From positions 120 through 64,119 of the forward strand of contig JBDRLW010000009.1 in assembly GCA_043812655.1 (NCBI GenBank): a stretch of DNA of 64,000 nucleotides, written 5' to 3'. This document shows, in pieces, positions 1-64,000 of this stretch. Numbering within the stretch: the first letter of the stretch is position 1; every line of letters starts with the position of its first letter. A program made the translations under genes and the position numbers. Under the pieces are notes generated by a model, which was not told where the DNA came from, did not search any database, and saw only the letters and a list, made by a program, of their open reading frames with translations. This DNA comes from a bacterium. GTDB lineage: Bacteria > Margulisbacteria > WOR-1 > O2-12-FULL-45-9 > XYB2-FULL-48-7.

Positions 1-754
1 CTAAGGTTGGATTACTGATAATGTTTTCCAGTGTATTCCCGTGGGCTGTCCCAATTAATTGGACCCCCCGTTCGGCGATCGTCCGGCAGGCGATCGCTTC
101 CGCCTCTGTCCCGATCTCGTCAACAATGATCACTTCGGGCATATGGTTTTCCACCGCCTCGATCATGATATGATGCTGTTCTTCAGGGGTCGCGACTTGC
201 ATCCTTCTGGCCCGCCCGATCCCCGGGTGCGGGATATCGCCATCACCGCCGATCTCATTGCTGGTGTCGACCACGATCACCCGTTTGTTGAATTTATCAG
301 AAAGGACGCGCGCCGCTTCGCGCAATTTTGTCGTTTTGCCGATCCCTGGCGGCCCCATGAAAAGGATGTTTTTCTTTGCTTCGATCACGTCTTGGATAAT
401 GTCATTGGTCCCATAGATCGCCCGGCCAACGCGGCAAGTCAGGCCGATCACTTTCCCCTGGCGGTTGCGCATGGCCGAGATCCGATGGAGCGTCCGCTCG
501 ATCCCCGCCCGGTTATCGCCCGAAAATTGGCCGACCCGGGCAGTAACAAAATCTATATCACCCTGGTTGACCGTCCCGCCAATGAACATGCTCCTGGCAG
601 CAAACCTAGCTTCAGCCGGTTTGCCAAGGTCCAGGACAACTTCAACTAATAACTGCAGGTCTTTTGATTCTTTGAGGGTATTTTGGATATCAAGGGGTAA
701 AACTGCCAGGAGTTTTTCAACTTCTTCGCCGATCGCTTCTGGTGGCAAAGTCAT
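1..754 (-). CDS. R3H-domain AAA ATPase (SpoIIIAA/Ycf45-like); 3' end runs off the window
   Basis: Absent from the ORF track because there is no stop in the window. Manual minus-strand translation from the ATG at 752-754 gives MTLPPEAIGEEVEKLL...DNRAGIERTLHRISAMRNRQGKVIGLTCRVGRAIYG...FMGPPGIGKTTKLREAARVLS...VVDTSNEIGGDGDIPHPGIGRARRMQV...IIVDEIGTEAEA...GVQLIGTAHG. Walker A/B motifs and family-typical blocks are present. Confidence 0.75.
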   Translation of the reverse strand, partial: MTLPPEAIGEEVEKLLAVLPLDIQNTLKESKDLQLLVEVVLDLGKPAEARFAARSMFIGGTVNQGDIDFVTARVGQFSGDNRAGIERTLHRISAMRNRQGKVIGLTCRVGRAIYGTNDIIQDVIEAKKNILFMGPPGIGKTTKLREAARVLSDKFNKRVIVVDTSNEIGGDGDIPHPGIGRARRMQVATPEEQHHIMIEAVENHMPEVIIVDEIGTEAEAIACRTIAERGVQLIGTAHGNTLENIISNPTL

Positions 755-1030
755 TTATTTTTTTACTGTTTTTTTCAGGTTGATCCCGGGGACAAAAGCG
801 GGGCATTTTGACTCGCCGATCGTGATCTTTTCGCCCGTTTGCGGATTGCGGCCGATCCGGCCTTTCCTTTTGCGGACGACAAAGTTGCCAAACCCGACCA
901 GGCGGACTTTTTCGTTGTTATTTAAAGCTTCAGTGATCGTCCCTAGGACCAGGTCGATCAACCTTTCGGCTTCAGCTTTTGTCAGATCAGATTTATTCGC
1001 TACTTTGCCCGCTAATTGTTTTTTATTCAT
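755..1030 (-). CDS. hup: HU family DNA-binding protein
   Basis: MNKKQLAGKVANKSDLTKAEAERLIDLVLGTITEAL...VRLVGFGNFVVRKRKGRIGRNPQTGEKI is a classic HU/IHF fold sequence. The internal ATG at 1030 was chosen because GGAGAA lies just upstream; the track ORF extends to 1099. Confidence 0.9.
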   Translation of the reverse strand: MNKKQLAGKVANKSDLTKAEAERLIDLVLGTITEALNNNEKVRLVGFGNFVVRKRKGRIGRNPQTGEKITIGESKCPAFVPGINLKKTVKK

Positions 1031-1040
1031 TTTTTCTCCT

Positions 1041-1973
1041 TTACACCGAGCTCTGTCGAGGTGCTTCTTTCGCCAAAAGTTGTTCCCAGCGCTTATCAAC
1101 TTGAGTTTGGATCTCCGCCAAGAGCTGTTCGTTCCCCGGTTTAAAAAGATGCCGGAAACGATCTTGGGTCTTTAAATAATCGACGACCGGTTTTTTGGCT
1201 TTTGGTTTAGAGACCTTATAGACGCCATTTTCTACTTCATAGATCGGCCAAGCGCAAGTTTCCGCCGCCAATCTTGCTAAATTCAAAGTCTCTTCCGGCT
1301 TATAACCCCAGCCTAAGCGGCACGGTTGCAGGACATTAAGGAATTTTGGCCCGCGGATAGAAAAGGCTTTTTCCGCTTTTCTCGTCAAATCCGCCCAGTT
1401 GCCGATGATCGCTTGCGCCACATATGGTATACCGTGAGCGACCATGATCTCGGTCAAGTCTTTGCGCCACTGGAGTTTTCCCTGATTAACTTTACCAGCC
1501 GGTTCGGTCGTCGTGTTGGCTCCCATTGGAGTCGCGCCAGAACGCTGGACACCGGTATTCATGTAAGCTTCGTTATTGTAACAGACATAAAGCATATCGT
1601 GACCCCGCTCCATCGCGCCGGAAAGCGATTGCAACCCGATATCATAGGTCCCGCCATCGCCGCCAAAAGCGACAAAATTAATATGCTTGTCGGTCTTCCC
1701 TTTTTTCTTCAGATTCTGGTAGGCGGCTTCCACTCCCGACATCGTCGCCGCCGCGTTTTCAAACGCGTTGTGGAGAAAAGGGACGGTCCAAGCGCTGTAG
1801 GGGAAAATTGTCGTTGAAACTTCAAGGCACCCGGTCGCCGAAACTACGACCACCGGGTCTTTACTCGCCATTAGGACCTGTCGTACCACGATCGGCGCGC
1901 CGCAGCCCGGGCACATCCGGTGTCCGCCGGTCAGCGGGTCTTTTCTGGTCGATAATTCTTTTAATGTTGCCAT
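1041..1973 (-). CDS. porB: pyruvate:ferredoxin oxidoreductase beta subunit (TPP-binding)
   Basis: GGHRMCPGCGAP and GGDGGTYDIGLQSLSGAMERGHDMLYVCYNNEAYMNTG motifs; last gene of the porGDAB order. The final 7 codons are made of a palindromic word (1044-1063). Confidence 0.9.
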   Translation of the reverse strand: MATLKELSTRKDPLTGGHRMCPGCGAPIVVRQVLMASKDPVVVVSATGCLEVSTTIFPYSAWTVPFLHNAFENAAATMSGVEAAYQNLKKKGKTDKHINFVAFGGDGGTYDIGLQSLSGAMERGHDMLYVCYNNEAYMNTGVQRSGATPMGANTTTEPAGKVNQGKLQWRKDLTEIMVAHGIPYVAQAIIGNWADLTRKAEKAFSIRGPKFLNVLQPCRLGWGYKPEETLNLARLAAETCAWPIYEVENGVYKVSKPKAKKPVVDYLKTQDRFRHLFKPGNEQLLAEIQTQVDKRWEQLLAKEAPRQSSV

Positions 1974-2017
1974 TTTATATATACTCCCACATTATTTACC
2001 CCGAGCTTGTCGAGGGG

Positions 2018-3190
2018 CTACTCCCTAATCCCTAGATAAGAGACCAACGGTTGTTTGTCGATATTTTGCAAAGCGGTGAAAACAGAATTGATCTGCGGCA
2101 GGTCAATTTCCCGTCCGCCTAAGCCGTAAATAAAGTTGATCATTTTAGGTTTAGTTTTTAGGTCGTAGAGCGCCGAGCGGATCTCGGTGAAAACCTGTCC
2201 GCCTTGCGCTGACCAAGTGTCAGACCGGTCAAGGACAGCGACCGCTTTAACCTGGCTTAAAGCAGCGGCAATTTCTTCGGCGGGAAAAGGCCGGAAAACC
2301 CTGATCTTGAGCATCCCCGCTTTGACCCCTTTAGCCCTAAGCTGGTCGATCACCACTTTGGCGGTGCCGCACGTCGAACCTAAAGCAACGATCGCGACCT
2401 CGGCATCTTCTAATTTATATGCTTCAAACAGGCTATACTTTTTGCCGAATTTTTTCGCAAATTCATCGGCCACTTCCAAGATCACTTTCTTGGCGCTGCG
2501 CATCGTTTCGGCGACCTGCATCCGGTGTTCAAAATAATAATCCTGTAAGTCAATTAAGCCGACCGAAACCGGCTTATCAACATTGAGAAGTTTATTTTCC
2601 GCCTTGCGCTCCGGTCCAATAAAAGCGGTAACATCTTTATCGTCCAACATTTCGATCTTGGCCAAGCAATGGCTAATGATAAAACCATCGGTCGTCACCA
2701 TTGTTGGCAAATGGACCCTGGGATCTTCAGCTATCCTGATCGCCTGGATCAAACTATCGTACGCTTCTTGTGAATTTTCGGAAAAGATCTGGATCCAGCC
2801 AAAATCGCGGGCGGCCATCGTATCGGAATGGTCGCAGTGGATATTAATCGGTCCCGAGATCGCCCGGTTAACGTCGCACATCACGATCGGCAGGCGGAGC
2901 GAAGAAGCGATCGGCAGGATCTCGTACATTAAAGCTAACCCTTGTGAAGATGTCCCGGTCATCACCCTGGCTCCCGCCGACGAAGCCCCGACACAAGCCG
3001 ACATCGCCGAATGTTCTGACTCAACGGCGACATAATTGGTAGTTACCAAACCATCGGCCACATATTTGGCAAAGATCATGGCAATTTCGGTGGCTGGAGT
3101 AATTGGATAGGCGGCGACAACATCAGGATTGACCTGGCGCATCGCTTCGGCCATGGCTTCATTACCGGTTTTGGCCACTATTTTTGACAT
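2018..3190 (-). CDS. porA: pyruvate:ferredoxin oxidoreductase alpha subunit
   Basis: 390 aa. GNEAMAEAMRQVNPDVVAAYPITPATEI...ESEHSAMSACVGASSAGARVMTGTSSQGLALM is typical of PorA/VorA. Confidence 0.9.
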   Translation of the reverse strand: MSKIVAKTGNEAMAEAMRQVNPDVVAAYPITPATEIAMIFAKYVADGLVTTNYVAVESEHSAMSACVGASSAGARVMTGTSSQGLALMYEILPIASSLRLPIVMCDVNRAISGPINIHCDHSDTMAARDFGWIQIFSENSQEAYDSLIQAIRIAEDPRVHLPTMVTTDGFIISHCLAKIEMLDDKDVTAFIGPERKAENKLLNVDKPVSVGLIDLQDYYFEHRMQVAETMRSAKKVILEVADEFAKKFGKKYSLFEAYKLEDAEVAIVALGSTCGTAKVVIDQLRAKGVKAGMLKIRVFRPFPAEEIAAALSQVKAVAVLDRSDTWSAQGGQVFTEIRSALYDLKTKPKMINFIYGLGGREIDLPQINSVFTALQNIDKQPLVSYLGIRE

Positions 3191-3495
3191 ACAGGACCTT
3201 CTTTCTCCGGCTTCATTTCCAGAGCCTTGTTCGGTTTAACCGGGCATTCTTTAACGCAAATGCCGCACCCCTTGCAGTGGTCATAATCGATCCCGGTCAT
3301 CTTTTGGTCCTTAACAACAATGGAAGAATCGGGACATGAGATCCAACAAAACAAGCAATGGATACAGCGTTCCGGATGCCAGATCGGCTTTTCGCTCCGC
3401 CAATCGCCGGTTTTAAACTCGGCGGCTGACCCAGCCGTGACAACATCCCCTTCGGCTAATGACCTCCATCCTGGCTTGGCTTTTGGTTCACTCAT
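3178..3495 (-). CDS. porD: pyruvate:ferredoxin oxidoreductase delta subunit (2x[4Fe-4S] ferredoxin)
   Basis: Two Cys clusters, CIHCLFCWISCP and CKGCGICVKECP. Overlaps porA by 13 nt and porG by 4 nt. Confidence 0.85.
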   Translation of the reverse strand: MSEPKAKPGWRSLAEGDVVTAGSAAEFKTGDWRSEKPIWHPERCIHCLFCWISCPDSSIVVKDQKMTGIDYDHCKGCGICVKECPVKPNKALEMKPEKEGPVCQK

Positions 3496-4070
3496 TCGCT
3501 CACTACCTCATTATATGCCCGCTTGATCGCCTCAAGATTGCCTTTAACAACCTCAGGCTTGGCGGCAAATTTCTTTTTAAGTTTCTCTTCAGTATCTTTG
3601 AGCATTTCATTGAAGTCAAGGATCCCGGTCGCCTTGATCAAAGCGCCGAGCATTGGGGTATTGGGAATTTCGCGGCCGATCGTCTCTTTGGAGATACCGG
3701 AAGCATCGACCGTAAAGACTTTTGCCCCTTTAAGTTTTAATTGTTTCCTAATATCAGCGGGGCAATCTTTGGTGTTAACAATAATACAGCCATCGTCAGG
3801 CAAACCACTGATCACATTAACTGACCCCATCAGGGTTGGATCAAGGACTAGAACAATGTTGGGATTTGTAATGGAGCAGTGGAGAGTGATCTCTTCCGAA
3901 GAAACCCGATTAAACGAGGCGACCGGCGCTCCCATTCTCTCCGGCCCATATTCAGGGAAGGCCTGGATATTTTTACCTAGTGAGAGTGCGGCTTCACCAA
4001 AAAGAAGAGCGGCGGTTTTAGCCCCCTGCCCCCCTCGCCCATGCCATCTTATTTCAACGGTACTATCCAT
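3492..4070 (-). CDS. porG: pyruvate:ferredoxin oxidoreductase gamma subunit
   Basis: EIRWHGRGGQGAKTAALLFGEAAL...AFPEYGPERMGAPV; first gene of the por operon. Confidence 0.85.
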   Translation of the reverse strand: MDSTVEIRWHGRGGQGAKTAALLFGEAALSLGKNIQAFPEYGPERMGAPVASFNRVSSEEITLHCSITNPNIVLVLDPTLMGSVNVISGLPDDGCIIVNTKDCPADIRKQLKLKGAKVFTVDASGISKETIGREIPNTPMLGALIKATGILDFNEMLKDTEEKLKKKFAAKPEVVKGNLEAIKRAYNEVVSE

Positions 4071-4124
4071 GTAACTTGTTTTAGTTTAGCAAACGTTGGC
4101 AAAAAAATCAAGAAACTCTTTACA

Positions 4125-4274
4125 GCCCTCATCCGCTGGCGCAAAAGACTCCTCCTTCTCCCAACCTTGCCTGCCGGCAGGCAGGAGGGAGAAGGTAAGA
4201 CACAATGTTGATTTGGTAAGTACCCCTCTCCCTTTGGGAGAGGGGGAAATGTTAAGCGCTAACCGGGTGAGGGC
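4125..4274. repeat. nested GC-rich palindromic element (intergenic)
   Basis: Outer arms are gccctcatccg (4125-4135) and cgggtgagggc (4264-4274). Inside are the hairpins ctccttctccc...gggagaagg (4152-4196, containing cctgccggcagg at 4170-4181) and cccctctccc-ttt-gggagagggg (4223-4245). Confidence 0.8.
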
Positions 4275-4284
4275 ATAATAATTT

Positions 4285-4998
4285 TTATTTTAGCGGCGTA
4301 ACGAACGAAATTATTTTTTCACCCGCGGCCTTATCCAGGACAAAAAGTCCTACTAGCAAAACGACCGCCGGTATGGCCGCGATCACGAACGACAGCGGCT
4401 TAGATATCCCGTAAGTCCGCCGGATAACAACGGCCCATAAGCCATAGATAAAAATAACCATCAGGAAAAAAATAAAATTAAACCCGACCAGGAACAGGCC
4501 AGGGTCAAACAAGGAAAAGCGAGCTAAGATCGCCAGCAAAAGAGGTAAAATCATGGCTAACAATACCCCACTACTATAATATAGGCTTTGGACCAGCCGG
4601 TTTAAGCTCCCCTTCCCTCTAGCAGCTAAGGCGATCGGATGTAAGATCAGCGCTAACAAATAAAAAGCGGCTCCCAAGCCCAAGACCATCACACCGCCAA
4701 TTATTAAAAACGTCATCATGTAAAAAGTAAAGCCCAGTGTTAATAAGACCGGTAAAATAATGATGAACTTAAAACCTTTGATCCCTTCGACCAGGGTCGC
4801 GCCGATCGGCACAAATTGGATAATGAAGATGGCCAAAGCGACAAACGCCGCCAAAACCCAGGATGTTATAATAAGAAAGGACAAGCTTTTTTCCTTCCAG
4901 CTCTCTTCCTTCAGCCTCGTATAAAAAAGGATCGGTTGTAATATTACTCGCCTTAAAATAGCTCCATAATTTGTAATTTGTAATTTGTCATTTGTCAT
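4285..4998 (-). CDS. multi-pass membrane protein (possibly Yip1-like)
   Basis: 237 aa with about 5-6 hydrophobic helices. The N-terminal MTNDKLQITNY is encoded by the heptamer array at 4968-5000, so the start is uncertain. Confidence 0.5.
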   Translation of the reverse strand: MTNDKLQITNYGAILRRVILQPILFYTRLKEESWKEKSLSFLIITSWVLAAFVALAIFIIQFVPIGATLVEGIKGFKFIIILPVLLTLGFTFYMMTFLIIGGVMVLGLGAAFYLLALILHPIALAARGKGSLNRLVQSLYYSSGVLLAMILPLLLAILARFSLFDPGLFLVGFNFIFFLMVIFIYGLWAVVIRRTYGISKPLSFVIAAIPAVVLLVGLFVLDKAAGEKIISFVTPLK

Positions 4999-5000
4999 TT
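4968..5000. repeat. heptanucleotide word array (AATTTGT x3, CATTTGT x2)
   Basis: aatttgtaatttgtaatttgtcatttgtcattt read directly; it overlaps the annotated start of the 4285..4998 ORF. Confidence 0.85.
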
Positions 5001-5003
5001 AAC

Positions 5004-5597
5004 TCATACCTCCCTGCGCCCTTCGAGCGCTTTGGACAATGTCGCCGGATCGGCGTAATCCATATCGGCCCCGATCGGTAACCCATAGGCAATGCGAGTT
5101 AAGGTCACGCCAAGCGGTTTAAGCAGTCGGGTCAAATAGATCCCGGTCGCTTCACCTTCGGCGGTTGGCGGCAGGGCAAGAATAACTTCTTTAATAATGT
5201 CTTTCCCCACCCTCTCAACCAATTCTTTCACCCGCAAACTCTCCGGCTCAACCCCATCAAGCGGGGAGATCAGCCCCCCCAGCACATGATGCCTGCCATT
5301 ATACACACCGGAACGCTCGATCGCTACCAGATCTTTAGGATCGGCCACGACAGAAAGAATATCATCCCGCCTTGACGTGTCAGCGCAAAACTTGCACGGG
5401 TCAATATCGGTCAGGTTATAACAGACCGAGCAGTATTTCATCAGTTCTTTAGCCGCGGTGATCGAAAAAAGGAGTTCTTCTACATCTTTTTTGGTGCTGC
5501 CAAGGAGGTAGAAAGCCAACCGTTGCGCCGATTTCGGCCCGATCCCAGGGAGTTTTTGGAGCTCGGTGATCATTTTAGTAAGTGATTCTGAATACAT
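5004..5597 (-). CDS. recR: recombination protein RecR
   Basis: LQKLPGIGPKSAQRLAFYLL (HhH), a C4 zinc finger CSVCYNLTDIDPCKFC and a Toprim region. Confidence 0.92.
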   Translation of the reverse strand: MYSESLTKMITELQKLPGIGPKSAQRLAFYLLGSTKKDVEELLFSITAAKELMKYCSVCYNLTDIDPCKFCADTSRRDDILSVVADPKDLVAIERSGVYNGRHHVLGGLISPLDGVEPESLRVKELVERVGKDIIKEVILALPPTAEGEATGIYLTRLLKPLGVTLTRIAYGLPIGADMDYADPATLSKALEGRREV

Positions 5598-5618
5598 GGT
5601 ATGAATTATATCATGAAA

Positions 5619-5725
5619 CCCTCACCCCGACCTTCGGTCGACCCTCTCCCAGAGGGAGAGGGTAGTAAAACAATTTTTGTCTCAAACCACCCCTCTCCCT
5701 CTGGGAGAGGGGCCGGGGGTGAGGG
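5619..5725. repeat. nested GC-rich palindromic element (intergenic, same family as 4125-4274)
   Basis: Outer arms are ccctcaccccg (5619-5629) and ggggtgaggg (5716-5725). Inner hairpins are cgaccttcggtcg (5628-5640), accctctccc-aga-gggagagggt (5641-5663) and cccctctccc-tct-gggagagggg (5690-5712). Confidence 0.8.
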
Positions 5726-5746
5726 CTAATATGTTATAATTTAACT

Positions 5747-6313
5747 ATGCAAGCAGCCGTCTTTCTCGACCGTGATGGGACGATCATCGAAGATACGGGT
5801 TATATCAAGTCCCCAAAAGAGATAAAATTCATTCCGGGCGCGATCGAAGCGATCAAACAACTTCAACTCGCCGGTTATAAAATTATCATTATCAGCAACC
5901 AGGCCGGTGTCGCCCGCGGCTATTATAGTGAGGATATGCTGCAAACTATCGACAAAACCGTCCATCGGCTCGTCCTCCACGGCGGCGCCCATATCGATGC
6001 CAGCTACTATTGCCCCCATCACCCGGAACACGGCGTTTATCCATACAAACAAGAGTGCGACTGCCGCAAACCTTTCCCTGGTTTAATTAAAAAGGCTGAA
6101 AAAGACCTGAAGCTTGACCTCTCCCGCTCCTTCATGGTCGGCGATAAAACAACCGATATCGAAGCCGGCCAGAAGGCCGGAGTCAAAACCGTAATGGTCT
6201 TGACAGGTAGAGGCAAAGAAGAGCAAAATATGGTAGCTAACAAGCCTAATTATCTTGCCGACGACTTGGAAGCCGCCGCGGCTTGGATCCTTAAGGAGGC
6301 TAAAAATGGATAA
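5747..6313 (+). CDS. gmhB: D-glycero-beta-D-manno-heptose-1,7-bisphosphate 7-phosphatase (HAD-IIIA)
   Basis: AVFLDRDGTIIED, SNQAGVARGYY, CDCRKPFPGL and GDKTTDIEAG motifs. Confidence 0.85.
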   Translation: MQAAVFLDRDGTIIEDTGYIKSPKEIKFIPGAIEAIKQLQLAGYKIIIISNQAGVARGYYSEDMLQTIDKTVHRLVLHGGAHIDASYYCPHHPEHGVYPYKQECDCRKPFPGLIKKAEKDLKLDLSRSFMVGDKTTDIEAGQKAGVKTVMVLTGRGKEEQNMVANKPNYLADDLEAAAAWILKEAKNG

Positions 6314-6782
6314 ACCTCTGATCTTAGTGGTTGATGACGAAAAACAAGTGGCGGATGTCATCACCCAAACCATAACCGAGACCAACAAATATACCGCTTT
6401 GACCGCGTATTCGGCCGACGAAGCGCTGGCCGCTTTAAAAAACAATAGGATCCTTTTTGGCTTTGGGGGAAATAAGATCAAGCTGATCTGCCTCGACATA
6501 AAGATGCCCGGGATGGATGGGCTTGAACTGCTGGAAAAGATCCGCCGCGACCATGGGCAAGATATCGGCGTTTTAATGCTGACCGCTTGGGAAGACGAAG
6601 AAAAATGGGAGCGCGCCACCTCTGGCTTTGTCCTTAATTATCTAAAGAAGCCTTACAAAAAAGACGAGCTCTTAACCACCATCAACAAGTTTTTTATGGG
6701 GAAAGAAGGCGAGCTGGTCTTGAATACGTTCGAAAAGCACCTCGAAAAAAAAGAGGAATTTAAAGCTAAAAAAGCAGTTTGA
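6306..6782 (+). CDS. response regulator, receiver domain only
   Basis: MDKPLILVVDDEKQV...LICLDIKMPGMDGLELLEKIR...MLTAW. The ATG at 6306 is preceded by AAGGAGG; the track ORF starts upstream at 6255. Confidence 0.8.
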   Translation: MDKPLILVVDDEKQVADVITQTITETNKYTALTAYSADEALAALKNNRILFGFGGNKIKLICLDIKMPGMDGLELLEKIRRDHGQDIGVLMLTAWEDEEKWERATSGFVLNYLKKPYKKDELLTTINKFFMGKEGELVLNTFEKHLEKKEEFKAKKAV

Positions 6783-9474
6783 AGGTCGTCCCCTTCCCTA
6801 CCTCACTTTTAACTTTAATGTCGCCGCCGTGTTCGCGGATGATCCGGTAAACGATCGAAAGGCCAAGCCCTGTCCCCTCATGCCGGCCGGAAAAAAATGG
6901 GTCGAATATCTTTTCTCTCATTTCAACCGGGATCCCTTTGCCAGTATCGGAGATCGTTACCGCTGGTCGACCGTCTTCTTCAAAGGTCTTAAGGGTTAAG
7001 GTCCCGCCATTTGGCATCGCTTCAATGGCGTTCTGGATGATATTAATGATCGCTTGCTGAAGCTCAACTTTCACTCCCTTGACTTTAGGTATCGGCTTAA
7101 ACTCTTTGATGACTTTAAGCCGGCTTTTTGGAAAATAGGCCAAAGACTCTTCGATCATTTTTACCAGGTCAGCTTCTTCAATGATCTTTTTCTCTCTATT
7201 TTTAGAAAGATCGAGCATCCCCTGGATAATATTTTCGACCCGGTCGATATTTTCCAGCACCATCTTCTGAGTATCTATAAGGTAAGCCGAGTCTCTCTTC
7301 CGGTCAAATAATGTTTCTATTTTTGCCCGGACCACAGTCATAGGATTCCTGATCTCATGCGTCACGCCGGCGGTCAGCGTCCCGATCGAAGCCAGGCGCT
7401 GGGAGCGTTCGAGTTGCTTTTCGGCAGCCAAGAGATCTTCTTTGATCCGTTCATACGACTTGGTGTGGTCGATGGCGATAGCCGCTTGGCTGGCCAACGC
7501 GGAAAGAAGCCTAAGGTCTTCATCGGTATAAGCGTCCTCAGACAGCTTTGGCCCCAAAACAAAAACAGCGATCAGCCGCTCTTCCAACCGGCAGGGGACG
7601 ATCAAATCGTCTTTAATATGAGCGATCTTCTTATATTCAAGGTACGGCTTGATCTCGGCCTCGGAAAAAAGGAGCCGCGGATCAGCCACTTCCATGATCT
7701 CGCTAAAAGTTTTTTTCAGGGTCAGGTTGATATTTTCCATCGATAAAGTCTTGGTGATCTGTTCCCCCGCCTCGGCCAGCGCGTTATAGTAATCATATTT
7801 GCCGCGCAAGAATAATTTATCCGCTGAAGTTTGCAAGACGAAACGAACTTTCTGGAAAAGATAGCTCGCCATTATCCAATAGGCCATTGATGACAATACT
7901 ACGAAATAATAGCTTGCCTCATTAATGTTCTTCGTATATAAAGCGGCCAATAGAAAATAAACCAGGCCAAAAAAAGAAATGGTTAATATTTCCGCCACCG
8001 TTCGGCTAATGATCAAAGTAATATCCATAAGATGGTGCTTGACGATCGCGTATGAAGTTAAGCCGGTTAAAAATACTGTCGAATATGGCCCCAGCCAGAT
8101 CAAGTTATAAAACCCAAAGAACGGCAAGGCTAAATTAAAAACCGAAGCAAATAAACCAACGATAAACATACCCCAAAGCACATAACGGACCCGCGGCTTA
8201 TCCGCTTGAGCGGCGCTTTTATATTTATACGCTAGGTTAAAAAACGCCCCTCCCATGAACAACATTGAGAACAAAAAGAAATATGGATATGCCGCTCCCG
8301 GCTGTACGGTAATGCCGGCAGGGGAAAGATAAAAGTTCTTTATCAGCAAACCATCAAACAGGCTTAAGCCGCAAAAGACTAAGCTCGGTAAAAACAGGAT
8401 TATTCGCCCTGGCCTCCCGATCTTTGGCCAAGCCGTTGGGAAAACGACCGAGAAATAAAGTAATATCCCCGGGGTTAAGGAGCCAACGACATAAAAAACC
8501 TTCGACCAAGCGATCAATGAAGCCATTACCTTGGTTTCAAAGAACATGCCAATGCTAAAAGCCCAAACAGCGACTATTAATATCACCAAGCTAAAAGAAG
8601 TGTTGATCGGTTTTTTCTGTTCCTGGAAATAAACAAAAGCCGCTAAAGCCAGGTTAAAAAGCGCTATATAAAAAGTCGGCAAAAAGTGGACCCGCCCCAT
8701 CTGGACAATGACAGCTGTCCCAAGAATACCAACCGCTAACGAACAATATAGTACGCCTCTAGAAAAAAAATCATCAATATTCAACAACCGATGGGCGGCG
8801 ATCGCGTAGACAATAAAAGCCGCCATGATTAATGTCGTGAGCGGGCCAAACATTACATATTGGGAAAAGCCAAGAAGCGGCAGCACTAAGCTGGTAAAAA
8901 TTGCCGTTAAACCGGCTGCCCCGATCCCAAATAAGACATAGAACACTTTCAACTTCTCTTTCTTTTCCACTGAAAACATTTTGACGATCAGGCTTGTCAG
9001 TGACATGCCCAGATAAAACAAATAATAGACGATCGCCCCTTGATACATGCCGCCGTAAACGGCCTGGCCAAATAAACCCCCGCTTTTCTCGATGAAGTAA
9101 TAAGCTTTTATCATCTGGTCGGTACTAATTGAAACGAACGCGAAAAATATGCCTGGCAGTAAAATCAGCGTTTTCGCAAAAATAGTTAACGCTCTCTCCC
9201 TCTTGGGAAAAACAAAAGAAAAGTATAGGAAAAAAACGACAATTAAAGCCGAACTAAAACTGGATAACCTGCGCCAAAAAAGAGCCAACAAGAGATTGTC
9301 GGTTTGGCCGGTAAAAGCCGTGCTAAAGTTCCACAGGGCTACAGCCGATAAGAATAAACCCAAAATCCAATTAATTTCTGCTTTTCTATTCTTATTAAGG
9401 ATGGATAGCCCTAACCATAAGTTGACCCCGGCGGCAGTTAAACCAATTAAATTGTCAAACCGTAAGACAAACAT
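6766..9474 (-). CDS. multi-TM sensor histidine kinase
   Basis: 902 aa. It has a long polytopic N-terminus, a GAF-like segment, the HisKA H-box GVTHEIRNPMT and HATPase motifs NAIEAMPNGG, DTGKGIP and GTGLGLSIVYRII. Confidence 0.85.
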   Translation of the reverse strand: MFVLRFDNLIGLTAAGVNLWLGLSILNKNRKAEINWILGLFLSAVALWNFSTAFTGQTDNLLLALFWRRLSSFSSALIVVFFLYFSFVFPKRERALTIFAKTLILLPGIFFAFVSISTDQMIKAYYFIEKSGGLFGQAVYGGMYQGAIVYYLFYLGMSLTSLIVKMFSVEKKEKLKVFYVLFGIGAAGLTAIFTSLVLPLLGFSQYVMFGPLTTLIMAAFIVYAIAAHRLLNIDDFFSRGVLYCSLAVGILGTAVIVQMGRVHFLPTFYIALFNLALAAFVYFQEQKKPINTSFSLVILIVAVWAFSIGMFFETKVMASLIAWSKVFYVVGSLTPGILLYFSVVFPTAWPKIGRPGRIILFLPSLVFCGLSLFDGLLIKNFYLSPAGITVQPGAAYPYFFLFSMLFMGGAFFNLAYKYKSAAQADKPRVRYVLWGMFIVGLFASVFNLALPFFGFYNLIWLGPYSTVFLTGLTSYAIVKHHLMDITLIISRTVAEILTISFFGLVYFLLAALYTKNINEASYYFVVLSSMAYWIMASYLFQKVRFVLQTSADKLFLRGKYDYYNALAEAGEQITKTLSMENINLTLKKTFSEIMEVADPRLLFSEAEIKPYLEYKKIAHIKDDLIVPCRLEERLIAVFVLGPKLSEDAYTDEDLRLLSALASQAAIAIDHTKSYERIKEDLLAAEKQLERSQRLASIGTLTAGVTHEIRNPMTVVRAKIETLFDRKRDSAYLIDTQKMVLENIDRVENIIQGMLDLSKNREKKIIEEADLVKMIEESLAYFPKSRLKVIKEFKPIPKVKGVKVELQQAIINIIQNAIEAMPNGGTLTLKTFEEDGRPAVTISDTGKGIPVEMREKIFDPFFSGRHEGTGLGLSIVYRIIREHGGDIKVKSEVGKGTTFKLLF

Positions 9475-9496
9475 TGATACGATGTATTATAACAAA

Positions 9497-10825
9497 CTAT
9501 TCCGGTTTTCGCGCTGAAACGAGGAAAAATTGGTCGGCTAATGATTTAATTATCCCGCCTTTTTGTAAGCCCACAGCAGAAAGATCTGCTTCCAGGTCTG
9601 CCTCATTTGGAGAATAATAACGGCCAGAAGTAAAGCCTTCATTAAGCGCTTTGGCATACTCGAACGCCCCAGCCTGCTTTCTTTGCCTGACAAAGAAGCC
9701 AAGACTAATAAGGGCTGGTAAAACCAATATTTTTTGCCACCAAGGGATCGCCTTAATATAAGCTTTTATTGTTTCGTTGCGGGTTACGTCAAGGCTGCCT
9801 TCTTTATGTTTCAAGGAAAAGTATATTTTTCCACCCGGCTTGGTTACGCTTACCCATGTCCTTAATGCCGCCCTAAACTTTTCCCTGGTACAATAAAAAG
9901 CCATGCAAGCAGTAACAACATCTTGGGAATTATCAGGAAGAGTTGGAGGTTCAAACATATCTCCCGGCTCAACCGTAACTACTTGGTGATATCCCGCCTC
10001 TTTAATTTTTTTGGCGGCTTGCACTACGGCTGATGGGGCAAAATCCCTAACTATCGCCCTAAAACGATCTAAAATATTTTGCGGCAATGTTTTTTCTGCT
10101 CCTTCGCCTTCAGACAACTCGGCTAACAACAATGAAACTATTGGGGTTGCTCCAGCCGCGTCTTCAAAAACAGATATTTGGCCAATGGCCAATCGCTGCT
10201 TAATATCCACGATCATCATTTTAACAAAATCGTGGCGATGCGCGTCCGTGATCGCTCCGCCAATTTTTGCTTCTAATGTCCCCTCACTATGCGTCAGCTG
10301 CCATAAAGCTTGTTCTCTTGTAACATCATATCCAGACTCATCAAAAGTTGTTTCATTCCATCCTTCCACTTGGGACGGCTCCACAATCGGCACGCTTACG
10401 CCTGTTACTGGCGAGTGCGCCATTAAAGTATCAAGGAACCCCTTTGCCGCCTTTGTTAGCGCTTGGTCCTGACTTAAAAAATCGGTCGCTTCAAGGTTCA
10501 ATACCCCGCCAATAAAATGACGATCAAGCAATTCAAGCGGGATGTTTCTGATTTGGGATGGAGTAATCCCTTCTTCTGTTAAATTGCGTAGAGGAGGAAC
10601 AATTACTTCAATTAAAGACTGGTTGAGATTACTTTTTTTATTTTTAACAAACTCCGCTAATAAATGATTGATCGCCAAATAATGTTCTTTTTTATATTCT
10701 GACAATCGCCAAACAGTTAAATAATTTGGTTTTACCCCAATTCGCCTTAAATGTTTTCTGATCCCCGGCCATTTTCTTTGGATTGGAAGAAAATAAGGTT
10801 TTAAATATGCCCCAACTATGCTCAT
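9497..10825 (-). CDS. hypothetical protein (weak resemblance to a class I methyltransferase fold in the C-terminal half)
   Basis: 442-aa ORF with no recognised signature. VFEDAAGATP...KPGGKIYFSL only loosely recalls SAM-MTase motifs. Confidence 0.4.
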   Translation of the reverse strand: MSIVGAYLKPYFLPIQRKWPGIRKHLRRIGVKPNYLTVWRLSEYKKEHYLAINHLLAEFVKNKKSNLNQSLIEVIVPPLRNLTEEGITPSQIRNIPLELLDRHFIGGVLNLEATDFLSQDQALTKAAKGFLDTLMAHSPVTGVSVPIVEPSQVEGWNETTFDESGYDVTREQALWQLTHSEGTLEAKIGGAITDAHRHDFVKMMIVDIKQRLAIGQISVFEDAAGATPIVSLLLAELSEGEGAEKTLPQNILDRFRAIVRDFAPSAVVQAAKKIKEAGYHQVVTVEPGDMFEPPTLPDNSQDVVTACMAFYCTREKFRAALRTWVSVTKPGGKIYFSLKHKEGSLDVTRNETIKAYIKAIPWWQKILVLPALISLGFFVRQRKQAGAFEYAKALNEGFTSGRYYSPNEADLEADLSAVGLQKGGIIKSLADQFFLVSARKPE

Positions 10826-10876
10826 ACCCCATTCTCGTCCGCTTTTTCCAAAAATTTCAGTTAAAATTGGGGAATT

Positions 10877-11902
10877 TTACCAGATCCCGCTTAAGGAAAT
10901 GCGTTGGGTGTTTTGTCGACTTAAATTCGTCTGATTAACAAAGGCATAATCAACCTTAGCGTGACCGATTTTGAATCCGGCTCCGGCTGTGATTCCTGAA
11001 TCTGCGTATCCGGCCCTGAAGCTAAGAGGACCTTGATTGATTTCAAATCCAAGGGCTAGCTCCGGCGAGTAAGTCGAACGAAGGGTCTGGCTGATATCAA
11101 TGGCTAGTTTACTGTTAACATAGAGAAGATCGCTTATGGCAATACCAAGGCGTGCTTTGGGCGGAACTTTTTCCGCTGTCCCTGTCCCCCATTTTTGGCA
11201 GTTGAGGAGTTCGTCAATCTTGGCGCCGATCGTGAATCGTGAGTCGTGAATCGTGAATGGTTTAAACATAATTCCTGGACTTAAACTATAACCATAAGCG
11301 CTCCCGCCATTGATCTCGAACATATCAGAAGTTAGATATTTTGCCGTTAAACCGATGGCAACGTTGTCGTTCAATTTATGCCCATACGAAAGCAGATAGG
11401 CATTAGAGAAATAACTGAACGTATTAATATTCTGGACTTCGTTGTGCTGGTCAACTTCGCTTGAAGTTTGGGAGATAGTCCCCAAGCCAACTTGGATCCA
11501 GGAAATACCAAACGTTCCACCAAGGAACGGTTTAACAAAGCTGACATAGTAATAATCAGCGTCAGTTGAAAGTTTTGTCTGCATTGTGGTAATTTCACTG
11601 CTGGTTACGAACCCGAGCCCCCCCGCGTTCCAGTAGGGAGCATCCGCCGTGTCCGCGATCGCCGTAAATGCGCCTCCCATGCCGAGGGGACGAGCGCCGA
11701 CCCCGGCCTTGAGTACCGCAATGTCGGTTCCAGCCTGACCAGTTTGAGCGTAAGCAAGGCCTGTTAATGTCACAATTAAACAAATCCCAATTAAACAATT
11801 TTTGATCAGTTTGGGAGTTGTAACATTGTTTAATTGTCTCGGCACTGCCGAGATAATGCTTAACCAACTCAATTGTCGTGACAGTGGAACGACCGTTTTC
11901 AT
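10877..11902 (-). CDS. outer-membrane beta-barrel protein, PorV/PorQ-like (tentative)
   Basis: Signal peptide ...LTGLAYAQ. The GVGARPLGMGGAFTAIADTADAPYWNAGGLGF block resembles the signature I associate with the PorV/PorQ (and UPF0164) barrel families. The protein shows alternating beta-strand patterning and ends in ...LSGIW. Confidence 0.5.
   Translation of the reverse strand: MKTVVPLSRQLSWLSIISAVPRQLNNVTTPKLIKNCLIGICLIVTLTGLAYAQTGQAGTDIAVLKAGVGARPLGMGGAFTAIADTADAPYWNAGGLGFVTSSEITTMQTKLSTDADYYYVSFVKPFLGGTFGISWIQVGLGTISQTSSEVDQHNEVQNINTFSYFSNAYLLSYGHKLNDNVAIGLTAKYLTSDMFEINGGSAYGYSLSPGIMFKPFTIHDSRFTIGAKIDELLNCQKWGTGTAEKVPPKARLGIAISDLLYVNSKLAIDISQTLRSTYSPELALGFEINQGPLSFRAGYADSGITAGAGFKIGHAKVDYAFVNQTNLSRQNTQRISLSGIW
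11230..11257. repeat. heptamer array TCGTGAA x4 inside the OMP CDS
   Basis: tcgtgaatcgtgagtcgtgaatcgtgaa, translated in frame as FTIHDSRFTI. Confidence 0.85.
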
Positions 11903-11912
11903 TTTATATTCC

Positions 11913-12380
11913 TCATAGCCTTCTTCCCTCTCCCACTCTATTTTCGGTAACGGTTACAAAGCCCGTTTCGGTGTTGGGCAACGGTTTACGTGTTTTAAAA
12001 TTTGTCCAAGCATTTCCCAGTTTGTAAAGTTGTCTGCCTGATTTGTCGTAAATATCGATCAAGTCATCGCAAAGTTTAACCGCCGCGTAAACAGGATAAA
12101 TATCTCTTGCCTGGCTCAAACTGACTACCATTTCATTGCATTCCGCCATTGCATCATCAATATATTTTTGGAAACCAGCCCTCTGGTGGCGCTTAGCATA
12201 ACCTTCCGCGATTAATCTTGGGATCGCTTTACATGCTCGGCTCAATTGATCGGTTAAATCATCTCTTTCATTAGCCGGCAATTTAAGTACAATTTCTTTC
12301 ATAACAATTAACATTGCTTCATACGTATTACGATATACTTCCAAATCCCTAAAGCTTGTAATTCTCTTTTTTTCTTCCAT
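11913..12380 (-). CDS. four-helix-bundle protein (23S rRNA intervening-sequence protein / Avd family)
   Basis: FRDLEVYRNTYEAMLIVMKEI...LTDQLSRACKAIPRLIAEGYAKR...FQKYIDDAMAECNEMVVSL is typical of the family. The ATG at 12380 is preceded by AGGAGGAAG; the track ORF extends to 12437 through flanking repeat DNA. Confidence 0.8.
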   Translation of the reverse strand: MEEKKRITSFRDLEVYRNTYEAMLIVMKEIVLKLPANERDDLTDQLSRACKAIPRLIAEGYAKRHQRAGFQKYIDDAMAECNEMVVSLSQARDIYPVYAAVKLCDDLIDIYDKSGRQLYKLGNAWTNFKTRKPLPNTETGFVTVTENRVGEGRRL

Positions 12381-12493
12381 TAACTTCCTCCTAATCAATC
12401 GGTAACGGTTACGATGCCAGTTTCGTCTTTCGGTCACGGTTACGTTACCCTAACCCTAACCGATACTGGTATCGTCACCCTAACCGTTGATCC

Positions 12494-15400
12494 CTATTTC
12501 AACACCGCAACCTTCCCTCTTCCCCCAACACTCCGATCCCCTATTCTCGCTGTCACTTCAAAGGGATAGATCCCGTTCATCACCATGTCCCCTCGCCCAT
12601 TCTTCCCATCCCACTCAACATCATTATATTTATTCCAGATCGATGAGCCTTCACCGTTAGTTGTGCCGTCAATTTCATTCACTAGCGAGCCGGTAATATC
12701 GTAAATGCGGATCCTGACATCGCTAGCGTCGGTCGAGAGCCGATATCTTATTTTCGTCTTCTCTTTATTGGGGTTAAACGGATTGGGGTAATTGGTAACA
12801 TCCGACAAAGTTAGATCTGGTTTAACGGTAAACGACCACGTTTCTGACGTCGCCGCTTCGTTAGTCGAGAGGGCTGTAACTTTCCAGTAGTAAGTGTCCC
12901 TATCAAGTCCAGGATCAAATTCGTGGATGGAGTAGTTGTAGTAATAGAGAGTTGAATCAGCTTTGTCTTGTGAGCCGCTGTTCGGCGATTTAGTAAAGCT
13001 TTGGTTAGCGATCGAGAAAGTATCATTCTTGGCAACATCTATCCTATATTCAGTGGCGTTTCCTTTCTTATGCTTCCATTCAAAGGTGGGACGGACAGAC
13101 TGAACATTATCGGTTTTGTCTGTTGGGGCAACAAGGGTTGGAGCTTCAAAGGTAATAGAATGAGTGATCGGGCTTCTTGTAACTGCGTATGCCGTAGTAA
13201 AATCATAGACACCATCAACATCACCACCGGAAGGCCGCCAACAACCACTACCATCTAACCAATGAAAGGCAAGTCTTTCTCCCGTCATTGGTTTAAATAT
13301 CCCCATCCACTCCCCAGCACCACCTGACATTAATGCAATTTCAGCCTTTCCATCTCCCGTAAAATCACCAGCCGTGATACAAAAGAATTCATTTGACGGG
13401 TCTTGAAAACTAAAACTATTTATTAATGTCCCTGAGTTATTGTATGTATACACATAATTAACCCAACCAACGTATATGGTTGCAATAGGCCCATCCAGGG
13501 CGATTTCATCTATACCGTCTCCGTTAAAATCCCCACAAGTTATTGTTTTAACATTTCTTGGGGTGTTCCAATTCCTATAAGAATTGTTTCCCGCGCTGCC
13601 ATCGGCAATCGAACTGGGTTTAAACAGATAAACAGCCAAGCTGTTTTGGATGGTCATAGCTAACTCATCCATGCCATCCCCATCAAGGTCGCCGGCTGCT
13701 ATTTCATTACCATATCCCTTAAAACTTTTGACTAGAGTCCCTGATGGAAGGCTATAAATATAAACCCAGGAATTCGCGGGATTAACCACGGCCAACTCCT
13801 CAACACCATCGCCGTTAAAATCACCGCCGGTTAAACGAGCGTCTTCAGGCACATCAAAAGAATAAAGCGGGCTGGCAGTCCGATTTCTTGGGTCATAGAT
13901 CACGACATCATCGTTGGCTTGATTCCTTAAAGCCACAAACATCGGCTTCTCATTCCCCTGATAATCGACTAGAGTGGTAAATAACATCCAGTCAACACTT
14001 GTATTCCAGTAACTGGCAGAATTAAACGATTTCCCGTCTTTAGCTACCTTAATAACCCTGACATACTCGTTCGCTCCAGAATTATCATCGATCATTATCG
14101 CTTCATCCCGACTTTTCACCCTTACTTTCTTGGTCGCGGTCAAAGTTGCGACATTTAACAACGCGTCATTCACAGTGGCCAAAGCCGAATATCTCCCAAC
14201 AGGAACAAACGATCCAGAATTGTTTTTTAGGTCCCAATTAACTTCAGCGCCAACATTTGGGAAACTCCTGACCACATTTCCACCGGCATCCCTAATCTCT
14301 AAATCTATCCTGGTCGCACCTGAAACATTGCAATTAATCGTAGTAGAATTATTAATCCCGTCTGGGAAAGCAATATTACGGCTAAAAGCTATGTCGTTAA
14401 TAGTCGGCGGCGTATTATCAACCGTAAAAGAATATGTCGAGCTGGTGCTTGAATTGCCAACCGCATCAACGGCCACAATGTAATAATTATGGCTCCCCTC
14501 ACTTATATTCGCCCCCGGACTCCATGTCCACGAAAGATTAATTGATGGCGAAGAGGTATATTTTAAACCTCCATCAACATAGACTGAAAAGGTTGAAGAT
14601 TCATTGGCGCTGGCAGAAAATGTTATTGAATCATAATTCCCATCCGCATTTCCAGGGCTAATAGCATTTGGGGAAACAGAAACACTAGAAATCACAGGAG
14701 AATCAAGGTCTATTAAAACCGAACCCGAAGACCCCCAATTACCAATATTGCCAGCCACGTCTTTAGCTTTAATGGAGGCATAATAAGTTCCGCTGCTTAA
14801 ATCTCTGTTGGTTGTCCAGGCGTTGACGTTGCCAACCCATGTTTCACTAACAATATTCCCTCCACCACTGGTCGTTCCAATTTGTATATAGTACCCATCT
14901 ATTCCTGAAAGAGAATCAGAACTCGGCGCCCAGCTCCAGGTCGGGCGCCTATTTGTTGTTGGGGTGGTTGTTGATGGGGTATAAACTGAAGGTCTAATTG
15001 GATCCCGACAATAAGTTTTAGAATATGTCGTTTGGTTGCCGGCATTATCCCAAACCCTGACAAACAATGTCCGGGGTCCCGTGCTCGCATGCGTAGTTGA
15101 CGCCGATGTCGCGGTATTACAACCAGCGGGATCATTCGTCGGCCAATTATCCCAACTCCATTTAAACCCTCGATAATCAGAGCCACCTGTGTCAGATAAG
15201 CTTATGGTTATCTGGTTATCCGAAATATACCAGGCATCCGCCGCTTGGCCGCTAAAAGTCGCCGTTGGCGGAGTGTAATCACGTTTATAGATCTTTGAAG
15301 TTTGGGTCAGGTTGCCCGCACTGTCCCAGGCATTAACATATAATGTACGCGGCCCTTGGCTAGAGTGAGTCGTCGTGCCGGTAGCAGAAGTATTGCAACC

Positions 15401-18400
15401 AGCTGGATCAGTCGAGGGCGGATCATCCCAAGACCATTTAAAGCCTTGATAGCTATAATTATCAGATAAACTGACTGTTATATTATTGTCCGCGCTGTAC
15501 CAAACTTCCTCGGCTTGGCCGCCAAGGACGACCAAGGGCCCGGTCATATCAACTACAACCTCTTTCGTTTGAATATCCGCGATGTTGCCTGCCTGATCAG
15601 TTGAGGAAAGTTTAAAAGTATAAGGCCCATCAACCACGGAATCTCCAGTCCCGTCCCAGACTTGCAAATACGTACCATTATTTTCCCAGCCGCCAAAAAG
15701 TGTTTTAGTTAGATTCGCTCCCTTATAAACCGCAACCGTAACCTCGCAGCTATTCCCGTTATCAGCCACTTCGTAAGTCAGAGTCGTTGTTTTAATGCTT
15801 GAGTTAGTATTTCCCGGCGAGAAATAATACGGGGCGGCAGAAAGATTAGAGATCACCGGCTTTTCGTTATCCACCACCACCGTCCGCTTTAATATATTGT
15901 TAACGGCTGAATTGCCGGCAAAGTCTTTAACATCAACTACCATGTAATACGTGCCATCAGTGACAAACTGGCCAGCATCATTTTTACCATCCCAGAATTC
16001 CCAGGTTAAAGTCCCCGACTGCGCGTCAGCATTAGCTACTACAGTACGGATCAAATTAGCCATGGCGCTATCGCTGTAAACCTTTATTGAATATTTACCA
16101 ACCTTTTTAGTGTCGCCGGCAACCGCTTGCGCTTCGATCTTCTCTGCTGGCTTAGTAATGGTCGGATTGCTAGCTAGATCGATCATAAAATAATACTTGG
16201 CCTGTTTTTGGGCTGGGTCTAAACTATTACCATTAGGAGAAATATAATGAGGATCTGGATTATTCCCTCCGGGATTAACATGAGCGGCATCATATTCAAA
16301 CTGCTCCGGTTCTCGCAAGGTCAGGATATTATCTTGGATCCAAACCGTCCCTCCCCACTTCTTGAGCGTTAAGTTATTAGCCCGGTCTCGCCCTTCAACA
16401 ATAAAGGCATATTTCCCTGGCATTGCATAGCTGTCATTATTATCGTCATATGTTGCCAAGTTATTATCGATCTTGCCATCCCAAGCCACTGTTTGGTTCC
16501 CCTCTTGCCAAACATCGTTAATTAAGACTTTAATTAAATTATCATTGTTAAAATCTGTTTTAGTGTAGGTTGCCTGGTTATCAGGCACTTTGTAGACTTT
16601 AACTGTAACCTTTGACTTTTCCGCTAAATTATAATAAAAGGTCGTTGATCTTGGTTTGTCTGTCCCATCAGGGTTGGCGTTGGTTGAGAAGCTTTGTGGA
16701 TTGGAAATATATGCACCTACGATTTGAGGCTCGGCGATCGCTATTGTCGGATTAACCAGATCAATAACGAAACTTTCGCTTGAGGTTGAAGTTTCAACTG
16801 TCCCTTCATTCAGCGCGAAGTCGAAACCGGAAATCGTAATATTCGCGTTGCCGTTGGCGTCGGTATTTTTTATGACATATTTATACTCATAAGCTTCCGT
16901 CGTTTGTCCCGTAAACCGGCGACTGAACATCGCGGTTTCCTCATTTACCTTAACGCTAGGATTAAACTTAAGCTGTTCTGAAGAATCAAAGGTAATTAAT
17001 ACTTCCGCCCCCTCTTTGGCAAATTTCGTAAATTCAGGGTTGTCGCCTATTTCGGATTTGATATTATTGAAAACTGGTTTCACTGTATCCACCTCAAAGG
17101 AGGTAGTAAATAAAGCCGGATTTAGTGCCAGGTCAGCCACCTCAATTGAAACCTGCGCCAGTCCATCGTAGCCAGGCACAACATCGTACTTAGCTTCACA
17201 TAGACCAGAGACTGAAGACCACAGACCAGTGACAGGGATCAATTGAGGTGAGGCACCGTTTTGAGTAACGTAGACCTTGGGTGCTTCCTTCAGCGGCTCA
17301 CTGACATTAAATTTAATGCTGGCTTGGCCATTTACCGCTGGGACTGCCGCTGGGTTGGGAGCAACCGATAGATTGCTGACGACGGGATTAGTTTTGTCGA
17401 TCGTTACTATCTTTGTCTTCAAAACCGGATTAAAGGCCAGATCCCTCGCTTTAACCGAAACAGCCGCTGGCCCTTCGGCATCTTCAGTTAAAACAATATA
17501 ACTATACTCATAATTATTCCCTTCAGCCGTGATCAGCCCGGCTGTCTTTAATGTACCATCGCTCATCGTGACTTCAACCGTCGGTGTTTCCGCAAGTGGT
17601 TCAGGGAAATTCAATTTTACTCTCATTTCAGCGTCAAGTTTCGCGTAAGCCGTGTTGATCGAAAAATCGGTCGGTTCCGGCTGGCTGTAATCAACCTCGA
17701 GCGGAATGATCTTTGGAATAGCTGTTGTCCCCAGCGCGTCTTGGGCGGAGATTTTGACGTAATAGGAGCCAGGATTAAGTGGCCCGCCTGCCGGCGAGGC
17801 AGGTAAGTCGTAAGAATTAAGTCCGTTATATTCATAAACATAATTTCCGGCAGAATTATTAAAAATCTTGCTCCAAACCGCTTCGGCGCTTGAATTTATC
17901 ACTTCGATCTTAACCAAGGCTTCGCCCGTTATATAAAAAGTCGGATAGTTAATAGAATAATTAAAAATCACTTTATCTTTCGCCCCATCGCCATTGGGTG
18001 AAAAGATCGGAATATCGGTTGAAATGTCGACCGTCGGACGGGTGGAGATAGCGTGAATCGTGAGTCGTGATTCGTGAATCGTTTCCAGCATATCTTGGAT
18101 GGAGATCACGCATTCATATCGTCCATCGTCTATCGTCTTTCGTCCATCATCTTTCCCATCCCAATAGAAAGAATATGAACCAGCGGTTTGTTGTTCGTTG
18201 TCCACCAAGCGTTTCACTGTCGCTCCAGCCGCGTTAAGAATGGTCAAAGAAACTTTATACGGCCCTACTCCGCCCGCGAGGTTGTAGCTTATCCGCGTCT
18301 GGTCGCTCAAGCTGTCGGCGTTTGGCGTGAACGGATTGGGCGCCGCATTACTGCTGACCTGGAATTGGTTGGGGACTACTGAGAAAGTTTCGGTTGTTAC

Positions 18401-21400
18401 TTCTGACAGGTTAAAGGCGCGATCGGTAGCGACGATCTTAAAGTATGAGGAACCTGAGAATGAAATTCTCGGTTCCTCATAAACAATTGTATATTCACCC
18501 GCATTTTGCGCTTCAGCGGTTACCAGAGTCGAAATTAAATTACCAGCCAGATCAAACACTGAAACTTCGACCGACGAGTTTTCCGGCAGCTGATATAAGA
18601 GCTTAGCTTGTTTCTTAACATAATCAACCACCAGCGGCTTCGTCGTAATGACCGGCGGAACGTTATCGACTAAGACAGTATTCGTAACTGTCGCGGGATT
18701 GGTGCCATCCGGATCAATTGCTTTAATTTGGAATTCATACGACCCGTCAAAAACACGATATTTGTTGCCAACAGCTGTTGAACCGGTATATTCGGAATTG
18801 AAATCCCCATACCATCTTAAGGCATGTTCACCTTTAGTTTGGACTTCTTCATTGACCAGGATTTTTATCGCCTTCCCTCCCTCGCCAATGATCGCCGCGC
18901 TGACCTTCACATTATCCCTGGCCAGATAATATTTGATCTCGGTAAAACTATTATTCGGATTGACCGGCGCGAAGGGATCAGGTTCGGCGTAGGCGTAAGG
19001 GACAAGAGTTGGTTCGCGGTCGACGACCAGTGGATCGTGAAGCGTGAAACGTGAAACGTTGCCGACATTGTCTACCACGGTCGCTTCTACCGAGTAAGCC
19101 CCCCCAATGAGCTCGTTGCGTGAGCCGCGGCCATCCCATGTCCAGGAACCGAGAGACGAAGAGACGAAAGGACGAAGGGACGATTTATCCGTCGGATAAT
19201 AAAATCCTTCCGTCGGCCCTTCGTGGCTCCTAAACTCTCTCCTCGTCTCTCGTCCATCGTCCTTCGTCACTATCGTTGTTACATACGCCGGCTCGCTAAA
19301 CTTGTACCAAATCTTAGTTGTATCTTTGACACCATCATCATTGGGAGTAAAGGGATTGGGATCGGCATTGAAGCCAATGATTGTTGGCGGTGTGGTATCA
19401 ACAACAGTTTGGCTGATTACATTATTACTAATGTTTCCAGCCTCGTCGATCGCGTAGACCGTGGTAGAGTAAGCTCCGTCGGCCAGGTGTTCATTTAATG
19501 ACTTACTAGTCACAAGACTCCAATCTCCAGTTAGAGTATCTCGGCGATATAGATTAAACCCATCTTTTATCCAAGATAATTCAACTTCTTTGTTGGCTTC
19601 AGCTGAAATCACCTCATCCACCACTCGACTCGCTTCGCTCGCTCGTGGTCCCCCTTCTCCACTTCGTGGAGAAGGTCGAATATTAAAATAGATTTTCCCC
19701 TTCTCCGAACTCCTAACTCCATACTCCACACTATCGTACTTCCCGTCGCCGTTGGGGGAAAAGGCAAAGAGATTTTGGCTAGCTTCGACAGACGGAGCGA
19801 TGGTATCTTTGACGATGGTTACATCACTAATCGTCCTGATATTCTTATCTTTTTCTAAATGGGAAGAGACAAATATATAGTTATTCCCCTCTTGCAATAA
19901 GTTAACATTCTCAAACTTAAAGTTGCCGGCAGCCGCCTCCGCCGTCAACCGCGCGAAATACGGTTCTTCCTTCGCGGGATCTGGAGGCAAATTCTCTGTT
20001 TTAACATATAAGCTAAGAACCGATCCTGGTTCAGCTGTGCCATAAATCGTCACCTTATCTTTATTGGTTATATAGTTATCCGCAAAAACCATTGGGGCAG
20101 AAAGGGAAAATTTGCCGGGCAACAGCGCGTAAGTAGAAAAATGGTCGAGCGGAGCGTAAAAGGCGTATTGGTGTTCACCGTTATTGATTTCCACTTCCTG
20201 CTTATTCCCAGAAACGATCTGCAGATCACCGCCAGCAGTCACTTGATGGATATTCATCGGCAAACCTAAGTTTGTCCCTGGATTTGGCAATGGTTTATTC
20301 ATATCCCAAAGCCCTAGTTTTGGATCGGCTAGGTCGTCAAACGTGTAAACAAAACGCAAAGTCGGACGCTGGTCTACTCCTTCTAATGTACTTGCCCCGA
20401 GCGAAGTCGAGGGGCTGACCGTGAATTTCCAGGGGGAAGGCTTGATCTCCACTATTGGTCCGGATGTCATGATGATCGGCCGGTTACGAATAAATATCTC
20501 GCTCATCGTCACTGGTGTAATCGTCACCAATTTATCTTGGCCAAACGCCCCTTTAGGAAAACTTAGTTCCGCCCGTTTATAAGTACTGTAAACCTGGCCG
20601 CCTGTAGCATCCCTAACCAGCGTTCCGATCGAAATATCTTGGGTAGAAATAAAACTACCTGACCGGAGTAAAACCGTATACTGTCCATTTAACCGTGAAA
20701 CATTCCACCAGGCTAAGCGCCCGTTTTTACCAGTATCGGATCGTTCAATGGCCTGCCAGGTCTTACCGTCAAAATACGATAATTCGTACGGTTCTGACGC
20801 TGATCCTTCGATCTCAACATAGCGAGATTCAGAAGCATCGAGTTTAAGTTTGAGGGTAAAAGTATCGTCCAGCCGCCGGCTATTTTTATTGATCTTAACC
20901 AGCGCGAGATCCCTATTATCACCGCCGGTCTTATCTTTAATATTTATTTCCCAGCTATCAATCACTACATTAGGATTATCAATGGGGGTTACCCCATCAT
21001 TTTTAAACGGATCATATTTTAAAAATGCATATTTTAAAGCCGAGGCTGATTGGTAATCAGGGCTGACTTTGTAAGAGTTAGCTATTTTGATTTCCCGCTT
21101 GCCTAAAAACTCGTTCTCATTAAAATCCAAAGCCATACTATTTATCTTACCGGCCAAAGGCTGTAAAGTATTATCATCACCTGTTGTCCAGGCAACTCCT
21201 ATTGTGTCCAAATCCTCGGCTCCATACGCCGTATTCTTGTCACCGCTCGCGGGATTTATTTTAATGCCAGGAGTATTACTGGCAACCTGATAATTAACAT
21301 CACTAACATAATTTGGAACTTTTAAAAACTGGCCAAAGCTTTGGCTCGCGCTCCAAATACTCTTCCCAACTCCTTTATCAAACCTCACCTGGCCAGTTCC

Positions 21401-24400
21401 AGTCCGGCTATTATTTGCATCAGCTAACCGCGCCCTAACTTCATCCGCGTCTAGTTCCCACCAGGTGCCGGCAGGTGAAGTTCCCGTATATTTTTGGGGA
21501 TTGGCTAAAAGCTCCGCTTTCTTTGCTTTCCAAATATCATCATATTTATTCTGGTCGGTTAGCGGCCAGCTAAATTCAAACGGCGACGGCGGGTTGCCGC
21601 CTGACGCGTAAGTAAGATTTGTATTAATTTTAATGGTTGAGGAGCTAGTCTCGGTAAAATCCCCGCTTTCCGGCTTAGTGATCGGGATAAACTCAAAATA
21701 CTCACCAGAAAGATAGGAGTCGTAACCCACAGAAGAGGCAAGGGAATCTTTATAGCCGATAAGATTTGATTTTTGCGCTTCACTATTTAGCGCCGCAACC
21801 AGATCACCCCAATTTTTCTTCCCTTGCAGATCGGTTTTTAAATCTTTGTATGGCGCGCTAGGTTTCGCCGTCGGATCAGTAAAAAATAATTTACCTGGGA
21901 AACCTAATCCTTTATTAATGTCAGTTAAATACATGGAAAAGTCTTTTGTCCGTTCACTTTCCGGCGTCTTCGCACTTATAAATCCAAACCAAGGGACAAA
22001 GCGGTTAGTAAGGCGGGAATAAGCGATCGGGGCTTCTAATTGATAAGTTAAGGTAAAATACGGGCTTCTCCCAAAGCTTCGGCCATCTGTCCCCCAAGTG
22101 GGCGTAACTTTAAAAATTCCTTTTTCAGATATTTCCGGTGTGCCAACAAGATATTTTGGAACACTCGAGGACAAAGTAGCTATTTGACTCGCTCCTAAAT
22201 AAGAGGATGCGACTGCTGGGTCATCCGTCGTCGTTGACACCTGAAATACGCCGTTAATAAGCGCTGTTATTGGATAATTGACCTTCCCTAAAATACTACT
22301 GACAGCGGGATTAGCTTCAATCGTAACAACATCCAACACCCAGGTCAGGTCCCCGGCCGGGCGAAAAACCAACGTCAAGTCAATCTTATCTACATGGCCA
22401 TCCGGTTCTCCAACCCCGCGCAAAGCCGCATCGTGAAATTGAAGAACATCATATATCTGTTTTACTTCGATGCTCGGTATATTACTAGTTAAACTAAAAG
22501 TTTGAACGTGTTGTTTGGTTGTCCTTTGGCCTTCTCCCTTCCACCCCTGCAGAAAAACATAGTTATATTTTGTATAATAAACCGTAGCCAGCACCTCAAC
22601 ATTGATATCAACCTGCTTAAATCCCCGATGCATCAGCCCGGCAAATGGGACAAAAGGATAAGCGGTAATTAATTGTTTACCGGTGGCCGTTAAAGTATAG
22701 CTAAAATCTTTTGGCGGATGGTACCAGCCAAGCCCCTTGGCTTCAAAATAGTAAGGCGAATCGCCCTGCGCTATCCCATTTTCCCCGATCGGTGAAAGAG
22801 AAACTATTTTGGCGTCGTTCTTAAATTCTGCCAGAGTAATATTATCAATTTCTTTGGTTTCACTCGCTGACCCATCTTTGGCCGCCACATTTAATTTGAT
22901 CTTATACGTTCCACCTGGCACAACCAAGCCGCTGTCAGGATCCGGATAATTTCCCTTCCAGGCAAAAGTTAATTGATTGTTAGGGTTAGTCGTCCCCAGA
23001 ACTTCTGTTCCATTTAAGAGAGTCGCAACATAGTCGCCGTTTTGTTTTTGGACCGTAGCCGTAACAATTGAGTCTTTAGACACGTTGTAAAAGACTGATA
23101 CCCTATCTATTCCGCCTAAAGCGCTGAATTTACGATCGAGCGGCTCAACTTTTAAATTTGAAAGTTCAAATGGTGTTTTGACTTGGACAATGGCTTCATC
23201 TGTTGCCATCCCCACCCCATCGGCCCCTTCCGCTCGCACCCTGACAATATAAGTTCCATTATCAACGTAAGCGCCGGTATCATATTGGCCGTTCCACTCT
23301 AAAGAGTTCGGAGTATTGAGTTCGGAGTTAGGAGTTGGTGAGGTTTTCCCCATGCTTGTCACATCAACTAATTTCTGGCTGGCGGCGTCGATAATGATCG
23401 GTAAATAAGTTTGGGAATATTTGGAAATTCCCAGATAAACATTGTCAGCGGTGATCGATGGCGAGGTTGGGTCTTCGTCAATCTTTGGCGTGATCATTAT
23501 TTGACCGGATGAAATCTTAAAGTCTATTCCGCTCTCTCCCCCAGCCATTGTTTTATCCCAACTTATTAGAGCGTTAGTTGTAGACGGAGAACAATTAACG
23601 GCATTAATATTTTTCAGCTCTCCCCCGATCGCGATAATGCTACCGGTGAATTTGTGGTTAGAACCATTTGACGACCAGCGGAGATGGTAGCCGGCATCAT
23701 CACTCCAGATAAAGTAACCAAGGTCTGCACCAGGTTTGTAGTCCGGTTTGCCGATAAACGGAGCACCAGCAATGTTGGGAAAATATTTGGAGAAAACGAC
23801 CGCCTCATCCACCACTCGACTCGCTTCGCTTGCTCGTGGTCCCCCTTCTCCACTGCGTGGAGAGGGTCGGGAAGGCTTGATAATTTCTATATAAATATTG
23901 GCTGGTTTAATGCTGTTGATAAAACCGAGTGGCAGTTTAACAGAATCGTCACCTTTAAATTCGACCGATGATAGAACAGGATTTAACTTAACATAGGGAT
24001 TTTGAAGTGATGAAGTTGTAAAGCTATCATTATTTACCTTGACCGTTCTCGTCGCGCTAAGTGTTTCACCGTTCTCCTCGTTAACTTCAACTTTAATCGT
24101 GTAATCGCCGTTCGCAAGATTGTTCGTGTACAAATATGCTAATGTCGAATTATTTTGCAGTGGCCTGATGGAAATATTTTTGGGCCCTTGAGGGTCGCGA
24201 TTGGTTTGGGGGACTTCAATGAAATCTGACTGCCAGCCATCAACCCTCACCCCCGTCCCCTCTCCCAAAGGGAGAGGGGTGGAGCTTGTTCCTTTCCTAT
24301 AATATACTCGATAATCCTTAAATGGCTTATCATTTGTCCAGTCGGGATCTATGGCGGTACCGCGGATGGAGATCGTCCCAGCCACTTCCGTATTATCATC

Positions 24401-27400
24401 CAAGGGATATGAGATGACCGGCGCTATCCCATCTTTAACGCATGAGGCGTAAGCGATCCCAACGTTCCCATAATCATCTTCGGCAATGATCTGGAAACGA
24501 TAAGCCCCCTTAGGTTGGTCGCTCCCATTCCAAGCGACATTATTAGCTGCTGTGTTGGAAGCTGGCGCCGAGGGGATCGTCTCCACTAATTGGCCAGTAT
24601 TGGAATTATAGATCTTTATTTTTACGCTTTTTGCGTCTGTAAGGCTGTAAGAAAGATTAGTTTTGTAGGAATTATTCCCTATATTTGATAACACATAAGG
24701 ATTGGTAATTTGCCCGAATATTGAGGGCGGCGTCCGATCGATCCGGACAGCTTCAAGCGTTCGCGGCAGGCTTTCATTACCCGCGTCGTCCCTGGCGATC
24801 ACTTCTACCCGATGGAGGCCATCTTCGGGGCCTTTAGTGAACATGTCGTTGTATTTCCAGGTGTAGGAAGCGAGATAGTTAGGAGTTGGGAGTTCGAAGT
24901 CCCTCGACAGTGCTCGGGGTGGCTGGGATGGCGAGCTTGTCGAGCCATTCGGAGCCGGAAGGGATTGGGCAAGATACGCTGTTGTTGAATTAGTTGTTAG
25001 ATTATTCAGTTTAATAATAACCGTCGATTTTTCGTTTACCTTCGCGGTTAATCCTAGCTCCGTAGTATTGGAAGTCATTGGATTGGGTGAAACGTCAACA
25101 CCTAAAACTGTTGGCGGCGTAGCGTCGATCGTGATCTGCGTCTGGCTGGTTACGGAGTTTCCAGCTAGGTCGGAGGCGGTAATTTTAATTATGTAATTAC
25201 CGTCTACGACCCTCACCCCTGTCCCCTCTTCGCCACTCCAGTTGAAAAAGTTTTCCCCTTTAGAAATCGAGTCGGTGGTGGCGATAGTAGTTACAAGTTG
25301 GTCTTCGGTCTGTGGTCTTTGGTCTGTAGTTTTGTAGAGTTCGCAACGGACAGAGGCGAGGTTTGGCGAGGCTTCGTCGGAAGAAGTGTATTTGATAATC
25401 GCAGGCGCCCTGGGAGAGTATGGTTGCAACGGCTGGATCGCCAGAGTTGGCGCTTGGGTGTCGATAATAACATTAATAACCGCTTGCGAGACGCCAACGT
25501 TACTATTAGCGGTCACAACCAACGAATATTCGCCATCGGGCAATGTTTCTTTTGGTGTATATTCAAAATGAAGATGTTTATCATAATCTCCGCCGCTGAT
25601 CGTCGCCTTCACGTCCGAGGTAACATCAACCTCTTCAGTCCCATTGATCATTTTAGCAGTTGTTATTTCCAGCCCGTTTATCGCGTCTTCGCTGTACGTG
25701 GCTAACCCAAAATCACCGCTAAATGCTGGCTTATTATTTTTAGTATACGTTCCAGGGAGCGGCTTAAGGTTGGAGGCTACAAATGGGATGGTGTTAAGTA
25801 TTATCTTTAAAAGCTGGTTGGAGGTATAACCGACTTTGTTTTTTCCACGGAAAGCAAGGACGTTCTGGCCTTCTGCCAGCTTCAAGCCATCGACACTAAA
25901 ATGTCCCCATTCATCTATATTGGTAATGTTTTTCCAGGCGGCAAAGTTTTCCGAATACTGGAAATACTGCATTTTCTTCGGCATAAAGTCGCGCAGGACG
26001 CCTTCTATTTTAGTTGGAGCCTCTTTAACAGTAATTGCAGTAATCTGCTGGTTTTTCCCGTCGATCACTACCGGTAAAGCGGTCGGATCTTTTCCGGCAA
26101 AAGTATAGCCTTTAACCTCTACGGTATGGGTTGTGCTCAAGGTCGTTATTTTCCCATCCGCTTCTTTTGTTTGGTTAGTCAATAAAACTAATGCTTGCGG
26201 CTTAACAGAGGAGGTCGTTGATGAACCAACGTCTGGCTTATCGAATAAGGCTTGTTCTAATAAGCTGGGATCGCCATCAAGGACTATTTTGTCTTTCATG
26301 GTGATATGAGCAAACATAAATCCCAAGGCTCCATCCTCCTGATCAACGGTAGCAAAATTAGCTACCGCCGCGACAGCTATTCCAATATAAGTAACCGCTC
26401 TGACCGGAGCAGGTAAAAATTGGAACGCAATATCGAGGCCTGCAGGGATGATATGTTCCAATGCCCCCAATTGCGGGCTTCTCATCGTATAGGTAAATCG
26501 TTTTGCATTGGCTAAATTAGCAATCCCTTCCCCTAATTGACTGGATCTCTCTCCCACCAAATCACCGTCACCGAAAAACGGATAACCGGTTAACATTGTA
26601 AAATATGATCCCATAAATCTGCCTTCAAAATTGTCTAGTTCGGGATTAGCAAAAACATTGGCTATACTCGCCATCATTAAAGATATGGGGTTCAATCCCA
26701 CTAAAAATGTTCCCGCCTGATTTAATCTCCAGGGAACGGGCACACCTCTTCCGGCAATTAGACGCTGTTTAACCGGTGTATAACTTCCGAAATCCGCAGA
26801 ATTTAAATTTCGTATAAAATCACTATCCGGCAGTAAATCCATAAGAGCAGGTGACTTATAACGATTCATAAAAGCACGCACCCCGGCATTAACGCTTGAC
26901 GAAACAAGACTATACGCGCCGACAACAGCAAAATATTTGGACAACTCGTCATTGCCATTCATCGCGTAATAAACAGATAACCCAATTCCTCCCAGAAAGA
27001 CTACTCCCTCGTAGAAATGTATTTCCTGTGTATTTCTGGCATAAGAAGCCCCACCAGCTCCCGTGTGCGGAGTATCTATCGTAATAAATTTTTCAATATC
27101 ATCTTGATAATACCGATTCCCCCGCTGGTCTTTACCATACATATATGACATGACTGCGAGCCCCCCCATGGAGTGCCCAAGAACTATGAATTTTTTGGGG
27201 ATCTCGTTGTCAGGGCCTGTTGAATCAATTGGAAATCTTTTTGGTTTACTCAAACTACCTGGCCCATAATCATGGAACCATATTTTAAAATCTTCTTTTG
27301 CTTGTTCAAGCCAGCTATTACCAGTTCCATTTTGACCATTATCTAATCGTTTAGTAATTTCCCATGGTTTTCTTTGGTTCCCATTATCTCCGATATCATC

Positions 27401-27706
27401 ATTTTTTTTACTTACTGCCTCTGGGTTATTATATGTTCGATCACCAAATTCCCAACCCTCTTTTTCGATATTGAGAAATTGATTGGAAAACTCATATCTA
27501 TAAACATATCCATTAAGACCTGCTTCTTTTGTTAAATAATCATACACCTTATCAAAGCACTTATGGTCATCGCCAATACCATGAACAAGTATTATTAAAT
27601 GATTTTTTGCATAGGCAATATCATTATTATCAATCGCACCGCAGGCAATTGAAGCCGAATAAATCAAAACCAGTATTAAAAATACAGAAAATCGAAAACC
27701 CTTCAT
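12494..27706 (-). CDS. giant secreted multidomain surface protein (5,070 aa)
   Basis: Uninterrupted 15,213-nt ORF with an N-terminal signal peptide, an alpha/beta-hydrolase head, many Ig/FlgD-Ig-like modules, FG-GAP repeats and a C-terminal sorting-type domain. Its ATG overlaps the stop of the upstream gene (ATGA). Confidence 0.85.
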   Translation of the reverse strand: MKGFRFSVFLILVLIYSASIACGAIDNNDIAYAKNHLIILVHGIGDDHKCFDKVYDYLTKEAGLNGYVYRYEFSNQFLNIEKEGWEFGDRTYNNPEAVSKKNDDIGDNGNQRKPWEITKRLDNGQNGTGNSWLEQAKEDFKIWFHDYGPGSLSKPKRFPIDSTGPDNEIPKKFIVLGHSMGGLAVMSYMYGKDQRGNRYYQDDIEKFITIDTPHTGAGGASYARNTQEIHFYEGVVFLGGIGLSVYYAMNGNDELSKYFAVVGAYSLVSSSVNAGVRAFMNRYKSPALMDLLPDSDFIRNLNSADFGSYTPVKQRLIAGRGVPVPWRLNQAGTFLVGLNPISLMMASIANVFANPELDNFEGRFMGSYFTMLTGYPFFGDGDLVGERSSQLGEGIANLANAKRFTYTMRSPQLGALEHIIPAGLDIAFQFLPAPVRAVTYIGIAVAAVANFATVDQEDGALGFMFAHITMKDKIVLDGDPSLLEQALFDKPDVGSSTTSSVKPQALVLLTNQTKEADGKITTLSTTHTVEVKGYTFAGKDPTALPVVIDGKNQQITAITVKEAPTKIEGVLRDFMPKKMQYFQYSENFAAWKNITNIDEWGHFSVDGLKLAEGQNVLAFRGKNKVGYTSNQLLKIILNTIPFVASNLKPLPGTYTKNNKPAFSGDFGLATYSEDAINGLEITTAKMINGTEEVDVTSDVKATISGGDYDKHLHFEYTPKETLPDGEYSLVVTANSNVGVSQAVINVIIDTQAPTLAIQPLQPYSPRAPAIIKYTSSDEASPNLASVRCELYKTTDQRPQTEDQLVTTIATTDSISKGENFFNWSGEEGTGVRVVDGNYIIKITASDLAGNSVTSQTQITIDATPPTVLGVDVSPNPMTSNTTELGLTAKVNEKSTVIIKLNNLTTNSTTAYLAQSLPAPNGSTSSPSQPPRALSRDFELPTPNYLASYTWKYNDMFTKGPEDGLHRVEVIARDDAGNESLPRTLEAVRIDRTPPSIFGQITNPYVLSNIGNNSYKTNLSYSLTDAKSVKIKIYNSNTGQLVETIPSAPASNTAANNVAWNGSDQPKGAYRFQIIAEDDYGNVGIAYASCVKDGIAPVISYPLDDNTEVAGTISIRGTAIDPDWTNDKPFKDYRVYYRKGTSSTPLPLGEGTGVRVDGWQSDFIEVPQTNRDPQGPKNISIRPLQNNSTLAYLYTNNLANGDYTIKVEVNEENGETLSATRTVKVNNDSFTTSSLQNPYVKLNPVLSSVEFKGDDSVKLPLGFINSIKPANIYIEIIKPSRPSPRSGEGGPRASEASRVVDEAVVFSKYFPNIAGAPFIGKPDYKPGADLGYFIWSDDAGYHLRWSSNGSNHKFTGSIIAIGGELKNINAVNCSPSTTNALISWDKTMAGGESGIDFKISSGQIMITPKIDEDPTSPSITADNVYLGISKYSQTYLPIIIDAASQKLVDVTSMGKTSPTPNSELNTPNSLEWNGQYDTGAYVDNGTYIVRVRAEGADGVGMATDEAIVQVKTPFELSNLKVEPLDRKFSALGGIDRVSVFYNVSKDSIVTATVQKQNGDYVATLLNGTEVLGTTNPNNQLTFAWKGNYPDPDSGLVVPGGTYKIKLNVAAKDGSASETKEIDNITLAEFKNDAKIVSLSPIGENGIAQGDSPYYFEAKGLGWYHPPKDFSYTLTATGKQLITAYPFVPFAGLMHRGFKQVDINVEVLATVYYTKYNYVFLQGWKGEGQRTTKQHVQTFSLTSNIPSIEVKQIYDVLQFHDAALRGVGEPDGHVDKIDLTLVFRPAGDLTWVLDVVTIEANPAVSSILGKVNYPITALINGVFQVSTTTDDPAVASSYLGASQIATLSSSVPKYLVGTPEISEKGIFKVTPTWGTDGRSFGRSPYFTLTYQLEAPIAYSRLTNRFVPWFGFISAKTPESERTKDFSMYLTDINKGLGFPGKLFFTDPTAKPSAPYKDLKTDLQGKKNWGDLVAALNSEAQKSNLIGYKDSLASSVGYDSYLSGEYFEFIPITKPESGDFTETSSSTIKINTNLTYASGGNPPSPFEFSWPLTDQNKYDDIWKAKKAELLANPQKYTGTSPAGTWWELDADEVRARLADANNSRTGTGQVRFDKGVGKSIWSASQSFGQFLKVPNYVSDVNYQVASNTPGIKINPASGDKNTAYGAEDLDTIGVAWTTGDDNTLQPLAGKINSMALDFNENEFLGKREIKIANSYKVSPDYQSASALKYAFLKYDPFKNDGVTPIDNPNVVIDSWEINIKDKTGGDNRDLALVKINKNSRRLDDTFTLKLKLDASESRYVEIEGSASEPYELSYFDGKTWQAIERSDTGKNGRLAWWNVSRLNGQYTVLLRSGSFISTQDISIGTLVRDATGGQVYSTYKRAELSFPKGAFGQDKLVTITPVTMSEIFIRNRPIIMTSGPIVEIKPSPWKFTVSPSTSLGASTLEGVDQRPTLRFVYTFDDLADPKLGLWDMNKPLPNPGTNLGLPMNIHQVTAGGDLQIVSGNKQEVEINNGEHQYAFYAPLDHFSTYALLPGKFSLSAPMVFADNYITNKDKVTIYGTAEPGSVLSLYVKTENLPPDPAKEEPYFARLTAEAAAGNFKFENVNLLQEGNNYIFVSSHLEKDKNIRTISDVTIVKDTIAPSVEASQNLFAFSPNGDGKYDSVEYGVRSSEKGKIYFNIRPSPRSGEGGPRASEASRVVDEVISAEANKEVELSWIKDGFNLYRRDTLTGDWSLVTSKSLNEHLADGAYSTTVYAIDEAGNISNNVISQTVVDTTPPTIIGFNADPNPFTPNDDGVKDTTKIWYKFSEPAYVTTIVTKDDGRETRREFRSHEGPTEGFYYPTDKSSLRPFVSSSLGSWTWDGRGSRNELIGGAYSVEATVVDNVGNVSRFTLHDPLVVDREPTLVPYAYAEPDPFAPVNPNNSFTEIKYYLARDNVKVSAAIIGEGGKAIKILVNEEVQTKGEHALRWYGDFNSEYTGSTAVGNKYRVFDGSYEFQIKAIDPDGTNPATVTNTVLVDNVPPVITTKPLVVDYVKKQAKLLYQLPENSSVEVSVFDLAGNLISTLVTAEAQNAGEYTIVYEEPRISFSGSSYFKIVATDRAFNLSEVTTETFSVVPNQFQVSSNAAPNPFTPNADSLSDQTRISYNLAGGVGPYKVSLTILNAAGATVKRLVDNEQQTAGSYSFYWDGKDDGRKTIDDGRYECVISIQDMLETIHESRLTIHAISTRPTVDISTDIPIFSPNGDGAKDKVIFNYSINYPTFYITGEALVKIEVINSSAEAVWSKIFNNSAGNYVYEYNGLNSYDLPASPAGGPLNPGSYYVKISAQDALGTTAIPKIIPLEVDYSQPEPTDFSINTAYAKLDAEMRVKLNFPEPLAETPTVEVTMSDGTLKTAGLITAEGNNYEYSYIVLTEDAEGPAAVSVKARDLAFNPVLKTKIVTIDKTNPVVSNLSVAPNPAAVPAVNGQASIKFNVSEPLKEAPKVYVTQNGASPQLIPVTGLWSSVSGLCEAKYDVVPGYDGLAQVSIEVADLALNPALFTTSFEVDTVKPVFNNIKSEIGDNPEFTKFAKEGAEVLITFDSSEQLKFNPSVKVNEETAMFSRRFTGQTTEAYEYKYVIKNTDANGNANITISGFDFALNEGTVETSTSSESFVIDLVNPTIAIAEPQIVGAYISNPQSFSTNANPDGTDKPRSTTFYYNLAEKSKVTVKVYKVPDNQATYTKTDFNNDNLIKVLINDVWQEGNQTVAWDGKIDNNLATYDDNNDSYAMPGKYAFIVEGRDRANNLTLKKWGGTVWIQDNILTLREPEQFEYDAAHVNPGGNNPDPHYISPNGNSLDPAQKQAKYYFMIDLASNPTITKPAEKIEAQAVAGDTKKVGKYSIKVYSDSAMANLIRTVVANADAQSGTLTWEFWDGKNDAGQFVTDGTYYMVVDVKDFAGNSAVNNILKRTVVVDNEKPVISNLSAAPYYFSPGNTNSSIKTTTLTYEVADNGNSCEVTVAVYKGANLTKTLFGGWENNGTYLQVWDGTGDSVVDGPYTFKLSSTDQAGNIADIQTKEVVVDMTGPLVVLGGQAEEVWYSADNNITVSLSDNYSYQGFKWSWDDPPSTDPAGCNTSATGTTTHSSQGPRTLYVNAWDSAGNLTQTSKIYKRDYTPPTATFSGQAADAWYISDNQITISLSDTGGSDYRGFKWSWDNWPTNDPAGCNTATSASTTHASTGPRTLFVRVWDNAGNQTTYSKTYCRDPIRPSVYTPSTTTPTTNRRPTWSWAPSSDSLSGIDGYYIQIGTTSGGGNIVSETWVGNVNAWTTNRDLSSGTYYASIKAKDVAGNIGNWGSSGSVLIDLDSPVISSVSVSPNAISPGNADGNYDSITFSASANESSTFSVYVDGGLKYTSSPSINLSWTWSPGANISEGSHNYYIVAVDAVGNSSTSSTYSFTVDNTPPTINDIAFSRNIAFPDGINNSTTINCNVSGATRIDLEIRDAGGNVVRSFPNVGAEVNWDLKNNSGSFVPVGRYSALATVNDALLNVATLTATKKVRVKSRDEAIMIDDNSGANEYVRVIKVAKDGKSFNSASYWNTSVDWMLFTTLVDYQGNEKPMFVALRNQANDDVVIYDPRNRTASPLYSFDVPEDARLTGGDFNGDGVEELAVVNPANSWVYIYSLPSGTLVKSFKGYGNEIAAGDLDGDGMDELAMTIQNSLAVYLFKPSSIADGSAGNNSYRNWNTPRNVKTITCGDFNGDGIDEIALDGPIATIYVGWVNYVYTYNNSGTLINSFSFQDPSNEFFCITAGDFTGDGKAEIALMSGGAGEWMGIFKPMTGERLAFHWLDGSGCWRPSGGDVDGVYDFTTAYAVTRSPITHSITFEAPTLVAPTDKTDNVQSVRPTFEWKHKKGNATEYRIDVAKNDTFSIANQSFTKSPNSGSQDKADSTLYYYNYSIHEFDPGLDRDTYYWKVTALSTNEAATSETWSFTVKPDLTLSDVTNYPNPFNPNKEKTKIRYRLSTDASDVRIRIYDITGSLVNEIDGTTNGEGSSIWNKYNDVEWDGKNGRGDMVMNGIYPFEVTARIGDRSVGGRGKVAVLK
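12497..12811 (-). other. C-terminal FlgD-Ig / T9SS-type-A-like sorting domain of the giant protein
   Basis: LSDVTNYPNPFNPNKEKTKIRYRL...VRIRIYDITGSLVNEI...VEWDGKNGRGDMVMNGIYPFEVTA...GKVAVLK-stop. Confidence 0.6.
13200..13900 (-). other. FG-GAP/VCBS-type repeat region of the giant protein (probable beta-propeller)
   Basis: GGDFNGDGVEELAVV, AGDLDGDGMDELAM, CGDFNGDGIDEIAL, AGDFTGDGKAEIAL and SGGDVDGVYDF. Confidence 0.7.
18052..18083. repeat. heptamer array CGTGAAT-type inside the giant CDS
   Basis: cgtgaatcgtgagtcgtgattcgtgaatcgtt. It shares the 19-mer cgtgaatcgtgagtcgtga with 11231-11249 and is translated as ...SRLTIHAIS. Confidence 0.85.
19612..19678. repeat. 67-nt hairpin-containing repeat, copy A (in frame in the giant CDS)
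   Basis: cctcatccaccactcgactcgcttcgctcgctcgtggtcccccttctccacttcgtggagaaggtcg. It contains a 10-bp perfect stem, ccttctccac/gtggagaagg, and encodes RPSPRSGEGGPRASEASRVVDE. Confidence 0.9.
23803..23869. repeat. 67-nt hairpin-containing repeat, copy B (in frame in the giant CDS)
   Basis: Same unit with 3 substitutions; it encodes the same 22-aa peptide. Confidence 0.9.
26807..27604 (-). other. alpha/beta-hydrolase (lipase/esterase-like) domain of the giant protein
   Basis: HLIILVHGIGDD at aa 36-47 and the nucleophile elbow GHSMGG at aa 177-182 (nt 27161-27178). Confidence 0.7.
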
Positions 27707-28560
27707 TTCAGTTGTTTTATATTGCTCCCATCTATATTAATTAGCCATACGCCATTACTTCTGAATTGACCATAAACTATTTTATTTGCTCCAGGATTGA
27801 TTTTAGGTAAATATCCTCTAAAATTCGATATTTTAGCGTGAAACTGAGGAGTTGCTACATTCACGTCAATATATCCATATTCATTTCCAGCGCTCCCATA
27901 AATTTCATTTGTTGCGATTGAAGAAACGGTCGCACTACTTATGCTCTGGTCTCCCAAGTTGGTTCTTCCTGTTCCATCAATATTTATAATAGCCGTTGGA
28001 GTATACAAACCATCTAAATATTCAAAAACAATTTTAGTCCCATACTTCCATGTAACAGCCTCTCCACTTGTTGCAATATTCAAATTTCCTGTGCCATCAA
28101 TATTTATCACATTAATTCCGCCGCGGTTTTTCAAATACACTAACCTTGCCTCATCCGGTCCCCAATCAAGAGAACTAATACTTTCAGTCGTTGGAGAAAA
28201 CTCATAAACCTTAGAATTATCAGCTCTTTTATAAATTGAAATAGTTTCATCACTGATTAAAGCAGCATAAGTTCCTTTGGGCGAAAAATATGGATAGCTG
28301 CTATATGGCAGAATGGCTTCATTGTCCCCATCAGTATCCATGGTCACATAAGAATAATCTGTTCCAAGGGTTATTGTTCCCATCGGTTCCTTACGATAAT
28401 GGGTGACAGCCTTCTGACAGTAAATTAATCCCTCCGGCGTCCAATTTGGATATTCGTAGCTTGTTTCATCATAGTAACTTGTTCCACACCCCCCCATCAT
28501 CATCATTGTTAACCCCAACACCATCAGGCCTAGGATCGGAAGAAACTGCTTCGTTTTCAT
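27703..28560 (-). CDS. lipoprotein with TolB-like (PD40/WD40-like) beta-propeller repeats
   Basis: Signal peptide plus lipobox MMMMGGC. Repeated SP(K/D)G...INIDGTG / INIDGSN motifs are present. ATGA overlaps occur at both ends (28557-28560 and 27703-27706). Confidence 0.6.
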   Translation of the reverse strand: MKTKQFLPILGLMVLGLTMMMMGGCGTSYYDETSYEYPNWTPEGLIYCQKAVTHYRKEPMGTITLGTDYSYVTMDTDGDNEAILPYSSYPYFSPKGTYAALISDETISIYKRADNSKVYEFSPTTESISSLDWGPDEARLVYLKNRGGINVINIDGTGNLNIATSGEAVTWKYGTKIVFEYLDGLYTPTAIINIDGTGRTNLGDQSISSATVSSIATNEIYGSAGNEYGYIDVNVATPQFHAKISNFRGYLPKINPGANKIVYGQFRSNGVWLINIDGSNIKQLK

Positions 28561-29039
28561 CTTAAACTCCTTTCTTTTTTAATGTTACCTGAAGTTACAT
28601 GAGGTTGCGAGATGTTGCGGGAGGTTGATTTGATGCTCCCCCTTGGATTTTTCCAGGTTCCATCACGTTCCATCTTACTAAGAGAAACTACATATCTTCC
28701 TGCCATATAATCAGCGCTCTGAAATAATACCGCTAGCTTTTCAAACTCTTCCTTTGTTATTAAACCATCTTCCAAGCAGTCCTCAATATCACCTCCTAAT
28801 TCTTCGAGCGAACCCAAACTTATGTTGATACTGTGTCTAAATTCGCCAGCAGACCCCTTTTTATACCCCTCTCTAATGTTTTGTTTGGCCGATCTTGCGG
28901 CATCCCTCATCTGTGAGACAAGCCTTAAATGCGTTTTCTTGAACCGCTCTGAGCAGTTATAAACCAATCGTCGAATTTCACAAATATTTTGGTAAAACTT
29001 CAATTTCTCGTACGCCGCTTCCTTTTTCAGTAACTTCAT
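28557..29039 (-). CDS. four-helix-bundle protein (23S rRNA IVS / Avd family), second copy
   Basis: YEKLKFYQNICEIRRLVY...LVSQMRDAARSAKQNIREGYKKGSAGEFRHSINISLGSLEELGGDIEDC. The start codon region and the last ~35 codons are built from flanking word repeats. Confidence 0.75.
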   Translation of the reverse strand: MKLLKKEAAYEKLKFYQNICEIRRLVYNCSERFKKTHLRLVSQMRDAARSAKQNIREGYKKGSAGEFRHSINISLGSLEELGGDIEDCLEDGLITKEEFEKLAVLFQSADYMAGRYVVSLSKMERDGTWKNPRGSIKSTSRNISQPHVTSGNIKKERSLR

Positions 29040-29087
29040 GTAACTTCAATTAACCTAATGTAACTTTTTGTAACATGATTTGTTTTT

Positions 29088-29252
29088 TGATTTATTGAGC
29101 GGCTTTTAATTGTTGTCTTTTGTGGCAGCAACCTAATCATCACCCTGATCCCCCTTGTTAGAAAAAATGCGTCCAAACTTTGCAAAGCTATTAAGGATTT
29201 TTATGTCCCCTAGGGTATCTGAGCTTATGTTATATTTTAGCATGATTTAAGC
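29088..29252. repeat. direct repeat copy A flanking the KilA-N gene
   Basis: taatcatcaccctgatcccccttgttagaaaaaatgcgtcc...tattttagcatgatttaagc aligns with 30171-30289. The shared gattt(at)tgagcgg lead-in carries an indel. It holds a 36-codon minus-strand ORF at 29133-29243. Confidence 0.85.
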
Positions 29253-29261
29253 ATCCTGACT

Positions 29262-30077
29262 TCATCCCTTCCCTTCCAACCTTTTTACTTGTCTATTCTC
29301 TGTTAGTAGTTTCATTTGTTGAATGGCAATTTTATTAAGCTTCTTTAATCTTTCTCCTTGTGAAAGCCCCTCAGTAATAAATAATGCGTTCAGGTTTTCA
29401 AGATTTGAAAGGCATACCAGCTGCGAGACTTCAGCATGATCCCTAATGTTCCCCTTATTCCCTGGATTTTTAGCGCGCCAATCTCCGGCAGTTACGCCAA
29501 ATATAGCCATATTCAAGATGTCGGCTTCGGAGGCATATATATTATTTATCTGTGCCGTTGTCAGCTCCTTAGGTATTAGGTTTGCCTTTATAGCATCGGT
29601 ATGTATGTGGTAGTTTATTTTAGAAAGGGCGCGGGGTAAGTCCCATTCTAATTTCAAGCGATTGTTTTCATCTTCTTTTAAGCGTTGAAATTCCTTAATA
29701 AGATAGACCTTAAACTCCGCGCTAATCCACATGCCAAAATCGAAAGCAATATCCTTATGGGCATATGTCCCCCCGTATCGTCCAGCTGTCGCCTTCAATC
29801 CAATCGCGTTGGTTTTTTCAACCCACTCCTTAACGCTAATTTTATAGTTGTTCAAACCTGCCTGGCTTTTAATTATGGCGAATTCGCCGTAATTAAAATT
29901 GGGATTAAAAACACTCTCCCAAATACCAAGAAATTCAACAGTATTCCTGTTCCTAAGCCAATCAGAAATGAAAAACTCGCCGTCTTTCGCCTTTAGCATA
30001 TCGGTCAACGAAATATAGTCGTTGTTATTTTTCTTATAATAAGCGATCTCGATGCCCAAAACTTTTAATTTATCCAT
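29262..30077 (-). CDS. KilA-N domain-containing DNA-binding protein
   Basis: YISLTDMLKAKDGEFFISDWLRNRNTVEFLGIWE...GRYGGTYAHKDIAFDFGMWISAEFKVYLIKEFQRLKE is typical of the widespread KilA-N family. Confidence 0.8.
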   Translation of the reverse strand: MDKLKVLGIEIAYYKKNNNDYISLTDMLKAKDGEFFISDWLRNRNTVEFLGIWESVFNPNFNYGEFAIIKSQAGLNNYKISVKEWVEKTNAIGLKATAGRYGGTYAHKDIAFDFGMWISAEFKVYLIKEFQRLKEDENNRLKLEWDLPRALSKINYHIHTDAIKANLIPKELTTAQINNIYASEADILNMAIFGVTAGDWRAKNPGNKGNIRDHAEVSQLVCLSNLENLNALFITEGLSQGERLKKLNKIAIQQMKLLTENRQVKRLEGKG

Positions 30078-30151
30078 AATTCACTTCCTGTCCCTCACTT
30101 TAGCCAAAGATTAAACCAGCAAATACTTGAGAAGCAAAAAGAATAATAGAC

Positions 30152-30289
30152 GATTTGAGCGGTAGTAAACTAATCATCACCCTGATTCCCCTTGATAGAA
30201 AAAATATGTCCAAACATTACAAAGCTGTTAAGAATTTTGAAGTCCTCTAGGGTCTCTGAGGTTGTGTTATAATTTAGCATGATTTAAGC
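30152..30289. repeat. direct repeat copy B flanking the KilA-N gene
   Basis: Roughly 85% identity (by eye) to copy A over the 119-nt core. It holds the paralogous 36-codon ORF at 30170-30280. Confidence 0.85.
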
Positions 30290-30317
30290 CTTTTTTACCC
30301 ACTATTTTTTACTTCTT

Positions 30318-31574
30318 TCAGAACAAATACGCCAAAGAAAAAGTCTGTGTATTTCCGCCACTTATTGTCGATCCAGTCGTCAAACCAGTCGGTCCTCCCA
30401 CTCCTCCACCCTGCTCATCTTTTTCAGCTAATACCGGTACTATTTGTTTAAAAGAATAATTCAATTCCATCGTTTCATTGATCTTGAAAGTTAATCCCAT
30501 TTTAAATTGAGCATAATCGATCCTTCGATAAGGGAAAGCAAGGCTCTGATCTAACATATTAGCCATGCCAAAAAAGAAACTGTTCCAAATATTTGTTTTA
30601 CCATCGAGTGACATATTAATATAATCTAAACCACTATCTAAGGTTAATCGGTCAAAAATCATCCGTTTCAATCCTAAATGACAACCATTAACTGACATTT
30701 TTGAGTCTAAATCGACCTGTTTGTTCACATTACCAACACTGGCTAATAATTCGGGAGAATTCTCAAAAATCGTACTTCCAGATCCCTGAAGAGAAACCTC
30801 ACACCTACCCAAGTTAAAAATAACGTCATAACCTTGGTATTTGAATGCCGCGCCAACAACTCCAAAATAATTACGGCTATCACTCCCATAATAAGCGGAA
30901 TTGTTGTTTTGGTCATAAATATTAAACCCCCTGATGTCGCACTTTCGTCCAATCTTCCCTAGAAAAACGACCTTATCGTTAATGCTTCGGTTGTTTTCAA
31001 TTTCAAATTTTTCTCCGTGGCCATAAAGATCATCATTATAATTGGAATACTTTATTGCCAGATGTTTGTCGGGTCTTACATCCATGAAATAATGATAACC
31101 AAGATTTTTACCTCTTTCTAAAACCGCATTTTGATCCTGGGTAACACCCATGCCGACAGCAAAGTAATTAGATAATTGGGTATTATAAGAAAGATTCAAG
31201 CTATTATTCTTCCCACTGAAATTAAAATTCTTTCCGTCTTTATTTAAGCTAATAGTAGAAGTCCCCTTTAAACTTGATATTTCCAAGGCGCTTTTACCAA
31301 TAAAACCACCATTTTCAATAGGTAAACAAACATTTACACTGGAAGACGCATCGTTTAAATTTATTGCCTCACTCTTAACAATATTATTCTGTTCAAAGGA
31401 ACAGTTCGCTTTAGCACTTTTGTTTTGATCTATATAATTGACATCGGAGCTTATGGTCCCATCCCAGACAAATAGATCCTCCAGGACTGCCTTCAGGATG
31501 GTCGTCCCGAAGGCAGCCGGAGTAATTACTAGAACAAACAGTAAAACAAATGCTAGTCTAGTACGTGTAAACAC
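30318..31574 (-). CDS. outer-membrane beta-barrel protein (unknown family)
   Basis: Signal peptide ...TPAAFG, Asn/Ser-rich alternating strands and a C-terminal ...FSLAYLF (terminal Phe, typical OMP signature). GTG start directly after the upstream stop. Confidence 0.55.
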   Translation of the reverse strand: MFTRTRLAFVLLFVLVITPAAFGTTILKAVLEDLFVWDGTISSDVNYIDQNKSAKANCSFEQNNIVKSEAINLNDASSSVNVCLPIENGGFIGKSALEISSLKGTSTISLNKDGKNFNFSGKNNSLNLSYNTQLSNYFAVGMGVTQDQNAVLERGKNLGYHYFMDVRPDKHLAIKYSNYNDDLYGHGEKFEIENNRSINDKVVFLGKIGRKCDIRGFNIYDQNNNSAYYGSDSRNYFGVVGAAFKYQGYDVIFNLGRCEVSLQGSGSTIFENSPELLASVGNVNKQVDLDSKMSVNGCHLGLKRMIFDRLTLDSGLDYINMSLDGKTNIWNSFFFGMANMLDQSLAFPYRRIDYAQFKMGLTFKINETMELNYSFKQIVPVLAEKDEQGGGVGGPTGLTTGSTISGGNTQTFSLAYLF

Positions 31575-32639
31575 TTAATTTACTAGGGCGCTCCAATCAG
31601 CAGCAGTAGTCATCCCCGGGAAAAGGCCATTGATAGTAAAATCATAGCCCGCTGGACAACCATTCATGGCCCCATTTATATAAACCTTCAAATCGGCAAT
31701 TGGCGCGGTGTAAAACGCCTTTAAATTAACAACTATGCTCTTGGTTGAGGAAAGATCAATGGTCGTAGCCCCATTTTCAAGAGAATTTTTTATTTTCCCA
31801 ATATATGTTACCCAGGTGGTTTTTTCCGATGGGTTAGTATATTTAGGAATAAGGTCATCCGACTGATCATCGGTTTCAGCGTCAATATAGTTTAAACCGT
31901 CGATCCATTTGGCCATCATTCGGGCATATGCAACTCTGGCCGCTTCCATATTGACCGCGCCATCAGCCTTTAATTTGGCAAACCCCTCCTCACTTAATGG
32001 GTTGGTGGTCGTGTAATCCCAGCTGTAAGCGATCGCCTCATGCAATGCCGCTTTCAAAAAACTCCCCAGCATATCTAAAGCGTATATTTCGCCCAGATCC
32101 AACTCGCGATCCATGCCGGTTTTTGTCATACTGGCTTTTAAAATATATTTAAAATTTGGATCGGATTCTACTATTGCCAGCCGACCTAGAGCGATGTCAA
32201 GTTTTGGAATAAGGGTATTTTTTATATAAACCTGGACTTCCTCTGGCGTTATTTCTACCGTTGTCGCGGTTTGAATATACGATGAGAAATTTACCGCCTT
32301 AGCCCCAGATGATGTCGACATGAAGGAAAATAATTCATTAAGAGTAGACGGCGCATTCCCTCCTGCTTTTGCCACCAGAGTCCTTGTGCTATCATCCACC
32401 GCTACACCTAAAACACCAAGCATGGCCGCGCCAAAATTTGCCTCGGAATTTGTTGGATCAGCTGCTAAAGCTTCATTATAGGCTGTAGCCGCGCCGTCCA
32501 GATCTCCGCTCGACAACTTAGTGCTAGCGTCACTCAATTCTTTTGTGACATCAACTGGAGTATTTTTTCCACAACCAGACACAGAAACAATCAACAAAAC
32601 AACAAAAATCAGACTAAACAAATAACTACGTAATTTCAT
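31575..32639 (-). CDS. lipoprotein, helical (TPR-like N-terminus)
   Basis: Lipobox VSVSGC; GDLDGAATAYNEALAADPTNSEANFG resembles a TPR unit. Confidence 0.55.
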   Translation of the reverse strand: MKLRSYLFSLIFVVLLIVSVSGCGKNTPVDVTKELSDASTKLSSGDLDGAATAYNEALAADPTNSEANFGAAMLGVLGVAVDDSTRTLVAKAGGNAPSTLNELFSFMSTSSGAKAVNFSSYIQTATTVEITPEEVQVYIKNTLIPKLDIALGRLAIVESDPNFKYILKASMTKTGMDRELDLGEIYALDMLGSFLKAALHEAIAYSWDYTTTNPLSEEGFAKLKADGAVNMEAARVAYARMMAKWIDGLNYIDAETDDQSDDLIPKYTNPSEKTTWVTYIGKIKNSLENGATTIDLSSTKSIVVNLKAFYTAPIADLKVYINGAMNGCPAGYDFTINGLFPGMTTAADWSALVN

Positions 32640-32702
32640 TTTTATCCTCCTTATTTATGACATAACAAGAAACATATATTTAATCAGGTCCACCTCCTTT
32701 AT

Positions 32703-33419
32703 TTAATTGCCTTTTTTCAATTCTCTACTCGCCTCTGAAGTCACTTGTTTTGATTCGACTTCAGTAGTAGTTGGCACAACGACGTGCAGTGTTACAGGCT
32801 GGCTCTTAATAAAGTCTTCTTTGTCTGCCACATATTCATCATAAGCCTTTTCAATGTCAGACTTCATGATATATGACATTGCTCCTAATCCGGCATAAAG
32901 CAAGCCAACGCCACTACTGGCAGATAATAATCCAACACCTACCAAAATGCCTGAGGCGATTGTTCTCCCTTGCTGAGCCTCTTCCGCTCCTTGTTTTAAT
33001 GATTTTTCGGAAAAAGCTTCACGAGCCCCTCGTTCATCAATATTTGATGATGCCATCTGTCTTATCTTATTGTAATTGTTTTCAAGTTCTGTCGGAAATA
33101 AATAACTCCTAATCCCTATTATGGTCATGCCCGCACCCAGACCATAAAACATCGATGAAGTATTAGAACCGGACGAACTATTTGAAAAAGACGACCCCAT
33201 TGAAACATAAAGCAACCCCAAGCCAACCCCATACATAGCGCTTTGCATCCTCGCCTCTTCGGCTTTCTTTGCAAAATCCTTCAGACGACTTTCCGCAGAA
33301 ACAAACGTTTTCTGTGCCGGCACAACAATATAATTATTTTCTGCTATACTCACAGAAGTAATCGCCATCGTGAAAGATACAACTAAAAAACAAGCAACAA
33401 TTTTCTTTATCATTTTCAT
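32703..33419 (-). CDS. secreted/membrane protein with Gly-rich hydrophobic segments
   Basis: Start chosen at MKMIKKIVACFLVV, with AAGGAGG just upstream; an ATG 6 nt further in is equally possible. The track ORF begins at 33458 and would overlap the upstream gene. Confidence 0.5.
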   Translation of the reverse strand: MKMIKKIVACFLVVSFTMAITSVSIAENNYIVVPAQKTFVSAESRLKDFAKKAEEARMQSAMYGVGLGLLYVSMGSSFSNSSSGSNTSSMFYGLGAGMTIIGIRSYLFPTELENNYNKIRQMASSNIDERGAREAFSEKSLKQGAEEAQQGRTIASGILVGVGLLSASSGVGLLYAGLGAMSYIMKSDIEKAYDEYVADKEDFIKSQPVTLHVVVPTTTEVESKQVTSEASRELKKGN

Positions 33420-33426
33420 CTCCTCC

Positions 33427-34029
33427 TTAAAAATTCTTCGATTGTAAAACTGATTCAATTGTTGATGTGCTTGAGTTCGTTTTCACGATCCCGACATTAT
33501 CGCCAAGCCAGACATTGCTCGATGTTTCAATCGTCCCATATTTAGTAATCATAGATATTTTGTAACAATCAAATGTTCCCGCTGGCACAGTCACATTCTC
33601 TTTTGCCGTGACCATGATTTTATATGAATTCGCCCCAGAAGTTGTTTCCATCCAGGTTTTTCCAACTTCCAATGGAAACGCAAACATTTGCATACCGGTA
33701 GAATAATAATTGCTGGGCGACCCATGATAATAAACCCCCGTGCCATCAACCCTGTAATATGCGTCTGAAGTCATAGTCGAGTTAGAAGTTGACATATACT
33801 TTGAAGAAATCTTTTGAACTGTGATAGAACCAATTGAAGTTGAGCCCTCTACCGACGTAATTTGGGTATATCCATCATTGCTAGAATAGGTCCAAGTATA
33901 CCCTTGGTTACAAGGGAAATAGCTTACCCCTCCACCACTACTCTGCGTCTGCAAAACCGAACACCCAGAAACAACCAACATGAACATAACAAGACTTAAA
34001 GAAACCAACACCATTTTATTATTTAACAT
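33427..34029 (-). CDS. lipoprotein (unknown function)
   Basis: Signal peptide plus lipobox LVVSGC, with AGGAGGAAG upstream of the ATG. First gene of the four-gene operon. Confidence 0.6.
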   Translation of the reverse strand: MLNNKMVLVSLSLVMFMLVVSGCSVLQTQSSGGGVSYFPCNQGYTWTYSSNDGYTQITSVEGSTSIGSITVQKISSKYMSTSNSTMTSDAYYRVDGTGVYYHGSPSNYYSTGMQMFAFPLEVGKTWMETTSGANSYKIMVTAKENVTVPAGTFDCYKISMITKYGTIETSSNVWLGDNVGIVKTNSSTSTIESVLQSKNF

Positions 34030-34269
34030 TTTCTTCCTCCTTTTTATTTTATCGTTTAAACTTTGTAGCTGATAATTAGCTCTTTACCTCCTTTTATTCA
34101 TTTAAATTAATGTAAGCAATCCCATTGCCACCTAGTTCAACCAACAATTTGGCGCGTTTTCGCCAAAAGGCAATAAAAAAACGGTTCCTCGATCCCTCGA
34201 TGGTTCGACAAGCTCACCACTCGGGACTCGGAACCGTTAATGCCTTAGTGTATAGCTAATATTTATTAG

Positions 34270-34563
34270 CTATGCCAAATTACCCGCAAACACGAACTGC
34301 GGGTAAAAGCGCGCACCAACAATGTATCTATTCTTTACCAATAACCTTTCTATTTCTATAAGTTCTCGAATGTGGCCTGGAACCTTAATGCCGGCTTTTT
34401 TCAGCCAGAAAATTGATTTATAGGAAGCTTCCGCGATTTTATCGCCGGCAGTTTTTCTGGTCGCGAGAATATAATATAGCAAGGCTAACTCAAAAGCGGT
34501 TGAGGTTTCTTTGGTCAGCAGGTAGCTGACTTTTAAGGCTTTTATTTTATCCCCGAGTTTCAT
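34270..34563 (-). CDS. hypothetical small protein
   Basis: 97-aa ORF only; no motif recognised. Confidence 0.3.
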   Translation of the reverse strand: MKLGDKIKALKVSYLLTKETSTAFELALLYYILATRKTAGDKIAEASYKSIFWLKKAGIKVPGHIRELIEIERLLVKNRYIVGARFYPQFVFAGNLA

Positions 34564-34677
34564 TCTATAAATATATCGTCACGTTTTGTAAATAATTTCA
34601 CTTTTTTACAAAGCAAGTGCCGCTAGGCTCGGGGTATCAAGACTGCCGGCAGGCACGCTAAAGAGGTTAATTAGCTG

Positions 34678-35427
34678 TTATTCTATCTTAAATTCTTTAT
34701 CGGAAAGGCCGCTATTAACTTTAATATTGCTAAATTCCATCGCCACATCCATCCGCCCCATTGGGGTGTTGATAACAGAATTGTTGCTGCATGGGACCCA
34801 GGAACCGCTAACCTTCTGGTATTTAATGTTTGATTGGCTGATCAACTTCCCTTTAAGGTCATACATATTGACCTTGGTCGGCACCCATTGGTTGCTGTCA
34901 ACATAAAATTCCATTTTCCCCAAAAATTTATTTTTTTTCTTCGGCACTCCGGTAACAATATAATCATCACCGTCTTTCTTGAGCGAAAGGTTAAAGAACT
35001 CCTTAGCTTTATCAAGGCTCATTTTCCCCGGATCAGCTGCCCCTTGCCCTCTCATTTTTTTCAGATCTTGGATCATTTTCTGCCCGGTGTCGGAATTAAT
35101 GATCGCCATCTTGTCGCCATTGGTGATGGTAACCTGCTTCATCGGCGAACTGATCTCGATCTTTGATTTATCTTCACCCTTCGTCCACATTTTCCCCCTC
35201 TGCTCTATTTTTTGGGGGCCTTTTGATTGCTGGCCGGGCATTGACATATTTGAAAAGATAACGGTCTTGGTTTCGGCATACATATCTTTGATCTGCTGCT
35301 GGTTGCCCTGGAGTTTACCGATCACCTCATCAAGCGACAGGCCCGCCGCGGCGGGAAGATCAGCAGCAAAGGCAGTGCAACTAACGACTAACGACAAAAT
35401 ACTAACAACAAATAACTTTTTTAGCAT
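34678..35427 (-). CDS. periplasmic LolA-like / outer-membrane lipoprotein-sorting-like protein
   Basis: Signal peptide MLKKLFVVSILSLVVSCTAFA, size and beta-rich pattern; AAGGAGG RBS. The signal-peptide core is encoded by the heptamer array at 35380-35414. Confidence 0.5.
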   Translation of the reverse strand: MLKKLFVVSILSLVVSCTAFAADLPAAAGLSLDEVIGKLQGNQQQIKDMYAETKTVIFSNMSMPGQQSKGPQKIEQRGKMWTKGEDKSKIEISSPMKQVTITNGDKMAIINSDTGQKMIQDLKKMRGQGAADPGKMSLDKAKEFFNLSLKKDGDDYIVTGVPKKKNKFLGKMEFYVDSNQWVPTKVNMYDLKGKLISQSNIKYQKVSGSWVPCSNNSVINTPMGRMDVAMEFSNIKVNSGLSDKEFKIE

Positions 35428-35494
35428 GAGGTCCTCCTTGGGGTATCAATAAAATTATAACATAGGCGAAGCCTTTTGCAACCAACCTACCCTT

Positions 35495-36967
35495 ATGGTA
35501 AAATTATCTTGGATGGAAAATTTAAGGCGATATTTGGCCGGTTTCGTCGGTAAAAAGGTCCTGGTCTACGGCGACCTGATGCTCGATGAGCATATCTGGA
35601 GCCGCGTCTCCCGTATCTCGCCCGAAGCCCCCGTCCCGATCGCTGAAGTCATTAAAACCACCCACGTCCCCGGCGGCTGCGGCAATGTCGCGGCCAACAT
35701 CGCGGCCATGGAGGGGATCCCCTGCCTCATCGGCATCATCGGCCAAGACAGCTCGGGAGAAAAGTTGCTGACTGCCCTAAAAAAACAGAATATCGCTGTT
35801 AATTATTTGATCAAAGACGCTGGCCGGCCAACGATATTAAAATCACGGATCATCGCCAGTTCACAGCAGGTCGTCCGAGTCGACCGGGAAGACCGGACGA
35901 TCATCAGTTCTGCCCTGGCTAAAAAGATCATTAGACGACTGGAAGAAACCGTCCCTAAAGTCGATGCCGTAATAATTTCCGATTACGAAAAAGGCGCCGT
36001 CTCCAAAGAGATCTGCCAAGCCTTGATCAAACTCGCCCATAAACACCGCAAACCGATCGCGGTCGATCCCAAAGGGTTCGATTACACAAAATACCGCGGC
36101 GCCGGGATCATCACCCCCAATTTAAAAGAAGCCGCTATTGCCTCAAGAACAGTTATTACCGATGAAAAAAGCTTGAACCGAGCAGGGCAAGCTTTGAGGG
36201 CTCAAGTTAAAACCGAATATGTCCTGATTACCAGGGGCAAAGAAGGAATAACTTTATTTGGCAACAGGTCAGAAGCTTATATCCCCGCTATTCCGCGCGA
36301 AGTTTTTGACGTTACCGGCGCTGGCGATGCCGTCATCGCCGCTTTAAGCTTGGCGACAGCGGCAGGAGCAAAAATGAAAGAAGCCGCTACCATCGCCAAC
36401 TATGCCGGTTCGATCGTCGTCGGTAAGATCGGGACCGCCACCTGCAGCCGGGAAGAGCTGGAACTTTCTCTCGAAGGCCGCGAACCGGTCGCCAGGAAAA
36501 TAAAGTTAAGATCAGAGATCGGTCCCATCGCTAAACAACTTAAGAACGAAGGAGCAAGGATCATCTTTACTAACGGTTGCTTTGACCTCCTCCATCTTGG
36601 CCATGTCCGGTATTTGCGCGAAGCTAAAAAGCTGGGCGATATTTTGATCATTGGCGTAAATAGCGACACTTCAGTCACGGCGTTAAAAGGCAAACCCCGC
36701 CCCTATGTTTCCGAACTGGAACGGGCAGAGATATTGGCCTCGCTGGAATGCGTCAACTATGTCGTCTTGTTTTCTGAATTGCGGCCCGACAACTTGATCA
36801 AAACTATCCAACCCCATATCCATGTTAAGGGGGGCGATTATAAAGTGGGTAACCTTCCCGAAAAAAAACTAGTTGAATCTCTGGGCGGCAAAGTTATCGT
36901 CATCCCCCCCATCGAGGGAAGATCGACCACAAATATAGTTGCTAAAATATTGGGAGGAACAAAATGA
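35495..36967 (+). CDS. hldE: bifunctional D-beta-D-heptose 7-phosphate kinase / D-beta-D-heptose 1-phosphate adenylyltransferase
   Basis: N-terminal PfkB kinase motifs (GGCGNVAANIAA, TGAGDAVIAAL) plus a C-terminal cytidylyltransferase (FTNGCFDLLHLGHVRYL). Confidence 0.9.
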   Translation: MVKLSWMENLRRYLAGFVGKKVLVYGDLMLDEHIWSRVSRISPEAPVPIAEVIKTTHVPGGCGNVAANIAAMEGIPCLIGIIGQDSSGEKLLTALKKQNIAVNYLIKDAGRPTILKSRIIASSQQVVRVDREDRTIISSALAKKIIRRLEETVPKVDAVIISDYEKGAVSKEICQALIKLAHKHRKPIAVDPKGFDYTKYRGAGIITPNLKEAAIASRTVITDEKSLNRAGQALRAQVKTEYVLITRGKEGITLFGNRSEAYIPAIPREVFDVTGAGDAVIAALSLATAAGAKMKEAATIANYAGSIVVGKIGTATCSREELELSLEGREPVARKIKLRSEIGPIAKQLKNEGARIIFTNGCFDLLHLGHVRYLREAKKLGDILIIGVNSDTSVTALKGKPRPYVSELERAEILASLECVNYVVLFSELRPDNLIKTIQPHIHVKGGDYKVGNLPEKKLVESLGGKVIVIPPIEGRSTTNIVAKILGGTK

Positions 36968-37632
36968 TCAAGCACCAAATCACAAATAACAAACAATACC
37001 AAAGCTTCAAACATAAATATTTAAATTTTTTCCTATTTTTTGGTATTGTTTGGTGCTTGGTATTTGGAGCTTGGTGCTTGCCTTCCAGTGCGTGGCGCAT
37101 CACCCCTGAACTGCGAAAAGAGCTAGAGGCGAAACAAAAAGCGGTTAAACTGGCGCCAAATGATCCCAATGCCCGGTTCGATCTTGCCATTACGATGGCT
37201 TATACCAATAATATCCAAGACGGCTGGAACAACCTGAAAAAAACAGTTGAACTAGACCCTGATTACCGAAAAAAGGGCTTAGATGAATACATAAAAAAAG
37301 TTAACGCGGATCCCAGCGACTGGCGGCTTAGGTTCCGCCTGGCTTTTGCCTATTATTTTAACGAACGGAAAAAAGAAGCGATCAGGGAACTTGATAATGT
37401 CCTTATTATCGATCCTTATAACGTCTGGGCGTTTGGCTACATCGCTTTGATCTACGGCGAAATGGGCGAAACTGACATCGCCATGGATTACACTAAGAGA
37501 GGATTGGCGATCGACAGCAACGTTGCTGCCCTCCACCTCCTGCTCGGAGAAGGCTACAACCGTAAAGGCAATAAATGGAAAGGCTTTGCCGAGATCATGG
37601 AAGCCCTCCGCCTTAAAGCTTTAGGTTACTAA
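36964..37632 (+). CDS. TPR repeat protein
   Basis: TPR-like units (NDPNARFDLAITMAY..., DPYNVWAFGYIALIYGEMGE..., VAALHLLLGEGY). The first ~40 codons are encoded by the inverted heptamer arms at 36969-37082, so the start is uncertain. Confidence 0.65.
   Translation: MIKHQITNNKQYQSFKHKYLNFFLFFGIVWCLVFGAWCLPSSAWRITPELRKELEAKQKAVKLAPNDPNARFDLAITMAYTNNIQDGWNNLKKTVELDPDYRKKGLDEYIKKVNADPSDWRLRFRLAFAYYFNERKKEAIRELDNVLIIDPYNVWAFGYIALIYGEMGETDIAMDYTKRGLAIDSNVAALHLLLGEGYNRKGNKWKGFAEIMEALRLKALGY
36969..37082. repeat. inverted arms of heptamer words around a 43-nt AT-rich spacer
   Basis: Arm 1 is caagcaccaaatcacaaataacaaacaatacc (36969-37000). The reverse complement of arm 2 (37044-37082) is caagcaccaagctccaaataccaagcaccaaacaatacc. 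Confidence 0.8.
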
Positions 37633-38538
37633 ATGAAACCAGCTAAGCTGATCATCCTAATTGCCGTTACCCTGGCTTTTGTCTCGATATTTTACTGGGC
37701 CCTCTTTGTCCCCAAGGAAGATATCTCAACCCGGATCTACCGGACCTTAAAAGAACAGGAAACCCGGGCCGATCTCGGGTTTAAGAAAGTAACTTTTGAA
37801 GAAGTCTTAGCCGGGCAAAAGTTCTGGCAGCTTCAGGCTGAAACAGCCATTGTCAATAAAGATACCGGCCTGGCTTCGCTCCAAACAACTAAAGGGACTT
37901 TCTATAAAAATGGCAAAGCTTCATTAAATTTTATCTCTCCCGCCGCCCTTTGGGATATGAAGAAAAAAGAAATATTTCTCGACAAACCGCTAGGCTACGA
38001 TTCAGCTTATAAAAATATCATCCATACCCTTCCCCGGGCCTCAAATGTTTCAACCTTTACTTTTCCCAAAGATAAGCCGGGTTACTGGTTCCAAGCCAAA
38101 AATTTAAGCTGGAAACTGGCTGACCAGCTGATCACTTGCGCCGGCGGGATCGTCCTTAATAAAGGCGAGGTCTCTGGCCGGGCTGATTCGCTCAAAGGCG
38201 ACGTTGAGTTTAAAAAAGTTGAGCTGTTTGGCAACCCGCGGATACTTGTTACTTTGGCAGATAAGTCGCTGATCACCATCGAAGCCAGAAGCGTTGAGTT
38301 TTACAGCCGCGAAAACCAATTTAAGCTGAACAACAACGTTAAAATTACCGGTTCAACTTTTACCGCCAAGGGTGATAATGCCGTTTACTTGATAAAAGAT
38401 GAAAGCATAGTTATAATCGGTAACGCCCGGGGAACCCAAGGGGACAGCACCCTCTCCAGCAAAAAGATCAAAGTTTCGATCAAAGACCAGAAGCTTGAGC
38501 TGTTAGGGAAAAGTAAAGTATTGGTGAATGAATTATGA
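37633..38538 (+). CDS. LptC/LptA (OstA)-family LPS transport protein
   Basis: N-terminal TM anchor followed by beta-jellyroll-like repeats (WQLQAETAIVNKDTG..., ITGSTFTAKGDNAVY...). Lies next to LPS-heptose genes. Confidence 0.55.
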   Translation: MKPAKLIILIAVTLAFVSIFYWALFVPKEDISTRIYRTLKEQETRADLGFKKVTFEEVLAGQKFWQLQAETAIVNKDTGLASLQTTKGTFYKNGKASLNFISPAALWDMKKKEIFLDKPLGYDSAYKNIIHTLPRASNVSTFTFPKDKPGYWFQAKNLSWKLADQLITCAGGIVLNKGEVSGRADSLKGDVEFKKVELFGNPRILVTLADKSLITIEARSVEFYSRENQFKLNNNVKITGSTFTAKGDNAVYLIKDESIVIIGNARGTQGDSTLSSKKIKVSIKDQKLELLGKSKVLVNEL

Positions 38539-39494
38539 GTTTAAACTTGGCCACTAAACCAAAAGTCAAGACCATGATCGTCCAAGACAAAGAAAAATAT
38601 GATGTCATCATTATTGGCGGCGGTCCAGCCGGCCTCTCAGCCGCGATCTACTCCTTAAGAAGCGCCTTAAAAACGATCCTTATTGAAAAAATGGTCATTG
38701 GCGGCACCGCTTCAACCGCCTATCAGATAGAAAATTATCCGGGGATCAAAGCGATCTCTGGGCTGGAGCTCGGCCAAAAAATGGAGAACCAAGCCAAGGA
38801 GCTTGGGCTGGAAGTCTTATGGGGCGATGTAACCGCCATTAAAAAAGGCTTTGAAGTAGTGGTGGGACAAAAAACTTTAAAAGCCAAGACCGTGATCATC
38901 GCCGCGGGAACGCAAACCGCCAAACTCGATGTCCCGGGGGAAGAAAAACTTAGGGGCCGCGGCGTTTCCTACTGCGCCACCTGCGACGGTCCTTTCTATC
39001 AAGGCAAAAATATTTTTGTGGTCGGCGGCGGCAACTCGGCAATAGAAGAAGCCCTCTTTCTAACCCGGTTCGCGGCTAAAGTTTCGATCGTCCATCGGAG
39101 AGATAAACTCCGGGCTGATAAAATATTAGCTGACCGGGCCAATAAAAACCCCAAGCTCTATTTTTTTTGGCACTCAACCCTTAATGAAATTATCGGCCAA
39201 GATAAAGTTACCGAAGTTGTCTTAACCGACCTTATCTCGAAAAAGAAATTACGCGTCCCGGCTGACGGCGTCTTTATATATGTAGGCAGTAAACCCAACA
39301 GCGAGATCGCCAAGGGCTTGGTCGCGGCCGATGATAAAGGTTTTATCTTAACTGACGACAAAATGGCGACCCTCACCCCCGGGCTTTTTGCCGCCGGCGA
39401 TGTCCGGGCTAAAACTCTTCGCCAGATAGTGACAGCAGCCGCTGACGGCGCCCTGGCGGCAGACTCTGCCAGGGATTTCATTGAAAACGCTTGA
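38535..39494 (+). CDS. trxB: thioredoxin-disulfide reductase
   Basis: YDVIIIGGGPAGLSAAIY, the redox-active CATCDG, VVGGGNSAIEEALFL and FAAGDV. Confidence 0.9.
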   Translation: MSLNLATKPKVKTMIVQDKEKYDVIIIGGGPAGLSAAIYSLRSALKTILIEKMVIGGTASTAYQIENYPGIKAISGLELGQKMENQAKELGLEVLWGDVTAIKKGFEVVVGQKTLKAKTVIIAAGTQTAKLDVPGEEKLRGRGVSYCATCDGPFYQGKNIFVVGGGNSAIEEALFLTRFAAKVSIVHRRDKLRADKILADRANKNPKLYFFWHSTLNEIIGQDKVTEVVLTDLISKKKLRVPADGVFIYVGSKPNSEIAKGLVAADDKGFILTDDKMATLTPGLFAAGDVRAKTLRQIVTAAADGALAADSARDFIENA

Positions 39495-39508
39495 CTAGAG
39501 GCGTATAA

Positions 39509-40006
39509 TTGGCCAAGGAAATGAAAAAATATAGTTTATCAGTTGGTTTGTTGGTTAGTTTGTTAGTAGGAATGACGCTGGGCGCCTTTGCTGAAACATG
39601 CGAACCAAGGATCGGGTCCACTCCCCCACTATTTGAATTAAATAACCTCGACGGTAAAACTATAAAGCTTAGGGATTATCTTGGCGAAAAACCGCTGATC
39701 ATCACCTTTATCGCCAGTTGGAGCAAACCTTGCCAAGCTATTTTGGCTGATCTGCAAGCTCTTTACCCTCACGCCAATGTCCTAGCTATCTCGCTTGATA
39801 AAAAATCTAAAGACCTCAAGTCTTACCTGGAAAACAACAAATTATCTTTCCCTGTTTTAGTCGATAAAAAGCTTTCCCTTCTTGATAAATACCAGATCTT
39901 GATCATCCCCTCAACTTTCTGCGTTAATTCCAAGGGCATAATTGAAAAGATCTTTATTGATCATGATGAGAATACCGGTAAAGAGCTTGGAGCCTGGCTA
40001 AACTAA
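39509..40006 (+). CDS. TlpA/redoxin-like periplasmic thioredoxin-fold protein with an SxxC motif
   Basis: PLIITFIASWSKPCQAIL sits where WCxPC is expected. TTG start at 39509 or ATG at 39521. The signal-peptide core is encoded by the heptamer array at 39542-39570. Confidence 0.65.
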   Translation: MAKEMKKYSLSVGLLVSLLVGMTLGAFAETCEPRIGSTPPLFELNNLDGKTIKLRDYLGEKPLIITFIASWSKPCQAILADLQALYPHANVLAISLDKKSKDLKSYLENNKLSFPVLVDKKLSLLDKYQILIIPSTFCVNSKGIIEKIFIDHDENTGKELGAWLN

Positions 40007-40752
40007 TCCGCTAAATTAAACTCAACCACCGCGATCACGAACATCAAGCAGGTAAAACCTAAAACCACCGCGATATCAAGCCAGGGATTCATCGCACTAA
40101 ACCCAAGCATCACCCGGCGAAGTAGATCGACACCATAGGTTAGAGGATCAAGGTGGGTCAGGAAAGTTAACCAGGGAGGAAGACGGTCGAGCGGGAAAAG
40201 CGCGCCGGAAAGGAAGAAGATCGGCATGATCACAAAGTTGACGACCATTTGAAACCCTTCCATCTCTTTCATCCGGGCGGCGATCACGATGCCCAGCCCG
40301 GTAATGGCAAAAGCAATTAAAAACATTACGAAGACCGATTGGATCACTATTAATAAAGAAAGTTTTACCCCAACCATTGGCGCCAGCAGCAGCATTAAAC
40401 ACCCTTGCAACACCGCGACCGTTGAGCCGCCAAAAGCTTTGCCAACCACGATCGCCCAACGGGAAACCGGCGCCACCAAGACTTCTTTGAGAAAACCAAA
40501 TTCACGGTCCCAAACGATCGAGATCGCCGAGAAGATCGAAGTAAAAAGAACGGTCATGGCAATAATTCCCGGGAATATAAATTCTGAAAAATTAAGCCCC
40601 TTCGGCCCTTTAAAAGCCGGGGAAAGGGCCGTGCCCAGGACAAATAAAAATAGTATCGGCTGCCCTAAAGAAGCAAATATCCTAGGTTTGTCATACCAGT
40701 AGCGCTTTAGATCCCTAAGCCATAAAATATAGATCGCCCAAAGATCTCCCAT
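40003..40752 (-). CDS. ABC-2 type transporter permease
   Basis: 249 aa, six hydrophobic helices, immediately downstream of the ATPase. Confidence 0.8.
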   Translation of the reverse strand: MGDLWAIYILWLRDLKRYWYDKPRIFASLGQPILFLFVLGTALSPAFKGPKGLNFSEFIFPGIIAMTVLFTSIFSAISIVWDREFGFLKEVLVAPVSRWAIVVGKAFGGSTVAVLQGCLMLLLAPMVGVKLSLLIVIQSVFVMFLIAFAITGLGIVIAARMKEMEGFQMVVNFVIMPIFFLSGALFPLDRLPPWLTFLTHLDPLTYGVDLLRRVMLGFSAMNPWLDIAVVLGFTCLMFVIAVVEFNLAD

Positions 40753-40753
40753 A

Positions 40754-41527
40754 TTATGACCGCCTCATCCACTGCACCCAAGAAGATTCCCCTGCCTGTT
40801 GGCGAATTTCCCGGCCGGTTAATTTTAAGAAAACCCCTTCAAGCGTTGTTTCGTTGTTTTTGTTTTTTAAATTTTCCGGTGTATCAAGGTCGACTATTTT
40901 TCCGTGGTCGATAATAGCGATCCGGTCGCAGACTTCGGCTTCCTGCATATAATGGGTAGTCATAAAGATAGTCAGCTTTTTTTCTTCCCTCATTTTTAAG
41001 ATATATTCCCAAATATGGGCGCGGGTTTGGGGATCAAGGCCAAGCGTCGGTTCATCCAGGAATAAAAGTTTGGGTTGATGCAATAATCCCCTAGCGATCT
41101 CCAACCGCCGCTTCATCCCGCCGGAGAACTTCCTCACAAATTCCTTCTTCCTCTCCTTTAATTCGACTAATTCTAAAACTTCTTCGATCCGCCGATCGAT
41201 CAAACGATGGTCCATGTTATAAAGATAGCCATGGAATTTCAGGTTATCTTCCGCAGTCAGGCGATCATCCAGCGAAGGATCCTGGAAAATGATCCCGATC
41301 TCCCGGCGCACCTGGTTCGGTTCTTTCGTGACATCACAGCAAGAAACAACAGCCTGGCCAGAAGTCGGCCGCAGGAGCGTGCAGAGCATATTAATCGTTG
41401 TCGTCTTTCCTGCCCCATTGGGCCCCAAAAAACCAAAGACCTCTCCTTTTTCTACTTCAAAGGAGATCCCATCAACCGCTGTAAAACTGTTGAATTTCTT
41501 GGTTAAATTATCAACTTTAATGATCAC
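40754..41527 (-). CDS. ABC transporter ATP-binding protein (DrrA/ABC-2 type)
   Basis: Walker A GPNGAGKTT, signature FSGGMKRRL and Walker B LLFLDEPT. Confidence 0.9.
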   Translation of the reverse strand: MIIKVDNLTKKFNSFTAVDGISFEVEKGEVFGFLGPNGAGKTTTINMLCTLLRPTSGQAVVSCCDVTKEPNQVRREIGIIFQDPSLDDRLTAEDNLKFHGYLYNMDHRLIDRRIEEVLELVELKERKKEFVRKFSGGMKRRLEIARGLLHQPKLLFLDEPTLGLDPQTRAHIWEYILKMREEKKLTIFMTTHYMQEAEVCDRIAIIDHGKIVDLDTPENLKNKNNETTLEGVFLKLTGREIRQQAGESSWVQWMRRS

Positions 41528-41611
41528 CGTGTAATTTTACCTTATCTTGGCCGCTTTGACTATCATTCCTTCACGTGATAAACTTTTTATTGTCCAAAGC
41601 AAGTCGAATGA

Positions 41612-41688
41612 CGGGGTGTAGCTTAGCTTGGTAGAGCGCCTGGTTTGGGACCAGGAGGTCGCTGGTTCAAATCCAGTCACCCCGACCA
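41612..41688 (+). tRNA. tRNA-Pro(UGG), CCA encoded
   Basis: Hand-folded cloverleaf. Acceptor cggggtg/caccccg, anticodon stem cctgg/ccagg with loop tttggga, T arm gctgg-ttcaaat-ccagt. Confidence 0.85.
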
Positions 41689-41732
41689 GAATGGATCAGG
41701 CGGGCTTGCCCGCCGAAGTCCGAAGGACGTAG

Positions 41733-41805
<73 letters not shown>

Positions 41806-41813
41806 TTTTTTAA

Positions 41814-41895
41814 GGGCGAGTGGCGGAACTGGCAGACGCGCTGGACTTAGGATCCAGTGGGTAAAACCATGGAGGTTCAACTCCTCTCTCGCCCA
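41814..41895 (+). tRNA. tRNA-Leu(UAG), long variable arm
   Basis: Acceptor gggcgag/ctcgccc, anticodon stem ctgga/tccag with loop cttagga, T arm ggagg-ttcaact-cctct. Confidence 0.85.
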
Positions 41896-41906
41896 TAAAA
41901 TATTGT

Positions 41907-41980
41907 GGGCCCGTAGCTCAGTTGGATAGAGCAACAGATTTCTAATCTGTTGGTCGGAGGTTCGATTCCTCTCGGGCCCG
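41907..41980 (+). tRNA. tRNA-Arg(UCU)
   Basis: Acceptor gggcccg/cgggccc, anticodon stem acaga/tctgt with loop tttctaa, T arm ggagg-ttcgatt-cctct. Confidence 0.85.
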
Positions 41981-41986
41981 TTTTGT

Positions 41987-42058
41987 GCGCCATTAGCTCA
42001 ATGGTAGAGCAGCTGACTCTTAATCAGTTGGTTGAAGGTTCAAGTCCTTCATGGCGCA
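41987..42058 (+). tRNA. tRNA-Lys(CUU)
   Basis: Acceptor gcgccat/atggcgc, anticodon loop ctcttaa, T arm gaagg-ttcaagt-ccttc. Confidence 0.8.
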
Positions 42059-42071
42059 GTTTTGTTCTCGC

Positions 42072-42146
42072 GGCGGCCATGGTGAAGTGGTATCACAGCA
42101 GATTGTGGATCTGTTATTACGGGTTCAATTCCCGTTGGCCGCCCCA
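42072..42146 (+). tRNA. tRNA-His(GUG) with encoded G-1 and CCA
   Basis: G-1 (42072) sits opposite C73 (42143). Acceptor gcggcca/tggccgc, anticodon loop ttgtgga, T arm acggg-ttcaatt-cccgt. Confidence 0.85.
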
Positions 42147-42152
42147 ATTCTT

Positions 42153-42926
42153 CTAAGGCAACATGACGTAGCGGGTTTTCTGGGTGCCGGTCCCGCTTTT
42201 AACGCTCACTTTGATCCGGTAAGCCTTCCAAATATTCTCTGGGGTAATGACTTTGGCTGGGGCTCCATCAGCGATCAGCTCCCCACCCTTCATTAATATC
42301 AGCTTCGTGCAAAATCGGGACGCAATATTAAGATCGTGAAAAGTCGCGATGATCGTCCGGTGGCTCCGCAACTTGCGCAAGAGCTTGCTGATCTTAACTT
42401 GATACCTGATATCAAGATGTGAGATCGGTTCATCAAGCAGCAGCAGCCTGGGCTCCTGGGCCAAGGCCCTGGCGATCGCCACCCGCTGGAATTCACCGCC
42501 TGAAAGCTCGGTTACCGGCCGATCGACCAGGTCTTCAATTTTTAATTCTTCGATCGCCCACTCGGCCGCTTCCCTATCATCCGGCTTATCAAAAGAAAAG
42601 CGCTCATAATATGGCGTGCGCCCCAAAAGGACTAGGTCCTCAACGGTAAAGCCGTCGATCGGTTCCATCAACTGGGGAACAAAAGCGACCAGTTTTGCCA
42701 GTTCCCGCCGTTCCAGATTTTCGATCTTGTGGTTGCCAATGTGGATGTCGCCGTTTTGGGGGCTAATTAAACCGACCAGAGTTCTAAGCAGCGTCGTCTT
42801 GCCCGAACCATTTGGCCCAACGATCCCAACGAATTGTCCCTCTTCAATATCAAAAGAGATATCTTTGATGATCTGTTTTTTCAGGTCATAGCCGCAGACC
42901 AGGTTCTCTACTTTTAAGATGCTCAT
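42153..42926 (-). CDS. iron-siderophore/cobalamin-type ABC transporter ATP-binding protein
   Basis: Walker A GPNGSGKTT, signature LSGGEFQRV and Walker B LLLLDEPISHLD; operon with a FecCD permease and a binding protein. Confidence 0.85.
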   Translation of the reverse strand: MSILKVENLVCGYDLKKQIIKDISFDIEEGQFVGIVGPNGSGKTTLLRTLVGLISPQNGDIHIGNHKIENLERRELAKLVAFVPQLMEPIDGFTVEDLVLLGRTPYYERFSFDKPDDREAAEWAIEELKIEDLVDRPVTELSGGEFQRVAIARALAQEPRLLLLDEPISHLDIRYQVKISKLLRKLRSHRTIIATFHDLNIASRFCTKLILMKGGELIADGAPAKVITPENIWKAYRIKVSVKSGTGTQKTRYVMLP

Positions 42927-43906
42927 TTGCCGCCTATCCGTTGGCGCCGTAATAAATAGAGGAAAAACGGCGCGCCCATAAGCGCCATCACGATCCCGAT
43001 CGGGATCTCGGTCGGCGCCAGGATCGTCCTGGAGATCGTATCAGCAATAACTAATAACAGCATGCCCGACAAGGCGGCAACCGGCACCAAATACCGGTGG
43101 TTCGGCCCAATTAAAAGCCTGATAAAATGCGGCACAATTAAGCCGACAAAACCGATCAAGCCAGAAACAGAAACTGCAGCCGCGGTCATGAGCGATGAAA
43201 CTATTACTAACGTCAGCCTTACCTTCTCAACGTCAACTCCCAGGGTCTGCGCCATTTCTTCGCCCAAAAGCAAAGCGTTAAGCTCCTTGGAAAAGAAATA
43301 AGCTACCCCAAAGCCCGCGATCGCGTATGGCGTAACGGTGATCACATTGCTCCAAGTGGCGGAAGACAGGCTCCCCAGGAGCCAAAAATAGATCGCTTGC
43401 AGATTCCCGGTCAGGATAATGATCAAAGCCAGGATCGCGGAACAAAAAGCCGATAAAGCCACTCCGGCTAAGATCAGGGTTTCGGGCGAAGTTTTTCCTG
43501 CCACTTGCGATAATTTATAAACGACATAAACAGCCATGAGGGAAAAGACAAAAGCCATCGCCGGGACCGAGCTCATCCCTAAAACAACAAATTGGGCGCC
43601 GATCACGATCGAGATCGCCGCGCCGACCGCGCCGCCGGCCGAGATCCCCAAAATATAAGGATCAGCAAGTGGATTACGCAGAACCCCCTGCAAAATAACG
43701 CCGGACAAAGCCAGCAGCAGCCCAACTAACGCCGACAGAATAACCCTGGGCAGCCTGATCTGCCAAAAAATGGTGCTATGCATTAATTCAGAGGGTGCGA
43801 TAAGGACCGAGCCCAAGAAAAAAGAAATTGCTATTGCTAAAAACAATAAAAGCAGCAGGACCGGAACAACCTTAAAAATATTTTGCGCCTTTCCTCTTCT
43901 AGCCAT
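42923..43906 (-). CDS. FecCD/BtuC-family ABC permease
   Basis: 327 aa, polytopic; RLPRVILSALVG...NPLADPYILGISAGG is typical of FecCD. Confidence 0.85.
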   Translation of the reverse strand: MARRGKAQNIFKVVPVLLLLLFLAIAISFFLGSVLIAPSELMHSTIFWQIRLPRVILSALVGLLLALSGVILQGVLRNPLADPYILGISAGGAVGAAISIVIGAQFVVLGMSSVPAMAFVFSLMAVYVVYKLSQVAGKTSPETLILAGVALSAFCSAILALIIILTGNLQAIYFWLLGSLSSATWSNVITVTPYAIAGFGVAYFFSKELNALLLGEEMAQTLGVDVEKVRLTLVIVSSLMTAAAVSVSGLIGFVGLIVPHFIRLLIGPNHRYLVPVAALSGMLLLVIADTISRTILAPTEIPIGIVMALMGAPFFLYLLRRQRIGGK

Positions 43907-44817
43907 TAGCGTCCATTGTAAATAAAATTAGAGACCAAGTCAATCGCTTCCACCACGCGAGGACCCGGCCGGGATAAGATATCCGGATCAATAAATAATA
44001 CTCTTTTCTCCCTGACCGCTTCCAGCGTTTCCCATTTTTTCAGCTCCCGTTTGCCAATAAGGCCAGCCGGAACAACAATATATGGAGGATTTTCATCGAC
44101 CAGCTTTTCAAAACTGTATTGCGGGTATGGGGCCATTGTCCCTTTTACCACGTTATCGACCCCTGCCCTGGAAATAATATCATCAATAAAAGTCCCTTTG
44201 CCGGCCACGATGATCGGGTTAACGCCAACCACGACCAAGGCTTTCCGTTTCTTGCTCCCCCGGCTCCATAATTTTATCACGTCGGCAAATGACGGTTTAA
44301 ATCTCTTGTTTTTATTTTCGACACGTTTTAATTTTTTCCTTAATTCACCAACTAACCGACCAGCCGACTTCCCCCTCCCTGTCACTTGCCCGATCATCTC
44401 AATGCTTTCAAGCACGCCGTTAACATTTTTGGGATTGATCGTTAAGACGTTAAGCTCCATCCTCCTGAATTTTTCGCTCTCTTTTTTTTGCGCTTCGCCC
44501 ATTAAGATCACAAGGTCTGGTTTAAGGGAAACGATCTTCTCAAGGTTGAGGAAAAAACCGCCGATCTTCTCTTTCTTTTTGGCAGCCGGCGGATAATTGC
44601 AGTTGGTCGTAACGCCGACGATCTGTTTATCAAGATCCAAAGCAAATAGAATTTCGGTGATCGAGGGCATGCACGAAACGATCCGTTGCGGAGGCGCGGC
44701 CAAAGTCGGTAGAACAAAAAGTAAAAGAAATAAAAAACTAACTTGGAACCTGCGACTGAAAGTCGCGGTTCCAAAAAAAGGAACCGAGGATTTTATTCTC
44801 AGGTTCCTACGAAACAT
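43906..44817 (-). CDS. ABC transporter periplasmic binding protein (BtuF/FhuD-like)
   Basis: Signal-like N-terminus, RIVSCMPSITEILFALDL...VGVT and KPDLVI motifs. Confidence 0.7.
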   Translation of the reverse strand: MFRRNLRIKSSVPFFGTATFSRRFQVSFLFLLLFVLPTLAAPPQRIVSCMPSITEILFALDLDKQIVGVTTNCNYPPAAKKKEKIGGFFLNLEKIVSLKPDLVILMGEAQKKESEKFRRMELNVLTINPKNVNGVLESIEMIGQVTGRGKSAGRLVGELRKKLKRVENKNKRFKPSFADVIKLWSRGSKKRKALVVVGVNPIIVAGKGTFIDDIISRAGVDNVVKGTMAPYPQYSFEKLVDENPPYIVVPAGLIGKRELKKWETLEAVREKRVLFIDPDILSRPGPRVVEAIDLVSNFIYNGR

Positions 44818-47038
44818 TAGGTTGAGGGATCCGCGGAGTTAAGATCTTGCGGGTTTTTAGTTCCCCTTCAGGAGCAGAAACGATCCCCGCTTCCTGCAAT
44901 TCATCCATTAGCCTGGCCGCCCGGTTGTAGCCGATCCGGAATTTCCGCTGGACAAAAGAAGTTGAAGCCTGGCCGCTTTGGGTCACGAGCTCTGCCACTT
45001 CGGCAAATAAAGCGTCTTGCCCCCCCGTCTCTCTTTCACCATTCCCTTTATCTTTGCCAAAATCGATCGCTTTGATCCCGATAATTTCTTCCAGGTATTC
45101 CGGTTCCGCCTGGTCTTTGACGAATTTAATGATCTTTTCCGTCTCTTTGTCAGAGACAAAAGAACCTTGCGCCCTGGTCGGCTTCATCGCTCCGATCGGG
45201 TTGTAAAGCATGTCTCCCCGGCCAAGTAATTTTTCCGCCCCCGATGAATCAAGGATAACCCGGGAATCTATCTGTGTTGCGACAGCAAAAGCGATCCGCG
45301 ACGGGATATTAGCTTTTATCAAACCGGTGATAACATCGACCGATGGCCGCTGGGTAGCGATCACCAAATGGATCCCGGTCGCTCTGGCCAGCTGGGCGAT
45401 CCGGCAGATCGAAGTTTCAACTTCGTTCGCCGCGATCATCATCAGGTCGGCCAACTCATCTATAATAACTATGATATATGGGAGCGGCGCTTCATCGTCT
45501 TTAAGCTTGTGGTTATAAGCTTGGATATTCCGCGCCCCGCTCTCGTGGAAAGTCTTATACCGACGTTCCATCTCTTTAATCACCCATTCCCGAAGAGTCG
45601 CCGAAGCTCGTCTGGCATCGGTCACGACAGGAGCGAGCAAATGGGCGATCCCGTCATAGATCGAAAGCTCGACCATTTTTGGGTCGATCATCAGCATCTT
45701 AACCTCATCGGGCCGCGCCCGAAGCAGGATGCTGGTGATCAACGAATTAATGCAAACACTCTTACCGGAACCAGTAGTCCCAGCGATTAAAAGGTGGGGC
45801 ATTTTACCTAAGTCACCATAGATCGGCGCGCCAGCCAGGTCTTTTCCAAGAGCTACGACCAATTTTGAAGGATTATTCTTAAATTCATTAGTCTTAACGA
45901 TCTCTTTAAGCCTAACCGGGGAAATAGTCGCGTTAGGGACTTCGATGCCAACGACCGATTTTCCAGGGACAGGCGCTTCGATCCTGACCCCTTGGGCGGC
46001 CAGGTTAAGCGCTATGTCATCAGCCAAGTTGGCGATCCGGCTTACTTTAACTCCCGGTTCCGGTTGTAATTCATAGCGGGTGACCGCCGGGCCTTGGAAG
46101 ATCGAAACAACATGCGCCCCTACGCCAAAACTGCGAAGAGCTTCTTCTAACAATTTTCGGCGGAGCTCGGTCGTCTCTTTTAGCCGCTCCGCTTGTTGGC
46201 GTTCTTTGGCCGGCGTGTCATCAAGCAGGTCGAGCGGCGGTAATTTATATTTTGAGTATGATTGCCCTTGGGAATCAGCCGTAATGATCTTTACTTTAGA
46301 CGCAGGCGCCTCGGCATCCGTCTCGAATTTAGGCAGAGGGAATTCAATTACCGCTTGCCGCGCCGGCTCTTCGGCGGCAGGAATTGGCGGTGGCGGAACG
46401 TGCTGGACAGAAGCAGTCTCTTTTTCATATTGGGCCATCATCTTTGCGGCTTGATTTTGGGCCGCAGCCTGCTTCTTGGTCGATTCAGTTTTCTCTAATT
46501 TAAACAAGCCAACAACTAAAGCCACCAAACTATGAAAAGTAATATTTAAGACCAGCAAGATCGAAATAAAACTTAAGGCAATCAATAAAACAGTTGATCC
46601 AGCTAACCCGATCGTATTTTCGAGAAAAGATTTGAACGCGTAGCCGATCGCCCCACCCGCCCCTTGGGCCACTTCATATTTCAACGCCCCAACATAATAT
46701 TTTGGATATAAATATTGGGCGACAGTAATAAAAGTGAGGAACATTAAGAATAACCCGGTCAATCTGACCTGGAGTTCCTTGACTTCATGGCGCAAAAGCA
46801 TTATTAAGCCATAAATACCGATAAAAAAAGGAAGCCAAAGCACTCCTATCCCAATGATAGAACGGAGAGCTTTATTAACGATAAAGACACCGACTAAGCC
46901 GGTTAAAGAAGAATGGTTAGCGATAAAAACAAAGATCGCCACCGCGATAAGCAAGATCCCGATAATATCTTGTTTGAATTTAGACGGCAGGGAGGCGGCT
47001 TCCCCTCGTTTTCCGTTGCTTTTTTTCTTTGGCGGCAT
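44807..47038 (-). CDS. ftsK: DNA translocase FtsK/SpoIIIE
   Basis: N-terminal TM helices, a linker, a motor domain with Walker A GTTGSGKS and VIIDELADLMM, and a C-terminal gamma winged-helix (QRKFRIGYNRAARLMDELQEAGIV). Confidence 0.92.
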   Translation of the reverse strand: MPPKKKSNGKRGEAASLPSKFKQDIIGILLIAVAIFVFIANHSSLTGLVGVFIVNKALRSIIGIGVLWLPFFIGIYGLIMLLRHEVKELQVRLTGLFLMFLTFITVAQYLYPKYYVGALKYEVAQGAGGAIGYAFKSFLENTIGLAGSTVLLIALSFISILLVLNITFHSLVALVVGLFKLEKTESTKKQAAAQNQAAKMMAQYEKETASVQHVPPPPIPAAEEPARQAVIEFPLPKFETDAEAPASKVKIITADSQGQSYSKYKLPPLDLLDDTPAKERQQAERLKETTELRRKLLEEALRSFGVGAHVVSIFQGPAVTRYELQPEPGVKVSRIANLADDIALNLAAQGVRIEAPVPGKSVVGIEVPNATISPVRLKEIVKTNEFKNNPSKLVVALGKDLAGAPIYGDLGKMPHLLIAGTTGSGKSVCINSLITSILLRARPDEVKMLMIDPKMVELSIYDGIAHLLAPVVTDARRASATLREWVIKEMERRYKTFHESGARNIQAYNHKLKDDEAPLPYIIVIIDELADLMMIAANEVETSICRIAQLARATGIHLVIATQRPSVDVITGLIKANIPSRIAFAVATQIDSRVILDSSGAEKLLGRGDMLYNPIGAMKPTRAQGSFVSDKETEKIIKFVKDQAEPEYLEEIIGIKAIDFGKDKGNGERETGGQDALFAEVAELVTQSGQASTSFVQRKFRIGYNRAARLMDELQEAGIVSAPEGELKTRKILTPRIPQPNVS

Positions 47039-47088
47039 TACTAAAAAAGTATACCATACCCAAAAATAAATGACTAATTACTAATTAC

Positions 47089-47637
47089 CTAGAAGTAGTA
47101 CGAGGCCGTCGCCTTTAGTCCAAGCGCGCTATCAAGACCGAGCGTCCCCTGGACAGGGCCAAAATCCTTGCCGATAAAAAAACCAATACCAAACAAGCTC
47201 TTGCTGCTGGGCTTAATGATCGATAGATCAACGACAGCTGAATACATGGCATAAGTTAGACCAACGCCATAAAATAAGTTATTCGAGCCGAAGGAAAGTT
47301 TAGCCGGCTCAAGGACAACTACGTTATAACCATTCCCTAAACCAAAGCCAATCCCTGCCCCATAATTCATCCCCTTAGCGATTGGTTTTTCCAGTCCTAA
47401 CTGGACTAAGGCACCACCACCGCCAAATCCCCCCTCAACAAGGAAAGACATTTTATTGGCAGCCGGTTTTACTTCCGGCTGGCTTTTCATGACTTTTTTG
47501 ATCGTATTAACCTTCGCTCCCGCTTTAGGGAATACCGGTTTTGGCCCCTTATAAACTTTTTTCTTCGCCGCCATAGATGTCCCCGAAAGCGGAACTAAAA
47601 GTGCCAAAAGCAGTAAACCAGACAATATCTTTTTCAT
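47089..47637 (-). CDS. small Gly-rich outer-membrane beta-barrel-like protein
   Basis: Signal peptide, a Lys-rich linker, Gly/aromatic alternating strands and a C-terminal ...ASYYF. Confidence 0.45.
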   Translation of the reverse strand: MKKILSGLLLLALLVPLSGTSMAAKKKVYKGPKPVFPKAGAKVNTIKKVMKSQPEVKPAANKMSFLVEGGFGGGGALVQLGLEKPIAKGMNYGAGIGFGLGNGYNVVVLEPAKLSFGSNNLFYGVGLTYAMYSAVVDLSIIKPSSKSLFGIGFFIGKDFGPVQGTLGLDSALGLKATASYYF

Positions 47638-48521
47638 TTTTTTACCTCCTTATTTTTCTCCAGCTTTGACCACCAAACTAACAAGGGCGGCGCAACACAA
47701 AGAGAAGAATACGCCCCGAACATCAAGCCGATCAACAGGGTAAGAGAAAAATCACGCAAAGTCTCGCCGCCTAAAAAGAGAAGGCACAAGACAACAACGA
47801 TCACCGTTAATACCGTGTTGATCGAGCGGGCCATCGTCTCTCTGATGCTGATATTCACCACTTCGCTTAGCTTTTTTTTGGCCAGCGCCGGTTTCTTCAG
47901 GTTTTCCCTGACCCGGTCATAGATGACGATCGTATCGTTAATAGAATACCCCATTATCGTTAAGATCGCGGCGATAAAGGGGACATCGACCGTCCGCCAA
48001 AAAAGAGCGATCAAGCCGGTAGCAATTATAGCGTCATGGTAAAGAGCCAGGAGCGCGGTCACCGCGTATTTAAATTCAAAACGGAAAGATACATATATAA
48101 TAATCCCGATCGAAGCGATAATTAAGGCCCAGATCGCCTGGCGCGCCAGTTCTTTGCCAATTGTCGGGCCGATGATATCAGCCTCAAGTATTTCGGAATC
48201 GCCGATCTTTTCCCCCATTGCTTTTAACAAGCCGGTCCTGGTCTCGTTCTCCATTGGCACCGTCCGGATCAAAATATCTTTGTCGCCGGATTTCTGGATA
48301 ATGCTCTCACCTAAATTAAACTTATCCAAAACTTCCCTGACCGCGGCAACGCCAACCGGCTTTTCAAACCTAAGGTTAAGCAATGTCCCGCCGGTAAAAT
48401 CGATCCCAAAATTCATCGGTTTACCATGGATAAAAGTATTAAAACAAAAAGCAAAAACCGCCAAGCCTACCATGGTCAGTGAAAAAGTCAGCCATATTTT
48501 ACTGTTTTTAATAAAATCCAT
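47634..48521 (-). CDS. secF: protein translocase subunit SecF
   Basis: GIDFTGGTLLNLRF..., six TM helices, directly downstream of secD. Confidence 0.9.
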   Translation of the reverse strand: MDFIKNSKIWLTFSLTMVGLAVFAFCFNTFIHGKPMNFGIDFTGGTLLNLRFEKPVGVAAVREVLDKFNLGESIIQKSGDKDILIRTVPMENETRTGLLKAMGEKIGDSEILEADIIGPTIGKELARQAIWALIIASIGIIIYVSFRFEFKYAVTALLALYHDAIIATGLIALFWRTVDVPFIAAILTIMGYSINDTIVIYDRVRENLKKPALAKKKLSEVVNISIRETMARSINTVLTVIVVVLCLLFLGGETLRDFSLTLLIGLMFGAYSSLCVAPPLLVWWSKLEKNKEVKK

Positions 48522-48522
48522 A

Positions 48523-49845
48523 TTATTTATAAAGCAACCTTGACTTTGGATTCATTACGATCTTGGTATCAACTAACATATCCATCATGACACGCGTTAG
48601 GATCAGCGCCGTAAACATTGACGCTAAAATACCGACAGTTAAGGTAACGGCAAAACCCTTGATCGTCCCGGTACCGACAAAGAAAAGCGTCAGCGCCGCG
48701 ATGATGGTAGTAACGTTTGAATCAAGGATCGCGGTAAAGGCCCGCTGGAAAGAGGCTTCGATCGAAGCTTTTACTGTTTTCCCCAGCCTAAGTTCTTCTT
48801 TCAACCGCTCAAAAATAATAATATTGGCATCAACGGCCATACCGATAGAGAGAAGGAACCCAGCGATCCCAGGCAAGGTTAAGGTGGTATGTATAAGTGA
48901 AAGACAAGCCAAGGTCAACGGAATATAAAGACCTAAGGCGATATCAGCTAAAAAACCAGGCAGCCGATAGTATAGGACCATAAAGGCAATAATGATAGCG
49001 AAACCGATTATCCCGGCAATTTTACTCCGGTCGATCGAATCTTTTCCCAGCGACGGGCCGACGATCCTGGTCTCAACCAATTTTACCGGGAGCGGAAGCG
49101 CGCCAGCCTTTAGCTTGATGATTAGGTCTTGGACCTCCTCAGCCGAAAAACTTCCCGAAATTTGCGCTCTCCCCGAAGGTATCGGCTCCCTGACGTTGGG
49201 AGCAGAAATGATCTTATTGTCCAAGATGATCGCGATCGGTTTGCCAACGGAACGGGCGGTAACTTGGGCAAAGATCTCAGCGCCTTTTGAATTAAACTCA
49301 ATATCAATGACGGGGTTGCCATATTGGTCTAACCCTGGCCACGCTCCTTTTAGATCGGCCCCGGTAATTACAGATTTTTTAAGAATTATCGGCCGTTCAG
49401 AATCCCGTTCTCCTTTAAAGATCGCGATCTTGGCTTCCGGCCCATAAAATTCTTTTAATTTTGTTTCCGATACTGTCCTAGCATCACCCGGAGACCATTC
49501 CGCTTCAACAAATTCAAGCAGTGCGGTGTCGCCAATGACCTTGATCGCCCGTTCAGGATCTTTGATCCCGGGAAGCTCAACAATGACCTGGTCTTTCCCT
49601 TTCGGTTGGATCGTCGGTTCGGTTACACCCAAAGCGTCGATCCGGTTGCGGATAACGGCTACCACGCCGTGCATCGCGTCCTCGGAAACTTTAATTTTTT
49701 CGGTCGGTACCCCTTCAAGGACCAAGCGGGTCCCACCCTGAAGATCAAGGCCAAGGGTGATCGGCATTTGCATAATGATGTAGACAGCTATGCCAAGCAC
49801 GGCAAGGAGGATTAGGGCCCTAAATTGGTTAATGTTTTTCCCCAT
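48523..49845 (-). CDS. secD: protein translocase subunit SecD
   Basis: LGLDLQGGTRLVLEG..., periplasmic domain and C-terminal six TM helices. ATG at 49845; the track ORF begins at the TTG at 49851. Confidence 0.9.
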   Translation of the reverse strand: MGKNINQFRALILLAVLGIAVYIIMQMPITLGLDLQGGTRLVLEGVPTEKIKVSEDAMHGVVAVIRNRIDALGVTEPTIQPKGKDQVIVELPGIKDPERAIKVIGDTALLEFVEAEWSPGDARTVSETKLKEFYGPEAKIAIFKGERDSERPIILKKSVITGADLKGAWPGLDQYGNPVIDIEFNSKGAEIFAQVTARSVGKPIAIILDNKIISAPNVREPIPSGRAQISGSFSAEEVQDLIIKLKAGALPLPVKLVETRIVGPSLGKDSIDRSKIAGIIGFAIIIAFMVLYYRLPGFLADIALGLYIPLTLACLSLIHTTLTLPGIAGFLLSIGMAVDANIIIFERLKEELRLGKTVKASIEASFQRAFTAILDSNVTTIIAALTLFFVGTGTIKGFAVTLTVGILASMFTALILTRVMMDMLVDTKIVMNPKSRLLYK

Positions 49846-49883
49846 CGCCAAATACTATACCATAATCACGAATAAAAATAAAA

Positions 49884-50642
49884 TTACAATTCTATTCTCA
49901 AACCATCGGTAGCCGCGATCACTTTTAATTTTAGCTCCTTGCCAAGGGCTTCAGCCACTAACCACGGCTTGGCTTTTATCATCGACATTCCAAAATGGGT
50001 CAAGATCGTCGTTTTAGGTTTTAGCTTCTTAATTATCCGCCTGACATCCTCCATGTTCAAATGGTCAAAAGGCAGACACTCTTGGCTCAATACGCTAATT
50101 ATCACAATATCATTTCCATATTTATTGATGATCCCTGAAAAATATTTAGTATCGGTGATATAAGAGATCGTCCGTTCCTTCCCTTTTATTATCAAGCCAT
50201 AGGTCTCTCCCCCATGAAGATGTTTGGCCGCCGCTTTTATTTTTAAGTCGCCTACGGAGTTTGTCTTCCCAATCTTTAATGTCTTAATTTCATCAACGTA
50301 AGACCTGACATATTTGTAAATGACCGGATCATTCCCCGAGAGCGCATCTGCCGGGACTAGAACGATCCCCTTTTTTGCTCTTCCCCCCAAACTCATCGCT
50401 TCCATCATTACATTAATGTCCGCCGAGTGGTCAAGATGTTTATGGGAAAGGACGATGCCGTCTAAAGTGGTCGGGTCTAATTTAGGGCGAGAGGAAAGAG
50501 CGTGGACCAACGAGCCTGGCCCGGGATCGAGCAAAAGGTTGGTCCCGTCAAGTGACAGCCAGATGCCGCCCGAAGCCCGAAGTTGCTTGGCGACAACAAC
50601 TCTTGCCCCTGCTGTTCCCAGAAATTTGATAAAGTTTTTCAT
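49884..50642 (-). CDS. MBL-fold metallo-hydrolase
   Basis: MKNFIKFLGTAGARV... and the HKHLDHSAD (HxHxDH) motif. The track ORF (to 50801) is extended 5' through the tRNA-fragment repeats, so the ATG at 50642 was chosen. Confidence 0.7.
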   Translation of the reverse strand: MKNFIKFLGTAGARVVVAKQLRASGGIWLSLDGTNLLLDPGPGSLVHALSSRPKLDPTTLDGIVLSHKHLDHSADINVMMEAMSLGGRAKKGIVLVPADALSGNDPVIYKYVRSYVDEIKTLKIGKTNSVGDLKIKAAAKHLHGGETYGLIIKGKERTISYITDTKYFSGIINKYGNDIVIISVLSQECLPFDHLNMEDVRRIIKKLKPKTTILTHFGMSMIKAKPWLVAEALGKELKLKVIAATDGLRIEL

Positions 50643-50690
50643 TTTCAAACTGCGCCTGGCGGGATTTTCCCGATGCTCGCTTCGCTCGAT

Positions 50691-50788
50691 CGGGATCCCG
50701 ACATTCGACTTCGTCGAATCGTCGGGACTTCGGAACCCTTGTCTCTCGTTAATTTGCGCCCGGCGGGATTTGAACCCACAACCCTTAG
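50691..50788. repeat. 98-nt direct repeat, copy 1 (tRNA-Arg 3' portion plus downstream palindrome)
   Basis: Identical on visual comparison to 50827-50924: cgggatcccgacattcgacttcgtcgaatcgtcgggacttcggaacccttgtctctcgttaatttgcgcccggcgggatttgaacccacaacccttag. Confidence 0.9.
50755..50788 (-). pseudogene. tRNA-Arg(CCG) 3' fragment (T arm plus acceptor 3' strand)
   Basis: It matches the 3' ~34 nt of the intact tRNA at 50891-50964 and diverges at the anticodon stem. Confidence 0.85.
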
Positions 50789-50826
50789 TCCCGATGGTCA
50801 TTATAATATGCTTATTATGGAATCAT

Positions 50827-50924
50827 CGGGATCCCGACATTCGACTTCGTCGAATCGTCGGGACTTCGGAACCCTTGTCTCTCGTTAATTTGCGCCCGGC
50901 GGGATTTGAACCCACAACCCTTAG
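50827..50924. repeat. 98-nt direct repeat, copy 2 (overlaps the intact tRNA-Arg 3' end)
   Basis: See copy 1; the copies are separated by 38 nt. Confidence 0.9.
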
Positions 50925-50964
50925 CTTCGGAGGCTAATACTCTATCCAGTTGAGCTACGGGCGC
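50891..50964 (-). tRNA. tRNA-Arg(CCG)
   Basis: Minus-strand fold. Acceptor gcgcccg/cgggcgc, anticodon stem ttagc/gctaa with loop ctccgaa, T arm gtggg-ttcaaat-cccgc. Confidence 0.85.
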
Positions 50965-50967
50965 AAA

Positions 50968-51210
50968 TTAACTCGAAATTATTTTTTCAATAATTTTCCG
51001 GCTATGTTTTTCTTTAATAAAACGTTCTCTCTGGTAGGCCTGCTTAACATCAGCAAACTCCTCAACACGCTTTAATTCCCAAGGCTTGTAAGGAGCAGTT
51101 GAAGCAGAGATGCCTGAATTATGTTCGTTGAGTCTTCGCTGAACATCATTCGTAACCCCTACATAATATTGCCCATTAACGCAACTTTGCAAAATATACA
51201 AGAAATGCAC
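50968..51210 (-). CDS. GIY-YIG nuclease-family protein (UPF0213-like)
   Basis: (V)HFLYILQSCVNGQYYVGVTNDVQRRLNEHNSG... GTG start at 51210 preferred over the TTG at 51228. Confidence 0.7.
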   Translation of the reverse strand: MHFLYILQSCVNGQYYVGVTNDVQRRLNEHNSGISASTAPYKPWELKRVEEFADVKQAYQRERFIKEKHSRKIIEKIISS

Positions 51211-51271
51211 TAATATTATTATAACCAAGTTTAAGGTCTTAAAAAAGCCTTAATATTAACTATCCAATTGC

Positions 51272-51305
51272 GTCCCGACATTCGACTCTGTCGAATCGTC
51301 GGGAC
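51272..51305. repeat. third copy of the cccgacattcgac/gtcgaatcgtcggg palindrome
   Basis: gtcccgacattcgactctgtcgaatcgtcgggac. The same palindrome occurs at 50696-50727 and 50832-50863. Confidence 0.8.
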
Positions 51306-51316
51306 CACGGGCCCAA

Positions 51317-51910
51317 TTAATTAACAGTGGTTGTAAAACTTTTTCTTGCGATAACCTGGCCATCATCAGTTTTCACCTGGACTTCCCACTTGCCTGGATT
51401 ATAACCCGAAATGGTGACAAAACTCCAGGTATTGGCCGGTTGCTTAAGGAGCTCAAGAGGGATATCCGCGACAACTACCCCTGCCGGGTTAGTCCAAACA
51501 TGATGGATCGTTTGTTTATCGCCAGGATTATCAACAACGGTATAACAATAAACTTGTGTTTGCGCCACTGGATCAACTGAATCGATTTCATCCGCCGGCA
51601 AATAATTATCGGCTATCTGGCTGGTAAAAGAAATCTTAGAAACTGATAAGCTTGCATTAAGAGCATTCTCTGGTGGTCTTTCTTTCTGCTCTGGCAGGCT
51701 GGTTGTTAGCGTTAAGACTTCAGCCTCTCTGGTTGGCGCAATCGTCGTTGTTGCCTTAACTTCAACCTTACCGATCTGATCCTCAGCTAATCTGGAAAAA
51801 TAGGAAACAAAGCTGATCACCAGCCAAAGCGTTAAAATAACTAAAGTTATAACTATAATATACGGCCATTTGGGATCTTTTTTTTTAACGTGTCCAGCAA
51901 AAACTGCCAT
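51317..51910 (-). CDS. membrane-anchored protein, DUF2914-like C-terminal domain (tentative)
   Basis: N-terminal TM helix. The C-terminal HHVWTNPAGVVVADIPLEL...WSFVTISGYNPGKWEVQVKTDDGQVIARKSF pattern recalls DUF2914. Confidence 0.4.
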   Translation of the reverse strand: MAVFAGHVKKKDPKWPYIIVITLVILTLWLVISFVSYFSRLAEDQIGKVEVKATTTIAPTREAEVLTLTTSLPEQKERPPENALNASLSVSKISFTSQIADNYLPADEIDSVDPVAQTQVYCYTVVDNPGDKQTIHHVWTNPAGVVVADIPLELLKQPANTWSFVTISGYNPGKWEVQVKTDDGQVIARKSFTTTVN

Positions 51911-51911
51911 C

Positions 51912-52520
51912 TTAAACGACCTTATTCCTTAATTTGCCGATCTTTTCAATTTCTATTTCGACTAAGTCCCCTTTTTTCATCGGGCCGATACCGGCCGGCG
52001 TCCCGGTCAAGATCAGGTCGCCAGGCTCAAGGGTCATGATCTGGGAAATATAAGCCACGAGATAATTGACATTAAAGATCATATTGGCCGTAGTCGATGA
52101 TTGTTTAAGCTCCCCATTTAAAAATGATTCAACTTTCAAATTGTCCGGATCGATCCCAGATACTACTTCTGGGCCAACGGGACAAAAAGTATCGAACGAT
52201 TTGGCTCTCGTCCATTGGCCGTCAAGTTTTTGCAGGTCCCTCGCCGTCACATCATTGGCGCAAGTAAAGCCTAAAACATGTTTTGGCGCTTCAGCTTCAG
52301 AAACATCTTTAATTTTATCTTTGATCACAACCGCCAATTCCGCTTCATAGTGCAGTTCTTTGGTTTGGGAAGGATAAATAATCCCGTCGCCATTATAAAT
52401 CAACGACGACACGGCCTTTAAGAAGATCAGCGGCTCTTTTGGCCGCTCCATCTTCATCTCCGCCGCATGATCGGTATAATTTAATCCGACACAAACAATT
52501 TTTGTTGGTTTAATTTTCAT
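51912..52520 (-). CDS. fumarylacetoacetate hydrolase family protein
   Basis: KIVCVGLNYTDHAAEM...ELHYEAELAVVI...GFTCANDVTARDLQ...TGTPAGIGP. Confidence 0.85.
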   Translation of the reverse strand: MKIKPTKIVCVGLNYTDHAAEMKMERPKEPLIFLKAVSSLIYNGDGIIYPSQTKELHYEAELAVVIKDKIKDVSEAEAPKHVLGFTCANDVTARDLQKLDGQWTRAKSFDTFCPVGPEVVSGIDPDNLKVESFLNGELKQSSTTANMIFNVNYLVAYISQIMTLEPGDLILTGTPAGIGPMKKGDLVEIEIEKIGKLRNKVV

Positions 52521-52714
52521 TGTTATTATGGATAATTATAGCAGAACTGTGTCTAAAATTAACCCTTGGATTTCCCGGAGGAACGGAAATCAACAATAAT
52601 TTCAACCATTTTTTACACGTGCACAATAAAAGATATATTGAAATTTATAGCAATAATTGTCGATAGATACATGAAACAACTAACATATTCTTAGAGTCTA
52701 AAGGAGGAGATAAT

Positions 52715-54367
52715 ATGTACACAAGATCAACAAATAACGTATCTGGATCATACTTCGGCAATAATAATAATAATACAATTCAAGCCGGTCTACCTCTTTT
52801 TTATTTTTTGACATTAGCCATCACAGCGCTAGCAAATTTAGCCTGTGACGACCGTCATGTCCTGCCGGAGAATTTACCTGAAGGCAGTAGTGACAATGCG
52901 TCAGACGGCAATATTAACAATACCGGCTTAGATGGCGGGAACTCAAGAGATGCTTTTATTTCTGACGCACAGATTACGGATGCGCAGATTACTTCATCAG
53001 AAGCTGGCTGGCTAGATGCAAACAGGCTTGATGCCGGGGATAGACTTGACAGTTCAATCACTGACTCGCAAATAGTTGACGCCAACATTCCCAACGTTCC
53101 TGATAGTGGAGAACCAGATTCGAACATTATTTTAGATGCCGGAAAAGCTGATGTTGATCTTCAATTTGATGCTTCGTTACCTGATTCCAGCCAAGTAGAC
53201 GCCGGAATTTTTGTTTGTGATCCTGATGGAGACGGGATAATTACCACTCAATTCATTGACGTTAATTTACAAAAAGCAATTTTAGCGTCCTTGGGCAAAG
53301 AGCCAACAGACGAAATCACTATCCCCGACACAGAAAGCACCAGCTATTTAAGCATTGATAATGTTGGCGTCAATAATTTGACTGGGATTGAATGCTTCGC
53401 TAATTTAACGGTACTTAAAATAACTAATAATCCTCTTTCAAATATAGGTCCGCTGTCCAGCTTAACTAATTTGAGCGCTCTTAATCTTCATACAAACCAA
53501 ATATCCGACATTGTGCCGCTTGCAGGGCTCACCAATCTTAGAGGGCTTTACCTTAGTTACAATCAAGTGTCGGATATCCAACCACTTTCAGGCCTTGTTA
53601 ATTTAAGCGAACTCAGCCTTGCTAACAATCAAGTATCGGATATTTCTTCCCTTTCAACACTTACAAATTTACAGGGACTTTATTTGCCGAATAATCAAAT
53701 ATCAAACATCACACCGCTTTCTAGTTTGGTTAACCTGATTTATCTTAATCTTTACCAAAATCAGATATCTGATATTTCCTCCCTTTCAATGCTTACAGAT
53801 TTACAGGGACTTTATTTAAATGGTAATCAAATATCAAACATCGCTCCGCTTTCTAGCTTGACTAATTTAATTGAACTTTATCTTTACCAAAACCAAATTA
53901 CTGATATTTCTTCCCTTTCATATTTAAGAAATTTGACCGGCCTTTGGTTGCAATATAACCAAATAGCAAATATCGCCCCCATCTCCAACCTGCCTAGCTT
54001 AACTATACTTGCGCTTGGCAACAATCAAATAACAGATATTGCCCCACTATTTAACCTGACCAATTTGACTAAGCTTAGTGTATTTGTCAATCAAATATCA
54101 GATATCACTCCGCTCGCTAGTTTAATCGGTTTAACAGATCTTGATCTCAATCAAAACCAAATATCCGAAGTAACCTCTCTCTCAAATTTAATAAACTTAA
54201 GAGACCTTAGATTAGACAATAATTTATCGATCTCAGACATTTCACCACTAGTAAACAATTCTGGCTTGAATACGGGAGATCAAGTGTGGCTGACAAGCAA
54301 TAGTCAAATCCCTTCTTCACAAGTTGATGAGTTAAGGGCTAAAGGAGTTACTGTTTTTTGGCCTTAG
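52715..54367 (+). CDS. leucine-rich-repeat (internalin-like) lipoprotein
   Basis: Lipobox-like ALANLAC, an Asp/Ser-rich linker with DAQITDAQIT, then about 15 consecutive 22-aa units L(T/V)NLxxLxLxxNQISDIxPLSx. Confidence 0.85.
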   Translation: MYTRSTNNVSGSYFGNNNNNTIQAGLPLFYFLTLAITALANLACDDRHVLPENLPEGSSDNASDGNINNTGLDGGNSRDAFISDAQITDAQITSSEAGWLDANRLDAGDRLDSSITDSQIVDANIPNVPDSGEPDSNIILDAGKADVDLQFDASLPDSSQVDAGIFVCDPDGDGIITTQFIDVNLQKAILASLGKEPTDEITIPDTESTSYLSIDNVGVNNLTGIECFANLTVLKITNNPLSNIGPLSSLTNLSALNLHTNQISDIVPLAGLTNLRGLYLSYNQVSDIQPLSGLVNLSELSLANNQVSDISSLSTLTNLQGLYLPNNQISNITPLSSLVNLIYLNLYQNQISDISSLSMLTDLQGLYLNGNQISNIAPLSSLTNLIELYLYQNQITDISSLSYLRNLTGLWLQYNQIANIAPISNLPSLTILALGNNQITDIAPLFNLTNLTKLSVFVNQISDITPLASLIGLTDLDLNQNQISEVTSLSNLINLRDLRLDNNLSISDISPLVNNSGLNTGDQVWLTSNSQIPSSQVDELRAKGVTVFWP

Positions 54368-54394
54368 AGTTCTATTGAGGCTTATAAATAATTT

Positions 54395-55264
54395 TCATTT
54401 TTGACACAATGGACAAAACGATGAGGTCCTGCCGCCGACCTTCTCCCGCTTCACAATCCCTTTACATTTTACACATTTTTGCCCATATCGTCCATAAACT
54501 TTCAGCTTTTTCGTATATGAGCCCGCTTCACCCATCGCATTCACATAATCGCTGATCGAAGTTCCCTCATATTTGATCGCTTCGGCTAAAATATGTTTGA
54601 TCCCTTTGAATAATAAATTGATCTCACTTTCTTTTAGGCTCTTCACTCTCCTGATCGGATTAACCTTAGCATAATAACAGACTTCATCACTGTAAATATT
54701 ACCGATCCCCACCACATTTTTATTATCCATCAAGAATTGCTTGATCTTATTATTTGGCCTCTTTTTTAATGTTTGGCGAAAAACATCGATCGTAAATGAT
54801 TTTTCCAGTGGTTCTGGTCCCAAGTCCATTTCCTCATATTCTTTAGCAAGATTTTCTTTGGTAAACAGTCTCACCCAACCAAACTTGCGGACATCATTAA
54901 AATAAAGCTTGCTCCCATCGGCAAATGTAAACGTCGCGTGAGTAAAGCGGTTCGGGTCTTTTTCAAAGCCCTCTTTGATCGGATGCCCGCCGACGACTTT
55001 CTGGTGATGATGGGAACTATAAACCAATTGTCCGGTCATTTTGAGGTGGACAAGGATTATCCAATCGCCGGTTAACTCGATGATCACCATCTTCGCCCTG
55101 CGTCCTATCCTCTTAATAGTTAAATCTTTCAGTGTTTTTTGATAAAAAGAGACCGGATGGTTAAGCATTTTGGGCGTGTCAGAATCAAACAGACTAACCG
55201 ACTTACCAACTATTGTCTTGCCTAAGCCTCTTCTGACCGTTTCTACTTCAGGCAGTTCTGGCAT
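54395..55264 (-). CDS. mutM: formamidopyrimidine-DNA glycosylase
   Basis: N-terminal MPELPEVETVRRGL and a C-terminal zinc finger CVKCKG...CPLCQ. Confidence 0.92.
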   Translation of the reverse strand: MPELPEVETVRRGLGKTIVGKSVSLFDSDTPKMLNHPVSFYQKTLKDLTIKRIGRRAKMVIIELTGDWIILVHLKMTGQLVYSSHHHQKVVGGHPIKEGFEKDPNRFTHATFTFADGSKLYFNDVRKFGWVRLFTKENLAKEYEEMDLGPEPLEKSFTIDVFRQTLKKRPNNKIKQFLMDNKNVVGIGNIYSDEVCYYAKVNPIRRVKSLKESEINLLFKGIKHILAEAIKYEGTSISDYVNAMGEAGSYTKKLKVYGRYGQKCVKCKGIVKREKVGGRTSSFCPLCQK

Positions 55265-55270
55265 AAAAAG

Positions 55271-56299
55271 TTATAACGTTTCTTTGTAGATTTCTATCAC
55301 TAGATCAAAGATCGTAAGTATCAGGGGGCCAATCAAAATCCCTGGTAGACCAAAAAGCTGGATCCCGCCTAAAATCCCAAACAGGACAATAAGCGGGTGG
55401 ACTTTGGCGTGGTCGCCAACGATTTTTGGTTTCAGGATATTATCGATCGAACTGATCACAAAGGTCCCGTAAATCAGCAAAGACACCGCCGGTAGGTAAT
55501 TGCCGGTCATCATGCCGTTTAAAAAGAGATAAATATCAACCGGCACCCAAATAATTGCCGCCCCAAGCAGCGGGATTATCGAAATGATCGCCGTTAAGGC
55601 CCCAAGCAAGAGCGCCCCTGGAACGCCAATAAGCGCGAAACCGATCGCGGATAAAACACCTTGAACAACTCCCACCACTACCTGTCCCATGATCATCCCG
55701 CGGCTAAGGTCATCAAACCGTTTTATTATCTGCTTATATTTCCCTTCAGGCAAAGGGACGACCTCTGAAAAAAAGCTATAAAGATCACGGCCATGCTTAA
55801 GGAAATAATAAGTTGAAAAAATAATAATGAAAATACTCATGATTACATTGGGAATCCCTTTAACTATCCCCTGAAAAAAAACAAAAAGCTGGCCGGCCAG
55901 ATTAGCCGCGATCTCTTTGATTTGCGGCATGTAGCCGGACCATCTGCTTAAAAATGGCGGCAAAAAGATCTCTGAATGCATAATGTCGCGCATAAAACGA
56001 TAACCGTTTTTTGCTTCCATAGTTACGACAGTAGTGATCATGACCGCCGGGATCAATACAATTAAAATAATGATCAAACAAGTTAAGATCGCTCCCAATT
56101 CTTTCCCTCGCATTTTTTTGGGGATCTTTTTAAGCAGGAACTGGTAAAGCGGGTAAAAAATATAAGCGAGCGCCGCGGCCGAGAGGATCGCGATTAAAAA
56201 TGGTCTGACGATCAAAAAAGAAAGGATAAGGACCACAATAACTAAAAATAATGCGGCCGTTTTACGGTAAGATTCGCGCCTATCTTCTTCTTTTGTCAT
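55271..56299 (-). CDS. AI-2E family transporter (PerM-like permease)
   Basis: 342 aa with about 8 TM helices and a family-typical layout. Confidence 0.75.
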   Translation of the reverse strand: MTKEEDRRESYRKTAALFLVIVVLILSFLIVRPFLIAILSAAALAYIFYPLYQFLLKKIPKKMRGKELGAILTCLIIILIVLIPAVMITTVVTMEAKNGYRFMRDIMHSEIFLPPFLSRWSGYMPQIKEIAANLAGQLFVFFQGIVKGIPNVIMSIFIIIFSTYYFLKHGRDLYSFFSEVVPLPEGKYKQIIKRFDDLSRGMIMGQVVVGVVQGVLSAIGFALIGVPGALLLGALTAIISIIPLLGAAIIWVPVDIYLFLNGMMTGNYLPAVSLLIYGTFVISSIDNILKPKIVGDHAKVHPLIVLFGILGGIQLFGLPGILIGPLILTIFDLVIEIYKETL

Positions 56300-56383
56300 A
56301 TTTCACCTCTTGATGAAATTATACATGATATAATAAATAAAGTCATGCCATAGGCTTCCCAGCCATCCAGACTACTAACAGGC

Positions 56384-57475
56384 ATGCTAATTATTTTTAA
56401 TAACCAACAATTTTCTTCTCCCCTTGAAATAATTAAGTGCTTTCATTTATCTAAAGTCAAAGACTGTTTTGCCAAAATGGAAAAAGCCCTGGCTTCTGGG
56501 CATCACCTCGCCGGGTTCCTCTCCTACGAAGCCGGTTATGCTTTCGAAAAGACCTTTGCCGACAATAAAACTTATGATTTCCCATTAGTTTGTTTTGGGG
56601 TTTTTAAAAACCCTCACCCCCTGCCCCCTCTCCACTTTTCAACCCCCTCTATGATCTCCCCCTTAATAAGGGGGAGATGTCCGAGCGAAGCGAGGACAGA
56701 GGGGGTAAGCTACTACAAAGCCCTAAAAAAAATCAAAAAACTTTTAGCCGCCGGCGACACCTACCAAGTCAACTACACTTTCAAGCAGAAATATTTTTTT
56801 AACGGCGATCCTTTCTCTCTTTTTACTAATCTACTAACTAACCAACCAACACCCTGCTCCGCCTTTGTCCAAACTGACGATTTCTCCATCCTTTCACTGT
56901 CACCAGAATTATTTTTTAAAAAAGCTAAGGATAAAATAATAGTTAAACCGATGAAAGGGACCTTTTTGCCCGGAAAAGAAATTGTCGACAATAAAAACCG
57001 GAGCGAAAACCTGATGATCGTCGATCTATTACGTAACGATCTGGGGCGGATCGCCAAAACCGGAACAGTTAAAGTCAATAAACTCTTTGAGATCGAAAAA
57101 CATCCGACCTTGTCCCAAATGACCTCGACCATTGAGGCTAAAACCAGGAAAGATTTATCACTTTACGAATTATTCAAAAACCTTTTCCCCTCCGGCTCCG
57201 TCACCGGCGCGCCCAAAGTCAGGACCATGCAGATCATTAGGGAATTAGAGAAGGAACCGCGGCGGATCTATTGCGGCACGATCGGCTATATTACACCTCA
57301 GCGCGACATGCTCTTCAACGTAGCCATCCGCACTCTACTAATCAGGAGTTCTCACTCCAAACTCCGAACTCCCAACTCCGAACTAGGCATCGGCAGCGGC
57401 GTCACTTACGCTTCTGACCCTAAAAAAGAATACGAGGAATGCTTGCTTAAATCAAAGTTTCTGCGCGGCGCTTGA
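56384..57475 (+). CDS. pabB: aminodeoxychorismate/anthranilate synthase component I-like (chorismate-binding enzyme)
   Basis: GDTYQVNYTFK, SPELFF, KPMKGT, ENLMIVDLLRNDLGRI, FPSGSVTGAPKVRTMQII, RRIYCGTIGY and GSGVTYASDPKKEYEE. It carries two in-frame repeat insertions. Confidence 0.8.
   Translation: MLIIFNNQQFSSPLEIIKCFHLSKVKDCFAKMEKALASGHHLAGFLSYEAGYAFEKTFADNKTYDFPLVCFGVFKNPHPLPPLHFSTPSMISPLIRGRCPSEARTEGVSYYKALKKIKKLLAAGDTYQVNYTFKQKYFFNGDPFSLFTNLLTNQPTPCSAFVQTDDFSILSLSPELFFKKAKDKIIVKPMKGTFLPGKEIVDNKNRSENLMIVDLLRNDLGRIAKTGTVKVNKLFEIEKHPTLSQMTSTIEAKTRKDLSLYELFKNLFPSGSVTGAPKVRTMQIIRELEKEPRRIYCGTIGYITPQRDMLFNVAIRTLLIRSSHSKLRTPNSELGIGSGVTYASDPKKEYEECLLKSKFLRGA
56611..56705. repeat. nested palindromic element in frame within pabB
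   Basis: ccctcacccc..., then an outer stem ccccctct (56643-56650)/agaggggg (56698-56705) and an inner 9-bp stem atctccccc/gggggagat (56654-56678), plus cgagcgaagcgag. Encodes HPLPPLHFSTPSMISPLIRGRCPSEARTEG. Confidence 0.85.
57353..57387. repeat. heptamer array AACTCCG-type in frame within pabB
   Basis: cactcca aactccg aactccc aactccg aactagg. Encodes [10 protein letters not shown]. Confidence 0.85.
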
Positions 57476-57508
57476 TTTCTTGGGCCACAAGATATAAGAT
57501 AACACTCA

Positions 57509-58822
57509 ATGTTTCGATTGCGTCCAAGCTTAGTGATCGCGGTCAGTTTTTTCCTGGTCATTTTGACCGGCGGCATTTTACTCTCTTTACCAATTTCTTC
57601 AGCCAGTGGGACAGCAACAAATTTTCTAGACGCGTATTTCACCGCTAATTCGGCAACCTGCGTCACCGGCCTGGTAACGCTTGATACCGGCACCCATTTT
57701 TCTCTTTTCGGCCTGATCATCATCCTCATCCTGATCCAAGTTGGTGGGCTAGGTTATATGACTTTTTCGACTTTTATGCTCTTGGTTTTCCGGCAAAAGC
57801 TTTTTATCTCCCAAAAGATCGCGATACAGGAAGCCCTCAACCTCTACTCGACCAAAGATGTCGTTTCTGTGTTGCGAAAAATATTTGGCATTGTCTTTAC
57901 GATTGAAGGGCTTGGGTTTTTGATCCTTTTCTTGCGCTGGCTGCCACAGATGGGGTACAAGCAAGCTTTTTATTACGCTGTATTTCACGCCGTTTCAGCC
58001 TTTAATAACGCCGGCTTCGCCCTACCGGCGAATTTCGCCAACCTAACGCCCTACACAACCGATGTGATAGTTAACTTAACAATTACGACGCTTGTTATCA
58101 TCGGCGGCATCGGCTTTATCGTGATCGCTGATATCCTCCAGCATAAAAGGCTGTCGCTCCATTCAAAGCTGGCGATCGGCACCTCGCTCATCCTGATCGT
58201 TGGCGGAACGCTGGTTTTTTTCTTACTTGAACAGTACAACACTAATACCCTCGGCAACCTTTCTCTGCCCCATAAATTTTTAGTTTCCTATTTTCAATCC
58301 GTCACTCCCCGTACCGCCGGCTTCAATACTATTGCGATAAATAAACTTTTCCCAGCGACAGCGCTACTGACAATGCTCCTGATGTTTATCGGCGCCAGCC
58401 CCGGAGGGACCGGCGGCGGCATTAAGACCACGACCTTTGCCTTGATCCTCTTAACCATTAGGGCGACCCTGCAGGGAAATAAGAATACGATCATCTTTAG
58501 CCGCCGCATACCTGCTGATACGATTAGGCGGGCGTTCACCATAATCTTCCTTTCTATCATGGCTTGCGTGGGGGCTATCTTTTTGATCTACACGACCGAG
58601 CGCTTTTCGCTTTTGCAATTGTCTTTTGAGGTCATTTCAGCTTTTGGGACCGTCGGTTTATCGACCGGTATAACTCCCTACTTGAGTTCTATCGGGAAAA
58701 TCATCATAATACTGGTAATGTTCGTCGGCCGGGTCGGGCCGCTAACGCTGCTCTTTGCTTTATCAATGCAGCAGAAAGAACCGAAAATAGAACCACCAAA
58801 AGAAGGAGTGTCAATCGGATGA
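57509..58822 (+). CDS. trkH: TrkH/KtrB-family potassium uptake membrane subunit
   Basis: 437 aa, polytopic, with repeated selectivity-filter-like TGL/GGLG/NAGF/GGTGGG segments; coupled to the trkA-like gene. Confidence 0.85.
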   Translation: MFRLRPSLVIAVSFFLVILTGGILLSLPISSASGTATNFLDAYFTANSATCVTGLVTLDTGTHFSLFGLIIILILIQVGGLGYMTFSTFMLLVFRQKLFISQKIAIQEALNLYSTKDVVSVLRKIFGIVFTIEGLGFLILFLRWLPQMGYKQAFYYAVFHAVSAFNNAGFALPANFANLTPYTTDVIVNLTITTLVIIGGIGFIVIADILQHKRLSLHSKLAIGTSLILIVGGTLVFFLLEQYNTNTLGNLSLPHKFLVSYFQSVTPRTAGFNTIAINKLFPATALLTMLLMFIGASPGGTGGGIKTTTFALILLTIRATLQGNKNTIIFSRRIPADTIRRAFTIIFLSIMACVGAIFLIYTTERFSLLQLSFEVISAFGTVGLSTGITPYLSSIGKIIIILVMFVGRVGPLTLLFALSMQQKEPKIEPPKEGVSIG

Positions 58823-59484
58823 AAAAACAATTTGCGGTGCTCGGGATCGGACGGTTTGGAAGCAAGATCGCCAGGGAGCTTTTTTACAAAAAGCAGGAAG
58901 TGATCGCCCTGGATAAGGAAGAATCGGTGATCGGGGATATTAAAGACGAGGTGACCCACGCTTTTGTCGGCGACATTTCCGATGAGAACGCGCTGAAAGA
59001 AGCCGGTGTCCTTGACTGCGACACCGTGATCATCGCCGAAAGCACGAACATGGAAAGCAATATCATCGCGGCGCAGATCTGCAAAAGCCTTGGCGTTCCA
59101 ACTGTTATTTGTAAAGCCCACAATACCGTCCACGGAAAGATCTTAGCCAAGCTGGGTGTTGACCAGATAATCTTCCCCGAACAAGATACGGCCATCAAGC
59201 TGGTCAACAAACTGACAAGCCATGGCGTGCTCGATTATTTTGACCTGGGAGAAAACCTGACCATTATCGGCACAAAAGCCAATGCCGCCTGGGTCGGCAA
59301 AGCGTTGTCCGACCTTGACCTTAGAGCCAAATATAACATCACCGTCTTAGCGATTAGGCGGGGGAGCGAAAACCTGGTCATTCCGGCCTGGAGCACGGTC
59401 ATTGAAAAAGAAGATACCATTGTCCTCTTTGGTAAAGATGAATCACTGAAAAAGCTTAATCTTGATATCACCCATTCGACTTAA
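58819..59484 (+). CDS. trkA: TrkA/KtrA potassium uptake regulatory subunit (RCK N+C)
   Basis: FAVLGIGRFGSKIAREL Rossmann motif and a C-terminal TrkA-C region. Confidence 0.85.
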   Translation: MKKQFAVLGIGRFGSKIARELFYKKQEVIALDKEESVIGDIKDEVTHAFVGDISDENALKEAGVLDCDTVIIAESTNMESNIIAAQICKSLGVPTVICKAHNTVHGKILAKLGVDQIIFPEQDTAIKLVNKLTSHGVLDYFDLGENLTIIGTKANAAWVGKALSDLDLRAKYNITVLAIRRGSENLVIPAWSTVIEKEDTIVLFGKDESLKKLNLDITHST

Positions 59485-60060
59485 ATGAGGGTTGAAGCGA
59501 TCAAGGTTGGCCCAATTGCGACCAATTGCTATTTAGCTTGGGATGAAACAACAAAAGAAGCGCTGATCCTTGATCCGGGTGATGAAGCAAGCAAAATATT
59601 AGCGGACATCAAAAAGCTCCAGCTAAAACCAAAATTTATCGTTAGCACCCACGGCCATTTTGACCATATTACGGCCATCCCTGAACTAAAGAAAAAATTA
59701 AATATCCCCTATCTTGCTAACCCGGCGGACGATATGATCGTTAAAGCGACAACCGTCTTGTCCGCGGACCAAGAACTTAAAGAGGGAGATGGGTTTGAAG
59801 TTGGTAGTTTGAAGTTTGAAGTTCTGGCCACGCCAGGCCACACCCCAGGCGGGATCTGTTTATATTGTGAAAAAGAAAAAATCCTGTTCAGCGGAGATAC
59901 GCTTTTCCATGGGACTTACGGGCGAGTCGATCTCCCCTATTCTTCAGAAGAAGCGATGCTGGCTTCCCTGAAAAAACTGCTTCAGCTCCCCCCCGAAACC
60001 CATGTTTACCCCGGCCACGGCTGGTCGACCACTATCGGTAGCGAGCAAAATATACTATAA
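59485..60060 (+). CDS. MBL-fold hydrolase (hydroxyacylglutathione hydrolase-like)
   Basis: THGHFDH, TPGHTPG and the GD...VYPGHG pattern. Confidence 0.8.
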   Translation: MRVEAIKVGPIATNCYLAWDETTKEALILDPGDEASKILADIKKLQLKPKFIVSTHGHFDHITAIPELKKKLNIPYLANPADDMIVKATTVLSADQELKEGDGFEVGSLKFEVLATPGHTPGGICLYCEKEKILFSGDTLFHGTYGRVDLPYSSEEAMLASLKKLLQLPPETHVYPGHGWSTTIGSEQNIL

Positions 60061-60066
60061 TAGTAT

Positions 60067-61863
60067 ATGCCCAAGATAATTAATATCGCTATAATTGCGC
60101 ACGTTGACCATGGGAAGACGACTTTAACCGACCATCTCCTGCGCCAAGGCGGGGCGTTTGGCGCTCGCGATGAGATCACCGAACTTGTCATGGATTCGAA
60201 CGACCTGGAAAAAGAGCGCGGGATCACTATCTTCTCCAAAAATTGTTCCATCCATTACAAAGATTATAAAATTAATATCGTCGATACTCCCGGCCACGCC
60301 GACTTTGGTTCCGAAGTTGAACGTGTCTTAAAAATGGTTGACAGCGTCCTCCTCTTGGTCGACGCTAAAGAAGGCCCCATGCCGCAAACAAAATTCGTGT
60401 TAGCCAAATCGCTCAGGCTCGGGCTTAAACCGATCGTCGTCCTCAATAAGATCGATAAAAAAGGCCAGCGCGCCCACCAGGTGATGGACGCGGTTTTTGA
60501 CCTGTTTGTGAAGCTCGAAGCAACCGACGAACAGCTTGATTTTCCCGTCGTCTACACGATCTCGCGTGAAGGGATCGCCAAATATAACCTGGAGGATGAA
60601 GGCAAAGACCTGACCCCTCTCTTTGAAACAATTCTAAAGCATGTTAAGCCCTACCCTGACAAGTCGACGGGCCCGCTCCAACTCCAGGTAACTAATTTAG
60701 CTTATGACGATTATGTCGGCCGGATCGGGATCGGCCGGGTAACCAGCGGCATCCTAGAAAAAAAAGAGAATGTCGTCGTTTGCAAACGAGATGGGTCGAT
60801 CGTCCCAGGGAAGATCGTGAAACTCAATATTTTTGAAGGTTTAAAACAGGTAGAGGTAGAAAAGGCCGATTGTGGCGATATTGTCTCCTTTGCCGGAGTA
60901 ACCGACATTACGATCGGGGAAACAATCTGTACCGCTGATAATCCGAAGCCGATGCCGCTCCTTGAAATTGATGAACCAACCTTAACCATGGAATTTTTGG
61001 TCAACAATTCTCCTTTTGCCGGCCGCGAAGGGAAATACATTACCACTCGCCACTTAAAAGAACGGCTGGAAAAAGAATTGCAGACCAATGTCGGGCTCCG
61101 TCTTGAATCGCTGGAAAACGCCGACGGTTTTAAAGTTTCCGGCCGTGGCGAGCTCCACCTCTCGATCTTGATCGAGCTGATGCGGCGGGAAAGCTATGAG
61201 CTCCAAGTTTCCCAGCCAAAAGTCATTTACAAGACCATCCATGGTGAAAAAATGGAGCCAATAGAACAAGTTTATATCTCTGTCCCCGAAGAATTTGCCG
61301 GGGCGGTCATCGAAAAGCTGGGGAAGCGTCGGGGCGAAATGCAGGAAATGAACAATAAGAATGGCACGGTAAATCTGGTTTATCTTGTCCCCACCCGCGG
61401 GCTCTTAGGTTTCCGCGCCGAATTCATCATGGATACCAAGGGTGAAGGGATCCTTAATCACGCTTTCTTCCGCTATGAACGGTTTAAGGGTGAAATTTCT
61501 AAGCGGCAAAACGGTGTCTTGATTTCCGGCAATACCGGCAAAAGCTCCTCCTACGCCCTCGACAACCTGCAACAAAGGGCCAAATTATTTATCGGGCCGG
61601 CCGTTGAAGTTTATGAAGGGATGATCGTTGGGGAAAATTCCCGGGACATGGATATGACCGTTAACCCAACCAAGGAAAAGAAACAAAGCAATGTCCGCTC
61701 CTCCGGCGCCGATGAGGCAATAAAATTAACCCCACCGATCAAATTAACGCTCGAGCAATCGCTCGAATTCATTGATGACGACGAACTAGTGGAGATCACC
61801 CCCTCAAAAGTCCGCCTCCGCAAAAAGTTCCTGACCGAGAATGAACGGTCACGAAATCAATAA
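60067..61863 (+). CDS. typA: translational GTPase TypA/BipA
   Basis: AIIAHVDHGKTTL, DTPGHADFGGEV-type and NKID motifs; length and C-terminal domain are typical of BipA. Confidence 0.95.
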   Translation: MPKIINIAIIAHVDHGKTTLTDHLLRQGGAFGARDEITELVMDSNDLEKERGITIFSKNCSIHYKDYKINIVDTPGHADFGSEVERVLKMVDSVLLLVDAKEGPMPQTKFVLAKSLRLGLKPIVVLNKIDKKGQRAHQVMDAVFDLFVKLEATDEQLDFPVVYTISREGIAKYNLEDEGKDLTPLFETILKHVKPYPDKSTGPLQLQVTNLAYDDYVGRIGIGRVTSGILEKKENVVVCKRDGSIVPGKIVKLNIFEGLKQVEVEKADCGDIVSFAGVTDITIGETICTADNPKPMPLLEIDEPTLTMEFLVNNSPFAGREGKYITTRHLKERLEKELQTNVGLRLESLENADGFKVSGRGELHLSILIELMRRESYELQVSQPKVIYKTIHGEKMEPIEQVYISVPEEFAGAVIEKLGKRRGEMQEMNNKNGTVNLVYLVPTRGLLGFRAEFIMDTKGEGILNHAFFRYERFKGEISKRQNGVLISGNTGKSSSYALDNLQQRAKLFIGPAVEVYEGMIVGENSRDMDMTVNPTKEKKQSNVRSSGADEAIKLTPPIKLTLEQSLEFIDDDELVEITPSKVRLRKKFLTENERSRNQ

Positions 61864-61938
61864 CTATTTAGCCTTGACTTCCCAATCGCTTTCATTTAAC
61901 ATGTACTTTATCAAGTGATCGATCAAGGAGGATCAGGC

Positions 61939-62466
61939 ATGAAAAATAATGCTTTTGCAATGTTCGCTTTTCTTTTAGCTTTCGTGGTTTTGTTTACCTA
62001 TGGTTGCGCCTTGGTTTCTAGTACTACTTATTCTACCGCCACACTGTCCCATTTTTCAGGCTTTGATTTTTTCACTGGGACACAAACAGATGAAGCTGGG
62101 AAATCTGACGGCGCGATATGCAATTGGAACCCTGCCGGGGTAACGACTGAAGTGAATGGGACAACATATATTGATGGCTCGATCTATTTATGGTGGAGCG
62201 GCGCCTTTTCCACTCTTGGCGGCAATTTCAACCAAAAACACATGGGCGCGGTTGCCTTAAGCACGATCACTACCGTGCCAAGCACCTGGGAGAGTGGATC
62301 TGAGATCTGGCCGTTATTAGAAGGACATTCTTACGTGGTTAAATGCACACCCGAAGGTTATGCTAAGATTTATGTCACTAAAATAGATACCCTCGAAGTC
62401 GCTGCCGGCACCTGGGAAGCTGATGTGGAATATTACTATACGGCTGGAACAACTTTTAATCAATAG
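61939..62466 (+). CDS. lipoprotein (unknown function)
   Basis: ATG at 61939 after AAGGAGG; MKNNAFAMFAFLLAFVVLFTYGC lipobox. Confidence 0.5.
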   Translation: MKNNAFAMFAFLLAFVVLFTYGCALVSSTTYSTATLSHFSGFDFFTGTQTDEAGKSDGAICNWNPAGVTTEVNGTTYIDGSIYLWWSGAFSTLGGNFNQKHMGAVALSTITTVPSTWESGSEIWPLLEGHSYVVKCTPEGYAKIYVTKIDTLEVAAGTWEADVEYYYTAGTTFNQ

Positions 62467-62483
62467 ATAAAAAATACTTCGTC

Positions 62484-62855
62484 ATGCGGCACCTTTTATT
62501 TTGGATATTCATCTATACTTTTATTTTGGCTTTAGGCCAGATATTGTTAAAGCTGGGGATGAACCGCCTGGCAGGTTTTCCGCTCCAAAACTTTAAGGAC
62601 GTTTTGCTTTTACTGCCGGCCCTGCTAAAAAATCCCTATCTTCTAATCGGGACCGGACTGCTGGCCGCCTCTTTTTTCCTCTGGCTGGTCATTTTATCCT
62701 GGTTTAAATTAAGCCTGGTTTTCCCCTTAACCGCTCTGACCTATCTTTTTGTCGCCCTGCTTTCCTATTTTATGCTTGGTGAAAAATTATTTCTGCAAAA
62801 TTACGCCGGTATATTTTTTATCGCCCTCGGGATCTTTTTCCTGCTCTTAAAATAA
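62484..62855 (+). CDS. small EamA/SMR-like 4-TM membrane protein
   Basis: 123 aa with four hydrophobic helices, ArnE/EamA-like. Confidence 0.55.
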   Translation: MRHLLFWIFIYTFILALGQILLKLGMNRLAGFPLQNFKDVLLLLPALLKNPYLLIGTGLLAASFFLWLVILSWFKLSLVFPLTALTYLFVALLSYFMLGEKLFLQNYAGIFFIALGIFFLLLK

Positions 62856-62930
62856 TAGGTTTGATCTCCTGCTTATTCTCGCTATCGCAACTTCCTGCGA
62901 CCAACAAATTAATGGTATAATCATGATATT

Positions 62931-63428
62931 ATGACCGAGTTGTTTTACGGCGAAGTTTTCAGGAAGCTAAAAGAACAGAAGATCAACTATCTTGTCGTAG
63001 GCGGTATTGCGGTAGCCCTGCACGGAGCTCCGCGTTTTACTGCTGACGCAGATTTTGCCCTGCAATTAGTTCCGGACAACATTGAAAGGTTCCTGCGGGC
63101 GCTTAAGCAGCTCGGTTATGAGCCCAAAGTCCCGGTTAACGCGCAAGACCTTGCCGATCCCAAGAAAAGGGCCGGCTGGATAAAAGACAAAGGGATGACG
63201 GTCCTCTCTTTTTGGAACACCAATGACCCCTTGAAACTTATCGATGTTTTCGTCGCTAATCCTATTGATTTCCAGGAAATGGCTAATGAGCAGCTTGTCA
63301 AAACGGCCGCCGGGATAGAGATCCCTATACCCTCGCTTCGGCACCTCATCAAGTTGAAGATGATCGCCGGCCGCCCGCAAGACTTGAGGGACATAGAATT
63401 GCTGGAGAAATTAAATGGCAAAGACTAA
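62931..63428 (+). CDS. hypothetical protein, nucleotidyltransferase-fold-like (tentative)
   Basis: INYLVVGGIAVALHGAPRFTADADFAL recalls the G(G/S)...D.D pattern of minimal nucleotidyltransferases. Confidence 0.35.
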   Translation: MTELFYGEVFRKLKEQKINYLVVGGIAVALHGAPRFTADADFALQLVPDNIERFLRALKQLGYEPKVPVNAQDLADPKKRAGWIKDKGMTVLSFWNTNDPLKLIDVFVANPIDFQEMANEQLVKTAAGIEIPIPSLRHLIKLKMIAGRPQDLRDIELLEKLNGKD

Positions 63429-63579
63429 GCACCATAAAAAAACAGTCCTCCCTTCTGCCGAGAGAATTTTGCAATGGTTGGAAGAAGCAAACCAGTTTGC
63501 TAGAATGTTTTTATCCCCGGAAAAGCTCCTGAAGTGGGAAAAAGTCAAAAATCAACAGTCCAAGCAACCCTCTTCTTGA
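63415..63579 (+). CDS. small ORF (54 aa) overlapping the upstream stop
   Basis: Manual translation gives [54 protein letters not shown]. It is below the track cutoff, overlaps 62931..63428 by 14 nt and ends 9 nt before tsaD. Confidence 0.3.
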
Positions 63580-63587
63580 GAAGACCA

Positions 63588-64000
63588 ATGCTAATTCTTG
63601 CCATCGAAACTTCTTGCGACGAAACCTCCGCGGCCGTAGTCCGCGCTGGGAAAGAAATATTATCCAATGTCATCTCCTCCCAGATCGAATTCCATAAGAA
63701 ATACGGTGGGATCGTTCCCGAAGTCGCCGCGCGCAAGCACATTGAAGTGATCAGTCCGGTCATTAAAGAAGCGATCGAAACCGCAAAAATAACTTTCCAG
63801 GATATCGACGCCGTCGCCGTCACCTACGGACCCGGCTTGGTCGGCTCACTCATCGTCGGCCTCTGCGCCGCCAAAGCCTTGGCCTGGTCTATCGGCAAAC
63901 CACTCATCGGCGTGAACCACCTCGAAGGCCATATCTATGCGAATTTTTTGGCTCCCAACTCCGAACTCCCAACTCCGAACTTTCCCTTCATTTGCCTTTT
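63588..64000 (+). CDS. tsaD: tRNA N6-adenosine threonylcarbamoyltransferase TsaD (5' part; continues beyond the window)
   Basis: Manual translation gives [18 protein letters not shown]...[16 protein letters not shown]...[15 protein letters not shown]...[14 protein letters not shown]. Confidence 0.9.
63953..63983. repeat. heptamer array AACTCCG-type in frame within tsaD
   Basis: ctcccaactccgaactcccaactccgaactt. The 25-mer aactccgaactcccaactccgaact is identical to pabB 57360-57384. Encodes [11 protein letters not shown]. Confidence 0.85.

Follow-up and report, generated by a model that had tools for sequence, protein, structure and literature searches.

Four-helix-bundle genes between complementary repeat arms: apparent copies of an intervening sequence-like cassette in a bacterial giant-gene operon

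Background

Several kinds of short dispersed hairpin or tandem repeat, among them REP/BIME elements, MITEs, Rickettsia palindromic elements and the STRR heptamers of cyanobacteria, occupy gene junctions and sometimes occur in-frame. To our knowledge, none of these carries an ORF and, where the agent is known, a separate transposase moves them. The intervening sequences (IVSs) of rRNA offer a precedent in which a hairpin does enclose a gene. In one described case, a 28-bp terminal stem that RNase III cuts in the middle surrounds an S23p ORF (PMC4990558). Genes of the same PF05635 family are found inside the 16S and 23S rRNA insertions of CPR organisms (PMC11270868) and inside cas operons, where a functional tie between 23S_rRNA_IVP genes and cas nucleases was proposed, with no mention of flanking arms (PMC3936711). 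The Avd protein of diversity-generating retroelements (DGRs) works on an RNA whose segments upstream and downstream of the center pair with each other (bioRxiv 10.1101/2023.10.23.563531).

The 64,000-nt stretch of bacterial DNA analyzed here (the window) carries two small four-helix-bundle genes, 4HB#1 and 4HB#2, beside a lipoprotein gene and a giant gene. They are copies of a widespread and apparently undescribed kind of cassette rather than helpers specific to giant genes.

Results and discussion

Organization of the putative operon

The genes of the locus and its leader region are as follows.

29107-29252, minus strand: leader region upstream of 4HB#2 (second copy at 30144-30289, 82%)
28557-29039, minus strand: 4HB#2 ORF, 160 aa, PF05635 core at about residues 1-133
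27703-28560, minus strand: TolB-like beta-propeller lipoprotein gene, 285 aa
12494-27706, minus strand: giant gene, 5070 aa
11913-12380, minus strand: 4HB#1 ORF, 155 aa, core at about residues 1-132 (open frame 11913-12437, real ATG at 12380)
10877-11902, minus strand: PorV/PorQ-family outer-membrane protein gene (NF033709, 106.5 bits against a cut-off of 90)

The minus-strand order is 4HB#2, lipoprotein gene, giant gene, 4HB#1 and PorV-family gene, all co-oriented, which agrees with an earlier note on this DNA that described the first four. The ATGA stop/start overlaps reported there, at 28557-28560 (4HB#2/lipoprotein) and 27703-27706 (lipoprotein/giant gene), both exist as 4-nt overlaps in the ORF coordinates, and the one at 28557-28560 can also be read directly in the sequence. 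The overlap of 4HB#2 with the lipoprotein gene results from read-through of the 4HB#2 ORF into its own 3' repeat arm; a homolog at another locus, L093, has its stop codon before the arm. The start of 4HB#1 is assigned to the ATG at 12380, which is preceded by AGGAGG, as is the case for homologs beginning with MEEKKRIT. The earlier note had placed the two genes exactly at the borders of a surface-protein module. 4HB#1, however, separates the giant gene from the PorV/PorQ-family gene (whose start is 10 nt past the 4HB#1 stop) and so does not mark the module's outer border. No terminator-like site or good promoter-like site was found between these genes, and an Rfam search of the window returned tRNAs only and no rRNA. 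The second leader copy sits upstream of a KilA-N gene (29262-30077).

The lipobox cysteine of the lipoprotein, Cys25, is invariant among 27 homologs. The giant gene encodes a PGAP1-like hydrolase domain at the N terminus and a FlgD_ig/T9SS-tail-like domain at the C terminus, along with many Ig-like/FlgD_ig domains and FG-GAP repeats. The FlgD_ig match of this tail is strong; its scores against Por_Secre_tail (24.1, cut-off 27) and TIGR04183 (20.4, cut-off 23) are both under the cut-offs. Of the features of type IX secretion with a PorV-type shuttle, a PorV/PorQ-family gene is present (PorV_fam, 106.5 against 90). In the paralogous pairs of loci L001 and L093, a PorV-type gene lies at most 20 nt behind a large cargo gene, and the product of the PorV/PorQ-family gene is a probable partner of the giant cargo gene.

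Two divergent four-helix-bundle proteins

Both small ORFs are PF05635/TIGR02436 four-helix-bundle genes (23S rRNA IVS protein, 'S23 ribosomal protein'). Profile searches gave 66.7 and 52.7 bits with PF05635 (curated cut-off 33.8) and 56.1 and 41.3 with TIGR02436 (curated cut-off 24), and both ORFs match PDB 2GSC at the sequence level (4HB#1, E=1e-3). The AlphaFold model of 4HB#2 has four helices (pLDDT 87) and was matched by Foldseek to 2GSC (TM up to 0.92, target-normalized), 2RLD and Avd (4DWL); 4HB#1 was assessed from sequence alone. The IVS/Avd-family assignment proposed previously is borne out by these matches, as is the divergence of the two copies, between which blastp detects no similarity (E about 7). 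No third copy was found in the window. In both proteins the tail beyond the core, past about residue 133 in 4HB#2 (where it is modeled as disordered) and about residue 132 in 4HB#1, is translated from the 3' arm. They represent separate subfamilies, and each subfamily has a conserved pair of complementary arms that is particular to it.

Surface proteins are frequent targets of DGRs, and the 4HB genes might be Avd components or remnants of a DGR that diversifies the giant surface protein. The 4HB#2 model matches Avd 4DWL (TM about 0.8, target-normalized) and DGR ribonucleoprotein structures, and the bAvd Pfam model (cut-off 40 bits) is matched by relatives at loci L007 (41.1) and L105 (46.0), with a third, L009, below the cut-off at 29.8. 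However, the window proteins match PF05635 and not PF22296, and the sequence identity of 4HB#2 to Avd is about 9%. A DGR is unlikely because profile scans of the annotated ORFs in the span of about 1-37.6 kb, apart from those at 3178-4070 and 5741-6782, detected no reverse transcriptase, and a search of the whole window for direct repeats of at least 40 nt gave no template/variable repeat pair. Apart from FG-GAP and Ig-domain repeats (65-73% identity) and one hairpin element (67 nt, three mismatches), the giant gene has no repeats of this length, and these are not adenine-specific. Diversification of the giant protein by Avd-like 4HB products is accordingly hard to credit.

Complementary arms flank each ORF

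The arms and related hairpins are located as follows.

29026-29076, minus strand: 4HB#2 5' arm, about five GTTACnnnnn units of period 10 (5.0 copies by TRF)
28582-28626, minus strand: 4HB#2 3' arm, GTAACnnnnn units complementary to the 5' arm
12476-12494, minus strand: outer 5' stem half of 4HB#1, pairs with 11976-11992
12399-12478, minus strand: solo hairpin with arms of the 4HB#1 type and no ORF between them, folds at -35 kcal/mol
11944-11992, minus strand: 4HB#1 3' arm, holding the ACCGAAACGGGCTTTG core (11956-11971) and GTAACCGTTACCG

The 4HB#2 ORF is flanked by complementary tandem-repeat arms, GTTACn5 upstream and GTAACn5 downstream, and its start codon (29037-29039) falls inside the 5' arm. 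Segments 29032-29076 and 28582-28626 form an inverted repeat of 45 nt with 71% complementarity (87% in a 23-nt core), the second-longest among the local inverted repeats of the window. The motif GTTAC-N5-GTTAC occurs three times in the window against 0.06 expected, each time at the 4HB#2 flanks. In the predicted minimum free energy (MFE) fold of the whole 546-nt RNA, 29054-29032 pairs with 28606-28584, and the energy of the arm duplex lies at z=-4.7 relative to shuffled sequences.

The arms of 4HB#1 consist of GGTAAC/GGTTA hexamers surrounding a ACGAAGCCCGTATCG / ACGAAACGGGCATCG core. Its outer stem (15 bp) accounts for 15 long-range pairs in the MFE fold of a 596-nt RNA, and the 5' half of this stem overlaps the final base of the giant gene stop codon (12494). 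A canonical 5' arm is absent beside the start of 4HB#1 in the window, and the arm duplex here reaches only z=-2.3. The solo hairpin at 12399-12478 has a 5'-type core at 12460-12475 (center CCAGT) followed by a 3'-type core at 12411-12426 (center ACTGG). Duplexes of the 4HB#1 type contain conserved A.A mismatches in the pattern 3 bp, A.A, 6 bp, A.A, 3 bp. These mismatches could hinder RNase III, and they would also suit arms that each serve as a protein-binding site instead of forming one half of an RNA stem. Within the window, hairpins with repeat arms and arrays of heptamers occur inside reading frames as well.

The same units occur in other organisms

Each unit consists of a PF05635 four-helix-bundle ORF of 130 aa with its own ribosome-binding site, located between 5' and 3' arms of mutually complementary short tandem repeats (period 6-10). 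Such units recur in about 90 loci of other organisms, between unrelated co-directional genes. One cassette is carried by a histidine operon between hisB and hisH, another lies between hypothetical genes in an Omnitrophota genome, and a third is found in a WOR-1 genome in the context of Peptidase_S74/YadA-head proteins. When 72 4HB genes were compared with 375 control genes, median flank pairing was -51.6 versus -31.1 kcal/mol (Mann-Whitney p=4e-22).

For the 4HB#1 subfamily, 80 metagenome loci were sampled and both arm cores were present in 30 distinct loci. Amino-acid identity in this family is 76% and third-codon-position identity is 50%, with dN/dS of about 0.07, and the arm cores are 85% identical, a figure that is inflated because these 30 loci were selected by motif match. 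The protein is under strong purifying selection, and the arm cores are strongly conserved too. Recent horizontal transfer is undemonstrated because synonymous sites are saturated in this comparison. The register of the 4HB#1-type duplex is unique, with 70% of cells paired versus 25-51% in other registers. Covariation between the arms is not significant in this family (240 of 1000 partner shuffles reached the observed pairing), since the arm cores hardly vary.

Members of the 4HB#2 subfamily at L093, L096, L100 and L102 have arms of the 4HB#2 type, the L100 copy without a 5' arm. Two other subfamilies have different arms that are again complementary between sides: GGAATCGAGG / CCTTGATGCC at L009 and L104, and CAGTG / CACTG at L007 and L105. 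Arm sequence tracks 4HB subfamily across unrelated genomes, which implies that an ORF and its arms are passed on together. This correspondence counts against an alternative in which the repeat-armed hairpins are the primary, REP-like elements and the 4HB ORFs are either cargo in their loops or a trans-acting factor that creates and maintains them. What speaks for primary hairpins is the occurrence of ORF-less pairs of both arm types, a 50-nt indel at the apex that distinguishes the leader hairpins of L104 and L009, remnants of three arm types in the L093 leader, and the hairpins and heptamer arrays within window reading frames noted above. ORF-bearing cassettes outnumber solo pairs, however, by about 68 to 11-22, where the loci were sampled via the ORF and the 22 matches include both-strand double counts. 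We regard the primacy of the hairpins as doubtful.

It is this distribution that points to mobility of the cassettes, for which neither a transposase or integrase nor a target-site duplication was found. An integron gene cassette was rejected as a model, as the ORF has repeats on either side that are mutually complementary and pair, rather than a single 3' attC-type palindrome, and a coarse check of annotated neighbors found no integron integrase. At L029, one IS200-like gene was seen, with different repeats.

Gene neighborhoods

The earlier note offered two interpretations, selfish cassettes that target gene boundaries or an accessory role for the giant transcript. Under the second, the 4HB genes would be dedicated factors of the lipoprotein/giant-gene operon, with the protein or the end stems stabilizing, processing or tuning a 15-kb transcript. 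Cassettes at both ends of the lipoprotein-giant pair, with no terminators between genes, are in keeping with this role. As a general rule it fails: in the test that the earlier note had itself set, large genes (at least 1000 aa) showed no enrichment among the neighbors of 4HB#1-family genes (3 of 134 versus 5 of 393, p=0.43), and the same subfamilies occur in the his operon and other unrelated contexts. Moreover, syntenic relatives with the lipoprotein and giant pair but no 4HB gene, whose existence the earlier note had named as evidence against its proposal, are found at L001, L002, L006, L103 and L107, including the closest by identity of the TolB-like protein (69% for L103 and 61% for L001).

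One element of the earlier note's proposal nevertheless stands. The junction directly upstream of a TolB-like gene holds a 4HB gene in 4 of 16 copies examined, versus 2 of 146 other junctions (p≈9e-4), which indicates a non-random position in this clade and is an argument for an accessory role. These four cases (the window, the L093 lineage, L009/L104 and L105) represent three subfamilies with unrelated arms, which suggests repeated acquisition rather than one conserved partner. The L093 lineage and the window share 4HB proteins that are 82% identical, and their TolB-like proteins are just 30% identical. In L009/L104, a sigma-70-like promoter (TTGCAA, 18 nt, GATAAT) between the two genes places the 4HB gene outside the TolB-like transcription unit. 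This junction looks like a recurrent landing site in Margulisbacteria/Saganbacteria, although the enrichment would fit a tolerant landing site or a selected role at the operon alike. Taken together, a dedicated accessory function seems improbable. Selfish cassettes at gene boundaries, the first of the two interpretations, agree with the different subfamilies and their private arms, the unrelated contexts, the ORF-less pairs and the 4HB-free relatives.

Proposed mechanism

The account that we favor, and consider reasonably probable, is that IVS-like, selfish cassettes are co-transcribed with the host operon and that the window holds two subfamilies of one element type; their selfish nature is probable. 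The two genes would be independent insertions or long-resident copies. Each cassette, in which neither a promoter nor a terminator was detected, would be transcribed within the operon that runs from 4HB#2 through the lipoprotein gene, the giant gene and 4HB#1 to the PorV-like gene. The arms would then form an imperfect stem of 20-45 bp with the ORF in its loop, the layout of 23S rRNA IVSs. The resemblance of this stem to the RNase III-processed stem of IVSs suggests that RNase III may cut it, releasing the 4HB message and leaving the adjacent cistrons intact. Such cutting would explain why insertions at gene junctions are tolerated. Avd forms a pentameric barrel around which the comparison turns, gripping a DGR RNA with paired distal segments, and by the same token a 4HB protein would probably bind the periodic arms of its own cassette.

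A more speculative extension, to which we give little weight, holds that PF05635 proteins and periodic complementary arms constitute an unrecognized class of mobile or self-maintaining element. The protein would bind the arm duplex, as RNA or DNA, and help the hairpin to be copied or inserted at gene junctions, perhaps with a polymerase or reverse transcriptase acting in trans. If so, rRNA IVSs would be merely the first-noticed special case, and ORF-less armed hairpins, including those in the giant-gene frames, would be non-autonomous derivatives.

Comparison with known systems

The cassettes share with the 23S rRNA IVSs of Leptospira and Coxiella burnetii (PMC4990558) the ORF family, a size of about 430-550 nt, terminal complementary sequences that enclose the ORF and form a stem (predicted in the MFE folds for both 4HB#2 and 4HB#1), and a sporadic distribution that has been interpreted as a selfish element spreading horizontally. 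Unlike IVSs, they lie between protein-coding genes rather than in an rRNA helix, and Rfam detected no rRNA, giving tRNAs alone for the window and no match at all for 40 related short loci. Their arms are built from tandem units of 6-10 nt that are particular to the subfamily, and conserved A.A mismatches mark the 4HB#1-type duplex. The Coxiella IVS ORF is reportedly probably not expressed, whereas cassette ORFs are preceded by ribosome-binding sites and show strong purifying selection.

ORF-less arm pairs resemble REP/BIME-type elements, but the full cassette hairpin encloses a conserved protein gene and has no associated transposase. Avd (PDB 4DWL; 8UB7 for the ribonucleoprotein) has the same four-helix-bundle fold and belongs to the same superfamily. 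It differs at about 9% identity and in its company of a reverse transcriptase (none found here among the ORFs scanned at about 1-37.6 kb) and template/variable repeats, and the segment enclosed in the cassettes is the protein's own ORF.

The 23S_rRNA_IVP genes of CRISPR-cas operons are likewise small PF05635 genes between co-oriented operon genes, for example, cmr3 and cmr2 (PMC3936711). The same placement in unrelated operons, together with the conserved arms, argues for a passenger element, contrary to the functional link proposed there.

Gene order and family membership

The two 4HB genes share the minus strand with the following neighbors.

29262-30077, minus strand: KilA-N gene
28557-29039, minus strand: 4HB#2
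27703-28560, minus strand: beta-propeller lipoprotein ('TolB-like') gene
12494-27706, minus strand: giant gene encoding 5070 aa, with a PGAP1-like hydrolase head, many Ig-like/FlgD_ig domains, FG-GAP repeats and a FlgD_ig/T9SS-like tail
11913-12380, minus strand: 4HB#1
10877-11902, minus strand: PorV/PorQ-family gene
9497-10825, minus strand: methyltransferase gene
6766-9474, minus strand: histidine kinase gene

The earlier note placed two 4HB genes at the lipoprotein and giant genes and described two ATGA overlaps, both of which are present in the ORF coordinates and sequence. In profile searches, 4HB#1 and 4HB#2 score above the curated PF05635 and TIGR02436 thresholds, and the structure 2GSC is a sequence match for each. 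The predicted model of 4HB#2 (pLDDT 87) is a four-helix bundle whose nearest structures are 2GSC, 2RLD and Avd. Pairwise comparison of the two 4HB proteins detects no similarity.

The lipoprotein's homologs assign the organism to Saganbacteria/Margulisbacteria (WOR-1), and an exact-sequence look-up with the window lipoprotein returned no match on record. Several relatives carry the TolB-like gene twice per locus (L105, 189-4409; L001, 10001-12121; L002, 10001-14237). Its downstream neighbor varies in size, between 677 aa and more than 5000 aa, and retains the PGAP1-like head.

Complementary repeat arms

4HB#2 is flanked by short tandem repeats ('arms') that are complementary between the two sides, and the ORF and its arms together form a cassette. 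The 5' arm consists of GTTACnnnnn units at 29026-29076, with the start codon inside it, and the 3' arm of GTAACnnnnn units lies downstream at 28582-28626. Complementarity is 87% over 23 nt, or 71% over 45 nt, which ranks these arms second in length among the local inverted repeats of the 64-kb window. The motif GTTAC-N5-GTTAC occurs three times in the window compared with 0.06 expected, and all three occurrences are at 4HB#2. When the complete RNA of 546 nt is folded in silico to minimum energy, the two arms pair and leave the ORF in the loop, and the duplex energy is well below that of shuffled sequences (z=-4.7). The 10-nt period approximates one helical turn and would align the GTTAC/GTAAC motifs along a single face of the duplex. 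Genes of the 4HB#2 family with GTTAC/GTAAC arms also occur in four other loci (L093, L096, L100 and L102).

The 4HB#1 cassette is less tidy. Downstream of the giant-gene stop come, in order, an arm pair without an ORF (12399-12478), which folds at -35 kcal/mol, a ribosome-binding site, the ORF and a 3' arm (11944-11992). A predicted fold encloses this whole unit in an outer 15-bp stem formed by 12476-12494 with 11976-11992. We scanned metagenomes with 4HB#1 and read the flanks of the resulting 80 loci. A 5' core, GGTAACGAAGCCCGTATCGGTTA, set within GGTTA/GGTAAC hexamers, and a 3' core, GACGAAACGGGCATCGTAACCGT, are conserved, and they occur together in 30 distinct loci. These cores have a single pairing register, in which 70% of cells are paired compared with 25-51% in the other registers. 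The resulting duplex consists of 3 bp, an A.A mismatch, 6 bp, a second A.A mismatch and 3 bp, and both mismatches are conserved. A test for covariation between the arms gave no significant result, since there is almost no variation in the cores. The case for pairing therefore rests on the unique register, on the complementary arms of other subfamilies and on comparison with control genes.

Two further subfamilies have distinct repeat units that are likewise complementary between the two sides: GGAATCGAGG / CCTTGATGCC in loci L009 and L104, and CAGTG / CACTG heptamers in L007 and L105. The median flank pairing of 72 4HB genes is -51.6 kcal/mol, compared with -31.1 kcal/mol for 375 control genes from the same loci (p=4e-22). 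Stably paired controls were considered as possible hidden 4HBs, and proved to be ordinary genes or an IS200-like transposase.

Arm pairs that lack an ORF are known for both the 4HB#1 and 4HB#2 arm types, and one of them has a 50-nt indel at its apex between two close relatives. The longest local inverted repeat of the window (36956-37086; 48-nt arms, 75%) is a further ORF-less armed hairpin, built from short tandem units at the junction and start of a TPR gene (36964-37632). Upstream of the 4HB#2-like gene in L093, the leader (9800-10000) carries half-arms of GGGATCGAGG, CAGTG and GTTAC types in a row, a pattern that suggests successive cassette insertions or replacements at one site. The PF05635 family thus gains a testable anatomy, in which many members consist of an ORF and subfamily-specific complementary tandem-repeat arms at operon junctions.

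Translated arms and protein conservation

The C-terminal 22-27 residues of 4HB#1 and 4HB#2 are translated 3' arm. They are unconserved in homologs, and the tail of 4HB#2 is disordered in the predicted model. In the L093 homolog, which is 82% identical to 4HB#2, a stop codon precedes the arm. This read-through of the 3' arm incidentally produces the ATGA coupling between 4HB#2 and the lipoprotein gene.

Relatives at 65-85% identity number in the hundreds to thousands for each 4HB, and the MAGs that carry them are labelled Omnitrophota, Edwardsbacteria and WOR-1. The neighboring lipoprotein is far less conserved, with a best match of 69% and values that soon drop to 40%. A dN/dS of about 0.07 at a third-position identity of 50% indicates strong purifying selection on the 4HB#1-family protein. 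The arm cores of this family are 85% identical, a figure inflated by the choice of loci by motif match.

Relationship to giant genes

The earlier note offered two options, selfish cassettes that target gene boundaries or an accessory role for the giant transcript. The first fits the data, and a role specific to giant genes is in general unsupported. Large genes are not enriched next to 4HB#1-family genes: proteins of at least 1000 aa make up 3 of 134 neighbors, against 5 of 393 in the comparison set (p=0.43). Members of this family have ordinary co-oriented genes on both sides, separated from them by 70-85 nt, and their co-orientation with neighbors (81%) is not higher than background (78%). 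One 4HB#2-family copy occupies a hisB-hisH junction, and in an Omnitrophota genome a further copy has hypothetical genes around it. The PF05635 family has also been found between cmr3 and cmr2 (PMC3936711) and in CPR rRNA insertions (PMC11270868). Conversely, the lipoprotein gene is paired with a giant (or shorter PGAP1-head) gene without any 4HB in six related loci (L001, L002, L006, L103, L106 and L107). Cargo/PorV-type pairs in other loci are at most 20 nt apart, and the window pair is split by 590 nt of cassette. Our confidence is high in the cassette architecture and in the view that the cassettes are not specific to giant genes.

The position upstream of the module is nonetheless non-random. 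A 4HB lies directly upstream of the TolB-like gene in the window, in the L093 lineage, in L009/L104 and at the second TolB-like copy of L105. This amounts to 4 of 16 copies, involving three subfamilies; among the remaining junctions of these loci the count is 2 of 146 (p≈9e-4). The lineages are not fully independent. The L093 lineage carries the same 4HB subfamily as the window (82% identical) beside a lipoprotein that is only 30% identical. In L009/L104, a good predicted sigma-70-type promoter separates the 4HB from the TolB-like gene, and the 4HB is therefore outside the operon there. We read the leader upstream of the TolB-like gene as a region that repeatedly accepts passengers; a selected role for the 4HB at the lipoprotein/giant operon is conceivable. 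The bracketing of a giant gene by two 4HBs is only partly meaningful.

The window also carries a 146-nt direct repeat (82%) at 29107-29252 and 30144-30289, upstream of 4HB#2 and of the KilA-N gene, respectively. Within this leader, the KilA-N gene resembles an additional passenger. In uncultivated bacteria with giant surface-protein operons, the leader of these operons may be viewed as a recurrent collector of such passengers. These results also counsel caution against annotating 4HB genes by association, for example as cas-linked or giant-gene-linked.

Other repeats and rearrangements

Several other repeats reside within reading frames. A 67-nt repeat (96% identical) occurs twice in the giant gene (19612-19678 and 23803-23869); it includes a hairpin, CCTTCTCCAC-nnnn-GTGGAGAAGG, and reads in frame as PSPRSGEGGPRASEASRVVDE. 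The segment is missing at the same site in L008, L001 and L093, and L009 has a different GEGGP-type insert. The repeat has the appearance of a short palindromic element that entered a loop without breaking the frame. A second hairpin repeat, CCCCTCTCCC-nnn-GGGAGAGGGG, is intergenic at 4222-4262 and 5642-5729 and lies within the giant gene at 24243-24296 and 25209-25229. There it is partial and in frame, encoding GEGTGVRV; homologs lack these residues or have different ones.

Tandem arrays of about four heptamers are numerous and mostly in reading frames (4967, 11229, 18052, 18118, 19036, 19250, 23304, 25298, 35380, 47069, 57354, 59793 and 63952). The PorV-like gene (11231-11263) and the giant gene (18052-18084) share a 33-nt (CGTGAAT)x4 block at 94% identity. 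Such arrays recall the STRR repeats of cyanobacteria, the sister group of Margulisbacteria. A strong hairpin at 19120-19268 of the giant gene, with arms of GACGAnG / CTTCGTC repeats, is wholly in frame. The stretch it encodes differs little in length from its counterparts in the L093 and L009 homologs, and these repeats therefore seem to replace sequence rather than to be a simple insertion.

A perfect 100-nt tandem duplication (50689-50788 and 50825-50924) includes part of a tRNA gene (50891-50964, minus strand) and may be the remnant of an integration event. Two close relatives, L104 (4910-6824) and L009 (8502-10393), match at 81-86% DNA identity in the upstream genes, in the 4HB and over ~400 nt at the start of the TolB-like gene, after which detectable similarity ends. 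An exchange has therefore affected the remainder of the lipoprotein gene together with the giant gene. A recombination breakpoint at the cassette was considered and rejected, the breakpoint being within the TolB-like gene.

Proposed mechanism and spread

The best explanation, which we favor somewhat over all others combined, is that these are IVS-like, probably selfish cassettes residing in operons. The cassette would be co-transcribed with its host operon; scans between genes found no promoter or terminator signal above shuffle expectation, with no terminator-like and no convincing promoter-like sites. The arms would then pair into an imperfect stem that presents the ORF in its loop. By analogy with the Coxiella IVS, whose 28-bp stem is cut mid-stem by RNase III (PMC4990558), this enzyme might process the arm stem. 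The 4HB protein might also bind its periodic arms, by analogy with the ribonucleoprotein of Avd, where an upstream and a downstream part of the bound RNA pair with each other (bioRxiv 10.1101/2023.10.23.563531). Our confidence in the processing and binding steps is moderate to low.

No transposase or integrase was found in association with 4HB cassettes, and a scan of viral contigs with both 4HB proteins recovered no relatives and no sign of phage carriage. In locus L029, a 4HB#1-family cassette and a gene encoding 2745 aa are followed about 9 kb downstream by an IS200-like (Y1) transposase gene (19150-19760), which is bounded by inverted repeats of its own, GGGACGTTCCCC / GGGGACACCC. It was rejected as a cassette mobilizer because its inverted repeats are unrelated to the 4HB arms.

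Comparison with known systems

To our knowledge, PF05635 is one of the largest bacterial families without a known function outside diversity-generating retroelements (DGRs). Its members are known from rRNA intervening sequences, from cas operons and from sites beside DGR reverse transcriptases, with no unifying picture. In the literature, of which our coverage is incomplete, we found no report of PF05635 cassettes that lie between genes and have complementary tandem-repeat arms specific to their subfamily.

The 4HB cassettes share their fold with Avd, but the other parts of a DGR are absent. A DGR is unlikely because neither a reverse transcriptase among the annotated ORFs from ~1 to 37.6 kb of the window nor template/variable repeats were found. 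Rfam has no family for the arms and identifies only tRNAs in the window, and no rRNA is present in 40 related loci. The 4HB cassettes would, by analogy, work like rRNA intervening sequences, but strictly they fall outside that class because they lack its defining site in an rRNA helix.

What the first reader, a model, noticed from the sequence alone, without database searches (positions are those of the whole stretch)
12494..27706. Giant 5,070-aa secreted mosaic protein: lipase-like head, Ig/FlgD-Ig stalk, FG-GAP propeller, sorting-type tail
A single uninterrupted 15,213-nt ORF occupies about a quarter of the window. Read directly from the translation:
- a signal peptide;
- an alpha/beta-hydrolase with LVHGIGDD and a GHSMGG nucleophile elbow;
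- about a dozen modules that open with (P)NPF(T/S)PN(G/D)DG or SPN-type strands, the FlgD-Ig/Ig-like pattern;
- a tandem ~75-aa duplication (GFKWSWD..DPAGCNT, about nt 15000-15520);
- four or five GDFxGDGxxE FG-GAP/VCBS repeats;
- an FN3-like unit;
- a ~100-aa C-terminal domain ending KVAVLK.
An enzymatic head on an adhesin-scale stalk suggests contact-dependent attack, adhesion or envelope remodelling rather than a passive S-layer. Proteins of this size and architecture are essentially uncharacterised. GATC density is mosaic along the gene by hand count (9 in 24301-24900 versus 1 in 21001-21600), which hints at modular assembly from different sources.
Basis: partly seen in the sequence, partly recalled or inferred. 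Interest (0 to 1): 0.8.

Follow-up and report, generated by a model that had tools for sequence, protein, structure and literature searches.

The report
Giant tethered lipase-like surface protein
This is a real 5,070-residue surface protein of an uncultured Margulisbacteria-type bacterium, with a lipase-like enzyme at one end, a probable self-cleaving break point in the middle and an outer-membrane sorting tag at the other, so it is an unstudied variant of known giant surface proteins, not a new kind of system.

Summary
The 15,213-nt ORF is real. It lies on the minus strand (12494..27706). It has collinear orthologues of 4,446-5,281 aa in independent metagenomes, so it is not an assembly artefact.

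Two details fail:
- The GATC "mosaic" is Poisson noise.
- The tandem duplication has a 91-92 aa period, not 75.

Three features were missed:
- A family-specific core contains a beta-sandwich with an invariant HFS motif in the turn before its last strand. This is the signature of GAIN/ZU5/MAIN autoproteolytic domains.
- A PorV/PorQ-family outer-membrane barrel gene directly follows the giant gene in the window and in three further orthologous loci. It also follows two other CTD-bearing genes in a Saganbacteria contig.
- A TolB-like lipoprotein gene is translationally coupled upstream.

Best model: Sec export, then T9SS-like CTD/PorV sorting to the cell surface, then self-cleavage into a non-covalently held 2,524-aa enzyme and adhesin payload on a 2,546-aa stalk. 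Sorting and cleavage are inferred, not shown. The gene also carries in-frame copies of non-coding repeat elements.

The parts
12494..27706 (-). Giant gene, 5,070 codons plus stop
   Evidence: Collinear orthologues P0008 (4,863 aa), P0009 (4,446), P0011 (5,281), P0014 (5,108) and P0020 (5,010). tblastn against L005 covers aa 35-5070 in order.
27635..27706 (-). Sec-type signal peptide, aa 1-24
   Evidence: Read from the translation: MKGFR, then a hydrophobic run, then ACG/A. Homologues have equivalent N-termini without the Cys, so it is not a lipobox.
26207..27634 (-). Lipase/PGAP1-like alpha/beta-hydrolase head, aa ~25-500. Candidate oxyanion-hole HG motif (by analogy with LipA, inferred): H42-G43. 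Nucleophile elbow GHS179MGG (codon 27170-27172). Asp380 (26567-26569). His467 (26306-26308). A helical insertion of ~160 aa lies between TPHTG and DGD.
   Evidence: Pfam PGAP1 and DUF676 pass their cut-offs. Homologues also hit Palm_thioest, PGAP1 and DUF7379. A family profile against the PDB finds B. subtilis LipA-type lipases, BlEst2 and the GPI inositol-deacylase (E 2e-4 to 3e-3). H178, S179 and G181 are invariant, and H42, G43, D380 and H467 nearly so, in 10 sequences. The AF2 model was unusable (pLDDT 42.7).
23927..26149 (-). First Ig-like array, aa ~520-1260 (FlgD_ig, Big_13, Big_3_3, Y_Y_Y-like modules)
20555..23926 (-). Family-specific conserved region, aa ~1261-2384. Almost no Pfam assignment (one weak PKD_4 hit at aa ~1479-1508) and no PDB sequence relative. 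It contains further FlgD-Ig-like W.G...G.Y motifs and a beta-sandwich at aa ~2290-2384.
   Evidence: No Pfam family in segments aa 1501-2600. PDB searches were empty. 45-64% identity to orthologues. AF2 pLDDT is 75-93 for aa ~2110-2640 but below 50 for aa 1880-2106.
20102..20554 (-). GAIN/ZU5/MAIN-like beta-sandwich, aa ~2385-2535, with H2523-F2524-S2525 (nt 20132-20140). Predicted autoproteolysis between F2524 and S2525.
   Evidence: The motif [HN]FS[TS][YF] was found once in each of 20 family members at the homologous position, including a 7,779-aa distant relative. In a 20-sequence alignment the Ser is invariant and His and Phe are at least 90% conserved. In the AF2 model HFS lies in the turn between the last two strands (E632-640 and E646-651 of the model). 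Foldseek hits the ankyrin-B ZU5-ZU5-UPA chain 6m3q_E at probability 0.99. Cleavage between F and S of HFS was shown for bacterial MAIN domains (10.64898/2026.05.12.724683).
14042..20101 (-). Long Ig-like stalk, aa ~2536-4555 (about 20 FlgD_ig/Big_13/Big_3_2 modules). Includes the 91-92-aa tandem duplication at nt 15011-15628.
   Evidence: Internal repeats are at most 51% identical in protein, so assembly collapse is unlikely.
13157..14041 (-). FG-GAP repeat block, aa ~4556-4850. Specific to this lineage.
   Evidence: Pfam FG-GAP 55.2 bits and FG-GAP_3 55.4 bits. The motif is absent from nine orthologues.
12827..13129 (-). Ig/FN3-like beta-sandwich just before the tail, aa ~4860-4960
   Evidence: Sub-threshold Ig_Rha78A_N hit. 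Conserved in all full-length orthologues.
12497..12826 (-). C-terminal sorting domain (CTD), aa 4961-5070. FlgD-Ig-type, T9SS type-A-like.
   Evidence: The CTD alone matches the CTD ends of the PorU model (42.4 bits, E 2e-11), the T9SS-dependent M6-like model (36.9 bits) and the PorZ model (27.7 bits). TIGR04183 scores 22.4 bits against a cut-off of 23, or 25.4 bits in the longer segment. It is 68-77% identical at the extreme C-terminus of orthologues. It also lies at the C-terminus of other giant proteins.
10877..11902 (-). PorV/PorQ-family outer-membrane beta-barrel gene, the cognate partner of the CTD
   Evidence: NCBIfam NF033709 scores 106.5 bits against a cut-off of 90. Orthologues (51-63% identity) directly follow the giant orthologue in L005, L006 and L007; the called genes overlap its end by 4 nt. 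Two other CTD-bearing ORFs in L003 are each followed by a PorV/PorQ-family gene.
27703..28560 (-). TolB-like beta-propeller lipoprotein gene (Gly-Gly-Cys, a lipobox-like motif read by inspection). Its stop overlaps the giant gene's start by 4 nt.
   Evidence: A profile against the PDB finds TolB (E 6e-4 over 190 residues). Conserved upstream in L001, L002 and L003 (42-60% identity), weakly in L005, absent in L006. In L003 it is duplicated together with a head fragment.
11913..12437 (-). 23S_rRNA_IVP four-helix-bundle gene between the giant gene and the PorV-like gene. Probably a cassette insertion, not part of the system.
   Evidence: Pfam PF05635 scores 52.4 bits. It is flanked by 43-nt direct repeats at 11944-11986 and 12399-12441. 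It is absent between the two genes in L005, L006 and L007.
19612..19678 (-). In-frame repeat element, copy 1 (peptide PSPRSGEGGPRASEASRVVDE, aa ~2678-2698)
   Evidence: 96% identical to the copy at 23803-23869. About 10 extra residues relative to orthologues. Its core motif occurs in 52 metagenome contigs. In the contigs checked it usually lies just 3' of a tmRNA gene.
23803..23869 (-). In-frame repeat element, copy 2 (aa ~1281-1301)
   Evidence: About 17 extra residues relative to P0008.
24244..24279 (-). In-frame hairpin element CCCTCACCCC...CCCCTCTCCCAAAGGGAGAGGGG (peptide PLPLGEGTGVRV, aa ~1144-1155)
   Evidence: By my reading of the printed sequences, it differs at two positions from the reverse complement of the intergenic copy at 5690-5725. 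A shorter intergenic copy of the hairpin lies at 4223-4245. Absent from most orthologues.

Best explanation
The ORF encodes a genuine giant cell-surface protein of a diderm Margulisbacteria/Saganbacteria-type bacterium. It belongs to a rare lineage-restricted family.

**Shown:**
- An N-terminal signal-peptide-like sequence.
- A lipase/PGAP1-class alpha/beta-hydrolase head with a conserved Ser-Asp-His set.
- Two long arrays of Ig-like modules.
- A conserved central core that ends in a beta-sandwich with an invariant His-Phe-Ser in the turn before its last strand.
- A C-terminal domain homologous to type-A T9SS sorting domains.
- A conserved PorV/PorQ-family outer-membrane barrel gene directly downstream.

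**Inferred mechanism:**
1. The protein crosses the inner membrane by Sec.
2. Its C-terminal domain is recognised by the dedicated PorV-like barrel. This takes it across, or fixes it in, the outer membrane. The C-terminus is therefore cell-proximal, and the enzyme head sits at the far end of a filament tens to about 100 nm long.
3. The HFS domain cuts its own chain between F2524 and S2525, as GAIN, ZU5 and bacterial MAIN domains do. The N-terminal 2,524-aa payload (lipase-like enzyme plus adhesion modules) stays held non-covalently on the 2,546-aa anchored stalk through the last beta-strand.
4. Binding to a surface plus shear then releases the payload.

The substrate of the head is unknown; an ester or lipid on another cell or particle is most likely.
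For: **Real gene**
- The ORF is confirmed.
- Five near-full-length orthologues from separate metagenomes were found. One of them was checked by tblastn and is collinear with the giant.
- Internal repeats are at most 51% identical.

**Taxon and envelope**
- Named homologues are Candidatus Margulisiibacteriota, WOR-1 and Saganbacteria.
- The window also carries LptA/LptC-like and LolA-like genes, as expected of a diderm.

**Head**
- Pfam and family-profile hits point to lipase, PGAP1 and palmitoyl-thioesterase classes.
- S179, D380, H467 and H42-G43 are conserved.

**HFS domain**
- The motif is invariant.
- In the AF2 model it sits in the turn before the last strand, in a region with pLDDT around 85-92.
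- Foldseek gives a ZU5 hit.
- HFS cleavage was shown experimentally in bacterial MAIN domains, which have the same order of signal peptide, enzyme/adhesin, MAIN domain and anchor.
- ZU5 autopeptidase domains have been noted in large bacterial surface proteins that carry lipases.

**Sorting**
- The CTD matches the CTDs of PorU, PorZ and T9SS cargo models.
- A homologous CTD ends other giant proteins.
- A PorV-like gene is adjacent in the window and in three further orthologous loci. It is also adjacent to two paralogous CTD-bearing genes.
- No terminator-like site on the coding strand lies between the giant gene and the PorV-like gene.
Against: - **No biochemistry.** Nothing here was tested experimentally.
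- **Head.** HMM scores are marginal and its structure model failed (pLDDT 42.7).
- **HFS domain.** There is no sequence-level match to ZU5, GAIN or any Pfam family. The Foldseek list is dominated by generic multi-Ig hits, and the ZU5 hit has low TM scores (0.15 and 0.23).
- **MAIN architecture.** In MAIN proteins the domain normally sits next to the anchor. Here about 2,500 aa lie between them.
- **T9SS.** It is described as restricted to the Bacteroidota/FCB group (abstracts listed). No T9SS core gene (SprA/Sov, PorU, PorZ, GldK-N) was seen in the ORFs scanned, which cover about two thirds of the window. TIGR04183 on the CTD alone is 0.6 bit below its cut-off.
- **PorV/PorQ family.** It is broad and includes the Treponema UPF0164 family, given as a faint precomputed hit on the L006 and L007 orthologues.
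- **Short forms.** Some relatives end about 150 aa after HFS and lack both stalk and CTD: the 2,649-aa protein in L001 and the 2,947-aa P0013.
Confidence: 0.6

Rival explanations
1. Contact-dependent weapon. The lipase-like head is a toxin delivered to the membranes of neighbouring cells. The translationally coupled TolB-like lipoprotein is its periplasmic immunity protein or chaperone. This is the sharper version of the first reader's idea.
For: - An enzyme sits at the distal tip of a very long filament.
- The lipoprotein gene overlaps the giant gene's start and is conserved upstream in L001, L002 and L003.
- In L003 a lipoprotein copy plus a 103-aa head fragment sits upstream of a second, divergent lipoprotein plus a full gene.
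- The first pair is the closer one to the window's pair. The lipoproteins are 60% versus 34% identical to the window's, and the heads 60% versus 43%. This resembles displaced toxin/immunity cassettes.
- A subset of MAIN-domain proteins carries putative toxins.
Against: - No known toxin or immunity family was detected.
- The lipoprotein is absent upstream of the orthologue in L006.
- In polymorphic toxin systems the toxin domain is C-terminal and, from general knowledge, its immunity gene lies downstream. Here the arrangement is reversed.
- No target is known.
Confidence: 0.2
2. A plain structural adhesin or surface coat. The head is a degenerate hydrolase fold used only for binding, HFS is only a structural motif, and no cleavage or release occurs.
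For: - About half of the chain is made of Ig-like modules.
- The head HMM scores are marginal.
- There is no sequence-level match to autoproteolytic domains.
Against: - The Ser-Asp-His set and the HG motif are conserved across 26-50% identical homologues.
- The HFS serine is invariant even in relatives that are 24-30% identical over this domain. That is more than a structural strand usually requires.
Confidence: 0.15
3. An assembly artefact or chimeric ORF created by collapse or mis-joining at repeated modules.
For: - The gene is repetitive.
- It contains two 96% identical 67-nt elements 4.2 kb apart.
- The source is probably a metagenome assembly (inferred): two window proteins looked up are not on record in the public collection.
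Against: - Orthologues of 4,446-5,281 aa exist on independent contigs, one on a 455-kb contig. The one checked by tblastn has the same module order.
- Protein-level repeats are at most 51% identical.
- The flanking genes are syntenic with L006.
Confidence: 0.03

Closest known systems
Bacterial MAIN (microbial GAIN) domain surface proteins, e.g. Bacillus subtilis YfkN (Brogan & Rudner, bioRxiv 2026, 10.64898/2026.05.12.724683), and the ZU5 autopeptidase class of Zhang et al. 2012 (PMC3482391)
   Same: The order of parts is the same: signal peptide, enzymatic and adhesion domains, a beta-sandwich with HFS in the turn before the last strand, then a cell-surface anchor. They are large proteins, and hydrolases are the commonest cargo.
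   Different: - No sequence-level similarity could be shown.
- The host is a diderm candidate phylum.
- The anchor is a T9SS-like CTD, not a sortase or SLH signal.
- About 2,500 aa of Ig stalk separate the HFS domain from the anchor.
- Cleavage is untested.
Giant T9SS cargo filaments of Bacteroidota: SprB with its cognate SprF (from general knowledge), and the grappling-hook protein GhpA of Aureispira (10.1101/2024.01.29.577165; PDB 9flp)
   Same: They are multi-thousand-residue Ig-rich filaments with a C-terminal beta-sandwich sorting domain. A dedicated outer-membrane barrel gene lies next to the cargo gene. GhpA's neck appears among the Foldseek hits.
   Different: - The phylum lies outside the FCB group.
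- The partner is PorV/PorQ-like, not PorP/SprF-like.
- This protein has an enzymatic head and an HFS domain.
- The T9SS core machinery was not demonstrated.
Small secreted lipases of family I.4 (B. subtilis LipA/EstA) and PGAP1/Bst1 GPI inositol-deacylase
   Same: They share the (V)HG motif, the AHSMGG-type nucleophile elbow, and the order Ser, Asp, His.
   Different: The match E-values are only 1e-4 to 1e-2. The head is about 475 aa, with a helical insertion of ~160 aa and extra C-terminal helices. The substrate is unknown.
Giant proteins of Omnitrophota (Archaeovorins; 10.1101/2023.11.21.568195)
   Same: They are giant enzyme-bearing proteins of uncultured bacteria, proposed to act on other cells. 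The same paper notes that Margulisbacteria are rich in very large genes.
   Different: They are an unrelated family, far larger (30,000 aa and more), with different domains and no CTD/PorV pair.
Rickettsia palindromic elements inserted in frame in protein-coding genes (from general knowledge; Ogata et al. 2000)
   Same: Short non-coding palindromic repeats sit in frame inside ORFs, at loop positions, and are polymorphic between orthologues.
   Different: The element sequences are different. Here several element types pile up in one surface-protein family. No transposition mechanism is known.

Membership tests
Alpha/beta-hydrolase, lipase/PGAP1-like class | HMM match above the curated cut-off | tested here: met
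   PGAP1 scores 25.5 bits against 24.3 and DUF676 24.3 against 20.3 on the 600-aa head. On the 2,600-aa segment the same hits fall just below. Homologue P0001 passes Palm_thioest, PGAP1 and DUF676.
Alpha/beta-hydrolase, lipase/PGAP1-like class | Nucleophile elbow G-x-S-x-G, with acid and His following in that order, conserved in relatives | tested here: met
   GHS179MGG. H178, S179 and G181 are invariant; D380 and H467 are at least 90% conserved in 10 sequences.
Alpha/beta-hydrolase, lipase/PGAP1-like class | Alpha/beta-hydrolase fold | tested here: inconclusive
   The AF2 model has pLDDT 42.7 and is unusable, although strands and helices alternate in the first ~210 residues. A profile against the PDB finds only lipases and PGAP1, at E 2e-4 to 3e-2.
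Alpha/beta-hydrolase, lipase/PGAP1-like class | Esterase or lipase activity | not testable with these tools
   Needs an enzyme assay.
T9SS cargo (type-A CTD) | N-terminal Sec signal peptide | tested here: met
   By inspection of aa 1-24. No predictor was available.
T9SS cargo (type-A CTD) | C-terminal ~80-100-aa beta-sandwich that matches TIGR04183 / PF18962, at the extreme C-terminus | tested here: inconclusive
   On the CTD alone TIGR04183 scores 22.4 bits against a cut-off of 23. In the longer segment it scores 25.4 bits. Pfam Por_Secre_tail scores 21.8-23.8 bits against 27. There are clear local matches to the CTD ends of the PorU (E 2e-11), M6-like and PorZ models. The paralogous CTDs in L003 pass, at 25.7 and 33.9 bits.
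T9SS cargo (type-A CTD) | Genome encodes the T9SS core (SprA/Sov, PorU, PorZ, PorV, GldK-N/PorK-N) | not testable with these tools
   Only a PorV/PorQ-family gene was seen. No other T9SS family was found among the window ORFs scanned. The rest of the genome is not available. No paper in the library links Margulisbacteria to T9SS.
T9SS cargo (type-A CTD) | Host belongs to the Bacteroidota/FCB group | tested here: not met
   All named relatives are Margulisiibacteriota, WOR-1 or Saganbacteria. The protein is therefore described as 'T9SS-like sorting', not filed as T9SS cargo.
GAIN / ZU5 / MAIN autoproteolytic domain | H-x-S/T motif in the beta-turn before the last strand of a beta-sandwich | tested here: met
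   H2523-F2524-S2525 lies between strands E632-640 and E646-651 of the model, in a confident region. The Ser is invariant; His and Phe are at least 90% conserved.
GAIN / ZU5 / MAIN autoproteolytic domain | Sequence or fold similarity to known members | tested here: inconclusive
   No Pfam or PDB sequence hit. There is one Foldseek hit to ankyrin-B ZU5-ZU5-UPA (probability 0.99, TM 0.15 and 0.23) among generic Ig hits. The domain could not be searched on its own.
GAIN / ZU5 / MAIN autoproteolytic domain | Domain order: signal peptide, enzyme/adhesion domains, autoproteolytic domain, anchor | tested here: met
   The order is met. An unusually long stalk lies between the domain and the anchor.
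GAIN / ZU5 / MAIN autoproteolytic domain | Self-cleavage with the fragments staying associated | not testable with these tools
   Needs protein expression plus Edman sequencing or mass spectrometry.
PorV/PorQ family (neighbouring gene 10877-11902) | HMM match above the cut-off | tested here: met
   NF033709 scores 106.5 bits against 90. The equivalog models for PorV, PorQ and PorV2 all score far below their cut-offs, so it is a family member and not an orthologue of any of them.
FG-GAP / integrin-alpha-type propeller | Repeated FG-GAP units with D-x-D/N-x-D-G calcium-binding-type loops | tested here: met
   FG-GAP scores 55.2 bits and FG-GAP_3 55.4 bits. There are 4 clear motifs and 1 degenerate one. 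About 295 aa is short for seven blades, so a closed propeller was not shown.

The most novel reading that the evidence does not exclude
Margulisbacteria and Saganbacteria, which lie outside the FCB group, run a T9SS-like surface-sorting pathway. In this pathway each giant cargo brings its own PorV-like barrel. This cargo is a spring-loaded 'harpoon': a lipase-like effector with adhesins, held on a ~2,500-aa stalk only by the last strand of a self-cleaved GAIN/ZU5-type domain. It is released by force on contact with another cell. The upstream TolB-like lipoprotein acts as the producer's immunity factor or chaperone.
Probability: 0.2. Interest if true: 0.8.

Novelty: new variant of a known kind. 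Interest (0 to 1): 0.6.

Why it matters
Two surveys note that Margulisbacteria are unusually rich in proteins over 5,000 aa, but none has been assigned a function. This locus gives one such family a testable anatomy with three parts: an enzyme head, a predicted self-cleavage site, and a sorting tag with a dedicated outer-membrane partner.

If the CTD/PorV pair works, T9SS-type sorting, or an ancestral form of it, extends beyond the Bacteroidota/FCB group into the sister lineage of Cyanobacteria. If HFS cleavage occurs, force-releasable GAIN-type domains also operate on the outer membrane of diderms, and in the middle of giant filaments.

The in-frame non-coding repeat elements show how tolerant such filaments are of insertions. 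They may also contribute to variation in these proteins.

Tried and rejected
**Searches that failed or found nothing**
- The full-length homologue search failed: too long, then timed out.
- The AF2 model of the head from a 7-sequence alignment was unusable (pLDDT 42.7), so no fold search was run on it.
- Sequence searches of the head, the core and aa 1305-1800 against the PDB gave nothing specific.
- The HFS-domain profile gave no ZU5 or GAIN hit against the PDB, Pfam or the 5.8-billion-protein set.
- Exact look-up of two window proteins found no source contig. The taxon therefore rests on homologues alone.

**Ideas rejected**
- GATC mosaic: the dispersion is Poisson.
- Assembly collapse at repeats: protein-level repeats are at most 51% identical, and independent orthologues of similar length exist.
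- An N-terminal lipoprotein anchor for the giant protein: the Cys at position 22 is not conserved.
- The IVP genes as part of the system: they are absent from the orthologous loci.
- DGR involvement was considered because Avd belongs to the IVP family. No template/variable repeat pair appeared among the direct repeats, but a reverse transcriptase was not searched for.


Full report
**1. The observation**

The window holds one uninterrupted ORF at 12494..27706. It is on the minus strand, starts with ATG and encodes 5,070 aa.
- LVHGIGDD at aa 40 and GHSMGG at aa 177.
- GFKWSWD and DPAGCNT, each twice.
- Four GD(F/L)xGDG motifs plus one degenerate copy.
- KVAVLK at the C-terminus.

- PGAP1 (25.5 bits, cut-off 24.3) and DUF676 (24.3 bits, cut-off 20.3) on the head.
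- FlgD_ig, Big_13 and Big_3_x modules over aa ~700-1250 and ~2700-4550.
- FG-GAP and FG-GAP_3 at about 55 bits each, at aa ~4630-4690.
- FlgD_ig and Por_Secre_tail on the last ~100 residues.

Two details do not hold. First, the tandem duplication has a period of 91-92 aa (aa 4027-4140 versus 4118-4232, 51% identity), not ~75. Second, the GATC 'mosaic' is not above chance. The two hand counts are right, but over 600-nt bins the mean is 3.84 and the variance 4.22.

**2. It is a real gene of a rare family**

An exhaustive HMMER search with aa 1501-2700 against 1.84 billion representative proteins found only 94 hits. Among them are proteins of 4,863, 4,446, 5,281, 5,108 and 5,010 aa. Read through, these share the head, the first Ig array, the core, the long stalk and a nearly identical C-terminus ending GKIAVLK.

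tblastn of the giant against the 455-kb contig that carries P0009 covers aa 35-5070 in order. Protein-level internal repeats are at most 51% identical. Collapse or chimerism is therefore very unlikely.

Named relatives are Candidatus Margulisiibacteriota, candidate division WOR-1 and Candidatus Saganbacteria. The window itself is ordinary chromosome. It carries pyruvate:ferredoxin oxidoreductase, RecR, FtsK and a tRNA cluster. It also carries LolA-like and LptA/LptC-like genes, which indicate a diderm envelope. Two surveys of giant proteins list Margulisbacteria among the phyla richest in proteins over 5,000 aa, without assigning any function.

**3. The head**

Across ten homologues that are 26-50% identical to the giant over the head:
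- H178, S179 and G181 (the nucleophile elbow) are invariant.
- H42-G43, which I read as the oxyanion-hole motif by analogy with LipA, D380 and H467 are at least 90% conserved.

A profile of these heads searched against the PDB returns only lipases of the B. subtilis LipA type, BlEst2, the GPI inositol-deacylase (PGAP1/Bst1) and Burkholderia-type lipases, at E 2e-4 to 3e-2. Homologues also pass Palm_thioest and PGAP1.

The AF2 model was poor (pLDDT 42.7), so the fold was not confirmed structurally. A predicted helical insertion of about 160 aa lies between the TPHTG strand and the Asp, and may be a lid. I regard a lipase/esterase-class hydrolase as well supported. Its substrate is unknown.

**4. 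The missed core and the HFS motif**

Residues ~1261-2384 have almost no Pfam assignment (one weak PKD_4 hit) and no PDB sequence relative. Yet the stretch from aa ~1885 to ~2680 is the most conserved part of the family.

AF2 with a 19-sequence alignment gave a confident model for aa ~2110-2640 (pLDDT 75-93). It consists of beta-sandwiches. In the last of them, H2523-F2524-S2525 lies in the turn between the final two strands.

The motif [HN]FS[TS][YF] occurs once in each of 20 family members at the homologous position, including a 7,779-aa distant relative. In a 20-sequence alignment that reaches down to 25% identity, the Ser is invariant and His and Phe are at least 90% conserved.

This is the defining geometry of GAIN, ZU5 and Nup98-type autoproteolytic domains:
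- Brogan and Rudner showed that bacterial 'MAIN' domains cleave between F and S of HFS. MAIN proteins have the order signal peptide, enzyme/adhesion domains, MAIN domain, anchor.
- Zhang et al. noted ZU5 autopeptidase domains in large bacterial surface proteins that carry lipases.
- Foldseek with the whole 811-residue model is dominated by generic multi-Ig hits. It does include ankyrin-B ZU5-ZU5-UPA at probability 0.99.

No sequence-level link to ZU5 or GAIN could be made. Self-cleavage is therefore an inference, which I put at about 0.55.

**5. The tail and its partner**

Scanned alone, the last 110 residues match the C-terminal domains inside these NCBIfam models:
- PorU (42.4 bits, E 2e-11).
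- A T9SS-dependent M6-like protease (36.9 bits).
- PorZ (27.7 bits).
- TIGR04183, which scores 22.4 bits against a cut-off of 23.

The same domain sits at the extreme C-terminus of all full-length orthologues and of other giant proteins.

The gene downstream in the window (10877-11902) is a PorV/PorQ-family outer-membrane barrel (NF033709, 106.5 bits, cut-off 90). Its orthologues (51-63% identity) directly follow the giant orthologue in three independent loci, L005, L006 and L007. There the called genes overlap the end of the giant gene by 4 nt.

In the Saganbacteria contig L003, two other large ORFs end in a homologous CTD. Each is followed by a PorV/PorQ-family gene. This repeated pairing argues that the CTD is a working sorting signal read by a dedicated barrel.

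Whether a full T9SS exists in this phylum could not be tested. T9SS is described as confined to Bacteroidota/FCB, and no paper in the library links it to Margulisbacteria. I therefore call it T9SS-like sorting and do not file the protein as T9SS cargo.

**6. Other context**

*Upstream gene.* The upstream gene (27703-28560) overlaps the giant gene's start by 4 nt. It encodes a TolB-like beta-propeller lipoprotein. It is conserved upstream in L001, L002 and L003, weakly in L005, and is absent in L006.

*Tandem arrangement in L003.* A lipoprotein copy plus a 103-aa head fragment sits in front of a second, divergent lipoprotein and a full gene. The first pair is closer to the window's pair than the second is. 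This fits a specific head-lipoprotein relationship, but does not prove one.

*Short forms.* L001 and P0013 encode short forms (2,649 and 2,947 aa) that stop about 150 aa after HFS. In L001 a separate ORF follows, with its own signal peptide and a FlgD_ig module.

*FG-GAP block.* It is absent from nine orthologues, which carry a different module at that position. Module swapping near the anchor is therefore real.

**7. Model and rivals**

Best model (confidence 0.6):
1. Sec export.
2. CTD/PorV-like sorting to the cell surface, with the C-terminus cell-proximal.
3. The lipase-like head displayed at the tip of a very long Ig filament.
4. Self-cleavage at F2524/S2525, which leaves a force-releasable 2,524-aa payload.

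Rivals:
- A contact-dependent weapon with the lipoprotein as immunity factor (0.2). This refines the best model and does not contradict it.
- A purely structural adhesin without catalysis or cleavage (0.15).
- An assembly artefact (0.03).

**8. In-frame repeat elements**

The gene contains in-frame copies of non-coding repeats.
- A hairpin element (CCCCTCTCCC-loop-GGGAGAGGGG plus GGGGTGAGGG) occurs at 5690-5725, between ORFs. The hairpin alone occurs at 4223-4245, also between ORFs. Inside the giant gene the element lies at 24244-24279, where it encodes PLPLGEGTGVRV.
- A 67-nt element occurs twice in the gene at 96% identity (19612-19678 and 23803-23869). It adds about 10 and 17 residues relative to orthologues.
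- Orthologues carry related insertions at other positions.
- The core of the 67-nt element occurs in 52 metagenome contigs. In 9 of the 15 contigs scanned with Rfam it lies immediately 3' of a tmRNA gene. Many others show a tRNA-like 3' end just before it.
- Heptamer tandem repeats are shared between the giant gene and the PorV-like gene. One of them adds 7 residues.

This resembles Rickettsia palindromic elements in ORFs and deserves its own study.

**9. Verdict**

The finding is genuine and largely read correctly. It is best described as a new variant of known giant, enzyme-tipped, CTD-sorted surface proteins. It has a probable GAIN/ZU5-type break point and a dedicated PorV-like partner, in a phylum where neither has been described. 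Interest: 0.6.

Noticed in passing
window 24244-24279 and 25210-25232 (inside the giant ORF); 4223-4245 and 5690-5725 (intergenic): A GC-rich hairpin element (CCCCTCTCCC-loop-GGGAGAGGGG, with or without GGGGTGAGGG) occurs between genes. It also occurs in frame inside the giant gene, where it encodes PLPLGEGTGVRV and GEEGTGVRV. Orthologues carry similar PLPxGEGxGVR insertions at other positions.
   Followed up: partly
window 19612-19678 and 23803-23869; loci L008-L059: A 67-nt element (96% identical copies, with an internal hairpin) lies in frame twice in the giant gene. Its 22-nt core occurs in 52 metagenome contigs from groundwater, sediment, soil and lakes. In 9 of the 15 contigs scanned with Rfam it lies immediately 3' of a tmRNA gene; one lies near a group I intron and one between tRNA genes. 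What the element is remains unexplained.
   Followed up: partly
window 18052-18084, 19029-19061 and 25298-25327 (giant gene); 11231-11263 (PorV-like gene); 19703-19732, 57341-57384 and 63952-63981: Tandem heptamer repeats (CGTGAAT-type, CTCCGAA-type, GGTCT(T/G)N-type) sit inside coding regions. A 33-nt stretch is 94% identical between the giant gene and the PorV-like gene. One site adds 7 residues relative to all orthologues. Others change the sequence without changing the length. They are reminiscent of cyanobacterial STRR repeats (from memory).
   Followed up: partly
window 11913-12437 and 28557-29039: Two 23S_rRNA_IVP (four-helix-bundle, Avd-like) genes bracket the TolB-like gene and the giant gene. 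The downstream one is flanked by 43-nt direct repeats (11944-11986 and 12399-12441) and is absent from the orthologous loci, so it looks like an inserted cassette. No reverse transcriptase or DGR was looked for.
   Followed up: partly
window 29107-29252 and 30144-30289, flanking 29262-30077: A KilA-N domain gene is flanked by 146-nt direct repeats (82% identity). This suggests another small inserted cassette.
   Followed up: no
window 50689-50788 and 50825-50924; tRNA-Arg(CCG) at 50890-50965: A perfect 100-nt direct duplication overlaps the first ~35 nt (window coordinates) of the minus-strand tRNA-Arg(CCG) gene. It may be an integration scar. A related 38-nt hairpin copy lies at 51273-51310.
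   Followed up: no
window 52715-54367, repeats at 53429-54189: An ORF of 550 aa contains nine copies of a 66-nt (22-aa) periodic repeat. This is probably a leucine-rich-repeat protein.
   Followed up: no
L003 9042-17843 (Ca. Saganbacteria JACRPM010000005): A tandem arrangement: a TolB-like gene, a 103-aa fragment of the hydrolase head, a second divergent TolB-like gene, then a full giant gene. The first lipoprotein and head pair is closer to the window's pair than the second is. This resembles a displaced cassette.
   Followed up: partly
L001 7785-15734 and 15826 onward (WOR-1 MEUB01000012): A short form of the family (2,649 aa, equivalent to giant aa 1-2677) ends about 150 aa after the HFS motif. 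It is followed by a separate ORF with its own signal peptide and a FlgD_ig module. This suggests gene fission or fusion between the payload and the stalk.
   Followed up: partly
window 30318-31574 and 31575-32639: Two unannotated envelope genes lie between the DUF3108-like gene and the TolB-like gene. One is a 418-aa protein whose sequence ends in Phe, a feature I associate with outer-membrane barrels. The other is a 354-aa protein with a lipoprotein-like N-terminus and a weak TPR hit. Both are absent from the syntenic locus L006.
   Followed up: no

What the first reader, a model, noticed from the sequence alone, without database searches (positions are those of the whole stretch)
19612..23869. 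67-nt hairpin-bearing unit present twice, in frame, 4.2 kb apart in the giant gene
Copies at 19612-19678 and 23803-23869 differ at 3 positions. Both encode (R)PSPRSGEGGPRASEASRVVDE in otherwise unrelated protein context. Copy A contains a perfect 10-bp stem, ccttctccac-ttc-gtggagaagg. The unit also holds the 13-mer ctcgcttcgctcg, which recurs at 50676-50688 (intergenic, beside tRNA fragments) and, reverse-complemented, inside pabB (56682-56694). Nucleotide-level identity within divergent surroundings argues for insertion of a mobile palindromic unit rather than domain duplication. This is analogous to Rickettsia palindromic elements, which are established to insert in frame into genes.
Basis: partly seen in the sequence, partly recalled or inferred. 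Interest (0 to 1): 0.7.

Follow-up and report, generated by a model that had tools for sequence, protein, structure and literature searches.

The report
Hairpin repeat inserted in giant gene
The 67-base repeat is real and belongs to a previously undescribed family of small GC-rich hairpin repeats in Margulisbacteria/Saganbacteria that sit between genes, bracket a small DUF559 nuclease gene, and have repeatedly been written in frame into surface loops of one giant cell-surface protein.

Summary
Confirmed. The copies at 19612-19678 and 23803-23869 are 64/67 identical with unalignable flanks. Both lie in frame in a 5070-aa Ig-repeat surface protein gene, and the flanking 250 aa are not homologous.

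The unit is modular: hairpin 1 (CCYTCTCCAC-GAA-GTGGAGARGG), a variable hairpin 2, and a GGTGG(A/G)TGAGG tail. Related copies occur in five other Margulisbacteria/Saganbacteria/WOR-1 assemblies. They show compensatory stem changes and nested hairpin insertions.

Copies are also intergenic, as inverted "tails-outward" doublets in the window. In 4 of 4 genomes examined they bracket a DUF559 (Vsr-like) endonuclease gene, which resembles a REPtron.

In orthologues the same loops are filled, empty, or hold other repeats, in a pattern that needs independent gains. AlphaFold2 places both peptides in low-confidence coil between two beta-strands.

A profile search of 1.84 billion proteins finds the translated element essentially only in this giant-protein family.

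Best reading: a non-autonomous REP/RPE-like hairpin element tolerated in permissive loops. DUF559 as the mobilising enzyme is inferred, not shown. I class it as a new variant of a known kind.

The parts
12494..27706 (-). Host gene. It encodes a 5070-aa secreted or surface protein with an N-terminal PGAP1/DUF676-like hydrolase, arrays of Ig-like domains (Big_13, FlgD_ig), FG-GAP repeats, and a C-terminal FlgD_ig/Por_Secre_tail-like domain.
   Evidence: The homologues are candidate division WOR-1 / Saganbacteria / Margulisbacteria proteins.
19612..19678 (-). Copy A of the two-hairpin element ('site A'). Layout: CGACC, then hairpin 1 (CCTTCTCCAC-GAA-GTGGAGAAGG), GGGG, hairpin 2 (ACCAC-GAGCGAGCGAAGCGAGTCGA-GTGGT), then the tail GGATGAGG. 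It encodes aa 2677-2698.
   Evidence: covariance model score 77.8 bits. AlphaFold2 gives mostly coil with pLDDT<50 between strands. It takes the place of MSNANGVTRTLLNQE in P0005.
23803..23869 (-). Copy B of the same element ('site B'), with 3 synonymous differences from A. It encodes aa 1280-1301.
   Evidence: 73 bits. AlphaFold2 places the insert in coil of low pLDDT (10-residue block means 59 and 47; below 50 at residues 61-69), between strands 42-51 and 74-85 of the segment. The loop is hypervariable among 16 orthologues.
24245..24281 (-). In-frame 'type 1' family member (hairpin 1 and tail, no hairpin 2): CCCCTCTCCC-TTT-GGGAGAGGGG-ACGG-GGGTGAGG. It encodes PLPLGEGTGVRV. The orthologous loop in P0016/P0018 holds a two-hairpin copy.
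   Evidence: (I1, I8).
25210..25245 (-). In-frame remnant (GAGGGGACAGGGGTGAGGG, encoding EEGTGVRV). It sits in the WDG...DG loop that carries full two-hairpin copies in L007 (P0008) and L023.
20395..20414 (+). Core module inside the giant gene in the opposite orientation: CCCC-GAGCGAAGTCGAG-GGGG. It encodes part of SPSTSLGAS, an insertion relative to homologues.
4127..4272 (.). Intergenic inverted doublet with tails outward. The left member, 4127-4198 (-), has the palindrome CCTGCCTGCCGGCAGGCAAGG nested in the hairpin-1 loop. The right member is 4221-4272 (+).
   Evidence: The doublet folds as one long hairpin, z = -5.5.
5620..5730 (.). Intergenic inverted doublet with tails outward. The left member, 5620-5665 (-), has hairpin 1, hairpin 2 (CGACC-GAA-GGTCG) and the tail GGGTGAGG. 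The right member, 5687-5730 (+), is type 1.
   Evidence: (I1, I17). Fold z = -8.9.
56611..56702 (.). Composite of the same modules, in frame in a chorismate-binding (PabB-like) ORF just before the conserved domain. It holds the reversed tail CCCTCACCCCC, hairpin-1 arms, a nested ATCTCCCCCTTAATAAGGGGGAGAT, and GTC-CGAGCGAAGCGAG-GAC.
   Evidence: the conserved domain starts at aa 109; the composite covers about aa 76-108.
50669..50694 (-). Core module CGAGCGAAGCGAGC closed by CCCGAT/ATCGGG, beside partial tRNA-Arg duplications.
   Evidence: The same stem and core type serves as hairpin 2 of an in-frame copy in L023.

Best explanation
The 67-nt unit is one copy-type of a small, non-coding-by-origin, modular hairpin repeat family of the Margulisbacteria/Saganbacteria (WOR-1) lineage.

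A complete element has four parts:
- a short head (CGGCC);
- hairpin 1, a conserved pyrimidine arm, 3-4-nt loop and purine arm;
- an optional and highly variable hairpin 2;
- a conserved G-rich tail, GG(T)GG(A/G)TGAGG.

New hairpins are preferentially found nested in the loops or palindrome centres of older ones.

Between genes the elements occur as inverted, tails-outward doublets. The same arrangement brackets a small DUF559 (Vsr-like PD-(D/E)xK) endonuclease gene. This is the geometry that REPs have around RAYT genes (REPtrons).

The two window copies are singletons written into beta-hairpin loops of Ig-like domains of a giant surface protein. They are translated in the one frame that gives a Pro/Ser/Gly/Glu/Arg-rich disordered peptide. 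They persist because those loops tolerate almost any filling.

What is shown: family membership, hairpin covariation, intergenic and intragenic copies, independent filling of the same loops in different lineages, the loop location, and the DUF559 association.

What is inferred:
- that copies arise by an enzyme-mediated copy/insert process acting on folded single-stranded DNA;
- that DUF559 is that enzyme;
- that the peptide itself has no specific function.
For: (1) Family and structure.
- Related elements were recovered at DNA level from L004-L008.
- In the alignment, 97.5% of cells are paired and 5 pairs carry compensatory changes. 0/500 shuffles reach the covariation score, and slid controls collapse.
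- The base of the hairpin-2 stem covaries A:T / T:A / C:G in the window / L006 / L007.

(2) Dispersal.
- Covariance-model hits of 65-80 bits lie outside genes: L004 8481-8539, L023 4172-4238 and L023 9931-9986. Others lie inside genes.
- L023 carries 5 copies in 15 kb.

(3) Nesting.
- L006 carries a 21-nt palindrome inside hairpin 1.
- Window 4127-4198 carries the same nest.
- L004 8907-9036 is heavily nested.

(4) Independent gains.
- Site A is filled in the window and P0007, but native in their closer relatives P0018 and P0005.
- Site B is filled in the window, P0014 and P0001, but native in P0011/P0012, which are 79-80% identical to P0001.
- The upstream junction at site B differs between the window (after KPS) and L005/L006.

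(5) Element DNA is conserved far above its flanks.
- Window against L006: 62/67 in the element against 71-74% in the flanks.
- Between window copy A and the L004 copy at the same site, the first 32 nt (head, hairpin 1, GGGGACC) match at 31/32, read from the sequences printed. The 150-nt flanks at that site are 60-65% identical.
- L004 and L005 elements, at different sites in different genomes, differ only in a 3-nt loop.

(6) Loop location. AlphaFold2 gives low-pLDDT coil between two strands at both sites. Site B varies in length in 16 orthologues and also holds other repeats there.

(7) DUF559.
- The gene is bracketed by an element(-) upstream and an element(+) at its 3' end in L004/L018-L021, L023 and L022.
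- In a 60%-GC genome (L025) it is bracketed by about 90-nt composite inverted repeats with similar modules.
- 9 of about 16 model hits in those loci lie within 100 nt of the DUF559 gene ends.
- DUF559 belongs to the Vsr clade, which includes a group I intron homing endonuclease (PMC3424549).

(8) Intragenic, in-frame REPs, sometimes twice in one ORF, and head-head/tail-tail dimers are documented elsewhere (PMC3733652).
Against: - No transposition event, target-site duplication or terminal inverted repeat of a single unit was seen (junctions).
- Only two full copies exist in the 64-kb window, and both are in one gene.
- A profile of the translated element finds it almost only in this giant-protein family among 1.84 billion representatives. 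So this is not the broad gene colonisation seen for RPEs.
- All coding two-hairpin copies use one frame and one orientation. The three A/B differences are synonymous. Both facts fit selection on the peptide.
- At site A the element replaces a native stretch with identical boundaries in two lineages. That is awkward for simple insertion.
- No RAYT or other transposase occurs in the window.
- The source genome is not in the searchable collections, so a genome-wide copy number could not be measured.
- The DUF559 association rests on four loci found by homology to the first one.
Confidence: 0.68

Rival explanations
1. Plain intragenic duplication or gene conversion. A 22-codon coding segment was copied from one Ig-like domain to another within the giant gene, with no mobile element involved.
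For: Both window copies are in the same gene, frame and orientation and are 96% identical. Both follow a '...IYxxI' beta-strand of an Ig-like domain. The translated element is nearly confined to this gene family.
Against: The flanks are not homologous. The same element occurs intergenically and around DUF559 genes in several genomes. Related modules occur in window intergenic regions and in a pabB-like gene. Hairpin covariation changes the encoded peptide while keeping the stem.
Confidence: 0.04
2. A selected peptide cassette. The Pro/Ser/Gly-rich peptide (PSPRSGEGGP...) is a functional loop, linker or modification site of the surface protein. It spreads among giant genes by recombination, and the hairpins are incidental.
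For: Every coding two-hairpin copy uses the same frame, across at least 5 independent sites. All 3 differences between A and B are synonymous, P about 0.02. The GEGGP core is invariant in the peptide alignment. Occurrence is confined to one protein family.
Against: Non-coding copies keep the nucleotide sequence and both stems. A DUF559 ORF reads the same element in another frame (HEVEKGDH). Stem-preserving double substitutions alter the peptide (PSPRSGEGG vs PSPAPAGEGG vs PSPQRGEGG). A 21-nt palindrome nested in L006 adds PCLPAGR. The loop is predicted to be disordered and is filled by unrelated repeats in other orthologues.
Confidence: 0.1
3. A host cis-acting nucleic-acid structure, kept at these positions for the benefit of the long transcript or the chromosome. 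Examples would be an mRNA stabiliser or RNase processing site, a transcription or translation pause site, or a recombination or cruciform site.
For: Folding is strong and conserved (z = -3.4 to -4.1 for copy A) and covaries. Nucleotide conservation is well above the flanks across genomes. REPs are known to act as RNA elements downstream of genes (PMC3733652).
Against: Presence is patchy among close orthologues. The same loops are empty or hold unrelated repeats. There is no U-tract or other terminator feature. Copies occur in both orientations relative to transcription (the pabB composite against the giant gene). Nesting and doublets are typical of selfish repeats.
Confidence: 0.12
4. De novo hairpin creation by replication template switching (quasi-palindrome correction) at permissive sites, without any element-specific enzyme. 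Similar sequences arise because the same short templates are reused.
For: Hairpins are nested inside hairpin loops. The 22-nt core always has closing stems that differ by site: ACCA/TGGT, ACCT/AGGT, ACCC/GGGT, ATTC/GAAT, CCCGAT/ATCGGG. No target-site duplications were seen.
Against: Template switching makes local inverted copies. It does not make 57-67-nt units that are near-identical at unlinked loci and across genomes. It also does not explain the fixed head and tail or the consistent DUF559 bracket.
Confidence: 0.06

Closest known systems
Rickettsia palindromic elements (RPE; Ogata et al. 2000, as summarised in PMC3733652 and PMC3184786)
   Same: Both are palindromic repeats found between genes and also in frame inside ORFs that stay intact. 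The encoded 20-30 residues sit in exposed regions. One ORF can carry two copies.
   Different: The phylum is different and there is no known sequence relationship. The unit here is shorter (57-88 nt, against up to about 150 nt for RPE-1). It is modular and nested. Its translated copies are almost confined to one giant-protein family rather than spread over many housekeeping genes. It is associated with a DUF559 gene.
REP / REPIN elements with RAYT transposases (REPtrons)
   Same: Both have a 20-40-nt imperfect palindrome plus a short conserved tag at one end. Both form inverted head-head or tail-tail doublets able to fold as one long hairpin. In both, a small enzyme gene is bracketed by inverted copies. 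Occasional intragenic in-frame copies occur in both (PMC3733652, PMC3116915).
   Different: The tag is GG(G/A)TGAGG, not GTAG or CGTC. No Y1/RAYT gene was seen. The bracketed gene is a Vsr-like PD-(D/E)xK nuclease (DUF559). There is also a second, hypervariable hairpin.
Small dispersed repeats (SDR) of Nostoc and relatives (Elhai et al. 2008, Genome Res 18:1484; from my own knowledge, since the paper is not held in the library)
   Same: Both are very small hairpin modules (about 13-27 nt) found nested within each other and within palindromes, co-occurring with heptamer tandem repeats. The host lineage here is the sister group of the Cyanobacteria.
   Different: Sequence relationship was not tested. 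Here the modules are assembled into a larger unit with a fixed head and tail. In-frame occupation of protein loops and the DUF559 bracket were, to my knowledge, not described for SDRs.
MITEs (e.g. Nezha, Correia, RUP)
   Same: Both are short, non-coding, structured and dispersed, and are sometimes fused in frame to ORFs (PMC3184786).
   Different: A single unit has no terminal inverted repeats, no target-site duplication was seen, and the unit is well below typical MITE size. Only the doublets or the DUF559-bracketing pair resemble TIRs.

Membership tests
Rickettsia palindromic elements (RPE) | Hairpin-forming repeat present in many copies in the genome | tested here: inconclusive
   Hairpins and covariation are shown. 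Multiple copies per locus occur in related genomes (5 in 15 kb of L023). The genome-wide number in the source genome is not measurable.
Rickettsia palindromic elements (RPE) | Inserted in frame in ORFs that remain intact, at exposed positions of the protein | tested here: met
Rickettsia palindromic elements (RPE) | Colonises many unrelated protein-coding genes | tested here: not met
   Profile search of 1.84e9 proteins: 6 of 7 hits are the same giant-protein family. The only other case seen is a composite of related modules in a pabB-like ORF. Only one reading frame was searched.
Rickettsia palindromic elements (RPE) | Sequence homology to RPE-1..8 / Rickettsiales host | not tested
   No RPE sequences were compared. 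The host is Margulisbacteria/Saganbacteria.
REP/REPIN-RAYT | Short imperfect palindrome with conserved GTAG or CGTC terminal tag | tested here: not met
   The element ends are CGGCC... and ...GG(G/A)TGAGG in all copies. There is no GTAG/CGTC tag (definition from PMC3733652).
REP/REPIN-RAYT | Inverted doublets (HH/TT dimers) able to fold as one hairpin | tested here: met
   Window 4127-4272 and 5620-5730, both tails outward. Fold z = -5.5 and -8.9.
REP/REPIN-RAYT | Associated Y1 (RAYT) transposase gene flanked by the repeats | tested here: not met
   No Y1_Tnp domain in the 40 of 45 window ORFs of at least 150 aa that were scanned (the last five, 58819-63428, were not scanned), nor in the called genes of the loci. 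The gene flanked by the repeats is DUF559. Only about 250 kb was sampled.
MITE | Terminal inverted repeats and target-site duplication | tested here: not met
   Junctions of 8 copies show neither. The ends of a single unit are not inverted repeats of each other.
Cyanobacterial SDR | 21-27-nt hairpin units, nested insertions, embedded in palindromes or heptamer repeats | tested here: inconclusive
   Nesting and palindrome-centred cores are seen. Heptamer runs co-occur.
Rfam structured RNA families | Match to any curated covariance model | tested here: not met
   Only tRNAs at gathering threshold over the window. Nothing credible at E<=10 on 19580-19710.

The most novel reading that the evidence does not exclude
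The small DUF559 (Vsr-like PD-(D/E)xK) endonuclease genes bracketed by these hairpin composites are the autonomous members of an undescribed class of prokaryotic mobile elements. On this reading they are a nuclease-based counterpart of RAYT/REP 'REPtrons', present in several phyla.

Their non-autonomous hairpin derivatives would insert into hairpin loops and palindrome centres, including directly after tRNA CCA ends. In Margulisbacteria they would remodel surface loops of a giant adhesin-like protein.

The cross-domain 22-nt G.A-paired core CGAGCGAGCGAAGCGAG(T)CGAG would be a recognition module of this system.
Probability: 0.2. Interest if true: 0.8.

Novelty: new variant of a known kind. Interest (0 to 1): 0.6.

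Why it matters
Palindromic repeats written in frame into genes are a textbook curiosity, known mainly from Rickettsia and a few REP-rich genomes.

This work shows the same behaviour in an uncultivated sister lineage of the Cyanobacteria, with three additions:
- a modular, nested architecture;
- repeated independent filling of the same protein loops, which gives a natural map of permissive sites in a giant Ig-repeat surface protein;
- a consistent bracket around a DUF559 nuclease gene, which offers a concrete and testable candidate for the long-missing enzyme behind non-RAYT hairpin repeats.

It also warns annotators that Gly/Pro/Ser-rich 'low-complexity' loops in such proteins can be repeat-derived.

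Tried and rejected
- **Six-frame peptide query against 5.8e9 proteins: no hit at E<=10.** This was uninformative. The database does hold P0014 and P0008 with 15-16 near-identical residues, so the word/phmmer route is underpowered for 22-aa matches. The profile search replaced it.
- **Exact 22-mer scans of genome and metagenome collections.** The source genome is absent. L001 matches over only about 23 nt with nothing similar around it, and I take it for chance. L002 and L003 share only the hairpin-2 core, next to tRNAs.
- **BLAST of the unit against plasmids and phages.** Only E>=3 fragments were found. The Pseudanabaena 'DUF559' hit H2 is a weak 34-nt match inside a large protein and was dropped.
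- **Hairpin-1 pattern in viral contigs:** none.
- **Rfam:** no family.
- **Source contig by exact protein look-up:** not on record.
- **'Each genome has its own hairpin-2 subtype'.** This was suggested by the window, L004 and P0018. It was softened after L023 showed four different hairpin-2 variants in 15 kb.
- **'All six frames open' as a special adaptation.** Rejected: 5 of 6 frames are open, and 11% of composition-matched shuffles do as well.
- **TIR/TSD search at the junctions:** nothing.
- **Elhai 2008 could not be read.**

Full report
**1. The observation**

Positions 19612-19678 and 23803-23869 are 64/67 identical (BLAST E = 5e-27). Identity ends abruptly on both sides. Both copies lie on the coding strand of ORF 12494..27706 (-), which is 5070 aa long. 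They are in the same frame and both encode RPSPRSGEGGPRASEASRVVDE, at aa 2677-2698 and 1280-1301.

The codon-level unit is 66 nt. The window averages 45% G+C and the unit 63%. Copy A folds into a perfect 10-bp stem with a 3-nt loop, followed by a second hairpin. The fold z-score is -3.4 as RNA and -4.1 as DNA. The three differences between the copies are all synonymous third positions (P about 0.02).

At 50669-50694 and 56679-56697 it forms the loop of a hairpin with its own closing stem. It is therefore a genuine recurring module.

**2. Not a domain duplication**

The 250 residues on each side of the two copies show no similarity; the best BLASTP hit has E = 0.35.

**3. Host and relatives**

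The host protein has these parts:
- an N-terminal PGAP1/DUF676-like hydrolase;
- Ig-like arrays (Big_13, FlgD_ig);
- FG-GAP repeats;
- a C-terminal FlgD_ig/Por_Secre_tail-like domain.

Its homologues come from candidate division WOR-1, Saganbacteria and Margulisbacteria. The source genome itself is in none of the searchable collections.

**4. A family of elements**

The homologues carry related peptides, and their DNA was fetched. All copies share this plan:
- a head, CGGCC;
- hairpin 1, CCYTCTCCAC-GAA-GTGGAGARGG;
- GGGG;
- hairpin 2;
- a tail, GGTGG(A/G)TGAGG.

Hairpin 2 comes in two main forms.
- The short form is ACCATCGCC-NNN-GGCGATGGT, found in L004, L005 and L008.
- The long form is ACCNC-GAGCGAGCGAAGCGAGTCGA-GNGGT, found in both window copies, L006 and L007. 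Here N covaries as A:T, T:A and C:G.

On the 8-sequence alignment:
- 97.5% of cells pair;
- five pairs show double (compensatory) changes;
- 0/500 shuffles reach the observed covariation;
- slid controls fall to 46-79% paired.

A simpler 'type 1' form has hairpin 1 plus tail and no hairpin 2. It occurs in frame at 24245-24281 and as a remnant at 25210-25245. It also occurs in L006, L007 and L023.

**5. Copies outside genes; doublets; nesting**

A covariance model built from the alignment finds full copies in non-coding DNA:
- L004 8481-8539 (77 bits);
- L023 4172-4238 (72 bits);
- L023 9931-9986 (65 bits).

In the window it finds two intergenic inverted doublets with the tails pointing outward, at 4127-4272 and 5620-5730. 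Each can fold as one long hairpin, with z = -5.5 and -8.9.

Hairpins are often nested inside the loops of other hairpins:
- L006 has a 21-nt palindrome (CCTTGCCTGCCGGCAGGCAGG) inside hairpin 1, which adds PCLPAGR to the protein.
- The same nest occurs at window 4127-4198.
- L004 8907-9036 is heavily nested.
- A composite of the same modules lies in frame at 56611-56702 in a chorismate-binding (PabB-like) ORF, just before its conserved domain.

**6. The same loops, filled independently**

*Site B.* This is a loop of variable length between the conserved strands VYVEII and VYFKYFPN. Across orthologues it is:
- native (KTGTLETP and the like) in P0011, P0012, P0016, P0013, P0009 and P0010;
- filled by the element in the window, P0014 and P0001;
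- filled by unrelated simple repeats in P0002, P0003, P0004 and P0006.

P0001 is 79-80% identical to the empty P0011/P0012 but only 68% identical to the window. The upstream junction also differs between the window and L005/L006. At least two gains are therefore needed.

*Site A.* This site is filled in the window and in P0007. Their closer relatives P0018 and P0005 keep a native stretch that is alignable with P0004 and P0006. Again two gains are needed. At this site the element replaces about 15 native residues.

*Other loops.* Other loops are used in P0008/L023, in P0010, in P0016/P0018, and at a second site in P0018. The window itself holds a remnant at the P0008/L023 site.

*Conservation of element DNA.* Element DNA is much better conserved than the coding flanks.
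- Window against L006: 62/67 in the element against 71-74% in the flanks.
- Between window copy A and the L004 copy at site A, the first 32 nt (head, hairpin 1, GGGGACC) match at 31/32, read from the sequences. The 150-nt flanks there are 60-65% identical.
- The L004 and L005 copies sit at different sites in different genomes and differ only in a 3-nt loop.

**7. Position in the protein**

AlphaFold2 with orthologue alignments gives the following.
- Site B insert: coil of low pLDDT (10-residue block means 59 and 47; below 50 at residues 61-69) between two long strands. The model's mean pLDDT is 80.
- Site A insert: mostly coil with pLDDT below 50 between two strands. This model is weaker, with mean pLDDT 59.

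Both inserts are therefore tips of beta-hairpins in beta-sandwich domains.

**8. How widely is it translated?**

A profile of the encoded peptides was run against 1.84 billion representative proteins and returned seven hits. Six belong to this same giant-protein family and one is spurious. All coding two-hairpin copies use one orientation and one frame. So this is not the broad colonisation of genes seen for Rickettsia RPEs. Either only this very long, loop-rich protein tolerates the element, or only the Gly/Pro/Ser-rich frame survives selection. Only one frame was searched.

**9. A candidate partner gene**

In L004 a 157-aa DUF559 ORF is bracketed by an element(-) 22 nt upstream and a nested element(+) at its 3' end, with tails outward. 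Homologous DUF559 genes were looked up in other assemblies.
- L023 shows the same bracket, at 9931-9986 (-) and 10347-10404 (+).
- L022 shows it with a diverged variant: hairpin 1, an AT-rich spacer, and GGGATGAGG.
- L025, a 60%-GC genome, has about 90-nt composite inverted repeats. These contain a hairpin-1-like stem and a GAGCG-TAG-CGA core hairpin.

That is four of four independent loci. About 9 of 16 model hits in those loci lie within 100 nt of the DUF559 gene ends.

DUF559 belongs to the Vsr clade of PD-(D/E)xK nucleases, which includes a group I intron homing endonuclease (PMC3424549). The geometry is that of REPtrons, in which a RAYT gene is flanked by inverted REPs (PMC3733652). No RAYT or other transposase was found in the 40 of 45 window ORFs scanned, which cover 1041-58822. 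That DUF559 mobilises the elements is an inference.

**10. The hairpin-2 core**

The core CGAGCGAGCGAAGCGAG(T)CGAG can be drawn as a continuous hairpin. It would consist of C-G pairs alternating with tandem G.A pairs, closed by the GCGAAGC mini-hairpin. This structural reading rests on my own knowledge of tandem sheared G.A pairs and of d(GCGAAGC). Nearest-neighbour folding does not capture it. If correct, only the purine-rich strand would fold.

The same 22-mer, always between short inverted repeats that differ from site to site, occurs in several places:
- directly after the CCA end of tRNA genes in two unrelated low-GC assemblies (L002, L003);
- in 60-65%-GC viral contigs.

A close variant occurs in haloarchaeal plasmids. 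I found no description of it in Rfam or in the paper library. It remains unexplained.

**11. Comparison with known systems**

Behaviourally the element is closest to RPEs and to intragenic REPs. These are described as in frame, encoding 20-30 residues, and sometimes occurring twice in one ORF (PMC3733652).

Structurally it resembles REP/REPIN doublets and the nested small dispersed repeats of Nostoc.

It fails the defining tags of the GTAG and CGTC REP super-families. It has no TIR or TSD as MITEs do, and no RAYT.

I therefore class it as a new variant of a known kind, in a lineage for which I found no report of repeat elements.

**12. Verdict**

- The mechanism of spread is unproven, and DUF559 is a specific, testable candidate.
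- Interest is 0.6.

Noticed in passing
window 19703-19732, 23305-23335, 24874-24900, 57341-57384, 63952-63981; also 11231-11263, 18052-18084, 19029-19061, 18115-18154, 19239-19264, 17204-17227, 25307-25330: Several families of heptamer-periodic runs (ACTCCGA/ACTCCCA, CGTGAAT, CGTCCAT, GGTCTGT) are shared between intergenic DNA and coding DNA. They are read in frame in the giant gene (e.g. TPNSELNTPNS, KTTDQRP) and near the 3' end of the pabB-like ORF (LRTPNSEL). They are reminiscent of cyanobacterial STRR heptamers. P0003's orthologue is riddled with such runs.
   Followed up: partly
L002 4586-4616, L003 6119-6151; L010-L013; L014-L016: The 22-nt core CGAGCGAGCGAAGCGAG(T)CGAG occurs in unrelated organisms, always flanked by site-specific 4-5-nt inverted repeats. 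Twice it lies directly after the CCA end of a tRNA gene (tRNA-Ile(tat), tRNA-Val(gac)). It also occurs in about 63%-GC viral contigs, and as a variant in haloarchaeal plasmids. Its origin is unexplained.
   Followed up: partly
window 50669-50965: tRNA-Arg(ccg) is followed by two successive partial copies of its own 3' part (34 nt and 17 nt), within a 100-nt perfect direct repeat spaced 136 nt (50689-50788 / 50825-50924). The palindrome TCCCGAT|ATCGGGA is filled by two different inserts. It looks like tandem remnants of tiny tRNA-targeting integrations. Upstream, at about 50985-51105, lies what I recognise by eye as the C-terminal remnant of a GIY-YIG-like ORF.
   Followed up: partly
window 50696-50733, 50832-50869, 51273-51310: A third hairpin repeat family, TCCCGACGATTCGAC-GAA-GTCGAATGTCGGGA, is present in three copies around the tRNA-Arg locus.
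   Followed up: no
window 11913-12437 and 28557-29039; 11944-11986 / 12399-12441: Two genes of the 23S_rRNA_IVP family (PF05635, the fold family of DGR Avd proteins) lie on either side of the giant-gene block. One of them is framed by 43-nt direct repeats. No reverse transcriptase was seen in the 40 of 45 window ORFs scanned (1041-58822).
   Followed up: no
window 29107-29252 and 30144-30289: 146-nt direct repeats (82% identical) flank a KilA-N domain gene (29262-30077). This may be a small integrated cassette.
   Followed up: no
L025 9900-10000 and 10409-10500: In a 60%-GC genome a DUF559 gene is framed by about 90-nt inverted composites (AACCCCACCC ... GGGTGGGGTT). Each contains three hairpins, including CCCTCCCC-TTGC-AAGGGGAGGG and a GAGCG-TAG-CGA core. 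This suggests the DUF559/hairpin association extends beyond Margulisbacteria.
   Followed up: partly
window 53429-54189: A 66-nt periodic direct repeat lies inside ORF 52715-54367. It is an ordinary leucine-rich-repeat protein (LRR_4/LRR_8).
   Followed up: yes
window 4171-4181, 34643-34653, 17784-17802: The palindrome CTGCCGGCAGG (peptide LPAGR/PAGG) recurs intergenically and in frame in the giant gene (LPASPAGGP). It is the same module that is nested in the hairpin-1 loops of L006 and L004.
   Followed up: partly
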